Shown: in pieces, positions 1 to 64,000 of the stretch | Position numbering within the stretch: the stretch's first letter is position 1 | How the letters are laid out: each line of letters begins with the position of its first letter | Assembly (NCBI GenBank): GCA_039621445.1 | Contig: CP154954.1 | Span: forward strand, 48,525,847-48,589,846 | Source: Euglena gracilis | Taxonomy: Eukaryota | Reading direction: 5' to 3' | DNA length: 64,000 nt | The notes under the pieces: generated by a model | What the model was told of the DNA's origin: nothing | Databases searched by the model: none | The model's input: the letters and a program-made list of their open reading frames with translations, nothing else | Position numbers and translations under genes: made by a program

Positions 1-732
1 CCGGGCGCCTGCTGGCGGAGGCGAGGGTGGGGGTGGCAAGGGGCGGGACCCGGTGACTGTGCCTGCTGCGGGTCACCCTCAAGGCAGGCGGTGTACACCT
101 TTGGGGGCTCCAGTGGGTTGTCGGGCCCATCTGCTTGCCTGGGCAACACCAGATAGGCCCGAAAGGACTGTGGAACCGGACTGAAACTTCTTTCCAACTT
201 AATCTTGGGGTGCGTGAATGACTGGTCAGGGGCTGAATGCGACGACAGTGCCCAGTCGGTCACAGTTCTCCCGTCGGATGCCCTGCCCGGCAACGGCCCC
301 AGTGAAGGGGTGTAGTACATAGAATGCTGGGTGGAACCGCGAACATTGGTATGGCCCAGCGAACTGCGACTCACGTGCGTCGACTGTGTGCCTCAGCATC
401 AGATCATCCCCCATGTACTGTGTGGATTTGGGACCGAAAGACGCTCAGGACATGCACGCCACAAGCCAAAATCAGTCAGCAAACGGACGGGTTGGCGAGA
501 CAGGCACGAGCTACGCGGTGTTTCCACCAACGTCACCCTTCGCTCCAACAACGCCCTTCACAAAGTCCAAAGTGGCAAATGGGATCGCCGGAGTCATTGG
601 GGTGTGTTCTTTTGGGGCCAAGGAAGGTTTCTCTGGAACATCCATATCCGATCCCATGCATCTCTGATTTTTCCCGACTTCTTTCTACCCATTTGGGTGG
701 ACGACACGGGCAGCCAGCCAGGGTCCGAGGGG

Positions 733-811
733 GACAGGCAGCCCCACCCGCAGCGCAACGCCCACCAGAACCCCCACCCGCAGCAGCACCGAGAGCCGCA
801 CCCGCACCGCA
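733..811 (+). CDS. Exon A of repeat unit 1 (79 nt)
   Basis: Preceded by CCG+N5 (725-732) and followed by N3+CGG (812-817). Reads (g) aca ggc agc ccc...acc gca. Confidence 0.75.
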
Positions 812-3800
812 GCCCGGCCTCCGCCGGCCCTGGGGGCGCCCGTCCTCCACTGCCGGAGATACCAGGGGTGGAACTCCACCGGGTTAGGGGAGGGAGGGGG
901 GGGGGGGCAGGTAGACAGTCGGCAAGGAGCGGCGTTGGGGCTGGGGGGCCTCCTGGGACTGGTTAGGCGGGGATGGGGGCTTTTGTGCTGGGCACGGGGG
1001 CTGGGACCCTTCTGCTGGCTGGGAGGCTGGCCGCGGGGCCAGCGGACGCCAGGGTCCGACCCCCACAGGCTCAGCGTCGCCCACCACGAGCGCCACGGGG
1101 ACGGACAGCCAGACGGAGAGTGGCAGCGAGAGCACAGCCTCCGCCACCCGCAGCGTGACCCTGGCAGCGACCAGCAGCGGGACGCCGACGGTGACGGGTA
1201 GCGCCACAGTCTCCCCGAGCCGCAGTGAGACGCGCACAGCGAGCGTCACGGAGGCCGGGCGCCTGCTGGCGGAGGCGAGGGTGGGGGTGGCAAGGGGCGG
1301 GACCCGGTGACTGTGCCTGCTGCGGGTCACCCTCAAGGCAGGCGGTGTACACCTTTGGGGGCTCCAGTGGGTTGTCGGGCCCATCTGCTTGCCTGGGCAA
1401 CACCAGATAGGCCCGAAAGGACTGTGGAACCGGACTGAAACTTCTTTCCAACTTAATCTTGGGGTGCGTGAATGACTGGTCAGGGGCTGAATGCGACGAC
1501 AGTGCCCAGTCGGTCACAGTTCTCCCGTCGGATGCCCTGCCCGGCAACGGCCCCAGTGAAGGGGTGTAGTACATAGAATGCTGGGTGGAACCGCGAACAT
1601 TGGTATGGCCCAGCGAACTGCGACTCACGTGCGTCGACTGTGTGCCTCAGCATCAGATCATCCCCATGTACTGTGTGGATTTGGGACCGAAAGACGCTCA
1701 GGACATGCACGCCACAAGCCAAAATCAGTCAGCAAACGGACGGGTTGGCGAGACAGGCACGAGCTACGCGGTGTTTCCACCAACGTCACCCTTCGCTCCA
1801 ACAACGCCCTTCACAAAGTCCAAAGTGGCAAATGGGATCGCCGGAGTCATTGGGGTGTGTTCTTTTGGGGCCAAGGAAGGTTTCTCTGGAACATCCATAT
1901 CCGATCCCATGCATCTCTGATTTTTCCCGACTTCTTTCTACCCATTTGGGTGGACGACACGGGCAGCCAGCCAGGGTCCGAGGGGGACAGGCAGCCCCAC
2001 CCGCAGCGCAACGCCCACCAGAACCCCCACCCGCAGCAGCACCGAGAGCCGCACCCGCACCGCAGCCCGGCCTCCGCCGGCCCTGGGGGCGCCCGTCCTC
2101 CACTGCCGGAGATACCAGGGGTGGAACTCCACCGGGTTAGGGGAGGGAGGGGGGGGGGCAGGTAGACAGTCGGCAAGGAGCGGCGTTGGGGCTGGGGGGC
2201 CTCCTGGGACTGGTTAGGCGGGGATGGGGGCTTTTGTGCTGGGCACGGGGGCTGGGACCCTTCTGCTGGCTGGGAGGCTGGCCGCGGGGCCAGCGGACGC
2301 CAGGGTCCGACCCCCACAGGCTCAGCGTCGCCCACCACGAGCGCCACGGGGACGGACAGCCAGACGGAGAGTGGCAGCGAGAGCAGCACAGCCTCCGCCA
2401 CCCGCAGCGTGACCCTGGCAGCGACCAGCAGCGGGACGCCGACGGTGACGGGTAGCGCCACAGTCTCCCCGAGCCGCAGTGAGACGCGCACAGCGAGCGT
2501 CACGGAGGCCGGGCGCCTGCTGGCGGAGGCGAGGGTGGGGGTGGCAAGGGGCGGGACCCGGTGACTGTGCCTGCTGCGGGTCACCCTCAAGGCAGGCGGT
2601 GTACACCTTTGGGGGCTCCAGTGGGTTGTCGGGCCCATCTGCTTGCCTGGGCAACACCAGATAGGCCCGAAAGGACTGTGGAACCGGACTGAAACTTCTT
2701 TCCAACTTAATCTTGGGGTGCGTGAATGACTGGTCAGGGGCTGAATGCGACGACAGTGCCCAGCCGGTCACAGTTCTCCCGTCGGATGCCCTGCCCGGCA
2801 ACGGCCCCAGTGAAGGGGTGTAGTACATAGAATGCTGGGTGGAACCGCGAACATTGGTATGGCCCAGCGAACTGCGACTCACGTGCGTCGACTGTGTGCC
2901 TCAGCCTCAGAAGATCATCCCCCATGTACTGTGTGGATTTGGGACCGAAAGACGCTCAGGACATGCACGCCACAAGCCAAAATCAGTCAGCAAACGGACG
3001 GGTTGGCGAGACAGGCACGAGCTACGCGGTGTTTCCACCAACGTCACCCTTCGCTCCAACAACGCCCTTCACAAAGTCCAAAGTGGCAAATGGGATCGCC
3101 GGAGTCATTGGGGTGTGTTCTTTTGGGGCCAAGGAAGGTTTCTCTGGAACATCCATATCCGATCCCATGCATCTCTGATTTTTCCCGACTTCTTTCTACC
3201 CATTTGGGTGGACGACACGGGCAGCCAGCCAGGGTCCGAGGGGGACAGGCAGCCCCACCCGCAGCGCAACGCCCACCAGAACCCCCACCCGCAGCAGCAC
3301 CGAGAGCCGCACCCGCACCGCAGCCCGGCCTCCGCCGGCCCTGGGGGCGCCCGTCCTCCACTGCCGGAGATACCAGGGGTGGAACTCCACCGGGTTAGGG
3401 GAGGGAGGGGGGGGGGGCAGGTAGACAGTCGGCAAGGAGCGGCGTTGGGGCTGGGGGGCCTCCTGGGACTGGTTAGGCGGGGATGGGGGCTTTTGTGCTG
3501 GGCACGGGGGCTGGGACCCTTCTGCTGGCTGGGAGGCTGGCCGCGGGGCCAGCGGACGCCAGGGTCCGACCCCCACAGGCTCAGCGTCGCCCACCACGAG
3601 CGCCACGGGGACGGACAGCCAGACGGAGAGTGGCAGCGAGAGCGGCACAGCCTCCGCCACCCGCAGCGTGACCCTGGCAGCGACCAGCAGCGGGACGCCG
3701 ACGGTGACGGGTAGCGCCACAGTCTCCCCGAGCCGCAGTGAGACGCGCACAGCGAGCGTCACGGAGGCCGGGCGCCTGCTGGCGGAGGCGAGGGTGGGGG

Positions 3801-6800
3801 TGGCAAGGGGCGGGACCCGGTGACTGTGCCTGCTGCGGGTCACCCTCAAGGCAGGCGGTGTACACCTTTGGGGGCTCCAGTGGGTTGTCGGGCCCATCTG
3901 CTTGCCTGGGCAACACCAGATAGGCCCGAAAGGACTGTGGAACCGGACTGAAACTTCTTTCCAACTTAATCTTGGGGTGCGTGAATGACTGGTCAGGGGC
4001 TGAATGCGACGACAGTGCCCAGTCGGTCACAGTTCTCCCGTCGGATGCCCTGCCCGGCAACGGCCCCAGTGAAGGGGTGTAGTACATAGAATGCTGGGTG
4101 GAACCGCGAACATTGGTATGGCCCAGCGAACTGCGACTCACGTGCGTCGACTGTGTGCCTCAGCATCAGATCATCCCCCATGTACTGTGTGGATTTGGGA
4201 CCGAAAGACGCTCAGGACATACACGCCACAAGCCAAAATCAGTCAGCAAACGGACGGGTTGGCGAGACAGGCACGAGCTACGCGGTGTTTCCACCAACGT
4301 CACCCTTCGCTCCGACAACGCCCTTCACAAAGTCCAAAGTGGCAAATGGGATCGCCGGAGTCATTGGGGTGTGTTCTTTTGGGGCCAAGGAAGGTTTCTC
4401 TGGAACATCCATATCCGATCCCATGCATCTCTGATTTTTCCCGACTTCTTTCTACCCATTTGGGTGGACGACACGGGCAGCCAGCCAGGGTCCGAGGGGG
4501 ACAGGCAGCCCCACCCGCAGCGCAACGCCCACCAGAACCCCCACCCGCAGCAGCACCGAGAGCCGCACCCGCACCGCAGCCCGGCCTCCGCCGGCCCTGG
4601 GGGCGCCCGTCCTCCACTGCCGGAGATACCAGGGGTGGAACTCCACCGGGTTAGGGGAGGGAGGGGGGGGGCAGGTAGACAGTCGGCAAGGAGCGGCGTT
4701 GGGGCTGGGGGGCCTCCTGGGACTGGTTAGGCGGGGATGGGGGCTTTTGTGCTGGGCACGGGGGCTGGGACCCTTCTGCTGGCTGGGAGGCTGGCCGCGG
4801 GGGCAGCGGACGCCAGGGTCCGACCCCCACAGGCTCAGCGTCGCCCACCACGAGCGCCACGGGGACGGACAGCCAGACGGAGAGTGGCAGCGAGAGCGGC
4901 ACAGCCTCCGCCACCCGCAGCGTGACCCTGGCAGCGACCAGCAGCGGGACGCCGACGGTGACGGGTAGCGCCACAGTCTCCCCGAGCCGCACAGCGAGCG
5001 TCACGGAGGCCAGGCGCCTGCTGGCGGAGGCGAGGGTGGGGGTGGCAAGGGGCGGGACCCGGTGACTGTGCCTGCTGCGGGTCACCCTCAAGGCAGGCGG
5101 TGTAAACCTTTGGGGGCTCCAGTGGGTTGTCGGGCCCATCTGCTTGCCTGGGCAGCACCAGATAGGCCCGAAAGGACTGTGGAACCGGACTGAAACTTCT
5201 TTCCAACTTAATCTTGGGGTGCGTGAATGACTGGTCAGGGGCTGAATGCGACGACAGTGCCCAGCCGGTCACAGTTCTCCCGTCGGATGCCCTGCCCGGC
5301 AACGGCCCCAGTGAAGGGGTGTAGTACATAGAATGCTGGGTGGAACCGCGAACATTGGTATGGCCCAGCGAACTGCGACTCACGTGCGTCGACTGTGTGC
5401 CTCAGCCTCAGAAGATCATCCCCATGCACTGTGTGGATTTGGGACCGAAAGACGCTCAGGACATGCACGCCACAAGCCAAAATCAGTCAGCAAACGGACG
5501 GGTTGGCGAGACAGGCACGAGCTACGCGGTGTTTCCACCAACGTCACCCTTCGCTCTAACAACGCCCTTCACAAAGTCCAAAGTGGCAAATGGGATCGCC
5601 GGAGTCATTGGGGTGTGTTCTTTTGGGGCCAAGGAAGGTTTCTCTGGAACATCCATATCCGATCCCATGCATCTCTGATTTTTTTTTTTTTTTTTCTACC
5701 CATTTGGGTGGACGACACGGGCAGCCAGCCAGGGTCCGAGGGGGACAGGCAGCCCCACCCGCAGCGCAACGCCCACCAGAACCCCCACCCGCAGCAGCAC
5801 CGAGAGCCGCACCCGCACCGCAGCCCGGCCTCCGCCGGCCCTGGGGGCGCCCGTCCTCCACTGCCGGAGATACCAGGGGTGGAACTCCACCGGGTTAGGG
5901 GAGGGAGGGGGGGGGCAGGTAGACAGTCGGCAAGGAGCGGCGTTGGGGCTGGGGGGCCTCCTGGGACTGGTTAGGCGGGGATGGGGGCTTTTGTGCTGGG
6001 CACGGGGGCTGGGACCCTTCTGCTGGCTGGGAGGCTGGCCGCGGGGCCAGCGGACGCCAGGGTCCGACCCCCACAGGCTCAGCGTCGCCCACCACGAGCG
6101 CCACGGGGACGGACAGCCAGACGGAGAGTGGCAGCGAGAGCGGCACAGCCTCCGCCACCCGCAGCGTGACCCTGGCAGCGACCAGCAGCGGGACGCCGAC
6201 GGTGACGGGTAGCGCCACAGTCTCCCCGAGCCGCAGTGAGACGCGCACAGCGAGCGTCACGGAGGCCGGGCGCCTGCTGGCGGAGGCGAGGGTGGGGGTG
6301 GCAAGGGGCGGGACCCGGTGACTGTGCCTGCTGCGGGTCACCCTCAAGGCAGGCGGTGTACACCTTTGGGGGCTCCAGTGGGTTGTCGGGCCCATCTGCT
6401 TGCCTGGGCAGCACCAGATAGGCCCGAAAGGACTGTGGAACCGGACTGAAACTTCTTTCCAACTTAATCTTGGGGTGCGTGAATGACTGGTCAGGGGCTG
6501 AATGCGACGACAGTGCCCAGCCGGTCACAGTTCTCCCGTCGGATGCCCTGCCCGGCAACGGCCCCAGTGAAGGGGTGTAGTACATAGAATGCTGGGTGGA
6601 ACCGCGAACATTGGTATGGCCCAGCGAACTGCGACTCACGTGCGTCGACTGTGTGCCTCAGCATCAGATCATCCCCATGTACTGTGTGGATTTGGGACCG
6701 AAAGACGCTCAGGACATGCACGCCACAAGCCAAAATCAGTCAGCAAACGGACGGGTTGGCGAGACAGGCACGAGCTACGCGGTGTTTCCACCAACGTCAC

Positions 6801-9800
6801 CCTTCGCTCCAACAACGCCCTTCACAAAGTCCAAAGTGGCAAATGGGATCGCCGGAGTCATTGGGGTGTGTTCTTTTGGGGCCAAGGAAGGTTTCTCTGG
6901 AACATCCATATCCGATCCCATGCATCTCTGATTTTTCCCGACTTCTTTCTACCCATTTGGGTGGACGACACGGGCAGCCAGCCAGGGTCCGAGGGGGACA
7001 GGCAGCCCCACCCGCAGCGCAACGCCCACCAGAACCCCCACCCGCAGCAGCACCGAGAGCCGCACCCGCACCGCAGCCCGGCCTCCGCCGGCCCTGGGGG
7101 CGCCCGTCCTCCACTGCCGGAGATACCAGGGGTGGACCTCCAAGGGGTTGGGGGGGGGGGGGGGGGGGGCAGGTAGACAGTCGGCAAGGAGCGGCGTTGG
7201 GGCTGGGGGGCCTCCTGGGACTGGTTAGGCGGGGATGGGGGCTTTTGTGCTGGGCACGGGGGCTGGGACCCTTCTGCTGGCTGGGAGGCTGGCCGCGGGG
7301 CCAGCGGACGCCAGGGTCCGACCCCCACAGGCTCAGCGTCGCCCACCACGAGCGCCACGGGGACGGACAGCCAGACGGAGAGTGGCAGCGAGAGCGGCAC
7401 AGCCTCCGCCACCCGCAGCGTGACCCTGGCAGCGACCAGCAGCGGGACGCCGACGGTGACGGGTAGCGCCACAGTCTCCCCGAGCCGCAGTGAGACGCGC
7501 ACAGCGAGCGTCACGGAGGCCGGGCGCCTGCTGGCGGAGGCGAGGGTGGGGGTGGCAAGGGGCGGGACCCGGTGACTGTGCCTGCTGCGGGTCACCCTCA
7601 AGGCAGGCGGTGTACACCTTTGGGGGCTCCAGTGGGTTGTCGGGCCCATCTGCTTGCCTGGGCAGCACCAGATAGGCCCGAAAGGACTGTGGAACCGGAC
7701 TGAAACTTCTTTCCAACTTAATCTTGGGGTGCGTGAATGACTGGTCAGGGGCTGAATGCGACGACAGTGCCCAGCCGGTCACAGTTCTCCCGTCGGATGC
7801 CCTGCCCGGCAACGGCCCCAGTGAAGGGGTGTAGTAGTACATAGAATGCTGGGTGGAACCGCGAACATTGGTATGGCCCAGCGAACTGCGACTCACGTGC
7901 GTCGACTGTGTGCCTCAGCCTCAGAAGATCATCCCCATGCACTGTGTGGATTTGGGACCGAAAGACGCTCAGGACATGCACGCCACAAGCCAAAATCAGT
8001 CAGCAAACGGACGGGTTGGCGAGACAGGCACGAGCTACGCGGTGTTTCCACCAACGTCACCCTTCGCTCTAACAACGCCCTTCACAAAGTCCAAAGTGGC
8101 AAATGGGATCGCCGGAGTCATTGGGGTGTGTTCTTTTGGGGCCAAGGAAGGTTTCTCTGGAACATCCATATCCGATCCCATGCATCTCTGATTTTTCCCG
8201 ACTTCTTTCTACCCATTTGGGTGGACGACACGGGCAGCCAGCCAGGGTCCGAGGGGGACAGGCAGCCCCACCCGCAGCGCAACGCCCACCAGAACCCCCA
8301 CCCGCAGCAGCACCGAGAGCCGCACCCGCACCGCAGCCCGGCCTCCGCCGGCCCTGGGGGCGCCCGTCCTCCACTGCCGGAGATACCAGGGGGGGACCTC
8401 CACCGGGTTAGGGGAGGGGGGGGGGGGGGCAGGTAGACAGTCGGCAAGGAGCGGCGTTGGGGCTGGGGGGCCTCCTGGGACTGGTTAGGCGGGGATGGGG
8501 GCTTTTGTGCTGGGCACGGGGGCTGGGACCCTTCTGCTGGCTGGGAGGCTGGCCGCGGGGCCAGCGGACGCCAGGGTCCGACCCCCACAGGCTCAGCGTC
8601 GCCCACCACGAGCGCCACGGGGACGGACAGCCAGACGGAGAGTGGCAGCGAGAGCGGCACAGCCTCCGCCACCCGCAGCGTGACCCTGGCAGCGACCAGC
8701 AGCGGGACGCCGACGGTGACGGGTAGCGCAGCAGTCTCCCCGAGCCGCAGTGAGACGCGCACAGCGAGCGTCACGGAGGCCGGGCGCCTGCTGGCGGAGG
8801 CGAGGGTGGGGGTGGCAAGGGGCGGGACCCGGTGACTGTGCCTGCTGCGGGTCACCCTCAAGGCAGGCGGTGTACACCTTTGGGGGCTCCAGTGGGTTGT
8901 CGGGCCCATCTGCTTGCCTGGGCAGCACCAGATAGGCCCGAAAGGACTGTGGAACCGGACTGAAACTTCTTTCCAACTTAATCTTGGGGTGCGTGAATGA
9001 CTGGTCAGGGGCTGAATGCGACGACAGTGCCCAGCCGGTCACAGTTCTCCCGTCGGATGCCCTGCCCGGCAACGGCCCCAGTGAAGGGGTGTAGTACATA
9101 GAATGCTGGGTGGAACCGCGAACATTGGTATGGCCCAGCGAACTGCGACTCACGTGCGTCGACTGTGTGCCTCAGCCTCAGAAGATCATCCCCATGCACT
9201 GTGTGGATTTGGGACCGAAAGACGCTCAGGACATGCACGCCACAAGCCAAAATCAGTCAGCAAACGGACGGGTTGGCGAGACAGGCACGAGCTACGCGGT
9301 GTTTCCACCAACGTCACCCTTCGCTCCAACAACGCCCTTCACAAAGTCCAAAGTGGCAAATGGGATCGCCGGAGTCAAAGGGTGTGTTCTTTTGGGGCCA
9401 AGGAAGGTTTCTCTGGAACATCCATATCCGATCCCATGCATCTCTGATTTTTCCCGACTTCTTTCTACCCATTTGGGTGGACGACACGGGCAGCCAGCCA
9501 GGGTCCGAGGGGGACAGGCAGCCCCACCCGCAGCGCAACGCCCACCAGAACCCCCACCCGCAGCAGCACCGAGAGCCGCACCCGCACCGCAGCCCGGCCT
9601 CCGCCGGCCCTGGGGGCGCCCGTCCTCCACTGCCGGAGATACCAGGGGTGGAACTCCACCGGGTTAGGGGAGGGAGGGGGGGGGGCAGGTAGACAGTCGG
9701 CAAGGAGCGGCGTTGGGGCTGGGGGGCCTCCTGGGACTGGTTAGGCGGGGATGGGGGCTTTTGTGCTGGGCACGGGGGCTGGGACCCTTCTGCTGGCTGG

Positions 9801-12800
9801 GAGGCTGGCCGCGGGGCCAGCGGACGCCAGGGTCCGACCCCCACAGGCTCAGCGTCGCCCACCACGAGCGCCACGGGGACGGACAGCCAGACGGAGAGTG
9901 GCAGCGAGAGCGGCACAGCCTCCGCCACCCGCAGCGTGACCCTGGCAGCGACCAGCAGCGGGACGCCGACGGTGACGGGTAGCGCCACAGTCTCCCCGAG
10001 CCGCAGTGAGACGCGCACAGCGAGCGTCACGGAGGCCGGGCGCCTGCTGGCGGAGGCGAGGGTGGGGGTGGCAAGGGGCGGGACCCGGTGACTGTGCCTG
10101 CTGCGGGTCACCCTCAAGGCAGGCGGTGTACACCTTTGGGGGCTCCAGTGGGTTGTCGGGCCCATCTGCTTGCCTGGGCAGCACCAGATAGGCCCGAAAG
10201 GACTGTGGAACCGGACTGAAACTTCTTTCCAACTTAATCTTGGGGTGCGTGAATGACTGGTCAGGGGCTGAATGCGACGACAGTGCCCAGCCGGTCACAG
10301 TTCTCCCGTCGGATGCCCTGCCCGGCAACGGCCCCAGTGAAGGGGTGTAGTACATAGAATGCTGGGTGGAACCGCGAACATTGGTATGGCCCAGCGAACT
10401 GCGACTCACGTGCGTCGACTGTGTGCCTCAGCCTCAGAAGATCATCCCCATGCACTGTGTGGATTTGGGACCGAAAGACGCTCAGGACATACACGCCACA
10501 AGCCAAAATCAGTCAGCAAACGGACGGGTTGGCGAGACAGGCACGAGCTACGCGGTGTTTCCACCAACGTCACCCTTCGCTCCGACAACGCCCTTCACAA
10601 AGTCCAAAGTGGCAAATGGGATCGCCGGAGTCATTGGGGTGTGTTCTTTTGGGGCCAAGGAAGGTTTCTCTGGAACATCCATATCCGATCCCATGCATCT
10701 CTGATTTTTCCCGACTTCTTTCTACCCATTTGGGTGGACGACACGGGCAGCCAGCCAGGGTCCGAGGGGGACAGGCAGCCCCACCCGCAGCGCAACGCCC
10801 ACCAGAACCCCCACCCGCAGCACCGAGAGCCGCACCCGCACCGCAGCCCGGCCTCCGCCGGCCCTGGGGGCGCCCGTCCTCCACTGCCGGAGATACCAGG
10901 GGTGGAACTCCACCGGGTTAGGGGAGGGAGGGGGGGGGCAGGTAGACAGTCGGCAAGGAGCGGCGTTGGGGCTGGGGGGCCTCCTGGGACTGGTTAGGCG
11001 GGGATGGGGGCTTTTGTGCTGGGCACGGGGGCTGGGACCCTTCTGCTGGCTGGGAGGCTGGCCGCGGGGCCAGCGGACGCCAGGGTCCGACCCCCACAGG
11101 CTCAGCGTCGCCCACCACGAGCGCCACGGGGACGGACAGCCAGACGGAGAGTGGCAGCGAGAGCGGCACAGCCTCCGCCACCCGCAGCGTGACCCTGGCA
11201 GCGACCAGCAGCGGGACGCCGACGGTGACGGGTAGCGCCACAGTCTCCCCGAGCCGCAGTGAGACGCGCACAGCGAGCGTCACGGAGGCCGGGCGCCTGC
11301 TGGCGGAGGCGAGGGTGGGGGTGGCAAGGGGCGGGACCCGGTGACTGTGCCTGCTGCGGGTCACCCTCAAGGCAGGCGGTGTACACCTTTGGGGGCTCCA
11401 GTGGGTTGTCGGGCCCATCTGCTTGCCTGGGCAGCACCAGATAGGCCCGAAAGGACTGTGGAACCGGACTGAAACTTCTTTCCAACTTCTTGGGGTGCGT
11501 GAATGACTGGTCAGGGGCTGAATGCGACGACAGTGCCCAGCCGGTCACAGTTCTCCCGTCGGATGCCCTGCCCGGCAACGGCCCCAGTGAAGGGGTGTAG
11601 TACATAGAATGCTGGGTGGAACCGCGAACATTGGTATGGCCCAGCGAACTGCGACTCACGTGCGTCGACTGTGTGCCTCAGCCTCAGAAGATCATCCCCC
11701 ATGTACTGTGTGGATTTGGGACCGAAAGACGCTCAGGACATGCACGCCACAAGCCAAAATCAGTGACCGGTTGGCGAGACAGGCACGAGCTACGCGGTGT
11801 TTCCACCAACGTCACCCTTCGCTCCAACAACGCCCTTCACAAAGTCCAAAGTGGCAAATGGGATCGCCGGAGTCATTGGGGTGTGTTCTTTTGGGGCCAA
11901 GGAAGGTTTCTCTGGAACATCCATATCCGATCCCATGCATCTCTGATTTTTCCCGACTTCTTTCTACCCATTTGGGTGGACGACACGGGCAGCCAGCCAG
12001 GGTCCGAGGGGGACAGGCAGCCCCACCCGCAGCGCAACGCCCACCAGAACCCCCAGGGCCTCCGCCGGCCCTGGGGGGCGCCTGTCCTCCACTGCCGGAG
12101 ATACCAGGGGTGGAACTCCACCGGGTTAGGGGAGGGAGGGGGGGGGGGCAGGTAGACAGTCGGCAAGGAGCGGCGTTGGGGCTGGGGGGCCTCCTGGGAC
12201 TGGTTAGGCGGGGATGGGGGCTTTTGTGCTGGGCACGGGGGCTGGGACCCTTCTGCTGGCTGGGAGGCTGGCCGCGGGGCCAGCGGACGCCAGGGTCCGA
12301 CCCCCACAGGCTCAGCGTCGCCCACCACGAGCGCCACGGGGACGGACAGCCAGACGGAGAGTGGCAGCGAGAGCGGCACAGCCTCCGCCACCCGCAGCGT
12401 GACCCTGGCAGCGACCAGCAGCGGGACGCCGACGGTGACGGGTAGCGCCACAGTCTCCCCGAGCCGCAGTGAGACGCGCACAGCGAGCGTCACGGAGGCC
12501 GGGCGCCTGCTGGCGGAGGCGAGGGTGGGGGTGGCAAGGGGCGGGACCCGGTGACTGTGCCTGCTGCGGGTCACCCTCAAGGCAGGCGGTGTACACCTTT
12601 GGGGGCTCCAGTGGGTTGTCGGGCCCATCTGCTTGCCTGGGCAGCACCAGATAGGCCCGAAAGGACTGTGGAACCGGACTGAAACTTCTTTCCAACTTAA
12701 TCTTGGGGTGCGTGAATGACTGGTCAGGGGCTGAATGCGACGACAGTGCCCAGCCGGTCACAGTTCTCCCGTCGGATGCCCTGCCCGGCAACGGCCCCAG

Positions 12801-13468
12801 TGAAGGGGTGTAGTACATAGAATGCTGGGTGGAACCGCGAACATTGGTATGGCCCAGCGAACTGCGACTCACGTGCGTCGACTGTGTGCCTCAGCCTCAG
12901 AAGATCATCCCCATGCACTGTGTGGATTTGGGACCGAAAGACGCTCAGGACATGCACGCCACAAGCCAAAATCAGTGACCGGTTGGCGAGACAGGCACGA
13001 GCTACGCGGTGTTTCCACCAACGTCACCCTTCGCTCCAACAACGCCCTTCACAAAGTCCAAAGTGGCAAATGGGATCGCCGGAGTCATTGGGGTGTGTTC
13101 TTTTGGGGCCAAGGAAGGTTTCTCTGGAACATCCATATCCGATCCCATGCATCTCTGATTTTTCCCGACTTCTTTCTACCCATTTGGGTGGACGACACGG
13201 GCAGCCAGCCAGGGTCCGAGGGGGACAGGCAGCCCCACCCGCAGCGCAACGCCCACCAGAACCCCCACCCGCAGCAGCACCGAGAGCCGCACCCGCACCG
13301 CAGCCCGGCCTCCGCCGGCCCTGGGGGGCGCCTGTCCTCCACTGCCAGAGATACCAGGGGTGGAACTAGGGGGGGGGGGGGGGGGGGGGGCAGGTAGACA
13401 GTCGGCAAGGAGCGGCGTTGGGGCTGGGGGGCCTCCTGGGACCGGTTAGGCGGGGATGGGATGGGGGG

Positions 13469-13502
<34 letters not shown>

Positions 13503-16500
13503 TTTTTTTTTTTTTTTTTTTTTTCTTTTTTGTTTTTGTTTTTTTTTTTTTTTTTTTCTTTTTTTTTTTTTCCTTTTTTTTTTTTTTTTTTTTGTTTTCT
13601 TTTGTGCTGGGCACGGGGGCTGGGACCCTTCTGCTGGCTGGGAGGCTGGCCGCGGGGCCAGCGGACGCCAGGGTCCGACCCCCACAGGCTCAGCGTCGCC
13701 CACCACGAGCGCCACGGGGACGGACAGCCAGACGGAGAGTGGCAGCGAGAGCGGCACAGCCTCCGCCACCCGCAGCGTGACCCTGGCAGCGACCAGCAGC
13801 GGGACGCCGACGGTGACGGGTAGCGCCACAGTCTCCCCGAGCCGCAGTGAGACGCGCACAGCGAGCGTCACGGAGGCCGGGCGCCTGCTGGCGGAGGCGA
13901 GGGTGGGGGGGGGGTGGCAAGGGGCGGGACCCGGTGACTGTGCCTGCTGCGGGTCACCCTCAAGGCAGGCGGTGTACACCTTTGGGGGCTCCAGTGGGTT
14001 GTCGGGCCCATCTGCTTGCCTGGGCAGCACCAGATAGGCCCGAAAGGACTGTGGAACCGGACTGAAACTTCTTTCCAACTTAATCTTGGGGTGCGTGAAT
14101 GACTGGTCAGGGGCTGAATGCGACGACAGTGCCCAACCGGTCACAGTTCTCCCGTCGGATGCCCTGCCCGGCAACGGCCCCAGTGAAGGGGTGTAGTCCA
14201 TAGAATGCTGGGTGGAACCGCGAACATTGGTATGGCCCAGCGAACTGCGACTCACGTGCGTCGACTGTGTGCCTCAGCCTCAGAAGATCATCCCCATGTA
14301 CTGTGTGGATTTGGGACCGAAAGACGCTCAGGACATGCACGCCACAAGCCAAAATCAGTGACGGTTGGCGAGACAGGCACGAGCTACGCGGTGTTTCCAC
14401 CAACGTCACCCTTCGCTCCAACAACGCCCTTCACAAAGTCCAAAGTGGCAAATGGGATCGCCGGAGTCATTGGGGTGTGTTCTTTTGGGGCCAAGGAAGG
14501 TTTCTCTGGAACATCCATATCCGATCCCATGCATCTCTGATTTTTCCCGACTTCTTTCTACCCATTTGGGTGGACGACACGGGCAGCCAGCCAGGGTCCG
14601 AGGGGGACAGGCAGCCCCACCCGCAGCGCAACGCCCACCAGAACCCCCACCCGCAGCAGCACCGAGAGCCGCACCCGCACCGCAGCCCGGCCTCCGCCGG
14701 CCCTGGGGGGCGCCTGTCCTCCACTGCCGGAGATACCAGGGGTGGAACTCCACCGGGTTAGGGGAGGGAGGGGGGGGGGCAGGTAGACAGTCGGCAAGGA
14801 GCGGCGTTGGGGCTGGGGGGCCTCCTGGGACTGGTTAGGCGGGGATGGGGGCTTTTGTGCTGGGCACGGGGGCTGGGACCCTTCTGCTGGCTGGGAGGCT
14901 GGCCGCGGGGCCAGCGGACGCCAGGGTCCGACCCCCACAGGCTCAGCGTCGCCCACCACGAGCGCCACGGGGACGGACAGCCAGACGGAGAGTGGCAGCG
15001 AGAGCGGCACAGCCTCCGCCACCCGCAGCGTGACCCTGGCAGCGACCAGCAGCGGGACGCCGACGGTGACGGGTAGCGCCACAGTCTCCCCGAGCCGCAG
15101 TGAGACGCGCACAGCGAGCGTCACGGAGGCCGGGCGCCTGCTGGCGGAGGCGAGGGTGGGGGTGGCAAGGGGCGGGACCCGGTGACTGTGCCTGCTGCGG
15201 GTCACCCTCAAGGCAGGCGGTGTACACCTTTGGGGGCTCCAGTGGGTTGTCGGGCCCATCTGCTTGCCTGGGCAGCACCAGATAGGCCCGAAAGGACTGT
15301 GGAACCGGACTGAAACTTCTTTCCAACTTCATCTTGGGGTGCGTGAATGACTGGTCAGGGGCTGAATGCGACGACAGTGCCCAACCGGTCACAGTTCTCC
15401 CGTCGGATGCCCTGCCCGGCAACGGCCCCAGTGAAGGGGTGTAGTCCATAGAATGCTGGGTGGAACCGCGAACATTGGTATGGCCCAGCGAACTGCGACT
15501 CACGTGCGTCGACTGTGTGCCTCAGCCTCAGAAGGTCATCCCCCATGTACTGTGTGGATTTGGGACCGAAAGACGCTCAGGACATGCACGCCACAAGCCA
15601 AAATCAGTGACCGGTTGGCGAGACAGGCACGAGCTACGCGGTGTTTCCACCAACGTCACCCTTCGCTCCAACAACGCCCTTCACAAAGTCCAAAGTGGCA
15701 AATGGGATCGCCGGAGTCATTGGGGTGTGTTCTTTTGGGGCCAAGGAAGGTTTCTCTGGAACATCCATATCCGATCCCATGCATCTCTGATTTTTCCCGA
15801 CTTCTTTCTACCCATTTGGGTGGACGACACGGGCAGCCAGCCAGGGTCCGAGGGGGACAGGCAGCCCCACCCGCAGCGCAACGCCCACCAGAACCCCCAC
15901 CCGCAGCAGCACCGAGAGCCGCACCCGCACCGCAGCCCGGCCTCCGCCGGCCCTGGGGGGCGCCTGTCCTCCACTGCCGGAGATACCAGGGGTGGAACTC
16001 CACCGGGTTAGGGGAGGGAGGGGGGGGGGCAGGTAGACAGTCGGCAAGGAGCGGCGTTGGGGCTGGGGGGCCTCCTGGGACCGGTTAGGCGGGGATGGGG
16101 GCTTTTGTGCTGGGCACGGGGGCTGGGACCCTTCTGCTGGCTAGGAGGCCGCGGGGCCAGCGGACGCCAGGGTCCGACCCCCACAGGCTCAGCGTCGCCC
16201 ACCACGAGCGCCACGGGGACGGACAGCCAGACGGAGAGTGGCAGCGAGAGCGGCACAGCCTCCGCCACCCGCAGCGTGACCCTGGCAGCGACCAGCAGCG
16301 GGACGCCGACGGTGACGGGTAGCGCCACAGTCTCCTCGAGCCGCAGTGAGACGCGCACAGCGAGCGTCACGGAGGCCGGGCGCCTGCTGGCGGAGGCGAG
16401 GGTGGGGGTGGCAAGGGGCGGGACCCGGTGACTGTGCCTGCTGCGGGTCACCCTCAAGGCAGGCGGTGTACACCTTTGGGGGCTCCAGTCGACGCAATTG

Positions 16501-19500
16501 CAATTGCAATTCTATTCTATTGCAAGGCTGTGTTCGTAGCAACATGGCTTTGGTCAAAATATGTGTTTCCAAAAAAACGCAGACTCTGACCTGAGTCCGT
16601 GTTTCGAAACGCTGAGTCTGTTTCTTCGTTTTGAAACGCAGACTCAGGTCAGAGTGCGTTTGAGACACAGTTCTTGACATAGAGATTGTTTCTTTCAAAA
16701 TGGAAGAAAAAAGCATCCCGGAAAAAAAGAGACAAAAGGCTGGTCGACATTAACGGATTTCAGACTGAAACTTACAATGTCGCAAAACGGAACAAAAAGG
16801 CATTCAAAAAAAAGGAAACAAAAGGTCGGTCGACTTCCAAGACATCGGAATCCGTTTATGTCAGTCGATTTCCATTCAGGCCCCCTTTTATTTCAGTCGA
16901 TTTCCATTCAGGCGCCCGTTGACGGGCCAAAAGCCCCTTTTATGACCATATTTCTGTCCAGGCGGTTCGGTCGAATGAATATCAAGACAGGCGTCGGGCC
17001 CAGACAAAATAGGTTTTATAAAAATCGACCGACACTGACAGATTCAGCAGGGGTGCCGGGCGGCTCGGTTCGCTCGCTCGCGCCCGGCGCCCCTGCTGAA
17101 TCTGTTAGTGTCGGTCGATTTTTGTGTTAAAACCTATTTTCTGGGCCCGACGCCTGTCTTGAAATTCTACTGACATTAACGGATTTCAGGCCGAAATTGT
17201 TTATGTCAGTCGATTTCCATTCAGGCGCCCGTTTATGTCGCTCGATTTCCATTCAGGCGCCCGGTTATGTCAGTCGATTTCCATTCCATTAAAATATGTT
17301 GCTGGTCAGATTGGGAATTTTTATTGACTTTTTGGACATTTTGGATTTCCCTTTTTTTCGACATTTTTGATCCTATGGGGTTCTGGAGGCGTCATGGACC
17401 AGACAAAAACCAAATTTTGCGGTCAGGTGATCACAGCTGGCGGAACTTTGGATGGAACTTAAGATTATCTGAAACTTCAGAAAAAGCATTCGGCAAATTT
17501 GGGCCAATTCATTTGTCATCGCTGGTCGTCTGAAAGATAAGCTTTCGGGTGAGGGGTGATTTGGCAATGTTAAAACCCATTCTGGGCTCGATGCCTGTAT
17601 TGCAATTCTATTGGGCTCTGGGCGGTAGACTTGGGGGGGGTAGTGGGTGGTCGGCCGACTAGTCGGCCGACCACCCAACTGGTCGGCCGACTAGGCCTGG
17701 TCGGCAGCTAGCAGGGATTGTCAAAAAGCGATTTAAATCAGGTAATTTTGGACACCCAATTTAAATCCCTCACGAATTTTCGACAAACGTCGAAAAATGT
17801 CGATTATTATCCGCCAGAGCTCGCGATTTTGAATTAGGATCTTACCAGACGGTGGTGGGGCGAACCGAATCCACCGACCAGTGGCGCAGCCTTGGTCGAC
17901 CACCGACCAGTGGCGCAGCAACGCTTCTGGGGGCAGCAGTGTGCCGCGGCTCGCCAACAGAAACTGCTGAACAACCTTGTGGGAGGCGACAAGCTGAAGT
18001 TCCAATGTCAAGCGAAGCCTCATGCCATGGCACGGGCGTCAGTGATGCCGTCCGCTGGCACAAGGACCCTCATCCCCACGAGGGAATTCCAGGCCCTGGT
18101 TCAGTGGTCATTGGGTGCCACGGTCGTGACGCCCACAGAGGGGTCACCCGGCTGCCCCAGGTGCCACAACCCGCTGGATGTAAGAGGACACCACCACGTC
18201 TGTTGCCAGCTGGCCAATTAGGGGGGGGTTACTCATTTCAAGGGAAAATGTCTTTATTTGGGTGTTTTAGGGGGTTCGCGACTGTAAAGGACGGGGTCCA
18301 GGTGGCCAATTGGGGGGGGGGGTAGGGGTAACCCCCCCCCCCTAATTGCCCCCCCCCCAATTGGCCAGAAGGGGGTCCGGATCTGGCCTGGGGGGGGGTA
18401 GTGGGGGTCGACCATGGTCGACCCACGGTCGCCTCGGTCGCCCTCGGTCGCTCTCGGTCGGGGGGGGGGGGGGGGAGTGGGGGGGGACGACCGAGGCGAC
18501 CCTGGGGGTCGACCGAGGGCGACCATGGTCGACCCCCACCCCACGACAGGAAACCCCCCCCTTTTGAAGGGCGACCATGGTCGACCCCCACCCCACGACG
18601 GGAAACCCCCCCTTTTGAAGGGCGACCATGCTCACCCCCACCCCACGACGGGAACCCCCCCCCCTCTGGTCGGGGGGCGACCATGGTCGACCCCCACCCT
18701 TGTGTTGCCCACCCGTTTTGGGGGGCAAATCCCTTTTGTTGCCCAACTGATTTGCGGGGCAAATCCCTTTTGTTGCCCAACTGTTCGAGGGCCCCAAAAT
18801 AACAAAATCCCTTGTGTTACCCAACTGATTTGGGGGGCAAATCCCTTTTGTTGCCCAACTGTTCGAGGGCCCCAAAATAACAAAATCCCTTGTGTTACCC
18901 ACCCGTTTTGGGGGGCAAATCCCTTTTGTTGCCCAACTGTTCGAGTGACCCTGCAACACCCTTTTGTTGCGTATCTGTTCGAGGGCCCCAAAATAACAAA
19001 ATCCCTTGTGTTACCCACCCGTTTTGGGGGGCAAATCCCTTTTGTTGCCCAACTGTTCGAGGGCCCCAAAATAACAAAATCCCTTGTGTTACCCACCCGT
19101 TTTGGGGGGCAAATCCCTTTTGTTGCCCAACTGTTCGAGGGCCCCAAAATAACAAAATCCCTTGTGTTACCCACCCGTTTTGGGGGGCAATCCCTTTTGT
19201 TGCCCAACTGTTCGAGGGCCCCAAAATAACAAAATCCCTTGTGTTACCCACCCGTTTTGGGGGGCAAATCCCTTTTGTTGCCCAACTGATTTGGGGGGCC
19301 AAAACCTTTTGTTGCCCAACTGTTCGAGGGCCCCAAAATAACAAAATCCCTTGTGTTACCCACCCGTTTTGGGGGCAAATCCCTTTTGTTGCCCAACTGA
19401 TTTGGGGGGCAAATCCCTTTTGTTGCCCAACTGTTCGAGGGCCCCAAAATAACAAAATCCCTTGTGTTACCCACCCGTTTTGGGGGGCAAATCCCTTTTG

Positions 19501-22500
19501 TTGCCCAACTGATTTGGGGGGCAAATCCCTTTTGTTGCCCAACTGTTCGAGGGCCCCAAAATAACAAAATCCCTTGTGTTACCCACCCGTTTTGGGGGGC
19601 AAATCCCTTTTGTTGCCCAACTGTTCGAGGGCCCCAAAATAACAAAATCCCTTGTGTTACCCACCCGTTTTGGGGGGCAAATCCCTTTTGTTGCCCAACT
19701 GTTCGAGGGCCCCAAAATAACAAAATCCCTTGTGTTACCCACCCGTTTTGGGGGGCAAATCCCTTTTGTTGCCCAACTGATTTGGGGGGCAAATCCCTTT
19801 TGTTGCTCAACTGTTCGAGGGCCCCAAAATAACACAATCCCTTGTGTTGCCCACCCGTTTTGGGGGGCAAATCCCTTTTGTTGCCCAACTGATTTGGGGG
19901 GCAAATCCCTTTTGTTGCCCAACTGTTCGAGGGCCCCAAAATAACAAAATCCCTTGTGTTACCCACCCGTTTTGGGGGGCAAATCCCTTTTGCTGCCCAA
20001 CTGTTCGAGGGCCCCAAAATAACAAAATCCCTTGTGTTACCCACCCGTTTTGGGGGGCAAATCCCTTTTGTTGCCCAACTGATTTGCGGGGCAAATCCCT
20101 TTTGTTGCCCAACTGTTCGAGGGCCCCAAAATAACAAAATCCCTTGTGTTGCCCACCCGTTTTGGGGGGCAAATCCCTTTTGCTGCCCAACTGTTCGAGG
20201 GCCCCAAAATAACAAAATCCCTTGTGTTACCCACCCGTTTTGGGGGGCAAATCCCTTTTGTTGCCCAACTGTTCGAGGGCCCCAAAATAACAAAATCCCT
20301 TGTGTTACCCACCCGTTTTGGGTGGGCAAATCCCTGGGTTGTCGGGCCCATCTGCTTGCCTGGGCAGCACCAGATAGGCCCGAAAGGACTGTGGAACCGG
20401 ACTGAAACTTCTTTCCAACTTCATCTTGGGGTGCGTGAATGACTGGTCAGGGGCTGAATGCGACGACAGTGCCCAACCGGTCACAGTTCTCCCGTCGGAT
20501 GCCCTGCCCGGCAACGGCCCCAGTGAAGGGGTGTAGTCCATAGAATGCTGGGTGGAACCGCGAACATTGGTATGGCCCAGCGAACTGCGACTCACGTGCG
20601 TCGACTGTGTGCCTCAGCCTCAGAAGGTCATCCCCCATGTACTGTGTGGATTTGGGACCGAAAGACGCTCAGGACATGCACGCCACAAGCCAAAATCAGT
20701 GACCGGTTGGCGAGACAGGCACGAGCTACGCGGTGTTTCCACCAACGTCACCCTTCGCTCCAACAACGCCCTTCACAAAGTCCAAAGTGGCAAATGGGAT
20801 CGCCGGAGTCATTGGGGTGTGTTCTTTTGGGGCCAAGGAAGGTTTCTCTGGAACATCCATATCCGATCCCATGCGTCTCTGATTTTCCCCGACTTCTTTC
20901 TACCCATTTGGGTGGACGACACGGGCAGCCAGCCAGGGTCCGAGGGGGACAGGCAGCCCCACCCGCAGCGCAACGCCCACCAGAACCCCCACCCGCAGCA
21001 GCACCGAGAGCCGCACCCGCACCGCAGCCCGGCCTCCGCCGGCCCTGGGGTGCGCCTGTCCTCCACTGCCGGAGATACCAGGGGTGGAACTCCACCGGGT
21101 TAGGGGAGGGAGGGGGGGGGGCAGGTAGACAGTCGGCAAGGAGCGGCGTTGGGGCTGGGGGGCCTCCTGGGACCGGTTAGGCGGGGATGGGGGCTTTTGT
21201 GCTGGGCACGGGGGCTGGGACCCTTCTGCTGGCTGGGAGGCTGGCCGCGGGGCCAGCGGACGCCAGGGTCCGACCCCCACAGGCTCAGCGTCGCCCACCA
21301 CGAGCGCCACGGGGACGGACAGCCAGACGGAGAGTGGCAGCGAGAGCGGCACAGCCTCCGCCACCCGCAGCGTGACCCTGGCAGCGACCAGCAGTGGGAC
21401 GCCGACGGTGACGGGTAGCGCCACAGTCTCCCCGAGCCGCAGTGAGACACGTACGACGAGCGTCACGGAGGCCGGGCGCCTGCTGGCGGAGGCAAGTTTC
21501 CCTGGACCCAAGCAGTGCTAACATGGCCCCGAATTGGGCAATTTGGGTCGTCAATAAGATTTTTTTTTGCATAATTTGCAGTTTTTTTTTGACGTTGTTC
21601 GATCGTTAGTCAGGACCATCTCCAGCCCGGAAGAGCCAGCAGCCTTTCTCAGCCAGTCCAAGGGGGTCCAGCCTCTGTGCTGTACACCCTTGGCGGGGGT
21701 CATTAAAAAACCACCCTGGGCCGAACTGCGGGTGTGGGCGGCAAGACACGGGACCGAAAGGATTGTGGATGGAAACTGGACCAGACTCCGTTGTTTTTTT
21801 TGCCAACAGGCAAAACGGGGCCTTGAATGGCTGGTCAATGCGACCACAGTGTCCAGGCAGCAGCGGTTCTTCTGACTGACACCATCCCCGGCAAGGGCCC
21901 CGGTGAGGGGGTGGGATACAGGCAGGCTGTGTACAACCGTGAACATCGCTGTGTTCCCAATAATTGCACCCTGCATAGCTACCGGGTTCAATTTTGCACA
22001 ACAGCCTCGAAAGTTAATCCTCCATGGAACGTGTGGATTGAGAACGAAAGATGCACTACCACCTTTCCACTCATATGGGTCGGTGGGCAAATGGCGGTGA
22101 TGGGCAGCCGGCAGCCCCAGCTGGGGTCCGAGGGGGACAGGCAGCCCCACCCGCAGCGCAACGCCCACCAGAACCCCCACCCGCAGCAGCACCGAGAGCC
22201 ACACCCGCACCGCAACCCGGCCTCCGCCGGCCCTGGGGATACCCGGCCCCCACTGCCGGAGATCGTTGGGGATGATGGGCATTTGGTGGGAGGGAGGTGA
22301 GGCCGGTGCAGGCGAGAAGGGGCCGTTGCGGGGCACAGGGGCTGGGAGGCTGGCAGCGGAGCGGGGCTGCTGGCCGCGGACGCCGGGGTCCGACCCCCAC
22401 AGGGTCGGCATCGCCCACCAAGAGTGCAACGGGGACGGGCAGCCAGACGGAGACCGGCAGTGAGAGCGGCACGGGCAGGCGCCTGTTGCGGAAAACGGCC

Positions 22501-25500
22501 TAAAATGTTCTAAGAGGGCTCAAAATGGCCTATGGGGGCCTAAAATGGCCTAAAACAAAACTTTTGAAAAAATTGTGAGTCATAGTTATATGCCTTTGCC
22601 ATCCATGAAGGTTCAAGGGTTGTAGCACATTGCAAGCATAGCAGGCCTTCCGGCGGATGACCCAGCTTAAATCAGCCCCAAATGGCCTGAAGTGGCCGAA
22701 CCCGATCGTCATTGATTCCTCCACTTCAGATTGCAAAGTCTGCATCTGAAGTGGAGTTTGCAAAGTCTGCACTCTTTTGACTTATTTGTATGGCCAGGGT
22801 TCAAAAACCTGTTCCTCAAAATCCACAATCCTTTCTCCTCACCAACAAGAAGTCAGAATCACTTCATCCTCAATGACTGGGAATCTGGTGTGGTGGGGAT
22901 CCCTGGCTCTTGGTTCTGGAAAAAACACCCAGGAAGGGGAGTGCAAATTGTGGGACTTGAATAAGACAGGCCGCAATGTGGAACACAGGCCGCAATTTCG
23001 TTCTTCATTTTCCACGTCTTTCAAGAATTCTTTTCAGGACTTTTCCCGCTGGAATTCAAGAAAACCAGTACCCTCTGGTGAACATTTGAAGTTTCTTCTG
23101 CATTTTGCACTGGTTCCTTGATGTGGAATTGTTTCGTTACAATAAAGAGTTCCGTGTGTTCTGATTGCACTGATCTCTTTGATGCTTTTTTTTAAGTGAT
23201 TCAATTTTTTTTACCGTTGGAGCTGATAAATCCCAGGTTTGGTTCTGGTGCCATTGGATTTCCTTAAAAGGATTCGGTATTGGTTGTTTTGCATCCATCC
23301 CTCTCATTTTCATTAATTTGCCTGACAGAAGGAACAGAAAAATCCTCCCATTCAGAATTCCCCTTGGCGAAAAATGTGATCGCAGAGGGAAGTAAGGTTT
23401 GATTGAAGCTCACCAGGAATTTCAGTGAATTTTTGTACAAATTATCGAAGTTTTCTGCACCAATATCAGTGCACTATTTTCCTTTGCTTTTTGGAGTGTT
23501 TGGAGTAATCTCCAAAAACTCCAGAGTTAAGCTTTAAACAGTTGAAATTTTCAATTTTAAGTGAACGAGGAATTGGTATGACTTCTGTTGAAATGTGTGA
23601 TTCTCTTAGGTGTTCTGTCCAGAAATCCCCCCGGCATTTCAAACGTTTGTCCATTATATTTCGCCCGGCAAAGTTTCTTCCCACAGTAAATGCCTTCGGA
23701 ATTCTCCTCACATAAGTGTGATTGTTGAGGGGACATTTTCAGCTTTGCAGAGATTCCCCAGGGTTTGTTCATTTTACATCATCATCATTATCATCATTTT
23801 TCTTGCCATGCATTCTTTGAATTATCCAAGAACTGTGTGCCACACAATTCAGTTTAGTTCGGAAATTGAGCTGTTCTGGACCCCCACCTGTGGGCGATAA
23901 TGGCCTAAAGGGTAAATGGCCTTAAATGAATTTAATGGGCAAATGTTTTGGGCTGGACCACAGGTGCCTGGGCACGGCCTCCACCACCCGCAGCGTGACC
24001 CTGGCAGCGACCAGCAGCGGGACGCCGACGGTGACGGGTAGCGCCACAGTCTCCCCGAGCCGCAGTGAGACGTGCACGACGAGCGCCACGGAGGCCGGGC
24101 GCCTGCTGGCGGAGGCGAGGGTGGGGGTGGCAAGGGCTGGGGCCCGGTGACTGTGGCCGCTTCGGCTCACCCTCAAGAGGGGGGGTTGGTTTGGGATTCC
24201 TGTCCTTGTCGGTCCCTGAGCCCAACCAGGGCGTATCTTAAAAAATTTTGAACTCACCATCCAGGGGACCAGCCAGCCAGCAGCCTTTTTCCAGCTCCGG
24301 ACCCCCCTCCCCCACATCGAGTTTTTATTTGTTTCCAGCCACCCTAAGGGGGATGGAAAGTAACGGATTCTTTGCTTTCCGGGGGTGCAAAAAAATGGGC
24401 CGAAAATGACCAAAAACACGGGCCTGAACAGGGCTGGCAGGACAACTTTGGGTCAAACAGCAATTGTTTTTGCAAAATTTTCAGTTGTTTGGACATTTTT
24501 GCAGTTTCGATTTTGGGTAAACGGTTTGACCCTCAGTTGGGCTCATCTCCAGCCTGGGACCCCTGGGTTGGGGTGGGGTGTCAGCCGGCAGCCGTTTTCC
24601 TGTATGCCTCTGGGTTCAATTTTGCACAACAGCCTCGAAAGTTAATCCTCCATGGAACGTGTGGATCAGGGCCGAAAGACTATCACCTTTCCACTCATAT
24701 GGGTCGGTGGGCAACTGGCGTATGGGCAGCCGGCAGCCCCAGCTGGGGTCCGAGGGGGACAGGCAGCCCCACCCGCAGCGCAACGCCCACCAGAACCCCC
24801 ACCCGCAGCAGCACCGAGAGCCACACCCGCACCGCAACCCGGCCTCCGCCGGCCCTGGGGATACCCGGCCCCCACCACCAGAGATCGTTGGGGATGATGG
24901 GCATTTGGTGGGAGGGAGGTGAGGCCGGTGCAGGCGAGAAGGGGGCCGTTGCGGGGCACAGGGGCTGGGAGGCTGGCAGCGGAGCGGGGCTGCTGGCCGC
25001 GGACGCCGGGGTCCGACCCCCACAGGGTCGGCATCGCCCACCAAGAGTGCAACGGGGACGGGCAGCCAGACGGAGACCGGCAGTGAGAGCGGCACGGGCA
25101 GGCGCCTGTTGCGGAAAACGGCCTAAAATGTTCTAAGAGGACTCAATATGGCCTATGAGGGCCTAAAATGGCCTAAAACAAAACTTTTGAAAGAAATGGT
25201 GAGTCATAGTTATATGCCTTTGCCATCCATGAAGGTTCAAGGGTTGTAGCACATTGCAAGCATAGCAGGCCTTCCGGTGGATGACCCAGCTTAAATCAGC
25301 CCCAAATGGCCTGAAGTGGCCGAACCCGATCGTCATTGATTCCTCCACTTCAGATTGCAAAGTCCTCTTTTGACTTATTTGTATGGCCAGGGTTCAAAAT
25401 CCCGTTCCTCAAAATCCACAATCCTTTCTCCTCACCAACAAGAAGTCAGAATCACTTCATCCTCAATGAATTCTGGTGTGGTGGGGATCCCTGGCTCTTG

Positions 25501-27007
25501 GTTCTGGAAAAAACACCCAGGAAGGGGAGTGCAAATTGTGGGACTTGAATAAGACCCGCCGCAATGTGGAACACAGGCCGCAATTTCGTTCTTCATTTTC
25601 CACGTCTTTCAAGAATTCTTTTCAGGACTTTTCCCGCTGGAATTCAAGAAAACCAATATCCTCTGGTGAACATTTGAAGTTTCTTCTGCATTTTGCACTG
25701 GTTCCTTGATGTGGAATTGTTTCATTACAATAAAGAGTTCCGTGTGTTCTGATTGTACTGATCTCTTTGATGCTTTTTTTTAAGCGATTCAATTTTTTTT
25801 TTACCGTTGGAGCTGATAAACCCCAGGTTTGGTTCTGGTGCCATTGGATTTCCTTAAAAGGGTTCGGTATTGGTTGTTTTGCATCCATCCCTCTCATTTT
25901 CACTAATTTGCCTGACAGAAGGAACAGAAAAATCCTCCCATTCAGAATTCCCCTTGGCGAAAAATGTGATCGCAGAGGGAAGTAAGGTTTGATTGAAGCT
26001 CACCAGGAATTTCAATGAAGTTTTGTGCAATTTATCGAAGTTTTCTGCACCATATGCATGCACTGCTTTCCATTGCTTTTTGGAGTTTTTGGAGTAATCT
26101 CCAAAATTCCAAAGTTAAGCTTTTAAACATTTGAGTTTTTGAGTTGAAGAGAACGAGGAATTGGTATGACTTCTGTTGAAATGTGTGATTCTCTTAGGTG
26201 TTCTGTCCAGAAATCCCCCCGGCATTTCAAACGTTTGTCCATTATATTTCGCCCGGCAAAGTTTTTTCCCACAGTGAATGCTTCCCTTCAATGAGCCCCT
26301 CACAGAAGTGTTATTGGTGAGGGTGTAACTTCGGCTTTGCAGAGCTTTTCCACTGTTTGCTCATTTCCCATCAACTATTCATCATTTTTCTTGCCGTTCG
26401 TATTTGAATTACCCCAGAACCATGTGCCACACAATTTAATTTGATTCGGAAATTGAGCTGTTCTGGACCCCCACCTGTGGGCGATAATGGCCTAAAGGGT
26501 AAATGGCGTTGAATGAATTTAATGGGCAAATGTTTTGGGCTGGACCACAGGTGCCTGGGCACGGCCTCCACCACCCGCAGCGTGACCCTGGCAGCGACCA
26601 GCAGCGGGACGCCAACGGTGACGGGTAGCGCCACAGTCTCCCCGAGCCGCAGTGAGACGTGCACGACGAGCGCCACGGAGGCCGGGCGCCTGCTGGCGGA
26701 GGCGAGGGTGGGGGTGGCAAGGGCTGGGGCCCGGTGACTGTGGCCGCTTCGGCTCACCCTCAAGAGGGGGGGTTGGTTTGGGATTCCTGTCCTTGTCGGT
26801 CCCTGAGCCCAACCAGGGCGTATCTTAAAAAATTAAGTTACCTCAGGGGGGGTCTCCAGCCAGCCAGCAGCCATTTTCCAGCTCCGGACCCCCCTCCCCA
26901 CCCGTCAACGAGTTTTTATTTATTTATTTCCATCCACCTGAAGGGCGGATGGACAGTGACGGATTTTTCGCTTTGCAAGAATGAGCCAAAAAAAAAAAAA
27001 AAAAAAA

Positions 27008-27049
<42 letters not shown>

Positions 27050-27141
27050 AAAAAAAAAAAAAAAAAAAGAAAAAAACAAAAAAAAAAAAAAAAAAAAAAA
27101 ACAAAAAAAAAAAAAAAAAAAAAAAATGGAAAATAAAAAAA

Positions 27142-27190
<49 letters not shown>

Positions 27191-28360
27191 AAAAAAAAAA
27201 AAAACAAAAAAAATGGGAGAAAATGGGTTGGAACATGGCTGGCGGGACAAATTTGGGGTCAAAACACAAGTTTTTTTTTGCATAATTTGCAGTTTTTGGG
27301 GGCATTTTTGCAGTGTCGATATTTGGCACCCACCCTGAGTCGGGCCCATCACCAGCCCAGGACACCTTCGGGGGGGGGGCAATCAGCCAGCAGCCTTTCT
27401 CCAGCCAGCTCGCTGGCGTGGATGGTGCATCACGGGACCGGAATGGCTGTGGATGGAAACTGGGCCAGACTCAGTATTTTTTTGCCAACTGCCAAAATGG
27501 GGGCCTTGAATCGCTGGTCAATGCGACTGCAGTGCCCAGCCAGCAGCGGTTCCCCTGACTGCCGCCGTCCCTGGCAACGGCCCCGGCGGTGAGGGGGTGG
27601 AATACAGACAACACTGTGCACAACCGTGAAACATCGCTGTGTTCCAAATAATTGCCTCCTGCATGTGCACAACAGCCTCAAAAGTTAATCCCCCATGAAA
27701 CGTGTGGATTAGGGCCGAAAGACTACCACCTTCCCACTCATATGGGTCGGTGGGCAATTGGCGTATGGGCAGCCGGCAGCCCCAGCTGGGGTCCGAGGGG
27801 GACAGGCAGCCCCACCCGCAGCGCAACGCCCACCAGAACCCCCACCCGCAGCAGCACCGAGAGCCACACCCGCACCGCAGCCCGGCCTCCGCCGGCCCTG
27901 GGGATACCCGGCCCCCACCACTGGAGATCGTTGGGGATGATAAGTGTTAGACACCAGGGGTGGAATTTCACCGGGTTACGGGGAGAGGGGGGCAGGTAAA
28001 GGCTGGTTTAGGCGGTGGCCGTCACAGTCGGTAAGGAGCGTTGGGTGGGGGGCACCTGATGGATGGGGGCCACGGGGATGGGGGCTTTCGTGCTGGGCAC
28101 GGGGGCTGGGACCCCTCTGCAGGCTGGGAGGCTGGCCGCGGGGCCTGCGGACGCCAGGGTCCGACCCCCACAGGCTCAGCGTCGCCCACCACGAGCGCCA
28201 CGGGGACGGACAGCCAGACGGAGAGTGGCAGCGAGAGCGGCACAGCCTCCGCCACCCGCAGCGTGACCCTGGCAGCGACCAGCAGCGGGACGCCGACGGT
28301 GACGGGTAGCGCCACAGTCTCCCCGAGCCGCAGTGAGACGCGCACAGCGAGCGTCACGGA
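733..28360 (+). CDS. Multi-exon Ser/Thr-rich (mucin/surface-glycoprotein-like) repeat protein, 5'-partial; each unit splices to 270 nt = 90 aa (TGSPTRSATPTRTPTRSSTESRTRTA-TGSASPTTSATGTDSQTESGSESGTASATRSVTLAATSSGTPTVTGSATVSPSRSETRTASVTE)
   Basis: GC3-rich codons. Between main and diverged copies of exon B, 7 of 10 changed codons are synonymous in this frame. Indels inside exons are -3, -3 and -12 nt, whereas intron indels are arbitrary. Non-canonical splice geometry joins A-B-A in frame. Function is inferred from composition only. Confidence 0.8.
812..1064 (+). other. Non-conventional intron A-B (253 nt), repeated in each unit
   Basis: gcc CGG cctccgccggccc ... gggccagcgga...ggt CCG accccc. 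The ends are complementary and removal gives gca|aca in frame. Confidence 0.7.
1065..1252 (+). CDS. Exon B of repeat unit 1 (188 nt here, 191 nt in most units)
   Basis: Open Ser/Thr-rich frame aca ggc tca...acg ga; strongly conserved in the diverged units while its flanks diverge. Confidence 0.8.
1253..1985 (+). other. Non-conventional intron B-A (733 nt), repeated in each unit
   Basis: ggc CGG gcgcctgctggc ... gccagccagggt CCG agggg. The ends pair and removal gives ga|g aca (E-T) in frame. Confidence 0.7.
16982..17162. repeat. Long near-perfect palindrome (~80-bp arms, ~20-nt loop)
   Basis: tcaagacaggcgtcgggcccaga...ggggtgccgggcg versus cgcccggcgcccc...tctgggcccgacgcctgtcttga. Flanked by direct repeats tgtcagtcgatttccattcagg. 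Confidence 0.95.
17892..18215 (+). pseudogene. Fragment of a CRE/SLACS-like (restriction-like endonuclease) non-LTR retrotransposon ORF, post-RT zinc-knuckle region
   Basis: ...PHAMARASVMPS..TLIPTREFQALVQWSLG...CPRCHNPLDVRGHHHVCC resembles the CxxC..LD..G.H..CC region that precedes the REL domain. Recognised by eye. Confidence 0.65.
18210..18368. mobile_element. Small MITE-like element
   Basis: Inverted ends ctggccaatt(a)gggggg / ccccccaattggccag; truncates the retro fragment. Confidence 0.6.
18405..18700. repeat. Cluster of cgaccatggtcg palindrome repeats
   Basis: About five copies of cgaccatggtcgacccc; two carry a ~58-bp direct repeat. Confidence 0.75.
18700..20334. repeat. Minisatellite of ~78-bp units with interspersed ~34-bp subunits
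   Basis: gggcaaatcccttttgttgcccaactgttcgagggccccaaaataacaaaatcccttgtgttacccacccgttttggg repeated. Related single copies at ~40800, ~52675-52745 and ~53371. Confidence 0.97.
22476..23970. mobile_element. TIR DNA transposon in exon B, predicted to act as a non-conventional intron (22473-23975)
   Basis: Ends caggcgcctgt / acaggtgcctg; 8-bp TSD ggcacggg (22468-22475) / ggcacggc (23971-23978). Sister units have a single ggcacagc. Confidence 0.9.
25099..26557. mobile_element. Second copy of the exon-B transposon-intron (intron 25096-26562)
   Basis: Same ends, same TSD (25091-25098 / 26558-26565) and same site; the interior is homologous but diverged. Confidence 0.9.
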
Positions 28361-29309
28361 GGCCGGGTGCCTGCTGGCGGAGGCGAGGGTGGGGGTGGCA
28401 AGGGGCGGGACCCGGTGACTGTACCCGTTGCGGCTCACCCGCAAGGGGAGGAGGGGGTGCGTTTGGGATTCCCATCCCTGTTGCTTCCTGGGCACAACTG
28501 CTGACCTAGGGAGAAGACACTGGCCCGAAGGGATTGTGGATGTAAACTGAACCATCTGTCAATTTAGTGGACTGCAGTGATCATTTTTGCTTTTTTTTTG
28601 CACAATATGTTGCTTTGCTTCAACTTTGCATTGCTTTTACAACTCTTAGGTTTTATCAATGAATCACCAATCTTTTTTTCTTGACATATCAGGAATGTCT
28701 GTTTGTTGTGACTTTAATCACATGTCTGCTTTTTTTTAGACACATAGTTTATGTTATCCTGTGTTTTTTGATCGGTCCATTTGATCGGAAGCAGAATCTT
28801 TGTTGTGTTGCTTTGTCCAGTGGGCGCAGCATACAGCTGAGTGGTTTGTACATGGATGGACCATCCAGGATCCTGTCAGGTTTTGTATTTTCTGGGCCTT
28901 GAGAACGACGTGGAACTCCCCCATCGTTAATGCCTTCGATGGGCGCCGCCTCCTTCCCCGCCGCCAGCCGGGTCCCGCCAAAGACGGCCCCCCAGCCCTT
29001 GTCTCCCGCCATGGCTTTCCTGCTTGCCCCGGTGGGTCAGTCCTGTCCCCAGCCCTTAGCCCCGCACCAGAGTTCGGGCCCGGCAGCGTGTCTGTCCTCC
29101 TTGTCTCCGCGGCTGGGGTTTGGGGCGACCGATGCCGGGGGGGAGGTGGTGGGGGGGCAGCAACAACCGCCTCCCCGCCAGCCCCAAGGGCGGCCAAGAG
29201 GGGCGGGGACGAGGGAGGGGAGGGGGGGGACGGGTCCGGGGTCCGGAGGTGGACGGGGGCCACGGGGTGACCGGGAAGCGATGCCCCGTCGCCCGCCCCG
29301 CCCGGCGCG

Positions 29310-29360
29310 CTGTCCCACACGGCGTCCGCCTCGCCCAGCCGCACCACCACCCGCTCGGCG
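29310..29360 (+). CDS. Possible further Ser/Thr-rich exon of the repeat-protein gene (LSHTASASPSRTTTRSA)
   Basis: GC3-rich Ser/Thr codons; boundaries unresolved. Confidence 0.4.
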
Positions 29361-30423
29361 CCTCCGGCCACCGGGTGCCTGCGACACACCCTCCCGTGGG
29401 TGCTTGGCAATGGTTTGGTGTGCTTGGGCGGGGGGGGAGGGGCTTCTGAGGCTGTCGAATCCCTGCAGGGTTGTTTGCTTGGCCTCCAGGCAGGATGCTG
29501 ATGGTGGCCAGGAGGGGAGGGGCAGGATTGTTTTTTAGGGGGCAGTCTGACCAATCTCTTCCCTTCTCACCCGAATAAGCTTTTTTCCTTCCGTAGAGCT
29601 TTGTGGCGGTCATGTATTTTTTTGTGTATTTTTTGATGTATTTTTTTGATTTTTAAATGCCGCCGAAGACACAATTCTGGAACATTTCAAAATCCCATAT
29701 CCTTTGATTTTCCCCACTGGACGTCGACCTACCTCCACTCCTCAAAGAGTGAGGGTCCGGAACCATCCCGCTCAGCTCTCCCTCCCCTGCTCATTTTAAT
29801 GTCCTGGGGAGGGGTGGGTATTCATAAGATAGCAGACTCAGCTGATGGGTTCTATTGTGCTGAAGGGCAGGGCGAGGCACTGCACCTCCTTAGCCAGCAA
29901 AACAGGCGCCTGCTGCCTCCAGTCTCCTCACACTCCACCAATGTTTCCCTACCCATTTGGCTCCTTGGACCTCGATCCCATGTCATGCAGCACCCACCCG
30001 CCAGCCACCCACCCGCCCGCCCCCACAAATGCATGCGCACGCACAGCTATACACCACGCTCAGCCAAACGCCGATGTTCACACGCTCAATTTTATGGTCT
30101 CCTCAAGCGATTGAGAGCCGACGGCCTTCCCCTTTTCTCTTGCAAGTGACCAGGTGCACTGGTCATGGACTCGCATGGTCCACCCCCAAGGGGAAAAAGA
30201 TCGGCGTGGCCGGGGGACACACGACATGGCTGTTCCCCCTTGGGGGGAGTCTGCCCCTCCCAACGTGGCGCGCGCCACCAAGTTTTCCACCCTTTCCCGG
30301 ACCTCATAACACAGACGCTCCTGTGTCTCTCCCCTCTCCGGGGTTTTGTGAAGCCAGATGGCTCCCCTGGGGCCCTGCGGACCCGCCGAGCCGGGGCTCC
30401 GGTGCGACGCGGGTTGCCCCGCC

Positions 30424-30486
30424 CAGTGGGCTCCCGCGGCCACGGTGACGCAGGTGCTGCCCGCCGACCTCGCCACCGCCACCCGT
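30424..30486 (+). CDS. Possible small exon (QWAPAATVTQVLPADLATATR)
   Basis: GC3-rich island only; boundaries and parent gene unresolved. Confidence 0.35.
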
Positions 30487-32309
30487 GTGTCTACCTCCCC
30501 CCCCCCCCGCGCAGCACCCACATTTTTTGATCTGGCTCTGGTGCCGGGATTGGCGTTGTTTTCATGTCGGTGTGGCTTGCCACAACTACGGCAGTGACGT
30601 TTTTCTCCTGTTTTTCCCCCTTAATATTAACACCATTTGATGTGGCGGTGGATCCAGGGAGAAGTTCCACCCTTGGGCAACAGAGCGGTATTCAGGGCCT
30701 GTGATGCGACGGGCGGGACGCATCGCAAAGATCCACTTGCCCTCAACCTCCGCTCCTCACAGGTCGCCGGGGGAAGGTGATCCGAGCACGCGCCCCACGC
30801 CGCATCTCCAAGACTCAGACCATGGTGATGAACATTTTGTGGGTGTGCCGCGTGTGAGGCATATGTGGATGGAGGTTGACTTGCCATGCACAGATGTACC
30901 TGCTGGGCAGTGCAAGAAGCTGATGGGAGCGAACGTTTCCGCAAACTCCAACCTTTCTTGAGGAGGAATTTCAACACCAGCAGATGGTTGATATCCAGTG
31001 CCCCCTCCATACAAGCACTGTGTCGCTGGCCGATCCCCCTCCCTGGGTGGGTGACTGGGTTGTGTGTTGTGTTTTTTTTTCCTTCACAGTGACTAACTGG
31101 TTTTTGGAAATCCACCAGCATGACGAAGGCACCGGAATTTTTCACGTGTGTGGTCAATTTTCCCTTGGGTCCCAGACTGGTCACACGGGGGGGGGGGGTA
31201 TTGACTGACGGGTTTCGCTAGAAAATGACTGGCCAGTTTTGGGAAGAGTGGAAGTGATCTCCCTCTTCCCCGGGGGTCATAAGAAATGTATGGTCTCCTC
31301 CTTCCTTTGCACCCTGCTCCCCTGTCGCACCTGTCGCAGGGCGTCTCACTCATTTGCCAGCTTGTTGCGGCCACCTGCCTCTGGGTGCATCTCAGCCCCT
31401 GGCTGGCAGGTGTGCCGCCCCTCGTTGTGAGACTTTGTGACGTGTGAGAGGGACCCCTCCCAGATAACGACGGGTCGTCGTCAGCTCTTTGCGTTGGTCA
31501 GAAATCCATGTGGGGGGGGAGAGTTTTGGTTCAATTGGCGTCGTCACAGAGGCCTCATTGTTAATAAGGGAGGAGGTCGTCACACATGACGGATGACAGA
31601 CAGCCTCTCTGAGAATATTAATATTTAAAATTGTTGATGAGGATGTGCAGACTCTCATTGGGTCTACTCCTCTCCTAGGCAGTGCCAGGCAGTGGTCATT
31701 CACTCCTGTATTCTGCTTCTGTGTGAACCTGAGTGTACAGAGAAATTTGCTTCTGCATTTCGCCTGCAGATTCCTGGGGTCGTTATATCGCTTAAAGTAT
31801 TGCTTTTCAAAAAACCATATCTTCTTCCATCTTCAATCTGAATTGACTTTTTGTCCCGACCAGGGTTAATTTTTTGTGCAGACCGGCTATGATTTGGTGT
31901 GAGCCTGCCGCTGCCTCCGTTCCCTTCGCAGGGGACGATCTATCGGCGTTCCTGGAGTGGAATTTCTCGTGAGATGCCTCGGTGTGCCCCTGTAGGTCTG
32001 AGCTTGTGGGCTTCCGCAGCCGTCAACTAGGTTTTCATTTGCAGGGACGGGCCGTGGGGTTTCCTGATGGCGGAAAGGCTTAAGCCCTGCAAGGTAGGCC
32101 TTCGGCAGGACCTGCTGTTCCCTGCTCTGCACAGGCCCCACCACGCACCACCCATTCGGGGGACGCATGCGTCGTGCGGGAGGAACGGTATTGCCTCGTG
32201 CGGGGGACCGGCCAGGGCGGACCGCCGCACGACCAACATTGGAGGCAGGCTTCTTTTTAAGTCAGAAGACCCCCCCCCCACTCACCACACAGCACAGCAC
32301 AGCTGAGCC

Positions 32310-32371
32310 AGAAGCGAAGTTAGCGCCGGCCATAAACAGACAAGAAGCCTTAGTGCAACTAAGGGGGGGGG
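32310..32371. repeat. ~60-bp dispersed repeat (second copy at ~36259-36322)
   Basis: agaagcgaagttagcgccggccataaacagacMagaagcctKagtgcaactaaggggggggg in both places. Confidence 0.85.
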
Positions 32372-32985
32372 GTGGGTGGGTGGGTCTGGGCCGGAGGCAC
32401 CGGGTATACCTTTCCAGTGCGAAGCGCCGAAATTTTTTGAAAATTGCCTTTAACGGGCCCGATTTGGGGGGGGTCCCCGCCCCCCCCCCCGGGGGGACCC
32501 CTGATGAGTGGTCCCTAGGGCAATAATGATGAGTGGTCCCGCGCCACCCTGGGTGGGTGGGGGGGACCCCCCCTCCCCCCCGGGGGTCTTAAAAAGAAGC
32601 CTGATTGGAGGGGACTGCGGTGAACAGTGCGACCCGGCAAGATTTGACACGACAAGGTGGTTACGTTGAGTCCTTTTTTCATGATTGTGCTGCTGTTTCT
32701 TGATGCTTTGATATGCCTTATTGCTCTGGCATGGGAGGAAGTGCTTTCAGAGCCCACATGTTTCAAAGTGGGCATCCCAAGGGGGTATCCCAAGGGCCTC
32801 ATCGAACTTGAATCCTCCTGTGTACCAAATTTTGGAGAACACAAAAAAACATGCAAACCAGAAGGGCTTTGAATCTATTTGAGCCCGAAACGTTTTTCTC
32901 GAAACCTTCTTCTTTTGGGATTTTCGCTTGAGGTGACCGCCATTGGGGAAGGTCGTTCGCAGGGGCTCCACAATCATTTGGAATT

Positions 32986-33016
<31 letters not shown>

Positions 33017-34365
33017 TGTTGTTGAACCGTGCTGGAGGACCGCCTCCTCGTCTGAAGCCCCCCCCCCCCAGAAAAAATTTACCCCCATCCCCCGCCACTT
33101 TGATATCCCCAAGTCTGGGTCAGTCAGTCCTCGGCCCAGCCGCCGGGTGTCGCCCTGTCCCCCAGCGCTACGCTGCCCCCCTCGCCTATGTAATGTTCCC
33201 CCGCTGCTCGTTTGCCCCTCTGGGGTGCCCATGTCTTGGCGCGGAGGCCCTGCAGTCCTGACTGCATGGGGCTGCAGTCAGCCCCATGCTCTGAAAAGTC
33301 CCTGCATTCTGCTCGCATAAAAATTGGTATAAAATCCCAGGAGAGGGAGATGCACTTTGCACTATTTTTGGGTGAAACTGTGCAGTTTTTTTCCCAGCCT
33401 TTTTGCCATGGTGTTTTTGAGGAAAAATCTGTGCAGGAGATTTTTTTCTGGTTTTCTCTTTCGATATTAAAAAAAACTTACATTTTTTTCAGTCTCTAAA
33501 TATTAGGTCCCAGATAACACCTTGTGTTAAACCACCTGGAGTGCATCATTTTTCACGTTTTATTTTCCTTGCGAAGGGGGGGCAAAACTATTTGGACAGA
33601 TCCTTTTTCGGCCTCTCCCCCTGCAGAGTTATTTGGAGGGTTTCCTACCCACCTGGAGATTGTGTCCAGACCCGAGTGAGTACAGAGAGTACAGAGGTTG
33701 GACACAGGTTTCCACGAGGACAGGTCAGCAAATATGGGAGTGGGATATGGCTTCCTGGGCGGTTATCTGACTCTCTTCTGACACAAAGATCCGAAAGCAA
33801 ATCTTCACATATTTGGGATTGAACACTGAAAATAATATTGAATTTTTACCCAAATCCGTAAACGACGACGTTTCTCAGCAACAAAAAATGTGCAAATCCT
33901 CAAAACATCATTAGGAGACAGGTCAGCGGCGCAAAGGTAGGAGAGAGATCCCAAAGACAAATTAAAAAGTTTCTGGGGGGGGTGTCAAAATCAAACCAGG
34001 TGGTCATCCGAATGTTTCAAATGTTCCAGATATGCAAGTGGGAGTGTTCCTGGTATTGCTTGCAACTGGTCCTTGCTTTCCAATTCATTTGTGGTGTATG
34101 GCGTGGCCCCCGGAGAGAAGTAAGATTCACAGGGCAGGTGATTGCCCTCCTGTCAGTTTCTGTTAGCTTCGGCTTGCAACTGATGGAACCTTCCAGCTTG
34201 AATTTATTGCTTCTTCCATCATTTTTCACTCTTGTGTAGGCACAAACCCCCGGCCCACACCCATATCCTGCAGTCCACTTTTTCGTAAACAAATTTTTTG
34301 CTTGTCCTGAAAGCTTTGGTTTGGTGAGACATTGCTGATTATTTCTTCCAAATAGCCTCAAATCG

Positions 34366-34419
34366 ACCATTTGACCATTTGACCATTTGACCATTTGACC
34401 ATTTGACCATTTGACCATG
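34366..34419. repeat. (gaccattt)n 8-bp tandem repeat, ~7 copies
   Basis: Directly visible. Confidence 0.95.
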
Positions 34420-35499
34420 GACTATCGGACCCATCGGACTATAGAACAGGGGTGTTTGCCCCCTGTTCAGAGGGAGCATAGTAATTTTTTTGGGGCCAGG
34501 TTGCCATCTTTTTGCCCAACCTCCATATCCATGCACTCAGGTGCTGAGATGGGTCGGATTAAAATGACACCTGAGATTTCATGCACCAGTTTCATTCCGT
34601 TTCCGAGATTCAGAATGCAGTTGGCAATGAAACCATTCTCAGTGCTGGAAATGGCTTTCATTTCTTTTCTCCCTGGCACACTGCAACACCCGGTGCATAT
34701 TTTCCCATAAACAAACAAACAAACATTGGGTAAATAAACAAATTTTGCTTCGTTTCATTTTTCAGGAGTTCAATCCCCCCCAGCTGGATGCCGAGCATCT
34801 GATCGCCCCTTCCTGTGCCTTGGCCCGTGCACAATGTGACGGGCGGCAGCGACTGTTTGCCCTTACGAAGCCCCTCAGCCTTGCTGCCGAGGGCTTTGCT
34901 CATGTAGTGCCGCTGCCTCCCCGTCCCATCGGTGCACAACGAAGGGTTTCCTGGGACCCACATCCCAAGCCCTGGTTGATTGTTGATATTTTCGGCCTTG
35001 TTCGTTTTTATTGCTTGGTTGATTGGGGTCTCTGTCCCATCCCCCCCCCCCCAGAAATGGTGACCCCCGTGAGGGTGTGTCACCGACGGGTTATCATTTT
35101 GGGCCTGCACCGACGGACTCATGCTTACTAGTCTTTTACAGGGCCTCCGTAAAGTTGTCAGCCAAGTTTGCATGCAACGATTTGTCAGGTGGCAACCCCC
35201 CCAGGGGGGGGGGGCAGGACTGTCAAGGAGTTCCCGAAACTCCATGGGTGGTGGGTCAGGCCCCCCCCTTCGCCACAGTTTTTCTTCACTTCCAGGGACG
35301 ACGCCAAAAAGGGGGGATTCAGAGCTTTTTCCTTGGTCGGTGCCATCGTGGGAGGGGGGTCGACTGCCCCCCCCCACCAGGCCTTCCCCCACAGCCCTCG
35401 GCCCCCCCCGCCCCTGGATCCTGAAGGTTTCCTGTGGTGGCGCGTCAGGGAGTTCCGGGGACCCTCAAACCTGTGCCTCTGCGCCCCCGAATCAACCCC

Positions 35500-35533
35500 C
35501 ATCCCCCTGCCCCTCCCGCCTCTCTCCGGCCAG
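35500..35533 (+). promoter_or_regulatory. Putative spliced-leader trans-splice acceptor of EMG1
   Basis: Pyrimidine tract followed by CAG, 22 nt upstream of the ATG. Inferred from euglenozoan trans-splicing. Confidence 0.45.
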
Positions 35534-35555
35534 GGGCGGTGCGGCCTCCCGTCTC

Positions 35556-38500
35556 ATGTCTCACGACGAGGGCCGCCCGGCGGAGGGGCCGCCGCCCCGC
35601 AAGAAGCTGAAGAGGGCCAAGCCGCCCGCCGCGGCGGACGCGACCGACGCCGCAGCACCGGCGCCGGCGGCCGCCCTCCCCGGGTCGCTCCCCGTCGTGC
35701 CCACGCCGTCCGCTGGGAGGTGCCGGCGGTGTTGGACTCGATTTTTTTTGCTTTCGCTGTGGTCATATATTCTTTTTTTTCTGCACTCTGGCATTTTTTG
35801 ATTTTCTCGTTTTTTTTGTTTCATTGTTTGGAAAAAGGTTTCATTGGAGCATGTGTCTTTGGGACTGCAGCGAGTTTTTTGTTTACCAAAGGCTTGAAGG
35901 GGGAGGGTGAAAAACGCTTATTTGAAAATATTTTTGCAGAATAAAAAAAATGGTTGCAGTTTTTCAAGGTGGATTGGATTCAAGCATTACAATCGCTTTT
36001 TTTTTGTTGATCTCCCTCGGTCTTCGTTCGGCAAGAGTCAACAGTCCTGAAAGTGAGGTGCTGCAGGGTGGGATCATCCAACCAGCCACGGGACCGACAG
36101 CTCCCATTTGGTCTGCTAAAATGACGGGGGCAATGACGGGAAGGAATTGGGGGGTTTCCTGCCATCTTTGTTCCCTATCATTTTTGTTTCCCGTCCTTTG
36201 TTTCCAAACAGTACGCCCCCCCGGGGGGGGGCTTTGTTGGCACACAGCAAGCTGGGCCAGAAGCGAAGTTAGCGCCGGCCATAAACAGACCAGAAGCCTG
36301 AGTGCAACTAAGGGGGGGGGGGCTTTGGTGGCAGCGGCGGCCTGCCGCCCCGATGGTCATCCTGGAGCAGGCGGGCCTCGGGCTGGCGGTGGTGGGCAAG
36401 CGGGCCAACACCCTGCTCTGCCACCAGGAGCACGCCTACTGGCTGCGGATGCAGGGCAAGCCGCCCGCCCGCTTCCGCCCGGACCTCGTCCACCAGACGC
36501 TGCTCGCCGTGTTCGACTCCCCGCTGGCCAAGTCCGGCCGCGTGAGGGACAGGGCGACCCTCATGCTGCGGATGCTGCAGTTTTTTGTTGTTGCTGTTGA
36601 TCCATACCCCCTCAAATGGCCCAAATTTGCTAATGGAAATTCCAGTGGCCCTGGGGGGGGGGTCTGCTGGCAGGGCTTGTAAATGGAAAGTTTTTCCAGT
36701 GACCGGCACAAAGCTCTGAGAGTTTTCTTGGGACCCCCAAACCTTGCCAAAAAGGCCCATTGCAATTTTTGGGATGCATTTCTTCCTCGGCGCACAGCGG
36801 GGGAGAATTTTTTCCCCCAGTCGGGGGGACCACTGGACCACTGGCTGGGAATTGATGGGGTCCACCAGCTGGACAATTTATTAGCCGCTAGGAAAAAGCC
36901 ACTGGCTAGATCCCCCTCCCCCCCTTGGGGGGGAGGAGGATCAAGCTAGTGGCTTTTTTCGAGTGGCTAGTAAAATGACCAGCTGGTGAACCCGGGATGC
37001 TTAAACAAAAGCCTAGTGGCCAATTTGCCACCCAATTTGTGCATTCAATCAGGCAGGAATGCCAAAAAAAGCAACAAAAAATGGAGTTTTGGGGGAGTTT
37101 TTGTTGCAACAATTGATCATATATGTACGGGGTAATCTTTTAGGTGCATTGGATGGATTTAAAAAACATGGGCATGTCCATCTGGCTTTCTTCTCATTAA
37201 TCATTTTGCTAGATCTGGGATTTGAGACATGGAAAGGTATGCCTCCTGTCCCCAGGCAATAGCTTCGTGACAAATTGGCCAGCGCAGAGGGGGGGATTCC
37301 CCAGAATTGCCCACCAAGATTCACCAGCGATGTATTTTTGACCGCTGATGGAGAATGTGGTCACTGACAGAGATTTAAGACCCTCAATATTTGGTGACGC
37401 CTGCATGCATCACGCAGGTTGGGATGGGAAAGAATGGTATCGAAGCGGGGATTTTTTTTAAGGTTGGTGATCTGGGGGGGGGGAGTCCCCCCAGAGTGGG
37501 CGCCTTCCCACCCCAGTTTTCCCTCTATTTTGGGTGTGAAGTGCCGGGGGAAAAAATCAGACCACAAAATTGACCCCAAAATGTCCCCCTGAACCCCCCG
37601 GGGGGTGTTTGGTGTTTTGGTGAGCACTGGACCCCTCCTCCCCCTCGGTCCTTTAAAAAAAAGCGTCCATATCGAAGAAACAAAGACTCCCTTTTTGGGT
37701 GGGCAGGACCTGAAGGCAAATAAAACTAACATTTTTTTTAAACAAAACGAATTTTTAAACATTGAAATCAATTAAATTTAATAATTTTTAAAACATTTTT
37801 TTTTAATTCTGTGCGTCCTCAGCCCAGACTCCCCTTCAGAGCGTCACCCTGGCCCCGGCGTTCATCAACACCGACCGCAACCGGTGCATAGAGATCAACC
37901 CGCAGACCCGCATCCCGCGCACCATGAAGCGGTTCCAGGGGCTGATGGCGCAGCTGCTGGGCCGGGGCAAGGGCACCGTCACCAGCCCGGAGGGGCAGGT
38001 CCTGTTCAACCTCGCGGCCCACCCCATGCGGGCCTACGTCCCGGAGGGGGCCGCCCAGCCCATGGCGTTGCGGCGGCCGCGTTGCGGGGTCGGGTGGGTG
38101 ACGGGGACTCCGCTGTGTTTTTGTAATAGAGTTTTTGCAGTTTTGCAGGTTTTTTTTGCATTTTTTCCAGATTTGCATCGCGGATGCAACACAAAATCAT
38201 CAAAAAGGTCATGCACACGCCACGCCTGAGATGTACGCAAACCGTGTCACGGTGTGGCAGGGTTCTTAGCAGTTACAGAATGCGAGAATGTTGAGCATAC
38301 TGAGTTCTGAGGGATGAGCTTTCCCCAGCATGCACGGCGAAATCGCTACTGGCGTGTGTCCCCGGTTTGTTGGTCAGCCCGTCCCCTCCAGCCTGTCAGC
38401 TTACTCAACTCAATGCACCCAATTTCATTGGTGCATCTCTGCAACCTCTCAGCCACCCCAGGGGCCGGCCTTCGGAATGGGGTTGCACGCCAGGGACTGT

Positions 38501-39183
38501 GGCCAAGGTGTTTTCGCTGACCAACCTGGACCGCTACGTCAACCCCCAATCAGGCGCCATCCACTTGCTTTGCTCCACGGGCAGACAACTGGAAGTTGCA
38601 CACTACGCGTTTTTGGACCAATTTCACATTAGCAGTAGTTGCATGATGGGGACTCCACCAGGTGAACCAACCATATTGCACCACATTTTTGTTTGTTGTT
38701 GCATTTTTGGAGCTGATGAATATAGTCAAGCCCTCTCCAGCAGAAAAGGGTGCAGCCGTGGGGAGCTCCTAACGGACTTCACCTGCAACTTGCATTTTTT
38801 TCCTTTTCATTTTTGTTTGCATTTTTTGTGCATTTTTTTGGCATTTTTTTTGCCTTTTTGCATTTTTTTTGCATTCTTTGCATTTTTTGCATTTTCTTCT
38901 ACATTGCATATCTTGATTTGTTGCATGTTCCCCCCCAGACATGGGAAGGGCCTGCCGCTGGGCCTTCGCCAAAGAGCTGGCGGCGGGGCCGTGCACCCAC
39001 TCCCCCCTATTCCCTGACCCGGTCCAGGCAGTGGTGGTCGTCAACGCGGCCAGCGACGCGCTGGACGCGGTACAGGCGGACTACGTCACGGACAGCGTCA
39101 CGCTGTCCCAGTACCCGATGACCCCCTCCATCGCGTGCTCCAAGGTGCTGGACGCGTTTGAGGGGCTGTGGGAGATTTGGTGA
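35556..39183 (+). CDS. EMG1: 18S rRNA pseudouridine N1-methyltransferase EMG1/NEP1; exons 35556-35719, 36055-36079 (tentative), 36350-36546, 37857-38052, 38505-38547, 38960-39183 (849 nt, 282 aa)
   Basis: Family motifs VILEQA.L, RPDLVHQTLLAVFDSPL, IEINPQTRIPRTMKRFQGLMAQLL and LSQYPMTPSIACSKVLDAFEGLW. The last three introns follow N3CAG...CTGN5 exactly and splice in frame. Confidence 0.93.
36858..36992. repeat. Foldback/hairpin element in EMG1 intron
   Basis: ccagctggacaatttattagccgctaggaaaaagccactggctagatcc is an imperfect inverted copy of ggatcaagctagtggcttttttcgagtggctagtaaaatgaccagctgg. Confidence 0.8.
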
Positions 39184-39848
39184 CCGGCGGCTCGCACCGC
39201 ACACCATTCCCGCACCTGCCCGTCAGCTGCCACAACTCCATTCTCTGCCCTGCTGTGCCCAGTGAGGAAAGGGAGACGTTGAGTGTTGACGAGTGTCCGG
39301 CTCAGAGACCCCAAGGAAGCGGCGCTTTCAAAAAAAACCGTCAGGTAGTTGTGAAGGTTTTGTCAGTACTCCACCATCACAACCATACACACAGGGCGAT
39401 GGCGCTGTGCAGTTTAATGAACTCTTTCACGCAGGCTCGGGTCATTTTCGACCCTTGGGGTGTCAGGTTTTGGGTGGTCAGTATTATGGCACACCCCCAG
39501 TGAAAAGGACCAAAAATGGTGATTTTATTTGTTCATCACGTGCCCCTCTCCATTGTCTTGTATGCAAGGGGTTTCACATGAACAACCCAAGGTTTTATTC
39601 GGGACAATCTTTAGGGGACACTTTTCCCGCTGATGTCGTTTGACCAAAATATGGCCATTTTTTCGGCTTTTTATTCTGTGGGGCAATTTTTTTTCACCGA
39701 GAGGACCGCCCTGATTTTTATATTTTCATTCAGCCTGATTTGACCTCAATAATGGGTGTTTCCGATGGCATCCATCCGAGAACAGTTGTCCGCACTTGTC
39801 CTCCTCCTCAGCCATGGATGACCTGGGCGGTGCCCCACCTTGCTCCCC

Positions 39849-42800
39849 ATGACCAGCCTGTGGAAGGGCGTCCACCGCAACTTGAGCAAAGCGGTGGCCG
39901 CCCGCGATGTGCCGGCGCTGGAGGGCCTTTTCGCCAGGTCGTTCGCGTTGTGTGTCGGGCCTGGCGCGGGGGGCAAGGGGCGTTGCCACAACCTCTGGCC
40001 TCTCTGGATGGAAGTAGCGGCAACGGTGGCCATGTTGGACTCCTCCTCCCCCTCCTCCCGCTGCCTTGCGCCGGCCTCAGGTACAAGCACCGGATCCCGC
40101 CGAAGAGCGTGGTGGACATCATGAAGGTGTTTGCGGGCGCCGGCAAGGTCAGCCTGGTCACCAATGTGTATAAGTTCGTCTCTGGCCCGCCGAGCAGTGG
40201 CCACGCTGTTGCAAATGGATGAGTGGAATGCAGATACCCGGGGCGTGCACGTCTTGTGCTGTGTTTGTTACCAACAAGTGTGTCTGATTTCGAAAACCTG
40301 GTGAGCCCCGCACAACCAATGGATGTCGTTATTGATTGAACTGGTCAAAAACACCTTCGAAAAAATTGATCCACAGGAAACCATTTCTACATCTGCCACT
40401 CTGCCTTTACAAAGCTCAAGCGCAACGGCGTGCCAGGGGACCCTCCACACTCCCCCGTGAGTTGCTGGTGGACGACTCCGAACCAGACCTGACCTCGCGG
40501 GTGTGCCGCGTTCCTTTGCGTCATTCTCCCTCCCCCCCCTCTATGGGCCTTTCCCTCTCATCTCTCCCCAACCCTATGTATGGGTGGTGAGTGCGGGGGT
40601 CGACCCCCCCCCACCCCCATCCTGGTGGTATGGCGGGGGGTCCGACCACCTACCAGGCCTTTCCGCACAGCCCTGGTCTCATCATCCTCATGCACGTTTC
40701 ACAGGAATGAAGTTTCAAGGTCAAAGTTCTCCCTCGTGGGGGGGTCGGGGGGTGAAAAGGATTTATACAACAAAAGGGAGCTACAAACAAGGCACATTTG
40801 ACACAAGGTATTTTTTTTGTTATTTTGGGGCCCTCCGATTGGTTGTGCGCAAAACGTCTTAGTTTCACTGAGTTCATTATACTACTTACAGAAACTGTTA
40901 GTGTCTGTTTGCCAATCAGGGAATTTGTTCAGGTTGGAACCCCCTGGGGGTTAGGGTGTGGGGGTCCGCAACCAGGTTTTGAATAGTGCTGAGCTCTTAA
41001 TAAGCGCGCAGCCACCCCTTCATTAACCCCTCCATACATACCGGCCCACTCCATGGAGCTCTTTTGCCTGAAATCCATGGGTTTTGTGCCAGAAACAGGG
41101 CGCTGGCGGGTCGAAAAACGCTCATTTTCGGCTCGAAAACAGTTTTTCCGGGTCCGGGGCACTGTTTTGGTCAACTTCGTTCGACTTTTTTTGACCCGGT
41201 TTTGACCCAAAGTCAATGGGTCGGCGGCCCAGAACGGGGCGCTGGCGGGTCGAAAAACGCTCGTTTTCGGCTCAAAAACAGTTTTTCCGGGTCCGGGAGG
41301 CCAAAAAACATCGTTTCGGGCAAAAAAAATTTTTGCGATTTTTTTCGCCTTTTTCGACCCGGTTTTGACCCAAAGTCAATGGGTCGGCGGCCCAAAACGG
41401 GGCGCTGGCGGGTCGAAAAACGCTCGTTTTCGGCTCAAAAACAGTTTTTCTGGGTCCGGGAGGCCAAAAAACATCGTTTCGGGCAAAAAAAAATTTCGAT
41501 TTTTTTCGACTTTTTTGACCCGGTTTTGACCCAAAGTCAATGGGTCGGCGGCCCAAAACGGGGCGCTGGCGGGTCGAAAAACGCTCGTTTTCGGCCCAAA
41601 AACAGTTTTTCTGGGTCCGGGAGGCCAAAAAACATCGTTTCGGGCAAAAAAATTTTTTTCGATTTTTTTCGCCTTTTTCGACCCGGTTTTGACCCAAAGT
41701 CAATGGGTCGGCGGCCCAAAACGGGGCGCTGGCGGGTCGAAAAACGCTCGTTTTCGGCTCAAAAACAGTTTTTCCGGGTCCGGGAGGCCAAAAAACATCG
41801 TTTCGGGCAAAAAAAATTTTTGCGATTTTTTTCGCCTTTTTCGACCCGGTTTTGACCCAAAGTCAATGGGTCGGCGGCCCAAAACGGGGCGCTGGCGGGT
41901 CGAAAAACGCTCGTTTTCGGCTCAAAAACAGTTTTTCTGGGTCCGGGAGGCCAAAAAACATCGTTTTGGGCAAAAAAAAATTTTTTCGATTTTTTTTCGA
42001 CTTTTTTGTCCGAAAACGGCTAAGTCGAACAGAGGGAAAAGTGTACAAAATGGCCTGAAATGGCCCAAATTGGCCAAAAAAACGCCCGTATCTCGGGCTG
42101 GGCGGGGAGTTGTGGGGAAACCAAAATCCCAGTAGATAGAGCGTTCCAAGGGCTTCAATTTAGGTCTCCGGACATTTCCTTTGATTTTGCATCATTTTCG
42201 AGAAATTTTGAAAACATCGATTTTTTGACCCCCACCCCCCCGAAAACGGCTAAGTCGAACAGAGGGAAAAGTGTACAAAACGGCCATCTGCACCGAAAAC
42301 GGCCGTATCTCGGGCCAGGCGGGGAGTTGCAGGGAAATCAAAATACCGGTGGATGGGGCGTTCCAAGGGCTTCAATTTAGGTCTCCGGACATTTCCTTTG
42401 ATTTGGCTTCATTTTGGAGATATTTTGAAATTTGACATTTTTTGGCCGAAATGGCAGAGTCCAAAGGGGGGCTTATCCAGGGGGGGCGGGTAAATCCTAC
42501 CGAGTTTGGACCCCTTCGCGCGTGAATAACTCGGGCCTGGCGGGGAGTTGGGGGTCAAACCCGGGTGATTCGGAAACTAAAAATCCAGTCGCTCGCGACT
42601 GAAAAAAAAAATTCCGGGAACCGGGCCGGGATCATGGTGATAATCCGTCCGTTCCCGAGGTGGCCCCGACGGGGGGTGGGGGTGGTGGGGGGGGGGGGGA
42701 GGGGGGGGGGTCGAGGGGGGGGGGGTTCGCCGGTGGTAAGCTTCGCTCTTACCCGTAAAAGGGATAAGAGCTCAGCGACCAGGGTGTGACGTAGAGCTGA

Positions 42801-43686
42801 GCTCTTTGGGGGACCATTCCGGCCCGGCCCGCGAAAAACGCTCATTTTCAGCTCAAAAACATGTTTTCCGGGTCAGGAGGCCAAAAAACATGGTTTTGGG
42901 CGAAAAAATTTCGATTTTTTTCGACTTTTTTGACCCGGTTTTGACCCAAAATCAATGGGTTGGCGAACCTAAAAGGGGCCCTTGAGGGACGAAAAACGCT
43001 CATTTTTAGCTCAAAAACACTTTTTCCGGCTCCGGGAGGCCAAAAAACATGGTTTTGGGCGAAAAATTTTTTTTCGATTTTTTTCGACTTTTTTGACTCG
43101 GTTTTGACCCAAAGCCAATGGGTTGGCGAACCAAAACGGGGCGCTGGCGGGTCGAAAAAAGCTCATTTTCAGCTCAAAAACACTTTTTCCGGGTCCGGGA
43201 GGCCAAAAAACATGGTTTTGGGCGAAAAATTTTTTTTTGATTTTTTTCGCCTTTTTGGCCCGAAAACGGCCAAGTCGGACAGTGGGAAAAGTGTACAAAA
43301 TGGCCATTTGGACCGAAAAACGGCCATATCTCGGGCCAGGCGGGGAGTTGGCCCAAACTGCGAATACCGGTGGATAGGGCGTCCCAAAGTTGTGGAATGA
43401 GGTACTCTTTACTTTTTCTCAACTCCCCGGCGTTTTCGAGATATTTTGAATTTTTCGATTTTTTGACCCCAAAAATGACCCCCTGTGGCCGGTCCAACAA
43501 ACTTTCTTTGGAAAAAAAACGGTAGACAACTTTTTTGCTCGGGCCAGATCTCCGGACCGGCGGGGAGTTGCGGGCAAAATGCGGGCTCTGGACAAACTAG
43601 GGACCCTCTCCTAACCTATAGGCTATTAACTTTTCGGGTCCGGAAATCAGGTCACATCGATAATCCGCGGGGGCCCGGGCCTACTC

Positions 43687-43718
<32 letters not shown>

Positions 43719-46700
43719 AGGGGGGGTCTGGGGGGGGTGGTAAGCTTCGCTCTTACTCTAAAGAGATAAGAGCCAAGCACCTATAGTCAAAATGGCCGAA
43801 AATGGCCGAAAATGGCCGAAAATGGCCGAAAATGGCCGAAAATGAAATTTTGGGCTCTATAGGTGGGGGTCCCGAAAATGGCCGAAAATGGCCGAAAATG
43901 GCCGAAAATGGCCGAAAATGGCCGAAAATGAGAAAAAAATCATTGCAAAAATTTTCGAGTTTTTTTTTTTGCCCAACAGCTTTGCCCAACGCCTGAGGAA
44001 CGCCTGAGGGGCGATTTCCAGTGCGACTGATTCTTGTCTCTGTGCAGCCTCTGTTCTCCTGCCATTATGCCTGGCACTGCAACACATGCTGCTCAAAGAA
44101 CCACCTCCGAAAAGGTTATTTGGGCTTTGATGACATTTCAGAAAATTTTGGTGACAAGGGCGATGCTGGCATTTTTTTTTGTATTTTTTGAAGAATAAAA
44201 CCCATTTTTGGGATAATTTCTCCACAAATCTCCAGTATTACGCCCATTTTGGCCATTTTTGGATCAATTTTTGCTGATTTTGGGGTATTTTGCACTGATT
44301 TGGCAAATATTGTGCTAATTTGGGTCAATATGAGCTCATTTTATGACATTTCCGGCCATTTTGCGCCATTTTGGTGATTTGGGTTATTTTTCACTTTTTT
44401 TTTGTGGACATTGTTGGCGTTTTTGGGCAATTTTTGGTTATTTCAAGCCATTTTAGGTCATTTTGTGTGCTTTTGGGGACTTTTTGTGGACAATTCTGGG
44501 CTTTTTGTGGTCATTTTTTTTGGGTTTTTGCGGTAGGTTGGGAGCCAGTGGATGAAGACATTAGGCAAGACACAAATATTGGACAAGACGAATTGAATGG
44601 AGATACTGGACAAGATGCAATGGTTGCAGATACTGGACAAGATGCAATGGATTACCACCTGTCGGAGCCCGCATTTACGTCCGCTACGTTCCCGGTCGGT
44701 CCTCTTCCCGGTCCCACTCCCACTCCCGGGCCCACATTCCCTGCCCCTGGACTGGCAACCGCCCCCACAGCTCTCCGTGGCCCCACCGCCCCTCGCTCTC
44801 TCGGTAGCCCCACCCCAAGAAGACCAAGGACCCGAAGCCCGAAACCCGAAGCCATGAAACCCATTAGATCCTCCTGCACTGGGAGTGCGCAGCGCACCCT
44901 CTCTGTTTCTCCCGATGCCTCTGCCCCTCTTCTCCCTTCTCCAACCACCCCCTCCCTACACACGCTGCTCGACACTCTACACATCATTCAGGAGCAGCTC
45001 GACGGCTTGCGGCTGACCATCTATGCAGCTGCTGATCCCGAGCAAGGACATCAACGCCATTCTCGGGACCCATCTGAGGGTCCAAACCGCCGGCGGCGGA
45101 GTCGTTCATCGCGGCAGAGGAAGCCAAGCAGTCCGCCTCCCGCCCACATACACCCCACCAGCTCATCGCCCTCGCCCCCAACCTACGCGGAGGCGGTGCA
45201 GTTGCCGCCACCATCGTCATCATCGTAGCAGCTGGTGCAGCCCAAGCAACGCCAACAACGCCAACAAGGAGGCCCATGCCGCGCGGAGCAACAGGTGTCC
45301 CGAACCCCGGCTCATTCGGGCTGGTATCCCGAGCCCCGCAGGCCCGGCCGGTTGCGGGTGGGCGAGCATCCCGTGTGGAGCCTCTCCCCAAACCCGGCCA
45401 GGTGCCCTCCCTCTCCTCCCCTCCTCCCTGCCCTCCCATTCCCCCGGTCCTCTCCAACAGAAAAAATGGATGCAGATACTGAACAAGATGCAGATGCTGG
45501 ACAAGATGTATATGCTGCAGAAATTGGGCAATTGGGTGAGCGCATTTGATGTCAATATTTCAACATTATGTGCTGATCACATGTTTGCTTGCTTTTGCTC
45601 TGAGCTCAAGCCGAGCGCACTTTCTTCCAACTTCGCCACATCCAGACGGATGATCATCTCATCATGACAGATGAAATTTAACATCAAGGCTTCTTTGAAG
45701 TGATGGATTTGTGCCATTTAGATTTTTCACGATATTGCAACCAATTTTTTTTTGACCTCTTTAATCCCTGAGCACCCATATCAAACGGACCTCTTTGGAT
45801 GTGTTGATTTGTTGCTCACAACTACTTTCACGTTGCATGAATGATCAAATGCATTGTTGGTATGAAAGGATTTTAAGGTAATTTTACCCCCCACCTATAG
45901 GAAAAAATGGCCGAAAATGGCCGAAAATGGCCGAAAATGGCCGAAAATGGCCGAAAATGGCCGAAAATGGCAAAAATCGGGGTGTCAACTATAGGTGCTT
46001 GATAAGAGCTCAGCGACCCCTCCATACATACCGGCACACCCCATGGAGCTCTTTCATGGAGCCCGGTTTTGACCCAAAGTCAATGGGTCGGCGGCCCACA
46101 ACGGGGCACCGGCGGGTCGAAAAACGCTCGTTTTCGGCTGAAAAACAGTTTTTCCGGGTCCGGGAGGCCAAAAAACATCGTTTTGGGCAAAAACAAATTT
46201 TCGATTTTTTTCGACTTTTTTGACCCGGGTTTGACCCAAAGTCAATGGGTCGGCGGCCCAAAACGGGGCGCCCGCGGGTCGAAAAACGGTCGTTTTCGGC
46301 TCAAAAACAGTTTTTCTGGGCCCGGGAGGCCAAAAAACATCGTTTCGGGCAAAAAAATTTTTTTCGATTTTTTTCGACTTTTTTGACCCGGTTTTGACCC
46401 GAAGTCAATGGGTCGGCGGCCCAAAACGGGGCGCCGGCGGGTCGAAAAACGCTCGTTTTCGGCTCCAAAACAGTTTTTCTTGGTCCGCGAGGCCAAAAAA
46501 CTTCGTTTCGGGCAAAAAAAAATTTTTCGATTTTTTTCGACTTTTTTTATTTTTTTTTGACCCAAAGTCAATGGGTCGGCGGCCCAAAACGTGGCGCTGG
46601 CGGGTCGAAAAACGCTCATTTTTGGCTCGAAAACACTTTTTTCGGGTCCGGGAGGTCAAAAAACATGGTTTTGGGCGAAAAAAAATTTTTGAATTTTTTT

Positions 46701-47878
46701 GACTTTTTGACCCAAAACCACCGGCCAGGGGGGGGGCATCCAGGGGGGGGGCATGGGGGGGGTCCGGGTCGGAAAATTTTTTTTCGCTCAAAAACACTTT
46801 TTTTGATGTTCTGAAGTGAAAAAAAGTGTTTTTGAGCGAAAAAATTTTTTCAAAATTTTGGGTCCCAACCTGCCACCCGACCCCCCCTCACCCAGCCGCC
46901 CTGACGGCGCGCGATGGGGTCCCCGAACACCCAAAAACTGGCCAAAATCGCACAACCAGACCCCGGGAACCCCAAAAAACGGTCAAACCCCCCCCCCCTA
47001 AACGTAATGTTTGACCCCCAGTTTGGGTCCCAACTCCCCGTCTATCCCGAGATACGGCCAATTTACGGTTTCGGGCCCTGAACGGGCCAGAACTGGCCAA
47101 ACGGGCCCGAAACCCCCAAAACGGCCGAATCTCGGGCCCGGCGAGGAGTTGTCCCAAACCGCGCATACCGATCGATAGGGCGTTCCAAGGTCGTCAAATA
47201 AGGTCGCCGTCACTTTTCCTCAACTCCGCAGTGTTTTCGAGATATTTTGAAATTTTCGATTTTTAGACCCCAGCCCGGCAGCCCTCGAACCCCCGCAGGG
47301 GTCCCCGAATACCCAAAAATGGCCCAAAATGGCACAACCAGACCCCGGGAACCCCAAAAAACGGTCAAACCCCCCCCCTAAACCTAATGATTGACCCCCT
47401 GGTTTGGGCTCCAACTCCCCGTCTAGCCCGAGATACGGGCAAATTACGGTTTCGGGCCCCGAACGGGCCCGAAATGGCCAAAACTGGCCCAACTGGCCCA
47501 AAACCCCAAAACGGCCGTATCTCGGGCTAGGCGGGGAGTCGGCCCAAACCGCGCATACCGATCGATCGGGCGTCCCAAAGTTGAGGAATGACGTCCTCTT
47601 TACTTTTTCGTAACTCCGCGGCATTTTCGAGATATTTTGAATTTTTCAATTTTTTGACCCCAAAATGACCTGCAAATTTCCCCGGAAAAAAAAACGGTAG
47701 ACAACTTTTTTGCTCGGGCCATATCTCCAGACTGGCGGGGAGTTGCGGGTAACCGAAGGGCTCTGGAGGAACTAGGGACCGTCCCCTAACCTATAGGCCA
47801 TTAACTTTGGGGGCCACGAAATCCAGTCACATCGATAATCCCGGGGTTTCCGGATCTACCCAGGGGGGGGCGGGGGGG

Positions 47879-47928
<50 letters not shown>

Positions 47929-50900
47929 TGGTAAGCTTCGCTCTTACTCTAAAGAGATAAGAGCTCAGCGACCCCGCCATACATACCGGCCCACTCCATG
48001 GAGCTCTTTTGCCTGAAATCCATGGGTTTTGTGCCAGAAACAGGGCGCTGGCGGGTCGAAAAACGCTCATTTTCGGCTCGAAAACAGTTTTTCCGGGTCC
48101 GGGGCATTGTTTTGGTCAAAAAAAAATTTTTGATTTTTTTCGACTTTTTTTGACCCGGTTTTGACCCAAAGTCAATGGGTCGGCGGCCCAGAACGGGGCG
48201 CTGGCGGGTCGAAAAACGCTCGTTTTCGGCTCAAAAACAGTTTTTCCGGGTCCGGGAGGCCAAAAAACATCGTTTCGGGCAAAAAAAATTTTTTCGATTT
48301 TTTTCGACTTTTTGGACCCGGGTTTGACCCAAAGTCAATGGGTCGGCGGCCCAAAACGGGGCGCTGGCGGGTCGAAAAACGCTCGTTTTCGGCTCAAAAA
48401 CAGTTTTTCTGGGTCCGGGAGGCCAAAAAACATCGTTTTGGGCAAAAAAAAATTTTCGATTTTTTTTCGACTTTTTTGTCCGAAAACGGCTAAGTCGAAC
48501 AGAGGGAAAAGTGTACAAAATGGCCTGAAATGGCCCAAATTGGCCAAAAAAACGCCCGTATCTCGGGCTGGGCGGGGAGTTGTGGGGAAACCAAAATCCC
48601 AGTAGATAGAGCGTTCCAAGGGCTTCAATTTAGGTCTCCGGACATTTCCTTTGATTTTGCATCATTTTCGATAAATTTTGAAAACATCGATTTTTTGACC
48701 CCCCACCCCCCCGAAAACGGCTAAGTCGAACAGAGGGAAAAGTGTACAAAACGGCCATCTGCACCGAAAACGGCCGTATCTCGGGCCAGGCGGGGAGTTG
48801 CAGGGAAATCAAAATACCGGTGGATGGGGCGTTCCAAGGGCTTCAATTTAGGTCTCCGGACATTTCCTTTGATTTGGCTTCATTTTGGAGATATTTTGAA
48901 AATTGACATTTTTTGGCCGAAATGGCAGAGTCCAAAGGGAGGGGGGGGGGCGGGCCGATCCTACCCAGTTTGGACCCCTTCGCGCGTGAATAACTCGGGC
49001 CTGGCGGGGAGTTGGGGGTCAAACCCAGGTGATTCGGAAACTAGAAATCCAGTCGCTCGCAACTGAAAAAAAAAATTCCGGGAACGGGGCCGGGATCATG
49101 GTGATAATCCGTCGGTTCTCCTGGTGGCCCCGAGGGGGGGGGAGGGGGGGGTCGAGGGGGGGGATTTCGCCGGTGGTAAGCTTCGCTCTTACCCACCCCC
49201 CCTACCCCTGGGGGCAGGGTCGAGCCGAGTGGGTCCCCCCGGATAGGGGGAGGTTTCCATTATTTTCGTCACGAAGCCCCAAAAATTCTTTTTGACCCCA
49301 AAACTGACCCCTAAAAGCGGCCCTAAGGGGACCACTGGAGGACCCCCGGCACAGAGGGGGGGAGTGGGTCGGATGCCCCCTCCAACTCGAAACACTGGGA
49401 AAATTTTCGGTTCTGTGGATGGTCCAAGGGCTGGATACAAAGCCAAACCTGCTGGAAAATCCCTGATATTTCTTTGAAATAATCCAACAATTCTCATTTT
49501 TTTGAATTTTTCTTACGTGGAAAACGCCAAAACATCCAAAAATGTGGAAGTATATTTTAACTCCAGAAAAAAGTCGTTTCGCTTTCTGGCGGGCAGCACA
49601 CCACACACTAATATTTTTCGCTATTTTCAGAACCTTTTGGGGGTTGGGGGCCTCCCCTACCACCTACCCCCCCCCCTCAGGCTGTCAGGGGATCTGGGGG
49701 GGTTTCCCATACGTCCCTGAGGTCCTCCCTGATGGGTGCGGAGACTGCGCCTCCCCCCCACGGTCTCAAAAAAACCTTTGTTGCCAATGTCGCGGTTCCG
49801 GGTTCGATCCTGGCGGAATCACTTTTTTGGATGCACACATCAAAAGGAAGTTCCTTACACAACACGTTAACACAATGTTTTTTTTGGCCCGCTGTCAGTG
49901 TGTGCAACTACAAAAGTCAAGCGTCAAAAAAAAATCCATCTGCCAAGATGGAATCGGAAATTTTGCATTCGGATGCAGATGCCCCAATCATGATCACAGT
50001 GGAGCCTCCAACGGAGCACCCTCCCACCGTCCCCCTCCTCCCCCTCCCAACACTCGCAGGGGGGGGGTTGCCCACTCCTTGACCTCCCCCGCCCAGGGCC
50101 CCACGCAGCGCGACGCGGCCGTCGCCCCCTCTGTCCTCGATTTCCGTGACCTCTCCCTCCAGTTCTACACCCACTTCTGCCCCGGGTCGCCCTGAGCCTT
50201 CAGGAGGGGGGGGGGTAGGAGGTCCCTCGAGGACGTGGGAGGGCCCCATCGGGGTTTGACCGCAAACAGTAACCTGAGGAGGCCTTGGAAGGTCAACCGA
50301 CGGGTTGGCTGCTCAATTGTTGGGTGGGCCGACTCTGCTGGCTATTCGAACAATTGTTGGGTCGGCCAACTTGCTAGCCGATCAGTCGGTCGACCCCAGA
50401 CCTCCATTTAGTATGTAGCACCAAAAAATTTTTTACGTATCACATGTATCACAGCCTAAAAATTAATGTATCACATATGTATCACCAAAAAAATTTTAAT
50501 GTATCACATATGTATCACCAAGATTTTTTTAATGTATCACATATGTATCACCAATTTTTTTAGAAATTTTTACATTTTTACATTTTTACATCGAAATGTT
50601 TTTTCAGCTTCCTGTTCCACTTTTTATTCTTGTTTCTTTGCCTCTCTGCCTCTGCTGACAAATGGAACATGCGCAGGGGGACCTCGAATCCTCTGCAGAA
50701 TCATCTTCTGTGGCATCAGTCGGGGTTGAGGAAGTTCCGAAAGAGATGTTGTTATTGGAGGTCGTTTCAACACAGAAGGAAGAAAGTGATTACTCTTGTC
50801 CATGGTTTGAGGAATTGTTGTCTCGGAATCCTGTATTCCGTCGTTTTGAAGGTTCCCTTCGGAAGGAGGGCTTTGACAGCAAGGAAACTTTTGGATTCAT

Positions 50901-53900
50901 CACAATTGAGGACATGGCACGCATGGCAATTCCACCGGGGGTGAGGCGTCTTATGGAAGACGTAAAGGGTCAGTTGGCAGTTTTATCCAGCACAGTGTAG
51001 AAGACTTCATCTCATCCCGACCAAAAATTAAAAAATAGCGGCTGAGAAGTTGCTGACAAAAAAACAAAAAAAATATGGCTCCCGGGGACCCGCCCGCCCA
51101 AAGAGAAAACCCCGTGCATGCCTCAAAAACGGAAAAAAAAAGATGGCGGGGACCTGTTTTGGCAGACAGGTCAGCACCAAGCACCTATGCCGACCGCAGC
51201 TGACCACAGCCGACCGCGGCCAACCGCCCAACTTTTTTCTAATTGATGTCAATTTTTCAGTGAGAATTAGGAATTAGGCTCATTTTTATCCCAGATTTTG
51301 AGATTTTTCTGGCTCATCTGGCTCATGGTGTCACTTTTGGCCACTTTTGGCCACGTTTGGCCACTTTTGGCCATTTTAGGTTGCTTTTGTCTCCTTTTGG
51401 CCCATTTGTCACCATAATTCATCAATTTTGACCTATTTTGACCATTTTGGCCACTTTTTGCCCACTTCTTGTAATTTTGGGCCATTTTGTCCTGCTCTTG
51501 GGCCATTTTGGGGCCATTTTTGACCATTTAAAGCCATTTTCGACCCTTTTTTTGTTATTTTTGCCCATTTTTTTGGTCTCTTTTTGGTCCAATTTGACCA
51601 TTTTTGAGCATTTTGTGCCAGTTTGTTGCCAAAAGTGAACAAAAAAAAGCTTCTAAAGTGACCAAAATTGGCCAAACGCAAGGCCATTTTGGGTCATTCT
51701 TGGCCACTTTGGGCATTTTTTTTGTTATTTTTGCCTGCTTTTGGTAACTTTTTGGTCCATTTTGATCATTTTTGACCATTTTGCACCAGGTGCAGCTTCT
51801 GGAGTCTCAAAAACAGTGGCCAAAACAGCTTTTCTTTGGCCTCTTTTGCCCACTTTTGGCCATTTTAACCATTTTTGCCCCCCACCTACGGCCGACTATT
51901 TTGCCGACCACTGCCGACCGCAGCCGACCGCGGGCTAAAATTTGGAATCTGTCATAGGTGCTTGGGCAGCACCACGGAAGTGGGGCTGGAGCAGCCATGG
52001 GACCTGAGTTCCTGAAGCCCGGGTGAGCGCCATCTTACGTGCGTCTGTGAATTTTTCATCTTAAAAATTTGTGTTTCACAATTTTATTATATGTTTCACC
52101 AAGGAGAATTTGTGTATCACATATGTATCACCAAAAAATTTTTAATGTATCACATATGTATCACCAAAAAAAATTTAATGTATCACATACGTATCACCAA
52201 AAAAAATTTAATGTATCACAGATACGTTGTGATACGCACTAAATAGAGGTCTGGTCGACCCACAGTCTAACGCATGTACGGAGGGGGGGGGGTGTTTTCT
52301 TTAGGGTTCGTGACAAAGGAATGTCATTTTGAGTTGTTTTTTTTAGCATTTCTGACACACCAGAATGATTTATGTCATGGATGCTCCGACATCAATGCTA
52401 CCCTCACTTTGCAGCATGGTCTCCCTCCATCAAAAGCACTTCTGAGGGCTTTCGATAGATGGCGCAGCTTCACGTGCTCTTGTTCTGGGCGATCATAGGC
52501 TCTAAATATTTAACGTTGGTCGTCGACCGTCATTTTCGATAGTTCTTGCCATGTTGCCCCTTGATTGCAAACTCTTTGCGAGGGTTTTTAACAGATGGGC
52601 TTTCCACAGAATCCAACCAGGCTGCATATAACTCTTATTCAGGGAATTTGTCCCCCCCCCAATGCACCCAATACCCAAGGGATTTGCCCCCAAAGCGCAT
52701 GTACATCACAAGGGATTTTGTTGTTTTTTTGGGCCCTCAGAATAGTTGTAGGGGGGGAATTAGTATCCGCAATCTCTCCGCAATTCTCGCAGTTTTCCGC
52801 AATTTCCGCAATCTTCCGCAGTTTTCTGCATTTTTTTTCGCAATCTCCGCAATTTTTTTCTGCAATTTTTTCCTTTGCCGCATTTTTACACATGAACCTG
52901 AAACGGAAGGCGAGATGAGATTCTGCCAGTTCTGGAGCGTTTCACAAGGGAACCTGGGTACTTTTTTTTGTCATTTTGTTACGAATTTGCCAAAATTTGT
53001 CAAATTTTACAAAATTTGACAAAATTTGGCAATTTCTTGGTCTCTTTAAGGTGTTTTCCCAATTACTGCTGGGAAATATTTTCGACTTCGAAAAATTCCT
53101 CATTGGACTGGATTTTTTTCTTTTGCCATTTTCGTATTTTTCACCCAAGAAATTCCACATTTCCAGAATCAGCATATTCCCAAAATTACAGAAATCATGT
53201 TTCTTTAAGAGTCTAATGCACTTGGTGCTTTGGACCACAAAAAATTTACTTGAAAATGGCCCCAAACTTATGCATTTGTCCAAAATGTGCAAAAAAACGT
53301 CTCACAGTGGAAAAAAAGAACTTCTCTTGCGGTCCACAAAAGAAGTTGCTTTGGGTTTTTGGGGGTGTTTTGGGGGCAAATCCCTTGTGTCGCTCAACTG
53401 CAGGGGGGGGGGATTGGCATCGGAGGCCTTCGGAAAAATTGCGGGAAAATTGTAGAAAATTTGCGAAAAATTTGTGGAAAAATTGATATCGGGAATACAT
53501 ACAGGCCACTTGGGGTCCCCCATGGTTGGTTTGGGTCCCCAGGTGGGTCCGTGCAGTTCCCCGGTAATTTTCGAAAAATCGATTTTTTGACCTCCGCAAG
53601 GCGAAAAAATGGCCAAGTCCTGTGGGAACCCCTTTTGGGGGGCCCCGTACGGGCCCCAAAAACGGTCCGGATGGGCCGGGGCATGTGGGGTGTTCACATT
53701 TCTGCTGGAGGGGACTTACAAAAATTTCACAAATTTGGTCATTTTGCAACTCAAGCGCAAGTTTTGAGCTGGTAATCACTTTTTTTTTTTCAACGAAAAG
53801 GTCCTGGGTCGGCCGATTAGTCCGTCGACCCAACACTTGGTCGGCCGACTAGTCGGTCGACCTTTTATCAGCAGAACCCCCCCCCCTGCTCCAAAGGCGA

Positions 53901-56900
53901 GTCGGTCAACCCAACAGGATCCACAGGCTACGTTGGCCCTCTGAGCGACCCGGTCGGCTCTCCACCTTCGAGGCCAACCCACTGGAGGTCCCACGCCTAC
54001 TGGAGGTGTTGAGGGAGGACCGGCACGTCCCGTGGTGCACAGCGCTGTTCAACTCCCTGTTCCGGTGTGTGCGTGCATTATGGGTGCATACGTGTGAGCT
54101 TGGGGCGCCTCTGTTTTTTTGTGTGTGGTGTGCGCGCGTGTGTGCATGCGCGCGTGTGTGCATGTGCATATGCACACCCACACGCCACATGTGTGTTATA
54201 ATGTGTGTGCAGATTCCTCGAAGAGTTCTGTGATGCGGGAATAATCAAAGGATGCGATCATTGAAACGTGCATGATTGTGAATGCTCTGAAAGAATATCC
54301 CCTTGGGCCCAGACCGGGGATTTCTCAAGCCAGACCAACCTACTCTGGGGGGGGGTCCAGTCGGTCAGCATTTTTTTTCAGTCAGTAGCTCCTAGCCAGG
54401 CTGGCGCCCCCCCCTCCACGCCGAGTCGAGTGGAAATAACATTTTTGCAGCCTGGCAAAGCAGGGCTGGACCAAAAAAGGGGGTCAAAATGGACAGAATG
54501 GCATTTATTGAAGTTTTTTTTTATGTGTTTCCACCTCAATGCAATAGCGCTGACATGCAAACCCCTCAGTGTCGACGTTGTGTGTCGCCTGGTGGTGTCT
54601 GGTTGGCTTTGCGGGGCCGTCAATCTCACACTGTCCGCAGGGGGTCCAGCCTGTGGGCTGGAAACAGGTGATGGCTGGAGAAAAGGTGCTGGCGGGACCC
54701 TTACCCCTTAGCGGGTGGGGGTCCAGGGGGGATGTGCCCAGCTGGCGCACAAAACAGGCGGAAAATCCCATATCCAGCTGGGTTGTATTTTTCAGACACT
54801 TTGCGGTGGAAACACATAAAATGTACGAACCAAGTGCATTGACACAGCGCGTCGTTGACAGCCGTTCGGTGGACAAGGGTAAGGGGGACAAAGGGCCCCG
54901 GGCCACCCTGTCCCATTGCAGGGCCCTCAGCCGAGCGAAGCGGATGGACGACGCCTGGCACCACTTCGGTAGGATGCGCCAACTGGCGAGGTGCCCGCCA
55001 GCCTCTCCCTCATCCCATTGGGCGTTTGAGCGTTCGTGTCTTGCATTTGAAGTTGTGGATCTTTGTCCCCCCCCCTCGAATCAATGGTTCCTTGACTGGG
55101 TTTGGTGTCTCAGCTACTTCATTGCCTACAGCAACGCAGGCGTTGTTTTGACACATGGCTTTGAACAACAAACCACAGGAGGAATGGTTTGGCGGCAGTT
55201 CGGGGCCTGGCGCTTCTCCCCTCCCCCGGCTGCCACAGGAAGCGCCCCCACTGTCGGCCGGACTCCGCCACGTACTGTACGTTGCTGCTGGGGTTCGCTG
55301 CGGCAGACTCCCATGGCTATTGTGAGCAGGTGCTGACGTTCCTGGAACAGGTGTGGGCCGTGTGCATGGATCCACGCTCACATGTACATACACACATTTT
55401 TTGGACCACATGTTTGTCAGGATGACTGACATTTTTGAGTGTACCTTTCAGAAATTGATTCTTCTTTTTCGACTTTTTCCAGCATCCGAAGAGAATTTCA
55501 AAAGATTTATTTTATGTATATATTTTTCACCTTTTTGGAGATGGACAATTTGTGATGGCATACGCTGATATAATTGCACAACCAAAACTGGTGATTGCAC
55601 ACAAGGTGAATTTTTTTCTGTGTGGAGGAAACCCAGTTAATGGACAAAAACCTCGCATCTGGCTTTGACACATTCATCTGAAATGAAAAAGGCAGCTGAG
55701 TGTGTCTGCAAAGGGGCAAGTGCAATTTCAAAATATGGCACTGATCGGCCAACAAACAACAGTGGATCGAGAAAAAAATCATTAAAATTTGAGATGAAGG
55801 CTGTTTGCCTTTTTTCTCCCCGACTAATTCACCAACTTTTTTACCCCTAATTAATTGATTATCCATCCAGACCTGTTTCTAACACAAAGGAACAAAATCA
55901 CAGACTGAAACATTGAAAACATTTGTTTCTTTAGCCAGAGTACAATGTCGTCTCTCAAATTCTGCTGACCAAGAAAAAACTCAAATTTCAAGGATGGGCC
56001 AGCAATTGAGTGACTGAGCAGAATGTACATGTCACCCACCGCACGATGTGGCGGGGGATCCAGGCCAGCCTGGTGACAGAGGCACACCTCTCAACCACAA
56101 AGGCTGTTCTGAGTCCGAAAATGCACTTCTTTTAACGTGTCACGCTCAGTATTCCCTTTTTTCTGACATCTATTGGTTTGAAAATCTAAGTCATTGGGTT
56201 ATTCCATCCCCGCGGACCTTTTTTCCCTTGTCTGAGTTTAACCTTTGGGAGATGCGTCATGTCAGAATAGCGACCGAACAACACATGGTCGAATTGTATG
56301 GGACCTCCTGTTTGTCCCTCTCTGGCCCACGTGTCATTTAAAGGAGCACTGGCGCTTGAGGCCAGGAACGCTCGCCGTAAGTCCGTCCGTCGTGGCCGCT
56401 CCCACCCACCCCACCGCACAGGACACATGGGTGGTGTGGGACCCGCCGCTCTACGCCGCGGTGCTCGAGGTGTGCTGCCTCGGCCCAATGGGGGCCAGCC
56501 CATTACCCCATTGCCTCGCCTTTAGGTCCTTCCTCCCCCTAGGTGCCTCCACCCGGGTGGGATACCCATGGGGATACTCAAGCTTCAGTATTCAAGCTCA
56601 ACCAGCACCAAAGGATCTTTTGAGCATTTAAAACAGCGCCCATGAGCCGGCTGAATTCAAAGGCGGTGCCGACCCCACCCCAGGGGGGTGGGTGCCTGCC
56701 TGGGCAGGCACTCCAAGGCACCCAGATCCGACCCCGGGGGGGGGGGGGGCACATGGCCAAAAGTGCCTGGGCACTTGACCAAGGCACTTCCAGCGCCAAA
56801 GACGCCGGAAGCCCAGAAAAAGCCATTTTTGGGCACTTTTTGGCCCACGGCCAGGCAGGCACCCCAGTTTGGACCCCTTCGCGGGGGCACATGGCGGTAG

Positions 56901-59900
56901 ACTGGGGGGGGGGTAGTGGGTAGTCGGCCGACTAGCCGGCGAAATACCCACTCTAATGTACTAACGGGTCGAAACCGCCGACTTTTAACCCCCCCCCCAT
57001 GAACAAAATCCTATGCAAACTAGTCGGTCCCGGGAGGGGGGGTAGCGCCTGCCTGTCCAGGCACTGCAGGGCACTCCGAGATCCCCCTCCCCCCCCCCGG
57101 GGTCAGTTTCCGCCTGCCCATGAGCATCCTTGGCTGGCTCTGGATGACGCTCATGGGCGCTTGGGAGCATTCTGGAGTGGTGCCACTCCAGGATGCACAG
57201 AACCAGTTGTGAGCATCCATTTATTGGATATGAACACATTTTTCAGAGGACAGATCCCTGCAAACGGTTCCACAGAAAAGGGCTTGCACAGCAACAGGGA
57301 TTGGTACACACAAAACGTGCGTTCAGCATTCGATATAATTGCGACCGGTGGGGGGCACATTTTTAAGGCGAAAATTCAAAAAAAATTTGGGGTTTTAAGG
57401 CATTTTGAGAATTTCAAGATTTTTTTAAGGCGTCCATTTCCATTGGCAGTCAAAGAGCCACCTGGGCTTCGAACCAACGGTCCAGGTTGAAAATCAAACC
57501 AATTTTTTGAGCTTTGGGTGGATAGATAATGTTCAAGCGATGCCAGAAATCATTTTTTTTCCCCGGAGCCAGAGTTAGTTTGCTTTTTCCAAGATTTTGC
57601 AATTTCTTTTTTGCTCGACTTCCGAAAAATTTTCCACGGCCAATTTCTTAAGGTTTTTTTGAGGTTTTTTTCAGGCATTTTGGCCAATTTTTTTTAAAGG
57701 TTTTCTAAGGTTTTTTTAAAGGTGTCTTAAAAAATAATGCCTGGTGGGGTGTTTGCCCCCTTGACTGCAGGGGGGTCTGCATCGTCCCCCCCCCCCACCT
57801 GTAAACCCCCCCCAAAAATAAGACCCGGGTCTTATTTTTGGGTCCGTTGCTGGAAGCCTCCAGGGGGGGTCTTATTTTTGGGGGGGGTCTTATTTTTGGA
57901 TTTTTTCTTGACCGACCCGGGCCCGAAAAAACAACATTTTTCAGGTTCCCAAGAGCACTAAAATTTTTCCTTCGGCGCTTCGCGCCATGTGAAAATTGGT
58001 GTAAATTGACATTTACCATGTTTTTTTGACCTTCAAAAATATAAAATTTTTTGAATTTCATCATTTTTGTGTGTGAAATTGGGGTTTTTGGTAATATTGC
58101 AGGGAAAATTTTCACCGTCCCCGGCGCTTCGCGCCGTCAAGGGGGGTCTTATTTATGGGGGGGGGGGTCTTATTTTTGGATTTTTGCTCGATCGGCCCAG
58201 GGGTGGTCTTATTTTTGGGGGGGGGGGTCTTATTTTGGGGGGGGGTCTTATTTTTGGGGGGGGTTTACCCGGGACCCTCCCAAAGAGATCCAATTTATCT
58301 TTCGGGAGCTTTGGGAAATTTTTGGAAATTTCGACGTTTTTACCCAATAAGTCCCCAAAACAACATTTTGGGTCAATTTGGGGGGGTAGTCAAATATCAG
58401 CTCCTCCTTTGTGCCTGTGCCGCTGTTTAGGTTGGCCCCTCTTCACTGGGGGGGGGGGCGACCCACCCCCATCTGCCTTTACATCAAATCCTGCATGCGC
58501 TCTGAAGCCTTCGGACGCTCATGAGCACTCAAATTCCAGTGTTTCTCAAGGATGGGTGTGAACATCAGGAACCTCCTCCGACGGTAACCCTGTTTCCACC
58601 CCGAAGTGCCATGCACCAGGGGATTTTCAGAGGGGCTTTGTCCCTACCCCCGTCAATCAGCCAGCACTCCCAGCTGCTGGCTTGGCAAAAGGCTGGGTCT
58701 ACAAAACAGCTGTGGCCATCCCGAACAGCCAAGCTGAGCCGAAATTATCGCAAGCTGGAGGAAACCTTCGAAAGGGTGTTGAAAAGTGCCAAAAATGGGA
58801 GGTTGTTTCCTGGATTACCTCAAGGTTTTTGGCTGAAAAATCATTACCCCCCCCCCCTAGTCGTACGACCACCCCTCATTTATGACCACCCCCCGGTCAC
58901 AGGTTGCAGGTCATGGGGGTGTTATGACCACCCCCCCCGGTCACAGGTTGCAGGTTGCGAAAAATTTAACCCCCAAAAATAAGTCCCCCCCCTGGCCGGT
59001 CCGAGCAAAAATCCATGAAATGGACCCCCCCAAAATAAGGTCCCCCCTGCCGGCGCGAAGCGCCGGATTTTTGAAAAATGGGACATTTTGGGGGGGGTAA
59101 ATCTGCCATTTTGGGACAGTTTTCACACACTTCTACGACCGCCCCCTCATCTATGACCACCCCCCGGTCACAGGTTGCAGGTTATGGGGGTGTTATGACC
59201 ACCCCCCCCGGTCACAGGTTGCAGGAACCCGGTCATACGACTAGGGGGGGGGGTACCTAGACGGATTTGCTTTCAGGTCGCAGCCAGTACTTTTTTTTTT
59301 AGTCGGCCGGACACCCCCCCAGGCTTGCATACGACATTCCTTTGCCTGCACCAACACCGCAGGCGTTCCTCCCGGTGAAGGGGGTGGCTTTCGCCCGCCA
59401 GTGCCACCGGGAGATGCGGGAGCGTGGGATCCGCCCCACCCCCAAGGTGTACGACCTGTTGCTCCAGGTGTGCCGGGGGAAGGACGAGGAGAGGGTTGTT
59501 GCGTAGGATCACGATGAGTATTGTCCGAGACAGCCAGCTTCTCCCCTCGAAATGAAATGAAAATTTTGTCGCCTTCTACCTCCCACGTTGTTGGCTTTCT
59601 CTTGGGTGCTGCTTCTTCGTATTCAAACTCATCCTCTCCCCAAAGCCAGGCTCCTGCATAACTGAATACAGTCTGGACAAAATGACGGGAAACAAAAAAG
59701 ATGGGAAATTTTCTATTTTGGAACAAATTAATGATGGGTAAAATGGCGGTAAAATTTTTGGCAAAAAGATGAAATTTACAAAAAATGGTGCAACCACTTG
59801 ACTCTGTGGGGGTGTGTGGGGTGGCGTTTGCACTATATATTGCAAAAATTGGCGCCCCACTGGCCTTAGTGGTGGGGGGGGGGAATTTGCTAGTGGGGCC

Positions 59901-61685
59901 AATTTTTGCAATACCTCGTTGGGTGGGTGTTGAGGGTAATGGGGGGTGTGGGGGGGTGAAGGTATTCCCCCCCCACAAAGGATAGTGAGGCGGCAATCTT
60001 TGCAGTGTATGGTGGGGCATGGAGGGTGGGGGGTTTGTGGGGGGTCTGGTGGCGAATTTTTTTTGCCAAAGGGGTGCCAATCTTTGCAAGACCCCAGGCA
60101 ACTCGAAATTGCAAAAAGTGATCAAAATGGTCTACTGGGAGTCTTTTTTGTCGTTACAAAACAGGCCCCAAAATCGACCATATGTCATATCTCCAATTTT
60201 TGTGAGAAATTTGACTCCCCCTAAACGTGCCCAACCAAAGGGCATGGAAAGGGTACAGGGGAAAAAATGACGAGGAAAAAATGATGGGAAAAATTGGGCT
60301 GTTTTTCCGTCATTTTTGTTTCCAGTCATTTTTGTTTGGATTGTATTGGTCCCAAATCCTTTTGGATGATTTCTCCCCGCATTGCATCCAGACTGGGCTC
60401 GAAGTTAGTCCCTTTGTCTTGCATTCGATCTAAGCCAGGCACGCAGATGGGATGCTTCAAAGCATTTCTCAGGGAACGTCTGAAATGACAGAGATCATTT
60501 TTCTCATTTTCTCCCAAAAAAGTGCCAGTGAACTGGGGTCGCTGGGGAACACTGTGATGTCTTTGAGACTTGCTGAGATCTTTTCGATTTTTTTTTACCT
60601 TAAGCAATCACGTGGCAAGTTATTCAGCAAAGGGGCCAACAAGTTTAAAGGATGGCAAATTGGGAAGCATTAGGCGGGGACGACAGAAGATGTTGCCCAG
60701 AGGGGTTCTGGTGAATGTAAATTTTTTTTCACTCATCCCCATCCCCCTCGTTTGTGTGCTGAGAACCCAGCATCAGAATTCTTGCAAGAAAGTTCTGTGC
60801 TCAGTTTGCCTCCGGGTTCTGGGTTCTAAGGTTCTGTGTGCATTACCTTCCGCAGTATTGCCAGCGCTCGAAGGATTACTCCGACGCTGTCCCCATTTTC
60901 CATGAGTATCTTGCAAACAGGACCCGAGGTTCGCTCTCTCCCATCCCCACTCACATTGTCCTTCTATCGCCACATGGACACGTCCTTCGGAGGAACACGT
61001 TGGGGACACTTTGGGGACATGTTGCACACTTTTGGGTGGGTGCGCTGCGCACTTTCCATTTCTGAAGAAAGTTTCAGAGGTACACACCTTCGCCAATTTT
61101 TCGATTTTCAATACGTTTATTTCCCCAAGAATTTCCCCCATTTTTCTCTCATTTTTTCCCGTTTTTTTTTTGGATTTCTCAACCATTTTTGGATTCTTTT
61201 GATTTCTTTTTTGATTTCCATTTTTTTTTGCTTTTTATGCAGTCTGTGTTGCAGTTTTTCAATGCTGTTGGCCAACTTTGCGTTGCAGAATTCATGCACT
61301 TTTTATGGGCCGGCTAGCATCCTGTCCCCCCCACCCCCACGCAAAAACAACACAGCGCAGTGCATTGCCATTGAACACCGGAGCCCCGTGTGGCTGCGCC
61401 TCCCCCTCCGCAGGCGATGCGCCGCTGCTGGACCGCATGGCCCGGGCTCTGCTCAAGGCCGGAGCTGGTGCGGAGCTGCCCCGCCTGGGGCACGAGATGC
61501 AGCGGCGGGCGGTGACGCCGGCCCCGGACCTCGCCCGGCACCTCCTTGCCCACCCCACGCTGCCTCCGGCCGCCCGCCCCCGGCCGCCCACTCCCCGGGG
61601 CCCCCCACCCCCGCGGCGGGAGCGGCGGAGGACGGATTCCCCCCGGGACACGGGCAGGGCAGCAGATCCACCGGCCGGGGTGTAA
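39849..61685 (+). CDS. Pentatricopeptide-repeat (PPR)-like protein; exons approx. 39849-39937, 40081-~40190, ~40440-40500, 50097-~50180, ~53958-54064, 54922-54990, 55239-55350, 56422-~56469, 59402-59467, 61414-61685 (others probably missed)
   Basis: In-frame GT-AG joins give PPR motifs: CTALFNSLFR|ALSRAKRMDDAWHHFGRM, CRPDSATYCTLLLGFA, WDPPLYAAVLE, REMRERGIRPTPKVYDLLLQ. The start codon and the link between the 5' and 3' exons are less certain. Confidence 0.72.
43774..46001. mobile_element. CAAGCACCTAT-family TIR transposon with perfect 8-bp TSD
   Basis: TIR caagcacctatag / ctataggtgcttg; TSD ataagagc (43766-43773, 46002-46009); subterminal (aaaatggccg)n and internal ctataggtggggg / cccccacctatag. 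Confidence 0.93.
44653..45464 (+). mobile_element. Retroelement-like insertion (ORF1/Gag-like fragment)
   Basis: Flanked by aatggat direct repeats; splits a DTGQDA-repeat frame; ends in a short A-run; encodes a coiled-coil-like stretch and PPTYAEAV. Confidence 0.55.
49778..49829 (+). pseudogene. tRNA-like 3' half (tRNA pseudogene or SINE head remnant)
   Basis: ttgccaa...ccgggttcgatcctgg B-box/T-arm followed by a T-run; no 5' half found. Confidence 0.3.
50662..51000 (+). CDS. 112-aa ORF with SAM (sterile alpha motif)-like domain, carried inside the transposon
   Basis: WFEELL...FRRFEGSLRKEGFDSKETFGFITIEDMARMAIPPGVRRLM fits the SAM pattern (GFD..E.L..LT.EDL..MGI..G.R). Confidence 0.6.
   Translation: MEHAQGDLESSAESSSVASVGVEEVPKEMLLLEVVSTQKEESDYSCPWFEELLSRNPVFRRFEGSLRKEGFDSKETFGFITIEDMARMAIPPGVRRLMEDVKGQLAVLSSTV
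51178..51964. mobile_element. Second free CAAGCACCTAT-family element, nested in 50397-52253
   Basis: TIR caagcacctatg / cataggtgcttg; TSD gtcagcac / ggcagcac (7/8); ggccatttt repeats; cccccaccta near the right end. Confidence 0.88.
57801..58268. mobile_element. MITE with gggtcttatttttg repeats
   Basis: TIR gtaaacccccccc-aaaaataagaccc / gggtcttatttttgggggggg-tttac. Confidence 0.75.
58845..59255. mobile_element. TA-flanked MITE
   Basis: ta(c)n tagtcgtacgacc ... ggtcatacgacta (g)n ta; internal direct repeats tatgaccacccccc-ggtcacaggttgcagg. Confidence 0.8.
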
Positions 61686-64000
61686 GCCACACCAGCACGG
61701 AGCCAGCACCGTTCCGCCCGTTGCCCTCCCCCGCCGAGAATGCAGAAGCCGCAATATATGCGACTTCAACACGCGCATTTCAATACAGTGCGATGAAAGC
61801 CACCACAAAACTGAATCAAAGCACAGGGATCCGTGGGAATTGCCAAACGATGCAACGAGGTCCAAAGCAATGGCAAATGCAAAAAAAAATAGGGAAACTG
61901 CAGATCAATGCGCCCTGTCCTCAACCCAATGCAGCGGCAATGAAATGTTCCGCTGATGGACATTCATTTGAAATCGCCCTCAGCCTTTCTTTTTCTTCAC
62001 CGGGTGGGGGGGGGTTTGCTTCGGACACTGCACCCCTCGAGAGGCTGTCCCTTGCTAGCTTTTGGCTTAGGCGGCGCGAATTGCCCAAATTTTTTGCGAT
62101 TTTTTGCACGCTTGGGGTGCGCGGGTTTCCGTTTACGAAACTCACTGTTATGTGCTCGAAATTTTGAGAGGATGGCACCAGCACGAAAATTTGGGTCGTT
62201 AAGGGTCCATTTTAGGCATTTTGACAAAGTGGCGATATTGAGAATTTATGGTCGTTTTAGGGGGGGTTTTGGAAAACACCCCCCTGGAACGCCCTGAAAT
62301 TTTGAAAAACAGAAAACAGTGGGAGAACACCTGGCCTCCGGAGTCCCGGTTGTTTGGTGAGGCTGCCGGACCCCCCCTCTGGAGGGGGGGTGACACGGTG
62401 TTGCAGGTGAAGAAGAGGCAACCGCTTAAGCAACCCGCGCATTTTTGAACATCTCGTGAGTCCCGATGTCCAGTGACGGGGGAGGTGAACAGACAGCACT
62501 GCCCAACAGATGCTACAATTTCTTGGAAGGGATGGTTTAGGCGGTAAACCGCACAAAATGAGTTTTTGTGATGAAGAGATGCTGGCCTAACGGAGGGGAC
62601 TGGACTGGGAATAACGTTAAAAACGAGGTTAGGCGGTTTACCGCGTACAGAAGTGATGATTCCTCAGGCGGAAACCCGCGCAGAAGGGTTTGAGAATGAG
62701 AACAGTTCGTGTTTGTGGATGACATATGGGAGCAGCAAGTGGGAACGCGCTGAAACCTCCAGAAGTCGGTCATCACGTGAAGTTGTTCATGAACAGGTTT
62801 GGGGGAGAGGGAGGGGACTTTGAGACGTTATTGAACGATAGCAGTGCGCGGTTATCCGCCTACTTCGTTTTTAGTTTGCGCGGGTTTCCGCACAGATGAG
62901 GTTTGGTTGTGATGTTTTGGTGTCCCGAAGTGTCGGTGTCAGTGGTGACGTGTGGCGACATCGTTTTTGACAGTTGGTCGGGACAGGTTGAAAGGGAGCT
63001 GTGGCTGCTGCGCCGTGACAGCAAGCAACCGAGCAGGCGGAAACCCGCCTGGCATTTGAGCAGGAGGTGGACACCCTCATCTGCAACGAGGAGGCGGTAA
63101 TGTTCCCCCTGGCCAGTGGTGAAGGGGTGGCCGCAGGGACAGCAGTGGAACGCACGTGTCAGTTGCCAGGCCGGGTGAGCTGCGGTAGAGAAGATATTTT
63201 GTTACCGTCCCGAAAAACGGCCAAAAAACTGAGGTTGATTTCTCAGGAGGAACAAAAGCACCTCCCAGAGCCCTCCTCCTGGAACCCAACGGTCTTGGTG
63301 GCCCGAAATCAGGGTTTGGGGAAGGCTGACGAAGAAGTGATTCAAGATATGGACGGAGAAACGCCTGTTTCAGCAGTTGGTGGCAGCAGTCGAACAATTT
63401 TGTAGGGTTTTGGGAAGGAGTCCTCCAGGTTCTGAGAAAATCAAGGCCTTTTCAATTGTTTTTTGAAACAGTGTTACAGCATTTCTCCTTTGAAAAGCTG
63501 CAGTTTTTGCTGAATTTCAGGCAAAATGCCCAAAGCACCTCTTTTTTCACTGGCTCTTCTTCTTTCGGGGTCGGCAACATGCCTCCGGAGGAGGCAACGG
63601 TGGTCTCCACCGTCAGAAGCCGTGTGGGAGGGGGGGTAAACCAGAAGGCGGTCGTTCTCAAACAACGCCGGGTCGATGTTTGACCCGGTGCATCTGGCTT
63701 CCATCCATCTAACCACTCTCGACACAAGTGTCTCCGGTCCTTTTGGAAACCACCCCTGCTCTGAGTGCCCAAGTTTAAGGGCTGGCCGTCTCTCCTCGGT
63801 TGGTCAACCCCTGCTGGTTCAATCTCCTCTCCCTGGTTTCCATAAACCTCCACCCCTCAAACTCACCACAACACGCCAGACGCCATTCAGTTGCAAACTG
63901 CCTGGCGACCTGGCAACAAAGTCTGTCGTTCGTGTCCTCCGCAAAGATTCACGCCTGTGACTGGTGTCACAAGTAGGGTTGCAAAACTTTGCCAACAAAC

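What the first reader, a model, noticed from the sequence alone, without database searches (positions are those of the whole stretch)
1..28360. Apparent 1.25-kb satellite is a giant gene built by amplifying a two-exon/two-intron cassette
SEEN: each unit has a 79-nt and a 191-nt island totalling 270 nt, with no GT-AG borders but with N3-CGG...CCG-N5/N6 paired ends. Synonymous bias and frame-preserving indels support coding. At least 17 units would give ~1500 aa of Ser/Thr-rich polymer. INFERENCE: a mucin-like surface or mucilage protein, invisible to standard gene finders. Near-identical intron ends in every unit could pair across units, giving in-frame unit skipping or exon circles.
Basis: partly seen in the sequence, partly recalled or inferred. 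Interest (0 to 1): 0.72.

Follow-up and report, generated by a model that had tools for sequence, protein, structure and literature searches.

The report
Satellite-like array hiding a repetitive gene
What looks like a 1.25-kb satellite is most likely a very long gene made of at least 17 copies of a two-exon, two-intron unit, with Euglena-type unusual introns, coding for a serine/threonine-rich repeat protein that standard gene finders would miss.

Summary
Window 1-28360 carries 17 head-to-tail units (13 full canonical ones of about 1254 bp, one split by a 3.8-kb insertion, three diverged). Each has a 79-nt and a 188/191-nt island that join in frame on the + strand into a 90-aa Thr/Ser/Pro-rich repeat. 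Sixteen of 17 units keep the frame, and none has a stop.

The islands diverge far less than the spacers (u15 vs u16: 1/270 against 159/2179 mismatches), carry no gaps, and give dN/dS of about 0.3.

The spacers fit the published Euglena nonconventional-intron code (N3-CDG...CH'G-N5-6|purine). So do three introns of a neighbouring EMG1 gene, whose borders I fixed independently with a transcript-derived orthologue.

Two diverged units have a third, 1.5-kb intron of the same type inside the long exon. Its code-predicted borders restore exactly 191 nt.

One contig from a run guessed to be RNA joins exon B to exon A at exactly the predicted junction. The other junction (A to B) was not seen, intron 1 lacks the usual end helix, and two RNA raw-read runs gave almost nothing.

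Verdict: probably a real, or recently real, multi-exon gene. Expression, the protein's ends and the mucin-like function remain unshown.

The parts
1..28360 (+). Tandem array of 17 exon A - intron 1 - exon B - intron 2 cassettes. It is open at the window's left edge and starts inside an intron 2.
733..811 (+). Exon A of unit 1 (79 nt; phase: the first base completes the codon GA|G). Other copies: 1986-2064, 3244-3322, 4500-4578, 5744-5822, 6997-7075, 8257-8335, 9513-9591, 10770-10845 (76 nt), 13224-13302, 14606-14684, 15856-15934, 20948-21026, 22136-22214, 24758-24836, 27801-27879.
   Evidence: 0 substituted columns among the 13 full units
812..1064 (+). Intron 1 of unit 1 (GCC CGG ... CCG ACCCCC | A). 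It fits the minimal code with an N6 spacer, but has only a 3-bp end pairing.
   Evidence: removal from RNA not seen
1065..1252 (+). Exon B of unit 1 (188 nt; 191 in most units, 179 in unit 4). Other copies: 2316-2506, 3575-3765, 4829-5007, 6073-6263, 7327-7517, 8587-8777, 9843-10033, 11096-11286, 12306-12496, 13684-13874, 14937-15127, 16183-16373, 21279-21469, 28170-28360.
1253..1985 (+). Intron 2 between unit 1 and unit 2 (GGC CGG GCGCC ... GGTCCG AGGGG | G). It has a long end helix in the register +4:-6.
   Evidence: junction seen in contig record 11 of run X20, laid on the last unit as 28360 joined to 27801
5008..5743 (+). Intron 2 copy between units 4 and 5, with donor CAG against acceptor CCG (A.C mismatch). 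It fails the code.
12012..12055 (+). Truncated exon A of unit 10. A deletion of about 38 nt removes its 3' part and the intron 1 donor; the exon sum is 235 nt, out of frame.
13470..13603 (+). 134-nt T tract inserted in intron 1 of unit 11.
16490..20334 (.). 3.8-kb insertion in intron 2 of unit 14, holding 32-, 78-, 112- and 190-bp tandem arrays.
22399..22472 (+). Exon B1' of diverged unit 15 (74 nt); the unit 16 copy is 25022-25095.
22473..23975 (+). Extra nonconventional intron inside exon B of unit 15 (GGG CAG GCGCCTG ... CAGGTGCCTG GGCAC | G). It has an 11-bp terminal inverted repeat and a 7-nt direct repeat GGCACGG at the borders.
23976..24092 (+). Exon B2' of unit 15 (117 nt); 74 + 117 = 191 nt. 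The unit 16 copy is 26563-26679.
25096..26562 (+). Second copy of the extra intron (unit 16), 95.5% identical to the first over aligned columns and with indels, while the two units' exons differ at 1 of 270 positions.
26988..27213 (+). 226-nt A tract in the intron 2 that precedes unit 17.
28361..28982 (+). Candidate last intron. The donor GGC CGG GTGCC is intact and its first ~190 nt are homologous to intron 2. The best-pairing code-conforming acceptor with a long open frame behind it starts an exon at 28983. Unverified.
36353..39183 (+). Control gene EMG1/NEP1: exons 36353-36546, 37857-38052, 38505-38547 and 38960-39183. Its three introns fit N3-CAG...CTG-N5|R.

Best explanation
The array is a protein-coding gene, or was one until recently, in a euglenid-type nuclear genome. 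It was built by tandem amplification of a cassette [exon A 79 nt - intron 1 ~253 nt - exon B 191 nt - intron 2 ~734 nt].

Shown:
- The two islands are under constraint and read in one frame on the + strand.
- Their joining restores a continuous 90-codon repeat (T26 S21 A10 R8 G7 P6 E5 per unit; no Cys, Lys, Asn or aromatic residues).
- The spacers fit the Euglena nonconventional-intron code.
- This genome uses that code in a neighbouring gene.
- A molecule with exon B joined to exon A at the predicted base exists in one public run.

Inferred:
- The pre-mRNA is processed by the euglenid nonconventional splicing pathway. The CDG at +4..+6 pairs with the CH'G at -8..-6, which brings the exon ends together. 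This gives a polymer of 1500 aa or more from the 17 units in the window, and the array continues upstream.
- A 1.5-kb inverted-repeat element later entered exon B in the ancestor of units 15 and 16 and is tolerated because it is itself a code-conforming intron.
- The product is an intrinsically disordered Pro/Thr/Ser-rich chain. A secreted, O-glycosylated, mucin-like role is the most natural guess (about 1 in 3), but nothing here tests it.
- Units 10 and 4/5 carry defects. These must be skipped in frame, or else they mark the beginning of decay.
For: Structure and frame:
- 17 units; 16 of 17 keep the exon sum divisible by 3, and 0 of 17 has a stop in the exon frame.
- Frames +1 and +2 hold 2-3 stops per 270 nt.

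Constraint (mismatches in exons against introns):
- u15 vs u16: 1/270 against 159/2179 (Fisher p = 1.4e-7).
- u14 vs u15: 18/270 against 112/541 (p = 8e-8).
- u14 vs u17: 6/270 against 107/602 (p = 2e-12).
- Exon alignments have 0 gap columns; intron alignments have 1 to 458.
- Among the 13 near-identical units, 4/267 exon columns vary against 43/987 intron columns (p = 0.028).
- Third-position differences 14/23 (p = 0.006).
- Nei-Gojobori dN/dS 0.31 (Sd 9, Nd 8; p = 0.022) and 0.18.

Intron code (PMC12501133, abstract and sections 7, 8, 11 read: 5'-N3CDG-/-CH'GN5-6|R; CGG-CCG variants spliced in knock-ins):
- It fits intron 1 in 16/17 units, intron 2 in 15/16 copies and the extra intron in 2/2.
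- Chance fit per random pair is 0.0016-0.0028.
- The extra intron's borders are fixed independently by homology to the uninterrupted exon. Of 8 equivalent slide positions only one fits the code, and it restores 74 + 117 = 191 nt.
- On the minus strand the spacers would be 5 and 3, which fails the code (and sequence), so the + strand is the coding one.

End pairing: whole-intron MFE folds pair +4:-6 onward in intron 2 (14 pairs), the extra intron (11) and the three EMG1 introns (15, 28, 7).

In-window control: with code-predicted borders the EMG1 protein aligns to the transcript-derived orthologue P0005 in one ungapped block, 190/217 identical.

Junction (run X20, labelled 'RNA?'):
- Record 11 (229 nt, depth 4.8) is 28162-28360 followed directly by 27801-27830, the predicted B-to-A junction.
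- Record 9 (unspliced intron 2 into exon A, depth 4.18) and record 10 (exon A onward, depth 7.98) form the branch expected if spliced and unspliced forms coexist.
- The junction uses the code-predicted base, not the nearby ACAG|G.

The sequence is real: 17 runs of DNA type hold half or more of the sampled words of 20900-30500.
Against: - The A-to-B junction was not seen. In X20 the exon A contig (record 10) runs 30 nt into intron 1 without a branch at the exon end.
- Intron 1 has only the 3-bp CGG/CCG pairing: 10+10 fold -1.0 kcal/mol against a random mean of -3.5, and 0 end-to-end pairs in the MFE of three variants.
- X20 is only guessed to be RNA. A DNA copy lacking intron 2 cannot be excluded, because only 8 of 39 pieces of DNA run X1 were shown.
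- In RNA raw-read run X24, 1 of 8,290,152 records read (about 6% of the run) was laid, and that read crosses the exon B / intron 2 border unspliced.
- Unit 10 is out of frame, and the unit 4-to-5 intron 2 has a mismatched motif.
- The three exon differences private to single canonical units are all non-synonymous.
- The antisense frame -1 is also stop-free across the exons, with a similar synonymous/non-synonymous count (7:9).
- No start, signal peptide, stop or poly(A) site is defined.
- No homologue was found.
Confidence: 0.62

Rival explanations
1. A dead or dying gene array. The cassette was amplified from a once-functional gene with nonconventional introns, but the array is now silent and decaying. 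The constraint seen between diverged units reflects past selection.
For: - Unit 10 is frame-broken, and one intron 2 has a mismatched CAG/CCG motif.
- Large insertions sit in the array: 3.8 kb, a T tract of 134 nt and an A tract of 226 nt.
- The three exon changes private to single canonical units are all non-synonymous.
- The one RNA raw read laid (X24) is unspliced.
- No A-to-B junction was seen.
Against: - 16 of 17 units are intact with no stop.
- All large insertions lie in introns or form a spliceable intron.
- u15 and u16, duplicated after the extra intron arrived, differ at 1/270 exon positions against 66/1453 in that intron.
- Exon columns vary less than intron columns even among the young units (p = 0.028).
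- A spliced B-to-A form exists in X20.
Confidence: 0.22
2. A non-coding satellite. The open Ser/Thr frame is a by-product of a GC-rich, 3-periodic sequence. The conserved islands are kept by gene conversion or by some DNA- or RNA-level role, and the code matches arise by chance in CG-rich DNA.
For: - High copy number and head-to-tail order.
- Exon bins in DNA run X1 stand at about 1500-3100 against about 50-120 for the flank, a rough guide only.
- Code-conforming pairs are common in this DNA: 8 in-frame ones in a small EMG1 test region and 85 models for intron 1.
- Intron 1 of u15 vs u16 is as conserved as the exons (181/184), as a conversion tract would be.
- No protein homologue was found.
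Against: - Third-position bias and dN/dS of 0.2-0.3.
- Exon indels of 3, 3 and 12 nt, and none between diverged units.
- Code fit at two borders fixed independently: the extra intron by homology and intron 2 by the X20 contig, with chance of about 0.013 and 0.006.
- The precise 191-nt restoration.
- The B-to-A joined molecule.
Confidence: 0.1
3. The gene lies on the minus strand. The antisense frame that shares wobble positions with the + frame encodes a Val/Leu/Ala/Arg-rich protein.
For: - Frame -1 is stop-free over the exons, with 7 synonymous against 9 non-synonymous codon changes, close to the + frame's 8:8.
- In unit 2 a 306-aa minus-strand ORF spans exon B, intron 1 and exon A.
- GC by codon position in frame -1 (0.87, 0.47, 0.86, derived) resembles that of the EMG1 exons.
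Against: - The long minus ORF is not kept between units: unit 1 splits it because of G-run length changes.
- Sequence outside the islands is not constrained.
- All three intron types fit the code only on the + strand. The donor spacer must be exactly 3 (PMC12501133, section 8), and the minus strand would give 5.
- Each downstream exon starts with a purine only on the + strand.
Confidence: 0.03

Closest known systems
Euglenid nonconventional introns and the Euglena noncanonical splicing code (PMC12501133; also PMC11170887, PMC6221363, PMC3935182)
   Same: - No GT-AG.
- A 3-nt donor spacer then CDG, a complementary CH'G then a 5-6 nt spacer, and a purine at the next exon.
- CGG-CCG variants are known to be spliced.
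- The end helix sits in the register +4:-6 for intron 2 and the extra intron.
- Partly spliced intermediates are expected, because these introns are removed late.
   Different: - Here the same two introns are repeated at least 16 times with near-identical ends inside one gene.
- Intron 1 has only the 3-bp core pairing.
- Excision is supported by a single contig for intron 2 only.
Transposon-derived introns (introners); proposed MITE origin of euglenid nonconventional introns (review PMC11282704, passages read)
   Same: The extra 1.5-kb intron has 11-bp terminal inverted repeats and a 7-nt direct repeat (GGCACGG) at its borders, present once at the uninterrupted site of the other 15 units. This is a filled site against an empty site within one array.
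   Different: No other copy of the element occurs in the window (the only hit is the unit 16 copy), so it is not shown to be a mobile family. Precise loss from the other units is not formally excluded.
Human LPA kringle IV type 2 repeat (recalled, not checked here): a two-exon, two-intron cassette of several kb repeated in tandem and in frame
   Same: The repeat unit of the gene is an exon-intron cassette, mostly intron. Copy number sets protein length, and the locus looks like a large tandem repeat.
   Different: LPA has spliceosomal GT-AG introns and a folded kringle domain. Here the introns are nonconventional and the product is a low-complexity Thr/Ser-rich unit.
Mucin-type PTS (Pro/Thr/Ser) tandem-repeat domains (recalled)
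   Same: 59% Pro+Thr+Ser, a tandem repeat of about 90 aa, no Cys or aromatic residues within the repeat, and length set by repeat number.
   Different: - As recalled, mucin repeats usually lie in one large exon.
- No signal peptide, Cys-rich flanks or glycosylation evidence here.
- 8 Arg per unit is unusual.
- Homology searches found only compositional look-alikes.
Euglena polyprotein genes for LHCPII and RuBisCO small subunit (recalled; first genes in which these introns were described)
   Same: Nuclear euglenid genes with internally repeated coding units interrupted by nonconventional introns.
   Different: Those encode repeated folded proteins cut apart at linker peptides. This unit has no Pfam domain and is low-complexity.

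Membership tests
Euglenid nonconventional (NC) introns | Borders are not GT-AG or GC-AG | tested here: met
   Intron 1 GC..CC reads GC at its start but lacks AG at its end. Intron 2 is GG..GG and the extra intron GG..AC.
Euglenid nonconventional (NC) introns | Donor: exactly 3 nt, then C-D-G (PMC12501133) | tested here: met
   GCC/ACC CGG in intron 1 (16/17 units); GGC CGG in intron 2 (15/16 copies, one CAG); GGG CAG in the extra intron (2/2).
Euglenid nonconventional (NC) introns | Acceptor: complementary C-H'-G, then 5-6 nt, then a purine as first exon base | tested here: met
   CCG-N6|A (intron 1), CCG-N5|G (intron 2), CTG-N5|G (extra intron). The unit 4-to-5 copy fails (CAG with CCG).
Euglenid nonconventional (NC) introns | Stable secondary structure that brings the intron ends together | tested here: inconclusive
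   Met for intron 2 (14 end pairs; 20+20 fold -25.9) and the extra intron (11 pairs; -23.1). Not met for intron 1 (0 end pairs in 3 variants; 10+10 fold -1.0).
Euglenid nonconventional (NC) introns | Actually removed from RNA at these borders | tested here: inconclusive
   Intron 2: one contig with the exact junction in a run only guessed to be RNA. Intron 1: not seen removed.
Euglenid nonconventional (NC) introns | The host genome uses this intron class | tested here: met
   Three EMG1 introns fit N3-CAG...CTG-N5|R, with borders fixed by orthologue P0005; one ungapped block, 190/217 identical.
Euglenid nonconventional (NC) introns | Excised as circular RNA (PMC11282704, citing a 2021 J Mol Biol paper not read here) | not testable with these tools
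   No read-level data on excised introns.
Mucin-like / PTS-repeat secreted glycoprotein | Tandem repeats rich in Pro, Thr and Ser | tested here: met
   Per 90-aa unit: T 26, S 21, P 6 = 59%.
Mucin-like / PTS-repeat secreted glycoprotein | Signal peptide or other entry to the secretory path | not testable with these tools
   The 5' end of the gene lies upstream of the window, and no genome is held.
Mucin-like / PTS-repeat secreted glycoprotein | Dense O-glycosylation | not testable with these tools
   Needs biochemistry.
Mucin-like / PTS-repeat secreted glycoprotein | Sequence or domain homology to known mucins | tested here: not met
   No Pfam family. 0 hits in two word-indexed searches. 4 weak hits, of which the 2 read are SAT-repeat proteins alike in composition only. 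Atlas search gave nothing.
Non-coding satellite DNA | Head-to-tail, high-copy repeat | tested here: met
   17 units in the window; high word depth in DNA run X1.
Non-coding satellite DNA | No coding-type constraint within the unit | tested here: not met
   Exons against introns p = 1e-7 to 2e-12; third-position bias; in-frame indels; dN/dS 0.2-0.3.
Euglena polyprotein genes | Repeats of a folded mature protein separated by short linkers (recalled) | tested here: not met
   The repeat is low-complexity with no domain.

The most novel reading that the evidence does not exclude
Every unit carries the same strong intron-2 end helix, and nonconventional introns are removed late, after transcription. 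A donor could therefore pair with the acceptor of any later unit, or of an earlier one. One locus would then give a ladder of proteins differing by 90-aa steps, could skip its defective units (10 and 4/5) in frame, and could release exon circles. That would be a length-variable protein generated by RNA pairing rather than by the spliceosome.
Probability: 0.1. Interest if true: 0.8.

Novelty: new variant of a known kind. Interest (0 to 1): 0.55.

Why it matters
If real, this is a gene of 28 kb or more whose repeat unit is 78% intron. Repeat maskers would call it a satellite, and GT-AG-based gene finders cannot model it. Euglenid genomes, which are highly repetitive, may hide more such genes.

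The array also offers three things:
- A natural series of at least 16 near-identical nonconventional introns, including one with a mismatched motif and one with a weak end helix, for studying what that splicing pathway needs.
- A clean filled-site against empty-site case of intron gain by an inverted-repeat element.
- A direct test of whether identical intron ends cause unit skipping.

The function of the Thr/Ser-rich polymer (surface coat, mucilage or something else) is open.

Tried and rejected
- Whole-genome search: none is held for this window.
- Rfam at gathering thresholds over the window: 0 matches.
- The look-up of sequencing runs: no RNA holder listed among the indexed runs.
- Read laying, run X21 (RNA raw reads): 0 of 12,895,792 records laid. 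The tool calls this no test.
- The stretch I laid (27600-30600) could not test the extra intron. It showed no RNA depth on 28408-30600, so the 3' end stays undefined.
- Protein searches with the 63-aa exon B translation: 0 hits among longer and near-length proteins; 4 low-complexity hits in the representative library; no usable atlas hit.
- Pfam on 122 ORFs found only EMG1.
- Exact scans of metagenome contigs for a 26-mer of exon B and a 34-mer of exon A: 0 hits each.
- My first reading of the EMG1 intron after 36541 as GT-AG was wrong. The orthologue shows a nonconventional intron, 36547-37856.
- A blind enumeration of EMG1 borders was too ambiguous to use.
- The EMG1 N-terminal junction (about 35700 to 36353) fits no rule and is left unresolved.
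- Alternative intron-1 models considered:
  - Donor CAG 5 nt upstream with acceptor CTG-N6 29 nt upstream (-26.8 kcal/mol). Its CAG is destroyed in units 15 and 16.
  - GC-AG with an acceptor 12 nt upstream. Its AG is destroyed in units 15 and 16.
  - Seven other models remain possible.
- The contig start at 28162 and end at 27909 in X20 are most simply explained by variants among units that break the assembly graph. I draw nothing from them.
- Literature searches: 'Euglena' + 'mucin-like' (8 papers) and 'Euglena', 'mucilage', 'glycoprotein', 'threonine' (12 of 236 listed). By title and abstract start, none describes such a gene.


Full report
**The observation**

A blastn of the first 1254 bases against the window finds 13 full head-to-tail copies between 1 and 16375, at 97.0-100% identity. 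A 14th copy is split by a 3.8-kb insertion (16376-16489 and 20335-21471). After that only parts of the unit recur, up to 28446. TRF misses the array because its longest period is 500. G+C is 63-67% in the array and about 50-55% in the rest of the window. No reading frame is open through a whole unit on either strand.

After a one-base correction, in unit 1 they are:
- exon A, 733-811 (79 nt);
- exon B, 1065-1252 (188 nt here, 191 nt in most units).

They are separated by a 253-nt spacer and a ~734-nt spacer.

Read on the + strand, exon B starts ACA GGC TCA and ends ..ACG GA. Exon A supplies the G that completes that codon and ends on a full codon. Joined, they give a 90-codon unit: T26, S21, A10, R8, G7, P6, E5, V4, with no Cys, Lys, Asn or aromatic residue.

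Across the 17 units, 16 have an exon sum divisible by three, and no exon translation has a stop. Unit 10 is the exception. A deletion of about 38 nt removes the end of exon A and the start of the next spacer.

**Are the islands exons under constraint?**

I compared units of different ages by region.

| Pair | Exon mismatches | Intron mismatches | Fisher p |
|---|---|---|---|
| u15 vs u16 | 1/270 | 159/2179 aligned | 1.4e-7 |
| u14 vs u15 | 18/270 | 112/541 | 8e-8 |
| u14 vs u17 | 6/270 | 107/602 | 2e-12 |

Further points:
- Exon alignments have no gaps. Intron alignments have 1 to 458 gap columns.
- Among the 13 young units, 4 of 267 exon columns vary against 43 of 987 spacer columns (p = 0.028).
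- Exon indels among units are 3, 3 and 12 nt.
- 14 of 23 exon differences fall at third codon positions (p = 0.006).
- Nei-Gojobori dN/dS is 0.31 for canonical against unit 15 (9 synonymous, 8 non-synonymous; p = 0.022) and 0.18 against unit 14.

Results against the coding reading:
- The three differences private to single canonical units are all non-synonymous.
- Intron 1 of units 15 and 16 is as alike as their exons (181/184).
- The antisense frame that shares wobble positions is also stop-free, with a similar count (7:9). Substitution patterns alone therefore do not fix the strand.

**The spacers as introns**

Neither spacer has GT-AG. Their ends read:
- intron 1: GCC CGG ... CCG ACCCCC | A;
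- intron 2: GGC CGG ... CCG AGGGG | G.

This is the signature that Nomura et al. defined by knock-in mutagenesis in Euglena: 5'-N3CDG-/-CH'GN5-6|R(exon). In their work the donor spacer was fixed at 3, the acceptor spacer was 5 with 6 tolerated, and CGG-CCG variants were shown to splice (PMC12501133; abstract and sections 7, 8 and 11 read). An E. gracilis survey gives the same consensus, CCAGG at +3..+7 and CCTG at -9..-6 (PMC11170887, passages read).

The code fits intron 1 in 16 of 17 units and intron 2 in 15 of 16 copies. The failing intron 2 copy, between units 4 and 5, has CAG opposite CCG.

A random donor/acceptor pair in this DNA fits with P = 0.0016-0.0028, and code-like pairs are easy to find. 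A fit therefore means something only where the border is fixed by other evidence. Two borders are so fixed.

1. The extra intron. Units 15 and 16 carry 1503-nt and 1467-nt insertions inside exon B (22473-23975 and 25096-26562). Homology to the uninterrupted exon allows 8 equivalent cut positions, because a 7-nt direct repeat, GGCACGG, flanks the insertion. Only one position fits the code (GGG CAG ... CTG GGCAC | G). It restores 74 + 117 = 191 nt, the exact canonical length.
2. Intron 2. Its border is fixed by a public contig, described under "RNA evidence" below.

The code also fixes the strand. On the minus strand the spacers would be 5 and 3, and the donor spacer tolerates no change (PMC12501133, section 8).

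**Does this genome use such introns?**

Yes. Pfam found an EMG1/NEP1 methyltransferase in pieces on the + strand 8 kb downstream. A transcript-derived orthologue, P0005 (254 aa, a EukProt record), places the exons.

With code-predicted borders, the three introns 36547-37856, 38053-38504 and 38548-38959 all read N3-CAG...CTG-N5|purine. The conceptual protein then aligns to P0005 in a single ungapped block, 190 of 217 residues identical. My first reading of the first of these as GT-AG was wrong.

The junction of the N-terminal exon (about 35700 to 36353) fits no rule and is unresolved.

**End pairing**

I folded each whole intron and counted pairs between its first and last 35 nt.

| Intron | End-to-end pairs in the MFE fold |
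|---|---|
| Intron 2 | 14 |
| Extra intron | 11 |
| EMG1 introns | 15, 28, 7 |
| Intron 1 (three variants) | 0 |

All the paired introns use the register +4:-6.

Using the 10 + U7 + 10 test of PMC11170887, intron 2 gives -6.8, the extra intron -7.9 and intron 1 -1.0 kcal/mol. Random ends in the array average -3.5 (sd 2.8), so even the two stronger values lie within about 1.5 sd of that mean. The 20 + U7 + 20 folds are far stronger for intron 2 (-25.9) and the extra intron (-23.1) than for intron 1 (-12.5), but no random control was run at that length.

Intron 1 is therefore the weak point. It meets the minimal code only. There are 85 other in-frame, stop-free models for it.

**RNA evidence**

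The indexed runs listed no RNA holder. I laid four runs on 27600-30600.

- **X21 (RNA raw reads).** 0 of 12.9 million records were laid. The tool says this is no test.
- **X24 (RNA raw reads).** 1 of 8.3 million records was laid. That read crosses the exon B / intron 2 border unspliced.
- **X20 (contigs, labelled 'RNA?').** Three informative contigs:
- Record 11 (229 nt, depth 4.8) is 28162-28360 followed directly by 27801-27830.
  - Record 9 (depth 4.18) is canonical intron 2 running into exon A.
  - Record 10 (depth 7.98) starts at the first base of exon A.
  - Together these form the branch expected when spliced and unspliced forms coexist. That agrees with the late removal of these introns (PMC6221363, passages read).
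- **X1 (DNA control).** Only 8 of its 39 pieces were shown.

Caveats:
- X20's RNA label is a guess.
- A DNA copy without intron 2 is not excluded.
- Record 10 continues 30 nt into intron 1 with no branch at the exon end, so the A-to-B junction was not present at detectable depth.
- On a one-unit reference the B-to-A joint cannot be told from a back-splice.

**The extra intron as an insertion**

It has an 11-bp terminal inverted repeat (CAGGCGCCTGT / ACAGGTGCCTG). The 7-nt direct repeat at its borders is present once in the other 15 units. This matches the proposed transposon origin of these introns (PMC11282704, passages read). No other copy lies in the window.

**What the product is**

Nothing beyond composition is known.
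- Pfam, two word-indexed searches, the representative library and the atlas gave nothing. The few weak hits are proteins with SAT-type repeats, alike in composition only.
- The database does hold a related euglenid's transcriptome proteins. The blank is therefore mildly informative, but low-complexity fragments are easily missed.
- The 5' end lies outside the window.
- After the last exon B the donor is intact and about 190 nt of intron 2 homology follow. One of the best-pairing code-conforming acceptors starts an exon at 28983, with a 185-codon open frame behind it. This is unverified.

**Verdict**

The reading as a cassette-amplified gene with Euglena-type introns is the best explanation (about 0.6). 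A recently silenced array comes next (about 0.2). 'Mucin-like' is a reasonable label for the composition, but not a tested function. Unit skipping and exon circles are untested.

Noticed in passing
window 35580-39183 (+): EMG1/NEP1 rRNA methyltransferase gene. Its last four exons are joined by three nonconventional introns that fit N3-CAG...CTG-N5|R. A further N-terminal exon at about 35580-35700 has a junction to 36353 that fits neither GT-AG nor the code.
   Followed up: yes
window 16490-20334: A 3.8-kb insertion in intron 2 of unit 14. It is built largely of tandem arrays (32-bp at 16855-17286; 52-, 78-, 112- and 190-bp between 18516 and 20335), has several internal inverted repeats, and encodes no recognisable protein.
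   Followed up: partly
window 13470-13603; 26988-27213; 42671-42725; 43688-43716; 47863-47922: Long homopolymer tracts: T x134 in an intron 1, A x226 in an intron 2, and G runs of 29-60 further on. Their origin (expansion, retro-element tails or assembly effect) is unknown.
   Followed up: no
window 41187-42006, 42832-43256, 46062-46713, 48105-48476; 43789-43930, 45904-45971: Four arrays of one 163-bp tandem repeat, interspersed with (AAAATGGCCG)n arrays. Related AAAATGGCC motifs also sit at both ends of the extra 1.5-kb intron (22492-22555 and about 23890-23930).
   Followed up: no
window 27861 and 27897 (loose ends of DNA run X1): DNA contigs leave exon A at 27861 into a different, still in-frame Ala/Thr/Pro/Arg-type sequence. 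Exon B's 3' half has about twice the word depth of exon A. Related exons therefore exist elsewhere in the genome in other contexts.
   Followed up: no
window 28162 and 27909: X20 record 11 starts, and X1 record 1 ends, at 28162. X20 record 10 ends exactly 30 nt into intron 1. These are probably assembly-graph breaks at variants among units, but a circular intron 1 junction would also give the second pattern. Unexplained.
   Followed up: partly
window 5008-5013: The intron 2 copy between units 4 and 5 has CAG instead of CGG at +4..+6 while its acceptor keeps CCG. It is a natural mismatch variant of the splicing motif.
   Followed up: partly
window 32293-32372 and 36243-36321: An 80-bp direct repeat (95% identical) about 4 kb apart. 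The second copy lies just upstream of the EMG1 start codon.
   Followed up: no

Follow-up and report, generated by a model that had tools for sequence, protein, structure and literature searches.

Two adjacent units of a tandem array in Euglena gracilis carry an insert that, with a probability of roughly 0.6, goes back to one insertion of a CAG...CTG transposon with terminal inverted repeats (TIRs), followed by duplication of the unit; from its sequence, the insert is predicted to be removed exactly as a nonconventional (NC) intron. The window, that is the whole stretch of DNA analysed, comprises 64,000 nucleotides. The positions of the array, the insert (element A), two further elements (B and C) and the NC introns of EMG1 are listed in Table 1.

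In the proposed course of events, exon B of a diverged Ser/Thr-rich unit would have received a single insertion of a non-autonomous DNA transposon with TIRs, CAG...CTG ends and an 8-bp duplication, and the filled unit would then have duplicated to give two adjacent filled units. The flanks of both copies are identical, including one mismatched repeat base, which argues that the unit was duplicated after the insertion. The initial annotation had presented the insert as an intron gain caught in the act; this is overstated, as the two copies are 6% apart and point to a single insertion with later unit duplication. In the pre-mRNA, the inverted termini would pair, with CAG at +4 to +6 opposite CTG at -8 to -6, a pairing that is present in the predicted fold, and the euglenid NC machinery would cut 3 nt upstream of CAG and 5 nt downstream of CTG (the 3+5 cut). 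Such a cut is predicted to take out the element together with one copy of the repeat and to return the original codons, and it would leave no scar because 3 + 5 equals the 8 bp of the duplication.

Table 1. Positions of the array, the inserted elements and the NC introns in the window
Feature	Position	Strand	Description
Tandem array	1-28415	+	period ~1,250 bp (~1.25-kb units), 17 units in window
Exon B of filled unit 1, part before insert	22403-22472	+	after C-rich tract and CAG acceptor
Left 8-bp target-type repeat	22468-22475	.	GGCACGGG; sequence reading
Predicted NC intron, filled unit 1	22473-23975	+	GGG, CAG...CTG, GGCAC; next exon starts with G
Element A, copy 1	22476-23970	.	1,495 bp, 42% G+C
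Right 8-bp repeat	23971-23978	.	GGCACGGC; sequence reading
Exon B of filled unit 1, part after insert	23976-24120	+	ends at GT donor 24121
Flanking repeats of element A, copy 2	25091-25098, 26558-26565		same as flanks of copy 1
Predicted NC intron, filled unit 2	25096-26562	+	contains element A, copy 2
Element A, copy 2	25099-26557		1,459 bp, in filled unit 2, adjoining filled unit 1
Duplication of element B	32238-32245, 32604-32611		perfect 8-bp ATTGGAGG
Element B	32246-32603	.	358 bp, TIR 16/16 (CAGGCTTCTTTTTAAG)
EMG1 NC intron 1	36547-37856	+	gga CAG...CTG gcccc, next exon g
EMG1 NC intron 2	38053-38504	+	gcc CAG...CTG tggcc, next exon a
EMG1 NC intron 3	38548-38959	+	aat CAG...CTG ccgct, next exon g
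Duplication of element C	50389-50396, 52254-52261		perfect 8-bp GTCGACCC
Element C	50397-52253	.	1,857 bp, TIR 15/16 (CAGACCTCCATTTAGT)

As judged from its anchors and spacing, the array starts beyond the first base of the window. Each unit contains two exon-like conserved blocks, A and B, which encode a Ser/Thr/Pro-rich peptide; the unit types align well only in these blocks and in about 60 nt after B. Seventeen copies of exon B were found in the window, 15 of them uninterrupted and two filled with an insert of about 1.5 kb, and the sequence at 22468-23978 reads as the initial annotation had described it. The codons AGC GGC ACA GCC are present in 13 empty copies, and the two variant copies have AGC AGC ACA (2379) or lack the GGC codon (unit at 1069). 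All 17 copies are open with a length of 2 mod 3, the length variants of -3 and -12 nt are both in frame, and substitutions at codon positions 1, 2 and 3 number 9, 4 and 16, with an excess at the third position. Exon B thus looks like a real host exon, since it is conserved across unit types, has in-frame indels and an excess of third-position substitutions, and would be open and 215 nt long in both filled units after the 3+5 cut. The two adjacent filled units belong to a diverged unit type; filled and empty sites therefore do lie side by side, two against 15, as had been annotated, but they are paralogous and not allelic.

The termini of element A are 11-bp inverted repeats, CAGGCGCCTGT and ACAGGTGCCTG, which match at 10 of 11 positions and lie at 22476-22486 and 23960-23970 in copy 1; the sole mismatch would form a G.U pair in the RNA. 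The repeat flanking the element has 7/8 identity over 8 bp, and element A alone could equally well be read as having a perfect 7-bp repeat plus an additional G within the element. The borders of the element coincide exactly with those set by the 15 empty paralogous sites, and the sole difference between these sites and the inferred pre-insertion site is the synonymous change of ACA to ACG. TIRs, flanking repeat and paralogous empty sites are features of Class II non-autonomous TIR transposons, in agreement with the inverted termini and the 8-bp duplicated target noted initially. Element A is AT-rich, has no ORF longer than 123 aa, and its ORFs had no match in a Pfam search. Clusters of the motif AATGGCC were found near both of its ends; the AAAATGGCCG tandem repeats at 43789-43930 and 45904-45971 resemble this subterminal motif, but are part of other repeats. 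Copies 1 and 2 differ at 86 aligned bases and 50 gap columns (94% identity).

No copies of element A beyond these two were found in the 64-kb window, and neither a transposase nor a second complete copy that has flanks of its own was encountered. One contig of run X1 (depth 71) fuses 22555 to 23946, 8 other letters taking the place of the interior, and stems from an internally deleted relative of element A elsewhere in the genome. The left terminus of element A had 0 matches in a metagenome scan. Three metagenome matches to the right end, which have only a 21-mer in common and look bacterial, were attributed to chance.

Spacers and motifs of the predicted intron in filled unit 1 are GGG (22473-22475), CAG (22476-22478), CTG (23968-23970) and GGCAC (23971-23975), and filled unit 2 keeps the same 3-nt and 5-nt spacer geometry around CAG and CTG. 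The first downstream exon base is a purine in both units (G at 23976 and at 26563). In the MFE folds of both full-length predicted introns, +4 to +14 is paired with -6 to -16, and the exon flanks are also paired. Removal of 22473-23975 (1,503 nt) leaves an exon B of 215 nt, open in the same frame and of the length found in 13 of the 15 empty copies. At the sequence level, this bears out the annotated 3+5 cut, which excises the element along with 8 nt and leaves the exon restored. The annotated NC ends, CAG at +4 to +6 and CTG at -8 to -6, likewise agree with the splicing code as given in the available portion of PMC12501133. To some extent, however, any CAG...CTG element that has an 8-bp duplication would fit in this way automatically, and the fit is therefore not independent proof of splicing.

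The 3+5 cutting rule has its basis in the literature and in the three introns of EMG1 in this window. The EMG1 product after 3+5 cuts aligns without gaps with the EMG1 of Euglena longa (190 of 217 residues identical), which upholds the shared geometry annotated for these introns; they are 412-1,310 nt long. A GT-AG reading of intron 1 (36542-37839) was rejected, as it adds four residues missing in the E. longa protein, and a fourth, upstream intron (about 35700-36352) did not fit the 3+5 rule. Identity between the 8-nt flanks of the EMG1 introns is 3/8, 4/8 and 3/8, without a clear duplication signal in these old introns.

Removal of the insert from the RNA was set against a rather unlikely alternative, in which an ordinary transposon disrupts two units of an array that is itself silent or in decay and stays in the RNA, the match to the splicing code being a by-product of the CAG...CTG ends. 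In samples of the raw RNA runs X21 (12.9 million records, ~5% of the run) and X24 (8.3 million, ~6%), exons A and B and the element had a read depth of 0, which favours such a disruption; three reads from X21 and one from X24 were placed, all at 24214-24450. For run X17 ("RNA?"), a 164-nt piece inside element A (22561-22724) had a depth of 2.7; otherwise, the run matched a high-copy repeat (24269-24345), with no reads or contigs on the host exons. It may be that the array is silent or is expressed only under certain conditions. Exon B had no match in Pfam. Also in favour of a disruption, a search of 1.84 billion representative proteins with the exon-B peptide brought up no relative (two unrelated low-complexity bacterial matches), the array is degenerate at its 3' end, where the filled units are located beside a long poly(A) and other insertions, and an insert retained in the transcript would bring a stop 8 codons into the insert. 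However, exon B is open and 215 nt long in the filled units once cut, and the two differ by a single synonymous change although their elements differ by 6%. Moreover, cis features of the kind found here suffice for the splicing of synthetic introns, according to the available portion of PMC12501133, and NC introns of the same geometry and of 412-1,310 nt are spliced in EMG1 of this window.

Elements B and C, unrelated elements in the same window as element A, also have CAG...CTG termini. Element C possesses 33-bp tandem repeats near both ends, and its ORFs had no match in Pfam. The window was scanned for CAG...CTG pairs with TIRs matching in at least 9/11 positions and an 8-nt flank identity of at least 7/8, and five matches were obtained, three of them combinations of the element A copies and two the other elements, compared with a mean of 0.4 in 40 dinucleotide shuffles. 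With stricter thresholds (TIR at least 10/11, flanks 8/8), none of the 40 shuffles had a match. Outside the array, 133 CAG...CTG pairs have TIRs of at least 10/12; 8/8 flanks were found only in B and C, and in none of 24 offset controls of this set. Scans at offsets +2 and +3 yielded 10 and 5 matches, eight of which, within 1-28415, are self-matches of the array, the remainder being single pairs at 7/8. CAG/CTG transposons with 8-bp duplications are thus real in this genome, given that the duplications of B and C are perfect and that none appeared in 40 shuffles. The idea, already put forward in the initial annotation, that a CAG...CTG transposon with an 8-bp target duplication could become an intron gains support from these two elements.

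The same elements bear on a quite improbable origin of the insert without a transposase, as filler DNA of double-strand-break repair or as an excised intron put back into the genome, where the 8-nt repeat would be a repair footprint. Such repair was proposed for the 8-nt repeats of the young gapC intron by Milanowski et al. 2016 (PMC4770533, available portion), and no transposase was found in the elements. Nevertheless, three unrelated inserts within 64 kb have in common CAG...CTG termini and an 8-bp repeat, perfect in two of them, which argues for one insertion enzyme and not for random filler, and an excised intron would bring its donor spacers and leave the new target unduplicated. An assembly artefact or chimeric join, for which no supporting point was found, is extremely improbable, as the two copies are 6% apart and contigs of X1, which may be the source of the assembly itself, bridge both junctions (22227-22517 and 23858-24013) at a depth of ~137, equal to that of the unit-specific flank, and hold variants of both copies.

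Beyond the single insertion of a transposon favoured here, it is conceivable, although we hold it only tentatively, that most euglenid NC introns descend from one kind of CAG...CTG transposon with an 8-bp duplication, and that the fixed 3-nt and 5-nt offsets of the splicing machinery owe their existence to the fact that their sum cancels this duplication. If so, any insertion into an exon would be erased from the mRNA without a scar, which would explain the free spread of NC introns, their 'slidable' majority and the 8-nt repeats of young ones. As the 3+5 cut equals one 8-bp duplication, the junctions of young introns would slide by up to 5 nt in one direction and 3 nt in the opposite one, and identity of the 8-nt flanks is predicted to decay with intron age. 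The window supplies three candidate elements, one of them within a conserved exon beside 15 empty copies.

Origin and removal of NC introns are posed as open questions in the available portions of PMC6221363 and PMC12501133. According to the literature as partly available, proposals of a MITE-like source go back to 2013 and repeats resembling target duplications are already published; no source element is named in the pertinent texts. Neither the equivalence of 3+5 and the 8-bp duplication nor a link between hAT transposons and NC introns was found in the portions of published main texts searched. Elements B and C, with CAG...CTG ends and perfect 8-bp duplications, are new here.

Similar to euglenid NC introns, the predicted introns have CAG at +4 to +6, CTG at -8 to -6, the spacers, the purine and paired ends, lack GT-AG borders, and have a length in the range of such introns, those of EMG1 in this window measuring 412-1,310 nt. 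This is in agreement with the NC splicing code (CAG/CTG, 3-nt and 5-nt spacers, a purine in the acceptor exon and adjacent pairing) and with the synthetic introns that splice in E. gracilis with only those features (PMC12501133, available portion), as well as with the consensus of Milanowski et al. (PMC3935182 and PMC4770533, in part). Unlike most described NC introns, the insert keeps a clear TIR and 8-bp repeat and has paralogous empty sites, and its removal is predicted. In the available portion of PMC4770533, intron 4 of gapC in E. agilis ACOI 323 is a recent gain with eight-nucleotide direct repeats, a strain polymorphism interpreted as break repair, whereas the present case has paralogous empty units, an 11-bp TIR and two further elements nearby.

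Introners, as described in the accessible part of PMC11282704, create or co-opt spliceosomal GT/GC-AG sites with duplications of 3-5 bp; the maize Ds intron, cited there and in PMC3935182 (in part), is also transposon-derived. Element A shares with them an exonic non-autonomous DNA transposon turned intron, here a candidate one, and a target duplication that aids exact removal, whereas the predicted removal is non-spliceosomal, at CAG/CTG, and fixed 3+5 offsets would cancel the duplication. A spliceosomal introner was rejected, as the predicted intron starts with GG and ends with AC, in place of GT/GC-AG. Merlin elements are likewise DNA transposons of E. gracilis with TIRs and 8-bp target duplications; their TIRs start with GG and they possess a DDE_Tnp_IS1595 gene (PMC8101967, available portion). 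Assignment to Merlin was also rejected, because CAG and not GG stands at the start of elements A, B and C, and the inverted repeat stops before the flank. Transposons of the hAT superfamily have 8-bp duplications, short TIRs often starting with CAG, subterminal short repeats and internally deleted non-autonomous copies. A placement of the insert in hAT or P, the two superfamilies mentioned in the initial annotation, is not supported by a transposase, none having been seen. Apart from the fifth terminal base, C here and G in the hAT consensus, the elements resemble hAT in their TIRs starting with CAG, the subterminal repeats, the internally deleted copy and the expected 8-bp target duplication, which is 7/8 in A and 8/8 in B and C.

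Exon B, the second of two conserved exon-like blocks in each unit of a tandem array, is uninterrupted in 15 of the 17 units and interrupted in two neighbouring ones by an insert, element A, which is very likely a transposon insertion. Ten of the 11 positions in its inverted termini match, the exception forming a G.U pair in RNA, and its flanking repeat matches at seven of eight, confirming the insert with inverted termini and 8-bp target repeat that the initial annotation described in two units. Taken alone, the flanking repeat could also be read as an exact 7-mer, the element then having an additional G inside it. G+C content is 42% in element A versus about 63% in the host, and AATGGCC motifs in the element are restricted to the vicinity of both ends. 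Element A has no ORF longer than 123 aa, and a Pfam search gave no match. The reading AGC GGC ACA GCC, earlier ascribed to all 15 empty units, is present in 13 of them; one carries AGC AGC ACA, and in another the GGC codon is missing.

Contigs of the DNA run X1, which may be the source of the assembly itself, span both element A junctions at a depth of ~137, equal to that of the unit-specific flank. X1 contigs also contain variants of both element A copies, and an internally deleted relative of the element in which 22555 and 23946 are separated by just 8 other letters (depth 71). The short CCAGCCAGCCAGCAGCC-type segment at 24214-24295 has an X1 word depth of ~54,000 versus ~137 in its neighbours and is therefore a very high-copy repeat; RNA reads within the examined stretch are confined to it.

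Coordinates of the array, the elements, the EMG1 introns and other repeats
Feature	Position	Description
Tandem array, period ~1,250 bp	1 to ~28415	17 units, counted from anchors in exons A and B
Run of ~134 T	13470-13603	spacer of an array unit
Insertion, ~4.5 kb	16430-20950	splits array between two units; 78/112/190-bp tandem repeats at 18516-20335
Left 8-bp repeat GGCACGGG	22468-22475	filled unit 1
Element A copy 1, 1,495 bp	22476-23970	start CAGGCGCCTGT, end ACAGGTGCCTG
Right 8-bp repeat GGCACGGC	23971-23978	filled unit 1
Element A copy 2, 1,459 bp	25099-26557	filled unit 2, flanks identical to those of unit 1
Run of ~226 A	26988-27213	spacer of an array unit
Element B, 358 bp	32246-32603	TIR 16/16 starting CAGGC, perfect duplication ATTGGAGG; outside array
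Upstream EMG1 intron	35700-36352	between Lys/Pro/Ala-rich N-terminus exon (~35557-35699) and MVILEQ exon
EMG1 introns fitting the 3+5 rule	36547-37856, 38053-38504, 38548-38959	product compared with E. longa EMG1
Near-palindrome, 136 bp	36858-36993	inside EMG1 intron 1; two arms of 67 nt with 85% complementarity, separated by 2 nt
163-bp tandem repeat	41180-42006, 42832-43256, 46062-46713, 48105-48476	four blocks
AAAATGGCCG microsatellite-like arrays	43789-43930, 45904-45971	interspersed with 163-bp repeat blocks
Element C, 1,857 bp	50397-52253	TIR 15/16 starting CAGAC, perfect duplication GTCGACCC, 33-bp repeats near both ends; outside array
946-bp segment	58121-59066	42-nt inverted repeats, 86% complementary, starting CCGGCGCTTCGCGCC; another TIR element family; no clear flanking duplication within 14 nt

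According to passages of PMC12501133, the nonconventional (NC) splicing code of Euglena consists of CAG and CTG, spacers of 3 nt before CAG and 5 nt after CTG (the 3+5 rule), a downstream exon that begins with a purine, and base pairing adjacent to the motifs; wholly synthetic introns with these features alone were spliced in E. gracilis. All four features were found in the predicted element A introns. Excision of 22473-23975 (1,503 nt) or 25096-26562 gives a 215-nt open exon B, in which one synonymous change separates the restored site from the empty ones; this agrees with the frame-regenerating cut proposed earlier. When either predicted intron is folded at full length, positions +4..+14 base-pair with -6..-16. 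As predicted from sequence, element A probably behaves as a nonconventional intron (probability about 0.6).

Exon B itself looks like a coding exon, judged by its sequence. Alignment between the two unit types is good only in blocks A and B and ~60 nt past B, and exon B has a C-rich tract and CAG upstream and GT downstream. It is open in 17/17 copies with a length of 2 mod 3, the two length variants being shorter by 3 and 12 nt, in frame, and substitutions at codon positions 1/2/3 number 9/4/16. A search of 1.84 billion representative proteins gave no relative of the peptide, and two raw RNA runs, sampled at ~5-6% each, gave zero reads on exon A, exon B and element A.

The gain of an intron 'caught in the act', as initially annotated, is not borne out: the observation and the 3+5/8-bp arithmetic stand, now with two further elements, but the event is not fresh. 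Copies 1 and 2 of element A differ at 86 aligned bases and 50 gap columns (94% identity), versus only ~5 differences in 650 in the flanks of the two filled units (exon A, short intron, exon B and ~120 nt beyond). The imperfect repeat is identical in both filled units, which both belong to a diverged unit type, with 16/215 exon B positions unlike those of the majority type. The favoured reading is that the element inserted once, the unit was then duplicated, and homogenisation afterwards was uneven. The filled sites are paralogues of the empty ones.

Scanning the whole window for CAG...CTG pairs whose TIR matched at 9/11 or more and whose 8-nt flanks agreed at 7/8 or more gave five matches, versus a mean of 0.4 over 40 dinucleotide shuffles; matches as strict as elements B and C numbered zero in the 40 shuffles. 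Outside the array, only elements B and C had 8/8 flanks among 133 CAG...CTG pairs with a TIR of at least 10/12, and none of 24 offset controls of this test reached 8/8. Given elements B and C and the element A relative in X1, this genome therefore contains several families of CAG...CTG transposons with 8-bp duplications. Cancellation of the duplication by the 3+5 cut is arithmetically sound, and is backed by elements B and C and one published case. Any such transposon inserted in an exon would fit the NC code, if the duplicated target has a purine as its sixth base. No transposase was seen for these elements, so placing element A in the hAT or P superfamily would be a matter of resemblance.

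The three EMG1 introns annotated with the same geometry are in frame: their removal gives a product aligning without gaps to EMG1 of Euglena longa (P0007), with 190/217 residues identical. The accession prefix of P0007 is that of E. longa in the passages of bioRxiv 10.1101/573709. A GT-AG reading of the intron at 36547-37856 would add four residues absent from E. longa EMG1. These introns are older, and their flank identity is 3/8, 4/8 and 3/8, which is expected if intronic spacer bases drift and lends no support. The upstream EMG1 intron has CTG at 36342-36344, and one reading begins GTG at 35697; no border preserving the E. longa length places CAG at +4..+6. The near-palindrome in intron 1 could be a nested insert of foldback or MITE-like type. 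After its 3-nt spacer, intron 3 begins with CAGGCGCC (within 38548-38563), with the first 8 bases as in element A (22476-22483), a match that may be chance.

A MITE-like origin of NC introns was proposed in 2013 (PMC3935182) and restated in passages of PMC6221363, PMC11282704, PMC12501133 and PMC12621601. TSD-like repeats were noted for NC introns (passages of PMC11282704), and junction repeats were reported in 84.4% of E. agilis introns (passages of PMC12501133). A recently gained gapC intron of E. agilis has eight-nucleotide direct repeats, interpreted in the passages of PMC4770533 as break repair. In main-text passages of this literature, we found no statement that 3+5 equals the 8-bp duplication, no named source element for NC introns, and no filled/empty exon site with TIR. 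Merlin transposons described from E. gracilis have 8-bp duplications and TIRs beginning with GG (passages of PMC8101967); Merlin was rejected as the family of elements A-C, whose TIRs start with CAG.

Follow-up and report, generated by a model that had tools for sequence, protein, structure and literature searches.

Three of the inverted-repeat elements in the window (the whole stretch of 64,000 nucleotides that was analyzed), here called A, B and C, appear to be members of one transposon group, and one of them, C, lies in an exon-like block in a form that fits the nonconventional (NC) splicing code of Euglena and would make it excisable as an NC intron. We think that this reading is probably correct. 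According to it, C would have inserted into the most conserved, coding-like stretch of about 200 nt in a 1254-bp tandem repeat unit, and a local 2.6-kb duplication would later have copied it once. The NC cuts would fall inside both copies of the target-site duplication (TSD), so that the element would be removed together with one duplication, a precise excision at the RNA level; the CAA...TTG termini of A and B would block such removal. Coordinates are given in Table 1.

Table 1. Elements, duplications, motifs and sites in the window
Feature	Position	Strand	Remarks
Element A	43774-46001	+	2228 bp; non-autonomous TIR element; termini CAA...TTG
TSDs of A	43766-43773 (left), 46002-46009 (right)		ATAAGAGC; perfect, 8/8 bp
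Arrays of A	43789-43838, 43875-43924, 45904-45971		AAAATGGCCG
Left inner motif of A	43857-43868	-	CCCCACCTATAG; + strand reads CTATAGGTGGGG
Right inner motif of A	45889-45900	+	CCCCACCTATAG; 113 bp from right end
ORF within A	44620-45228	+	201/202 identity to P0007, eukprot EG_transcript_13114 (Euglena gracilis transcript protein)
Empty paralogous site for A	47957-47964		single ATAAGAGC
Element B	51178-51964	+	787 bp; termini CAA...TTG
TSDs of B	51170-51177, 51965-51972		GTCAGCAC/GGCAGCAC; 7/8 match
Inner motif of B	51880-51891		85 bp from right end
Element C1	22476-23970	+	1495 bp; termini CAG...CTG; within conserved block of the 1254-bp repeat unit
TSDs of C1	22468-22475 (left), 23971-23978 (right)		GGCACGGG (left), GGCACGGC (right); 7/8 match
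Inner motif of C1	23882-23893		89 bp from right end
Element C2	25099-26557	+	1459 bp; duplicate of C1
TSDs of C2	25091-25098, 26558-26565
One of 15 empty paralogous sites for C	3644-3651		GGCACAGC
Predicted NC intron	22473-23975		1503 nt (element + 8); GGG-CAG...CTG-GGCAC, then G
Element D	50397-52253		1857 bp; different family; hosts B; termini CAG...CTG; perfect TSD GTCGACCC
Element E	32246-32603		358 bp; different family; termini CAG...CTG; 16-bp perfect TIR; perfect TSD ATTGGAGG

Elements A and B and two elements of other families

Element A and its two 8-bp duplications account for the span 43766-46009. Its terminal inverted repeat (TIR), CAAGCACCTATAG, is 13 bp long and perfect, and its left inner motif is the exact reverse complement of the one at its right end. 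The surroundings are repeated, satellite-rich DNA that includes a paralogous copy of the uninterrupted site: the left flank of A aligns to 47593-47964 and the right flank to 47957-48009, with an overlap of exactly 8 bp. A second empty paralogous site lies at 42764-42771. The ORF inside A has a flat GC content across codon positions (0.63/0.67/0.59) and matched no Pfam family; the name of the transcript protein that it resembles follows the scheme of the E. gracilis transcriptome paper (PMC6366073). This match places the window in E. gracilis or a very close relative, and the splice consensus relevant to it is accordingly the Euglena NC intron code.

Element B has a TIR, CAAGCACCTATG, that agrees at 12/12 positions. 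An earlier sequence-only reading of this DNA had described A and B as two intronic copies ending in CAA...TTG; the termini are as described, but A lies in satellite-rich DNA and B inside another element, D, and neither location bears out the intronic status. D and E have CAG...CTG ends and 8-bp TSDs, and no coding signal was found around them. A loose scan for CDG...CH'G termini combined with a TIR and a TSD gave 12 matches (1-7 in each of 20 shuffles), of which we accepted A, B, C1, C2, D and E alone, on the strength of a TIR of at least 8/9 or a TSD of at least 7/8 plus other features. Further TIR-like matches (29394, 56346-57163 and others) had no partner end or duplication and were dropped. 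Rfam gave no match in the window.

Shared architecture of A, B and C

The TIR of the group is 11-13 bp long and reads CA(A/G)GC(A/G)CCT(A/G)T; the end pattern can also be written as CARGCRCCTRY...RYRAGGYGCYTG. As the sequence-only reading had claimed, the right end of C, in reverse complement CAGGCACCTGTG, matches the ends of the free elements, at 10/12 positions to the end of B and 10/13 to the 13-mer of A; taken as a whole, the end architecture common to the three exceeds chance by far. Outside the elements, only 2/115,932 13-mers of the window match the end of A at 10/13 positions or better. Two of its further observations also held, that of an internal motif 85-115 bp from the right end of each element (113, 85 and 89 bp in A, B and C) and that of 8-bp TSDs in all three (8/8 in A, 7/8 in B and 7/8 in C). 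The inner motif consists of CCCCCACCT and a TIR-core motif, present in each of the three elements 85-113 bp from the right end, and in each copy it echoes the core of that copy's own TIR (CCTATAG in A, CCTGTGG in C). CCCCACCTRYRG has five matches in the window, where 0.19 are expected, and all of them lie within A, B, C1 and C2. A composite right-end pattern gave five matches against 0.00 in 100 shuffles, a contrast to be read with the fact that the copies themselves had served to define the pattern. The same pattern found three stretches in metagenome contigs, which are GC-rich and coding-like, have no 10-bp arrays and were judged to be chance matches, and none in viral contigs.

A, B and C also carry subterminal arrays of GCCKA spaced at 10 bp, in direct orientation and at both ends; measured from the left end, these stand at 22-62 in A, at 12 and 32 in B and at 23-73 in C. 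The arrays of A and B have a GCCGA core in common and keep the same register 42, 52 and 62 nt from the right end. The subterminal repeats that had been proposed as common to all three thus stand as to the GCCGA core and the 10-bp register but not as to the repeat itself: the subterminal arrays of B are CCGACCGCRG, and where B does have AAAATGGCC-like repeats, they lie in its interior and in inverted orientation.

It could be argued that C resembles A and B by chance, or in a manner generic to all elements with 8-bp TSDs in this genome, and that the three share no family. The interiors of A, B and C show no similarity beyond short repeats, and the left TIR of C matches that of A at 9/13 positions and that of the unrelated element E equally well. 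Since this TIR is as close to E as to A, the family link of C draws on the inner motif and the arrays and not on the TIR alone. On these features the argument fares poorly: the five inner-motif matches are confined to A, B, C1 and C2, with a conserved spacing to the right end, GGACCCCCACCT is common to the right end of C and the left inner motif of A, and the arrays share their 10-bp register and their orientation, whereas D and E have neither the inner motif nor the arrays. TIR matches within the group are 10-11/13, against 6-9 for D and E. We give this reading hardly any credence. A, B and C appear rather to be non-autonomous cut-and-paste DNA transposons of one group, and our best guess for their superfamily is hAT-like. 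No hAT or P transposase was found in the window: Pfam recognized no transposase among all 269 stop-to-stop ORFs of at least 90 aa ending beyond 16.5 kb, a scan that misses shorter exons.

Insertion and duplication of C

The paralogous empty sites prove the insertion of A and of C. For C, the uninterrupted site is found in 15 of 15 paralogous repeat units: 13 have exactly GGCACAGC, one has a substitution and one a 3-nt deletion. An exact GAGAGCGGCACAGCCTCC is likewise present in 13 paralogous units. Contigs of DNA run X2 span both junctions of C1. C2 is 91% identical to C1 over the element and 98.6-99.6% identical over the flanks, with the divergence distributed as a mosaic, and the two copies represent a single insertion that was copied by a 2.6-kb tandem duplication. 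The interior of C matches nothing else in the window, which holds no second independent insertion of the C type. Nor was there a sign of high copy number in DNA run X2, where word depth over the interior of C was 40-80 in 12/17 bins, compared with 63-65 in the left flank; depth of this kind is not equivalent to copy number. The broader proposal of the sequence-only reading, a MITE family acting as an intron generator, is not supported at scale by these results.

The host block of C

In the block that hosts C, GC content by codon position is 0.55/0.80/0.89, while a control stretch is flat; its GC3 resembles that of EMG1 (0.92-1.0). The + frame is open on both flanks of C. About 180 nt around the site are nearly invariant among 13 units (pairwise difference 0.000-0.008), against differences of 4-39% in the flanks, and the 3-nt deletion found at the site in one repeat unit is in frame. 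Substitutions between repeat units are few and are not concentrated at third codon positions. From the codon-position periodicity, the open frame and the conservation we infer that the block is a transcribed exon.

No RNA reads fell on 22000-24183 (flanks and element) in three RNA runs, of which about 5-6% each was read. For 20500-28500, the listing of runs that contain the sequence named no RNA run, but six small runs, presumed to be RNA, contain 5-10% of sampled words. Searches with the + frame of the block found no similar predicted protein among longer proteins and, among 1.84 billion representatives, one weak match of low complexity (E 4.6e-4); the - frame likewise found no similar predicted protein. 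The protein collection searched includes at least one E. gracilis transcript protein. An EMG1 exon gave no usable match in the protein atlas.

These results bear on the possibility that C is no intron but simply a transposon that inserted into a repeat array which is decaying or not transcribed, its CAG...CTG termini being the ordinary ends of a superfamily and CAA...TTG a subfamily trait independent of location. Zero RNA reads at the locus and the lack of a matching predicted protein for the host block are what such an insertion would lead one to expect, as are the CAG...CTG ends of the unrelated elements D and E in sequence where no coding signal was found. Separate lineages would likewise be expected to show the differences that set C apart from A and B, which lie at TIR positions 3, 10 and 12 and at the corresponding positions of the inner motif. 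A mere insertion would sit less easily with the codon-position periodicity and the open frame on both flanks, with a site in the most conserved part of the repeat unit, with duplicate flanks that are so much more alike than the two copies of the element, or with agreement with every rule of the NC code on both strands (below). We regard it as an unlikely account, though one of some weight. It should be noted that lineage explains the difference between CAG and CAA as well as selection does, because the changes at TIR positions 10 and 12 and in the inner motif travel with it. The suggestion that selection filters the termini of exonic copies would, moreover, set a single independent exonic copy against two others, and D and E have CAG...CTG with no coding signal found around them. 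C in an exon-like block, excisable as an NC intron, is the reading pursued below.

Fit of C to the nonconventional splicing code

The NC splicing code of Euglena has been defined experimentally as 5'-N3CDG-/-CH'GN5-6↓R-3' (Nomura et al. 2025, PMC12501133). In C1 and C2, CAG follows a 3-nt spacer (intron positions +4 to +6) and CTG is followed by 5 nt (positions -8 to -6); the CDG and CH'G motifs and the complementarity of D and H are present on both strands. The first base of the downstream exon is G on both strands, in agreement with the requirement for a purine. C matches every sequence rule of the code on either transcribed strand because its CAG...CTG ends pair with each other. The pairing of CAGGCGCCUGU with ACAGGUGCCUG extends over 11 bp, including one G.U pair. 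The energy of the end duplex is -22.8 kcal/mol on the + strand, compared with -13.7 +/- 3.2 for shuffled 3' arms, and -18.3 kcal/mol on the - strand, compared with -10.2 +/- 2.4; folding of single element ends was uninformative.

The 3-nt spacer corresponds to the final 3 nt of the left duplication of C, and the 5-nt spacer to the initial 5 nt of the right one. Together the spacers thus make up one full 8-bp duplication, so that an NC excision would take away the element and one duplication with it. The predicted excision takes out 1503 nt and restores exactly both the original 8-bp site, GGCACGGC, and the reading frame. Its junction reads ...GAGAGCGGCAC joined to GGCCTCC...

A and B have CAA and TTG in place of CDG and CH'G and break both rules, although their ends still pair. 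In the published assay, as described in PMC12501133, single substitutions at the two positions altered in CAA...TTG abolish splicing. The claim of the sequence-only reading that CAG...CTG suits the splice consensus is therefore borne out in the sense that this is the critical motif of the code, broken by CAA...TTG. We predict that A and B would not be removable by NC splicing; for CAA...TTG this is an extrapolation, because the compensated double change is not known to be among the variants described in that paper. In E. agilis, 38.8% of NC introns are reported to fall outside the code. By inference, C would be excised from RNA and CAA...TTG would block excision.

Removal of C by the conventional spliceosome, from GT at 22485 (or GC at 22479) to AG at 23962-23963, would use sites inside the TIRs and leave 24 (or 18) extra nt in frame, in the manner of Aureococcus introners, which are reported to add 4 + 8 nt (PMC9860276). 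With either candidate intron (1479 or 1485 nt) the reading frame is preserved and the peptide is free of stops; where C has this GT in its TIR, A and B have AT. However, the donors CCT↓GTTGCG and CAG↓GCGCCT are poor beside others in the window (CGC↓GTGAGG, TGG↓GTGACG in EMG1 and GAG↓GTGGGG in the host unit), and 100 nt into C there is a far better donor, GTGAGT, whose use would bring in a stop codon. No GY...AG pair removes exactly the element and one TSD, the only in-frame pairs being those inside the TIRs, whereas the NC code offers an exact alternative that leaves no scar. Conventional splicing of C is accordingly very improbable.

Going beyond C as an NC intron, the NC code itself, N3-CAG...CTG-N5↓R, may be the RNA image of the ends of one DNA-transposon superfamily together with their 8-bp TSD, with excision free of a scar. 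The spacers would then add up as 3 + 5 = 8 because the cut points lie within both copies of the duplication, and a transition in the terminal triplets (CAG to CAA, CTG to TTG) would decide whether a copy persists in an exon. This is a tentative proposal, and we hold it somewhat more apt to be wrong than right. If it were true, the question of the origin of NC introns would become a census of identifiable transposon families.

Comparison with known systems

Elements and MITEs of the hAT superfamily have 8-bp TSDs, short TIRs that begin with CAG, and short subterminal repeats; the transposase of autonomous hAT copies has a DDE/RNase-H-like core and a hAT dimerization domain. MITEs are non-coding, abundant in copies and shorter than about 0.8 kb. 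A, B and C resemble the hAT elements in the 8-bp TSD, the short TIRs and the subterminal repeats, and the 787 bp of B are in keeping with a MITE. A and C, at 2228 and 1495 bp, exceed the usual size of MITEs. There is also a transcribed ORF in A, and A and B begin with CAA.

Introners of Aureococcus, Micromonas, Polarella and Symbiodinium are described as DNA transposons, non-autonomous and bearing TIRs and TSDs, that turn into introns when they insert into exons (PMC9860276, bioRxiv 10.1101/2020.10.14.339549, PMC12130899). C shares their TIR, an 8-bp TSD and a demonstrable empty site, in 15/15 paralogous units; like the group of C, introners include 8-nt TSD classes that work in both orientations and copies that lie outside genes. 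Introners differ in using spliceosomal GT/GC/GA...AG sites, recruited in part from the TSD, and in comprising many near-identical introns, a trait that C does not show within the window, where it has one independent insertion. The borders of C offer no GY...AG that fits; C instead agrees with a non-spliceosomal code, is a single insertion duplicated once, and has a unique interior.

The closest comparison is with euglenid NC introns. Like these, C has CAG at +4 to +6, CTG at -8 to -6, paired ends, a purine at the start of the downstream exon, direct repeats at each junction that make it 'slidable', and a length inside the range known for such introns. In E. agilis, an NC intron of gapC that was gained recently is flanked by direct repeats of 8 nt (PMC4770533), which have been attributed in the literature to double-strand-break repair. 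C differs in being a candidate that is tied to a defined transposon group with other copies outside coding-like sequence, in having a demonstrable empty site, and in having spacers of 3 and 5 nt that can be read as halves of an 8-bp duplication. A MITE origin of NC introns has been proposed before (Milanowski et al. 2013, PMC3935182; 2016, PMC4770533; review, PMC11282704). According to the 2013 paper, euglenids had until then yielded no transposable element, and the origin was still called unclear in 2025 (PMC12501133, PMC12621601). No paper linking a euglenid NC intron to a named transposon family, or equating the 3 + 5 nt with a TSD, came up in our literature search; the supplements of PMC12501133 (sliding-distance figure, Datasets S7-S8) and of PMC4770533 may bear on the point. 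What is new here is an instance and a variant of the long-proposed transposon origin of NC introns. It offers a concrete and checkable case, namely an insertion that satisfies the code, with an 8-bp duplication, many empty sites and relatives outside coding-like sequence. It also gives the rule of a 3-nt and a 5-nt spacer a simple reading as the two halves of a duplication, and it makes the sharp prediction that copies ending in CAA...TTG would not be removable.

Elements and other features of the window

The features are listed in the table below. A, B and C (copies C1 and C2) are elements with terminal inverted repeats (TIRs) and 8-bp target site duplications (TSDs), and D and E are 8-bp-TSD elements of other families.

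Coordinates of elements, predicted intron and gene
Feature	Coordinates	Strand	Length	Remarks
Element A	43774-46001	+	2228 bp	transposon-like; ends CAA...TTG
Element B	51178-51964	+	787 bp	TIR CAAGCACCTATG; duplication GTCAGCAC/GGCAGCAC
Element C1	22476-23970	+	1495 bp	'new intron' of the sequence-only reading
Element C2	25099-26557	+		91% identity to C1; flanks 98.6-99.6%
Predicted nonconventional intron	22473-23975		1503 nt	C1 plus one duplication
Element D	50397-52253			TIR element; perfect 8-bp TSD GTCGACCC; hosts B
Element E	32246-32603		358 bp	16-bp perfect TIR CAGGCTTCTTTTTAAG; perfect TSD ATTGGAGG
EMG1/NEP1 methyltransferase gene	36353-39184	+		Pfam; two exons matched

The segment named in the sequence-only reading, 43766-46009, consists of A between two perfect 8-bp copies of ATAAGAGC. 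The left flank of A aligns to 47593-47964 and the right flank to 47957-48009. The two alignments have exactly 8 bp in common, and only one copy of ATAAGAGC is present, so this paralogous stretch holds an empty site for A; a second empty site lies at 42764-42771. Arrays of a 163-bp satellite (41187-42006, 42832-43256, 46062-46713 and 48105-48476) surround the insertion site and its empty paralog, and 41-50 kb forms a larger duplicated block. An ORF within A (44620-45228, + strand) had 201/202 identity to eukprot EG_transcript_13114 in a protein search; names of this style are those of the Euglena gracilis transcriptome paper (PMC6366073). Its GC content by codon position is flat (0.63/0.67/0.59), in contrast to the host genes; possibly A carries it as transcribed non-coding or foreign DNA. 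Related 18-27-bp tandem repeats lie on both sides of this ORF (44576-44652 and 45469-45517). The two ends of A (43774-43869 and 45888-46001) resemble self-contained modules of about 100 bp, each running from an outer TIR through a AAAATGGCCG array to a second, inverted TIR core. The two inner motifs of A are exact reverse complements of one another; on the opposite strand they read YAG|GTGGGGG, resembling the conventional donor GAG|GTGGGGG of the C host repeat unit near 24126.

Since B sits within D, B moved later than D. The termini of D have the TIR CAGACCTC[C/T]ATTTAGT and subterminal tandem repeats of 33 bp. A partial E-like stretch (36250-36320) lies immediately 5' to the EMG1 start codon. 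Exons of EMG1/NEP1 were the only curated matches in the scanned part of the window; its introns, of the GT-AG type, measure about 1.3 kb and 0.9 kb and have the donors CGC|GTGAGG and TGG|GTGACG, and its GC3 is 0.92-1.0. Long homopolymers occur at 13470-13603 (T x134), 26988-27213 (A x226), 43688-43716 (G x29) and 47863-47922 (G x60).

Element C and its host repeat

C lies in a 1254-bp unit repeated in tandem about 17 times (window positions 1-16500 and 21000-28500). Within each unit, about 200 nt form a coding-like block, GC-rich and Ser/Thr-rich, that is near-invariant, while the remaining sequence varies by 4-39%. The uninterrupted site, ...GAGAGC GGCACAGC CTCC..., was found in all 15 other units, 13 of them exact, one carrying a substitution and one lacking 3 nt. 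With C inserted, the sequence becomes GGCACGGG|C...|GGCACGGC. Both junctions of C are spanned by contigs from an independent DNA run. C1 and C2 are a single insertion that was copied through a 2.6-kb tandem duplication. They diverge unevenly, as a mosaic, by 1-3% in the 5' portion and by 15-25% over 23424-23900, a pattern that suggests gene conversion. The interior of C has no other match in the window. In DNA run X2, its word depth, which is not a copy number, was 40-80 in 12 of 17 bins compared with 63-65 on the flank, and gave no sign of high copy.

A transposon group comprising A, B and C

The TIR 13-mers of A and B match the right end of C at 10-11 of 13 positions and the left end at 8-9; only 2 of 115,932 background 13-mers match at 10/13. 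Unrelated D and E reach 6-9/13 against A, B or C, so the TIR by itself is only suggestive. The internal motif that had been noticed near the right end, CCCCACCTRYRG, has five occurrences in the window where 0.19 were expected. Two lie in A and one each in B, C1 and C2; the distance to the right end is 113 bp in A, 85 bp in B and 89 bp in C. In every case the inner motif echoes the TIR core of the element that contains it: CCTATAG for A and CCTGTGG for C. Subterminal repeats are also shared, though not exactly as first described: the arrays of B are CCGACCGCRG rather than AAAATGGCC, but GCCKA arrays with 10-bp spacing and direct orientation are present at both ends of A, B and C, and those of A and B are in common register (42, 52 and 62 nt from the right end). 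Two alignments of element ends gave the invariant blocks CCCCCACCT and AGGTGC-TG. The interiors of A, B and C are unrelated, and no transposase domain was found in 269 window ORFs (at least 90 aa, ending beyond 16.5 kb). On the TIR, inner motif, arrays and alignments, we accept the proposal of a common transposon group.

Fit of the elements to the nonconventional splicing code

The code for nonconventional introns of Euglena, 5'-N3CDG-/-CH'GN5-6|R-3', was defined via knock-in mutagenesis (PMC12501133, Nomura et al. 2025). As reported there, single substitutions within CAG or CTG abolish splicing, the upstream spacer is strictly 3 nt and the downstream spacer 5 (or 6) nt, pairing adjacent to the motifs is essential, and a purine should start the downstream exon. 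Read against this code, C is ...GGCAC|GGG CAG GCGCC...GGTGC CTG GGCAC|G GCC..., and C1 and C2 satisfy all the sequence rules on both strands. The two ends of C pair over 11 bp, including one G.U; the duplex energy is -22.8 kcal/mol, whereas shuffled arms give -13.7 +/- 3.2. Both spacers of the code fall within the duplications, N3 corresponding to the final 3 nt of the left copy and N5 to the initial 5 nt of the right copy. Together they make up the 8 nt of a duplication (3 + 5 = 8), so that the predicted intron has the length of the element with one duplication added, and its removal would give back exact GGCACGGC. The sole mismatch between the two duplication copies lies within the predicted removed spacer.

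The claim that CAG...CTG agrees with the splice consensus thus holds for the nonconventional code, which C meets and the CAA...TTG ends of A and B break: these violate both the CDG and the CH'G rule, even though they still pair with each other. The compensated double change CAA...TTG is outside the variants described in the sections of PMC12501133 considered here. A GT/AT difference at TIR position 10 was dropped as splice-relevant, the relevant difference under this code being the terminal triplet. A perfect conventional donor, GTGAGT, is conserved 100 nt within both C1 and C2 (22576-22581 and 25198-25203); its use would prolong the upstream exon into a stop codon.

The host block as a candidate exon

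Judged from sequence, the block hosting C is a candidate exon and C a predicted intron. In favor of an exon, GC content by codon position in the predicted 71-codon block is 0.55/0.80/0.89 (the control is flat), its GC3 resembles that of EMG1, the + frame is open on both flanks of C, and about 180 nt around the site are near-invariant among 13 units whose remaining sequence differs by 4-39%. Against it, protein searches found no predicted protein matching the block, and the few inter-unit substitutions have no third-position bias. Not every repeat unit has a length divisible by three; thus, a gene in this array would consist, per unit, of a single exon-like block and an intron of about 1 kb. 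About 5-6% of each of three raw-read RNA runs was sampled, and no read fell on 22000-24183. Within 22000-24500, RNA reads touch only 24268-24351, and all fit partially; this segment has a word depth of about 64,700 in X2 compared with about 65 nearby, and is probably a very high-copy repeat.

Terminal triplets and selection

The sequence-only reading proposed that splice-compatible ends act as a selection filter on copies in exons, which would bar CAA...TTG copies from exons and make the family an intron generator. The sample for this idea is one independent copy in a putative exon (C) against two others (A and B). Several linked positions set C apart from A and B, among them some in the inner motif, which plays no part in the splicing code. 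The G in the terminal triplet of C is therefore most simply a subfamily trait, inherited prior to insertion. D and E also have CAG...CTG ends with perfect 8-bp duplications; E satisfies the code on both strands, and no coding signal was found around either. Overall, CAG...CTG appears to be the usual state in this class of transposons (three of five independent elements in the window), with CAA...TTG as the deviant.

Comparison with introns of known or proposed transposon origin

Introners, transposons turned spliceosomal introns, are well described, and some classes have 8-nt TSDs, function in either orientation and are also present outside genes (PMC9860276, 10.1101/2020.10.14.339549, PMC12130899). 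For euglenids, a MITE hypothesis dates from 2013, when, according to its source, no euglenid transposon was known (PMC3935182). A recently gained nonconventional intron in E. agilis gapC has 8-nt direct repeats, which were ascribed to double-strand-break repair (PMC4770533, 2016), and a review from 2024 depicts such introns as bordered by TIRs and TSD-like repeats (PMC11282704). Papers from 2025 still describe their origin as unclear or merely plausible; PMC12501133 terms it unclear and suggests MITE-like elements as a source. In the literature searched, we found neither a nonconventional intron tied to a defined group of transposons that has further copies in the genome nor a statement that the 3 + 5 spacers equal the TSD. 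The case of C is a new, concrete form of a mechanism long proposed, and with it the origin of nonconventional introns in Euglena becomes directly testable.
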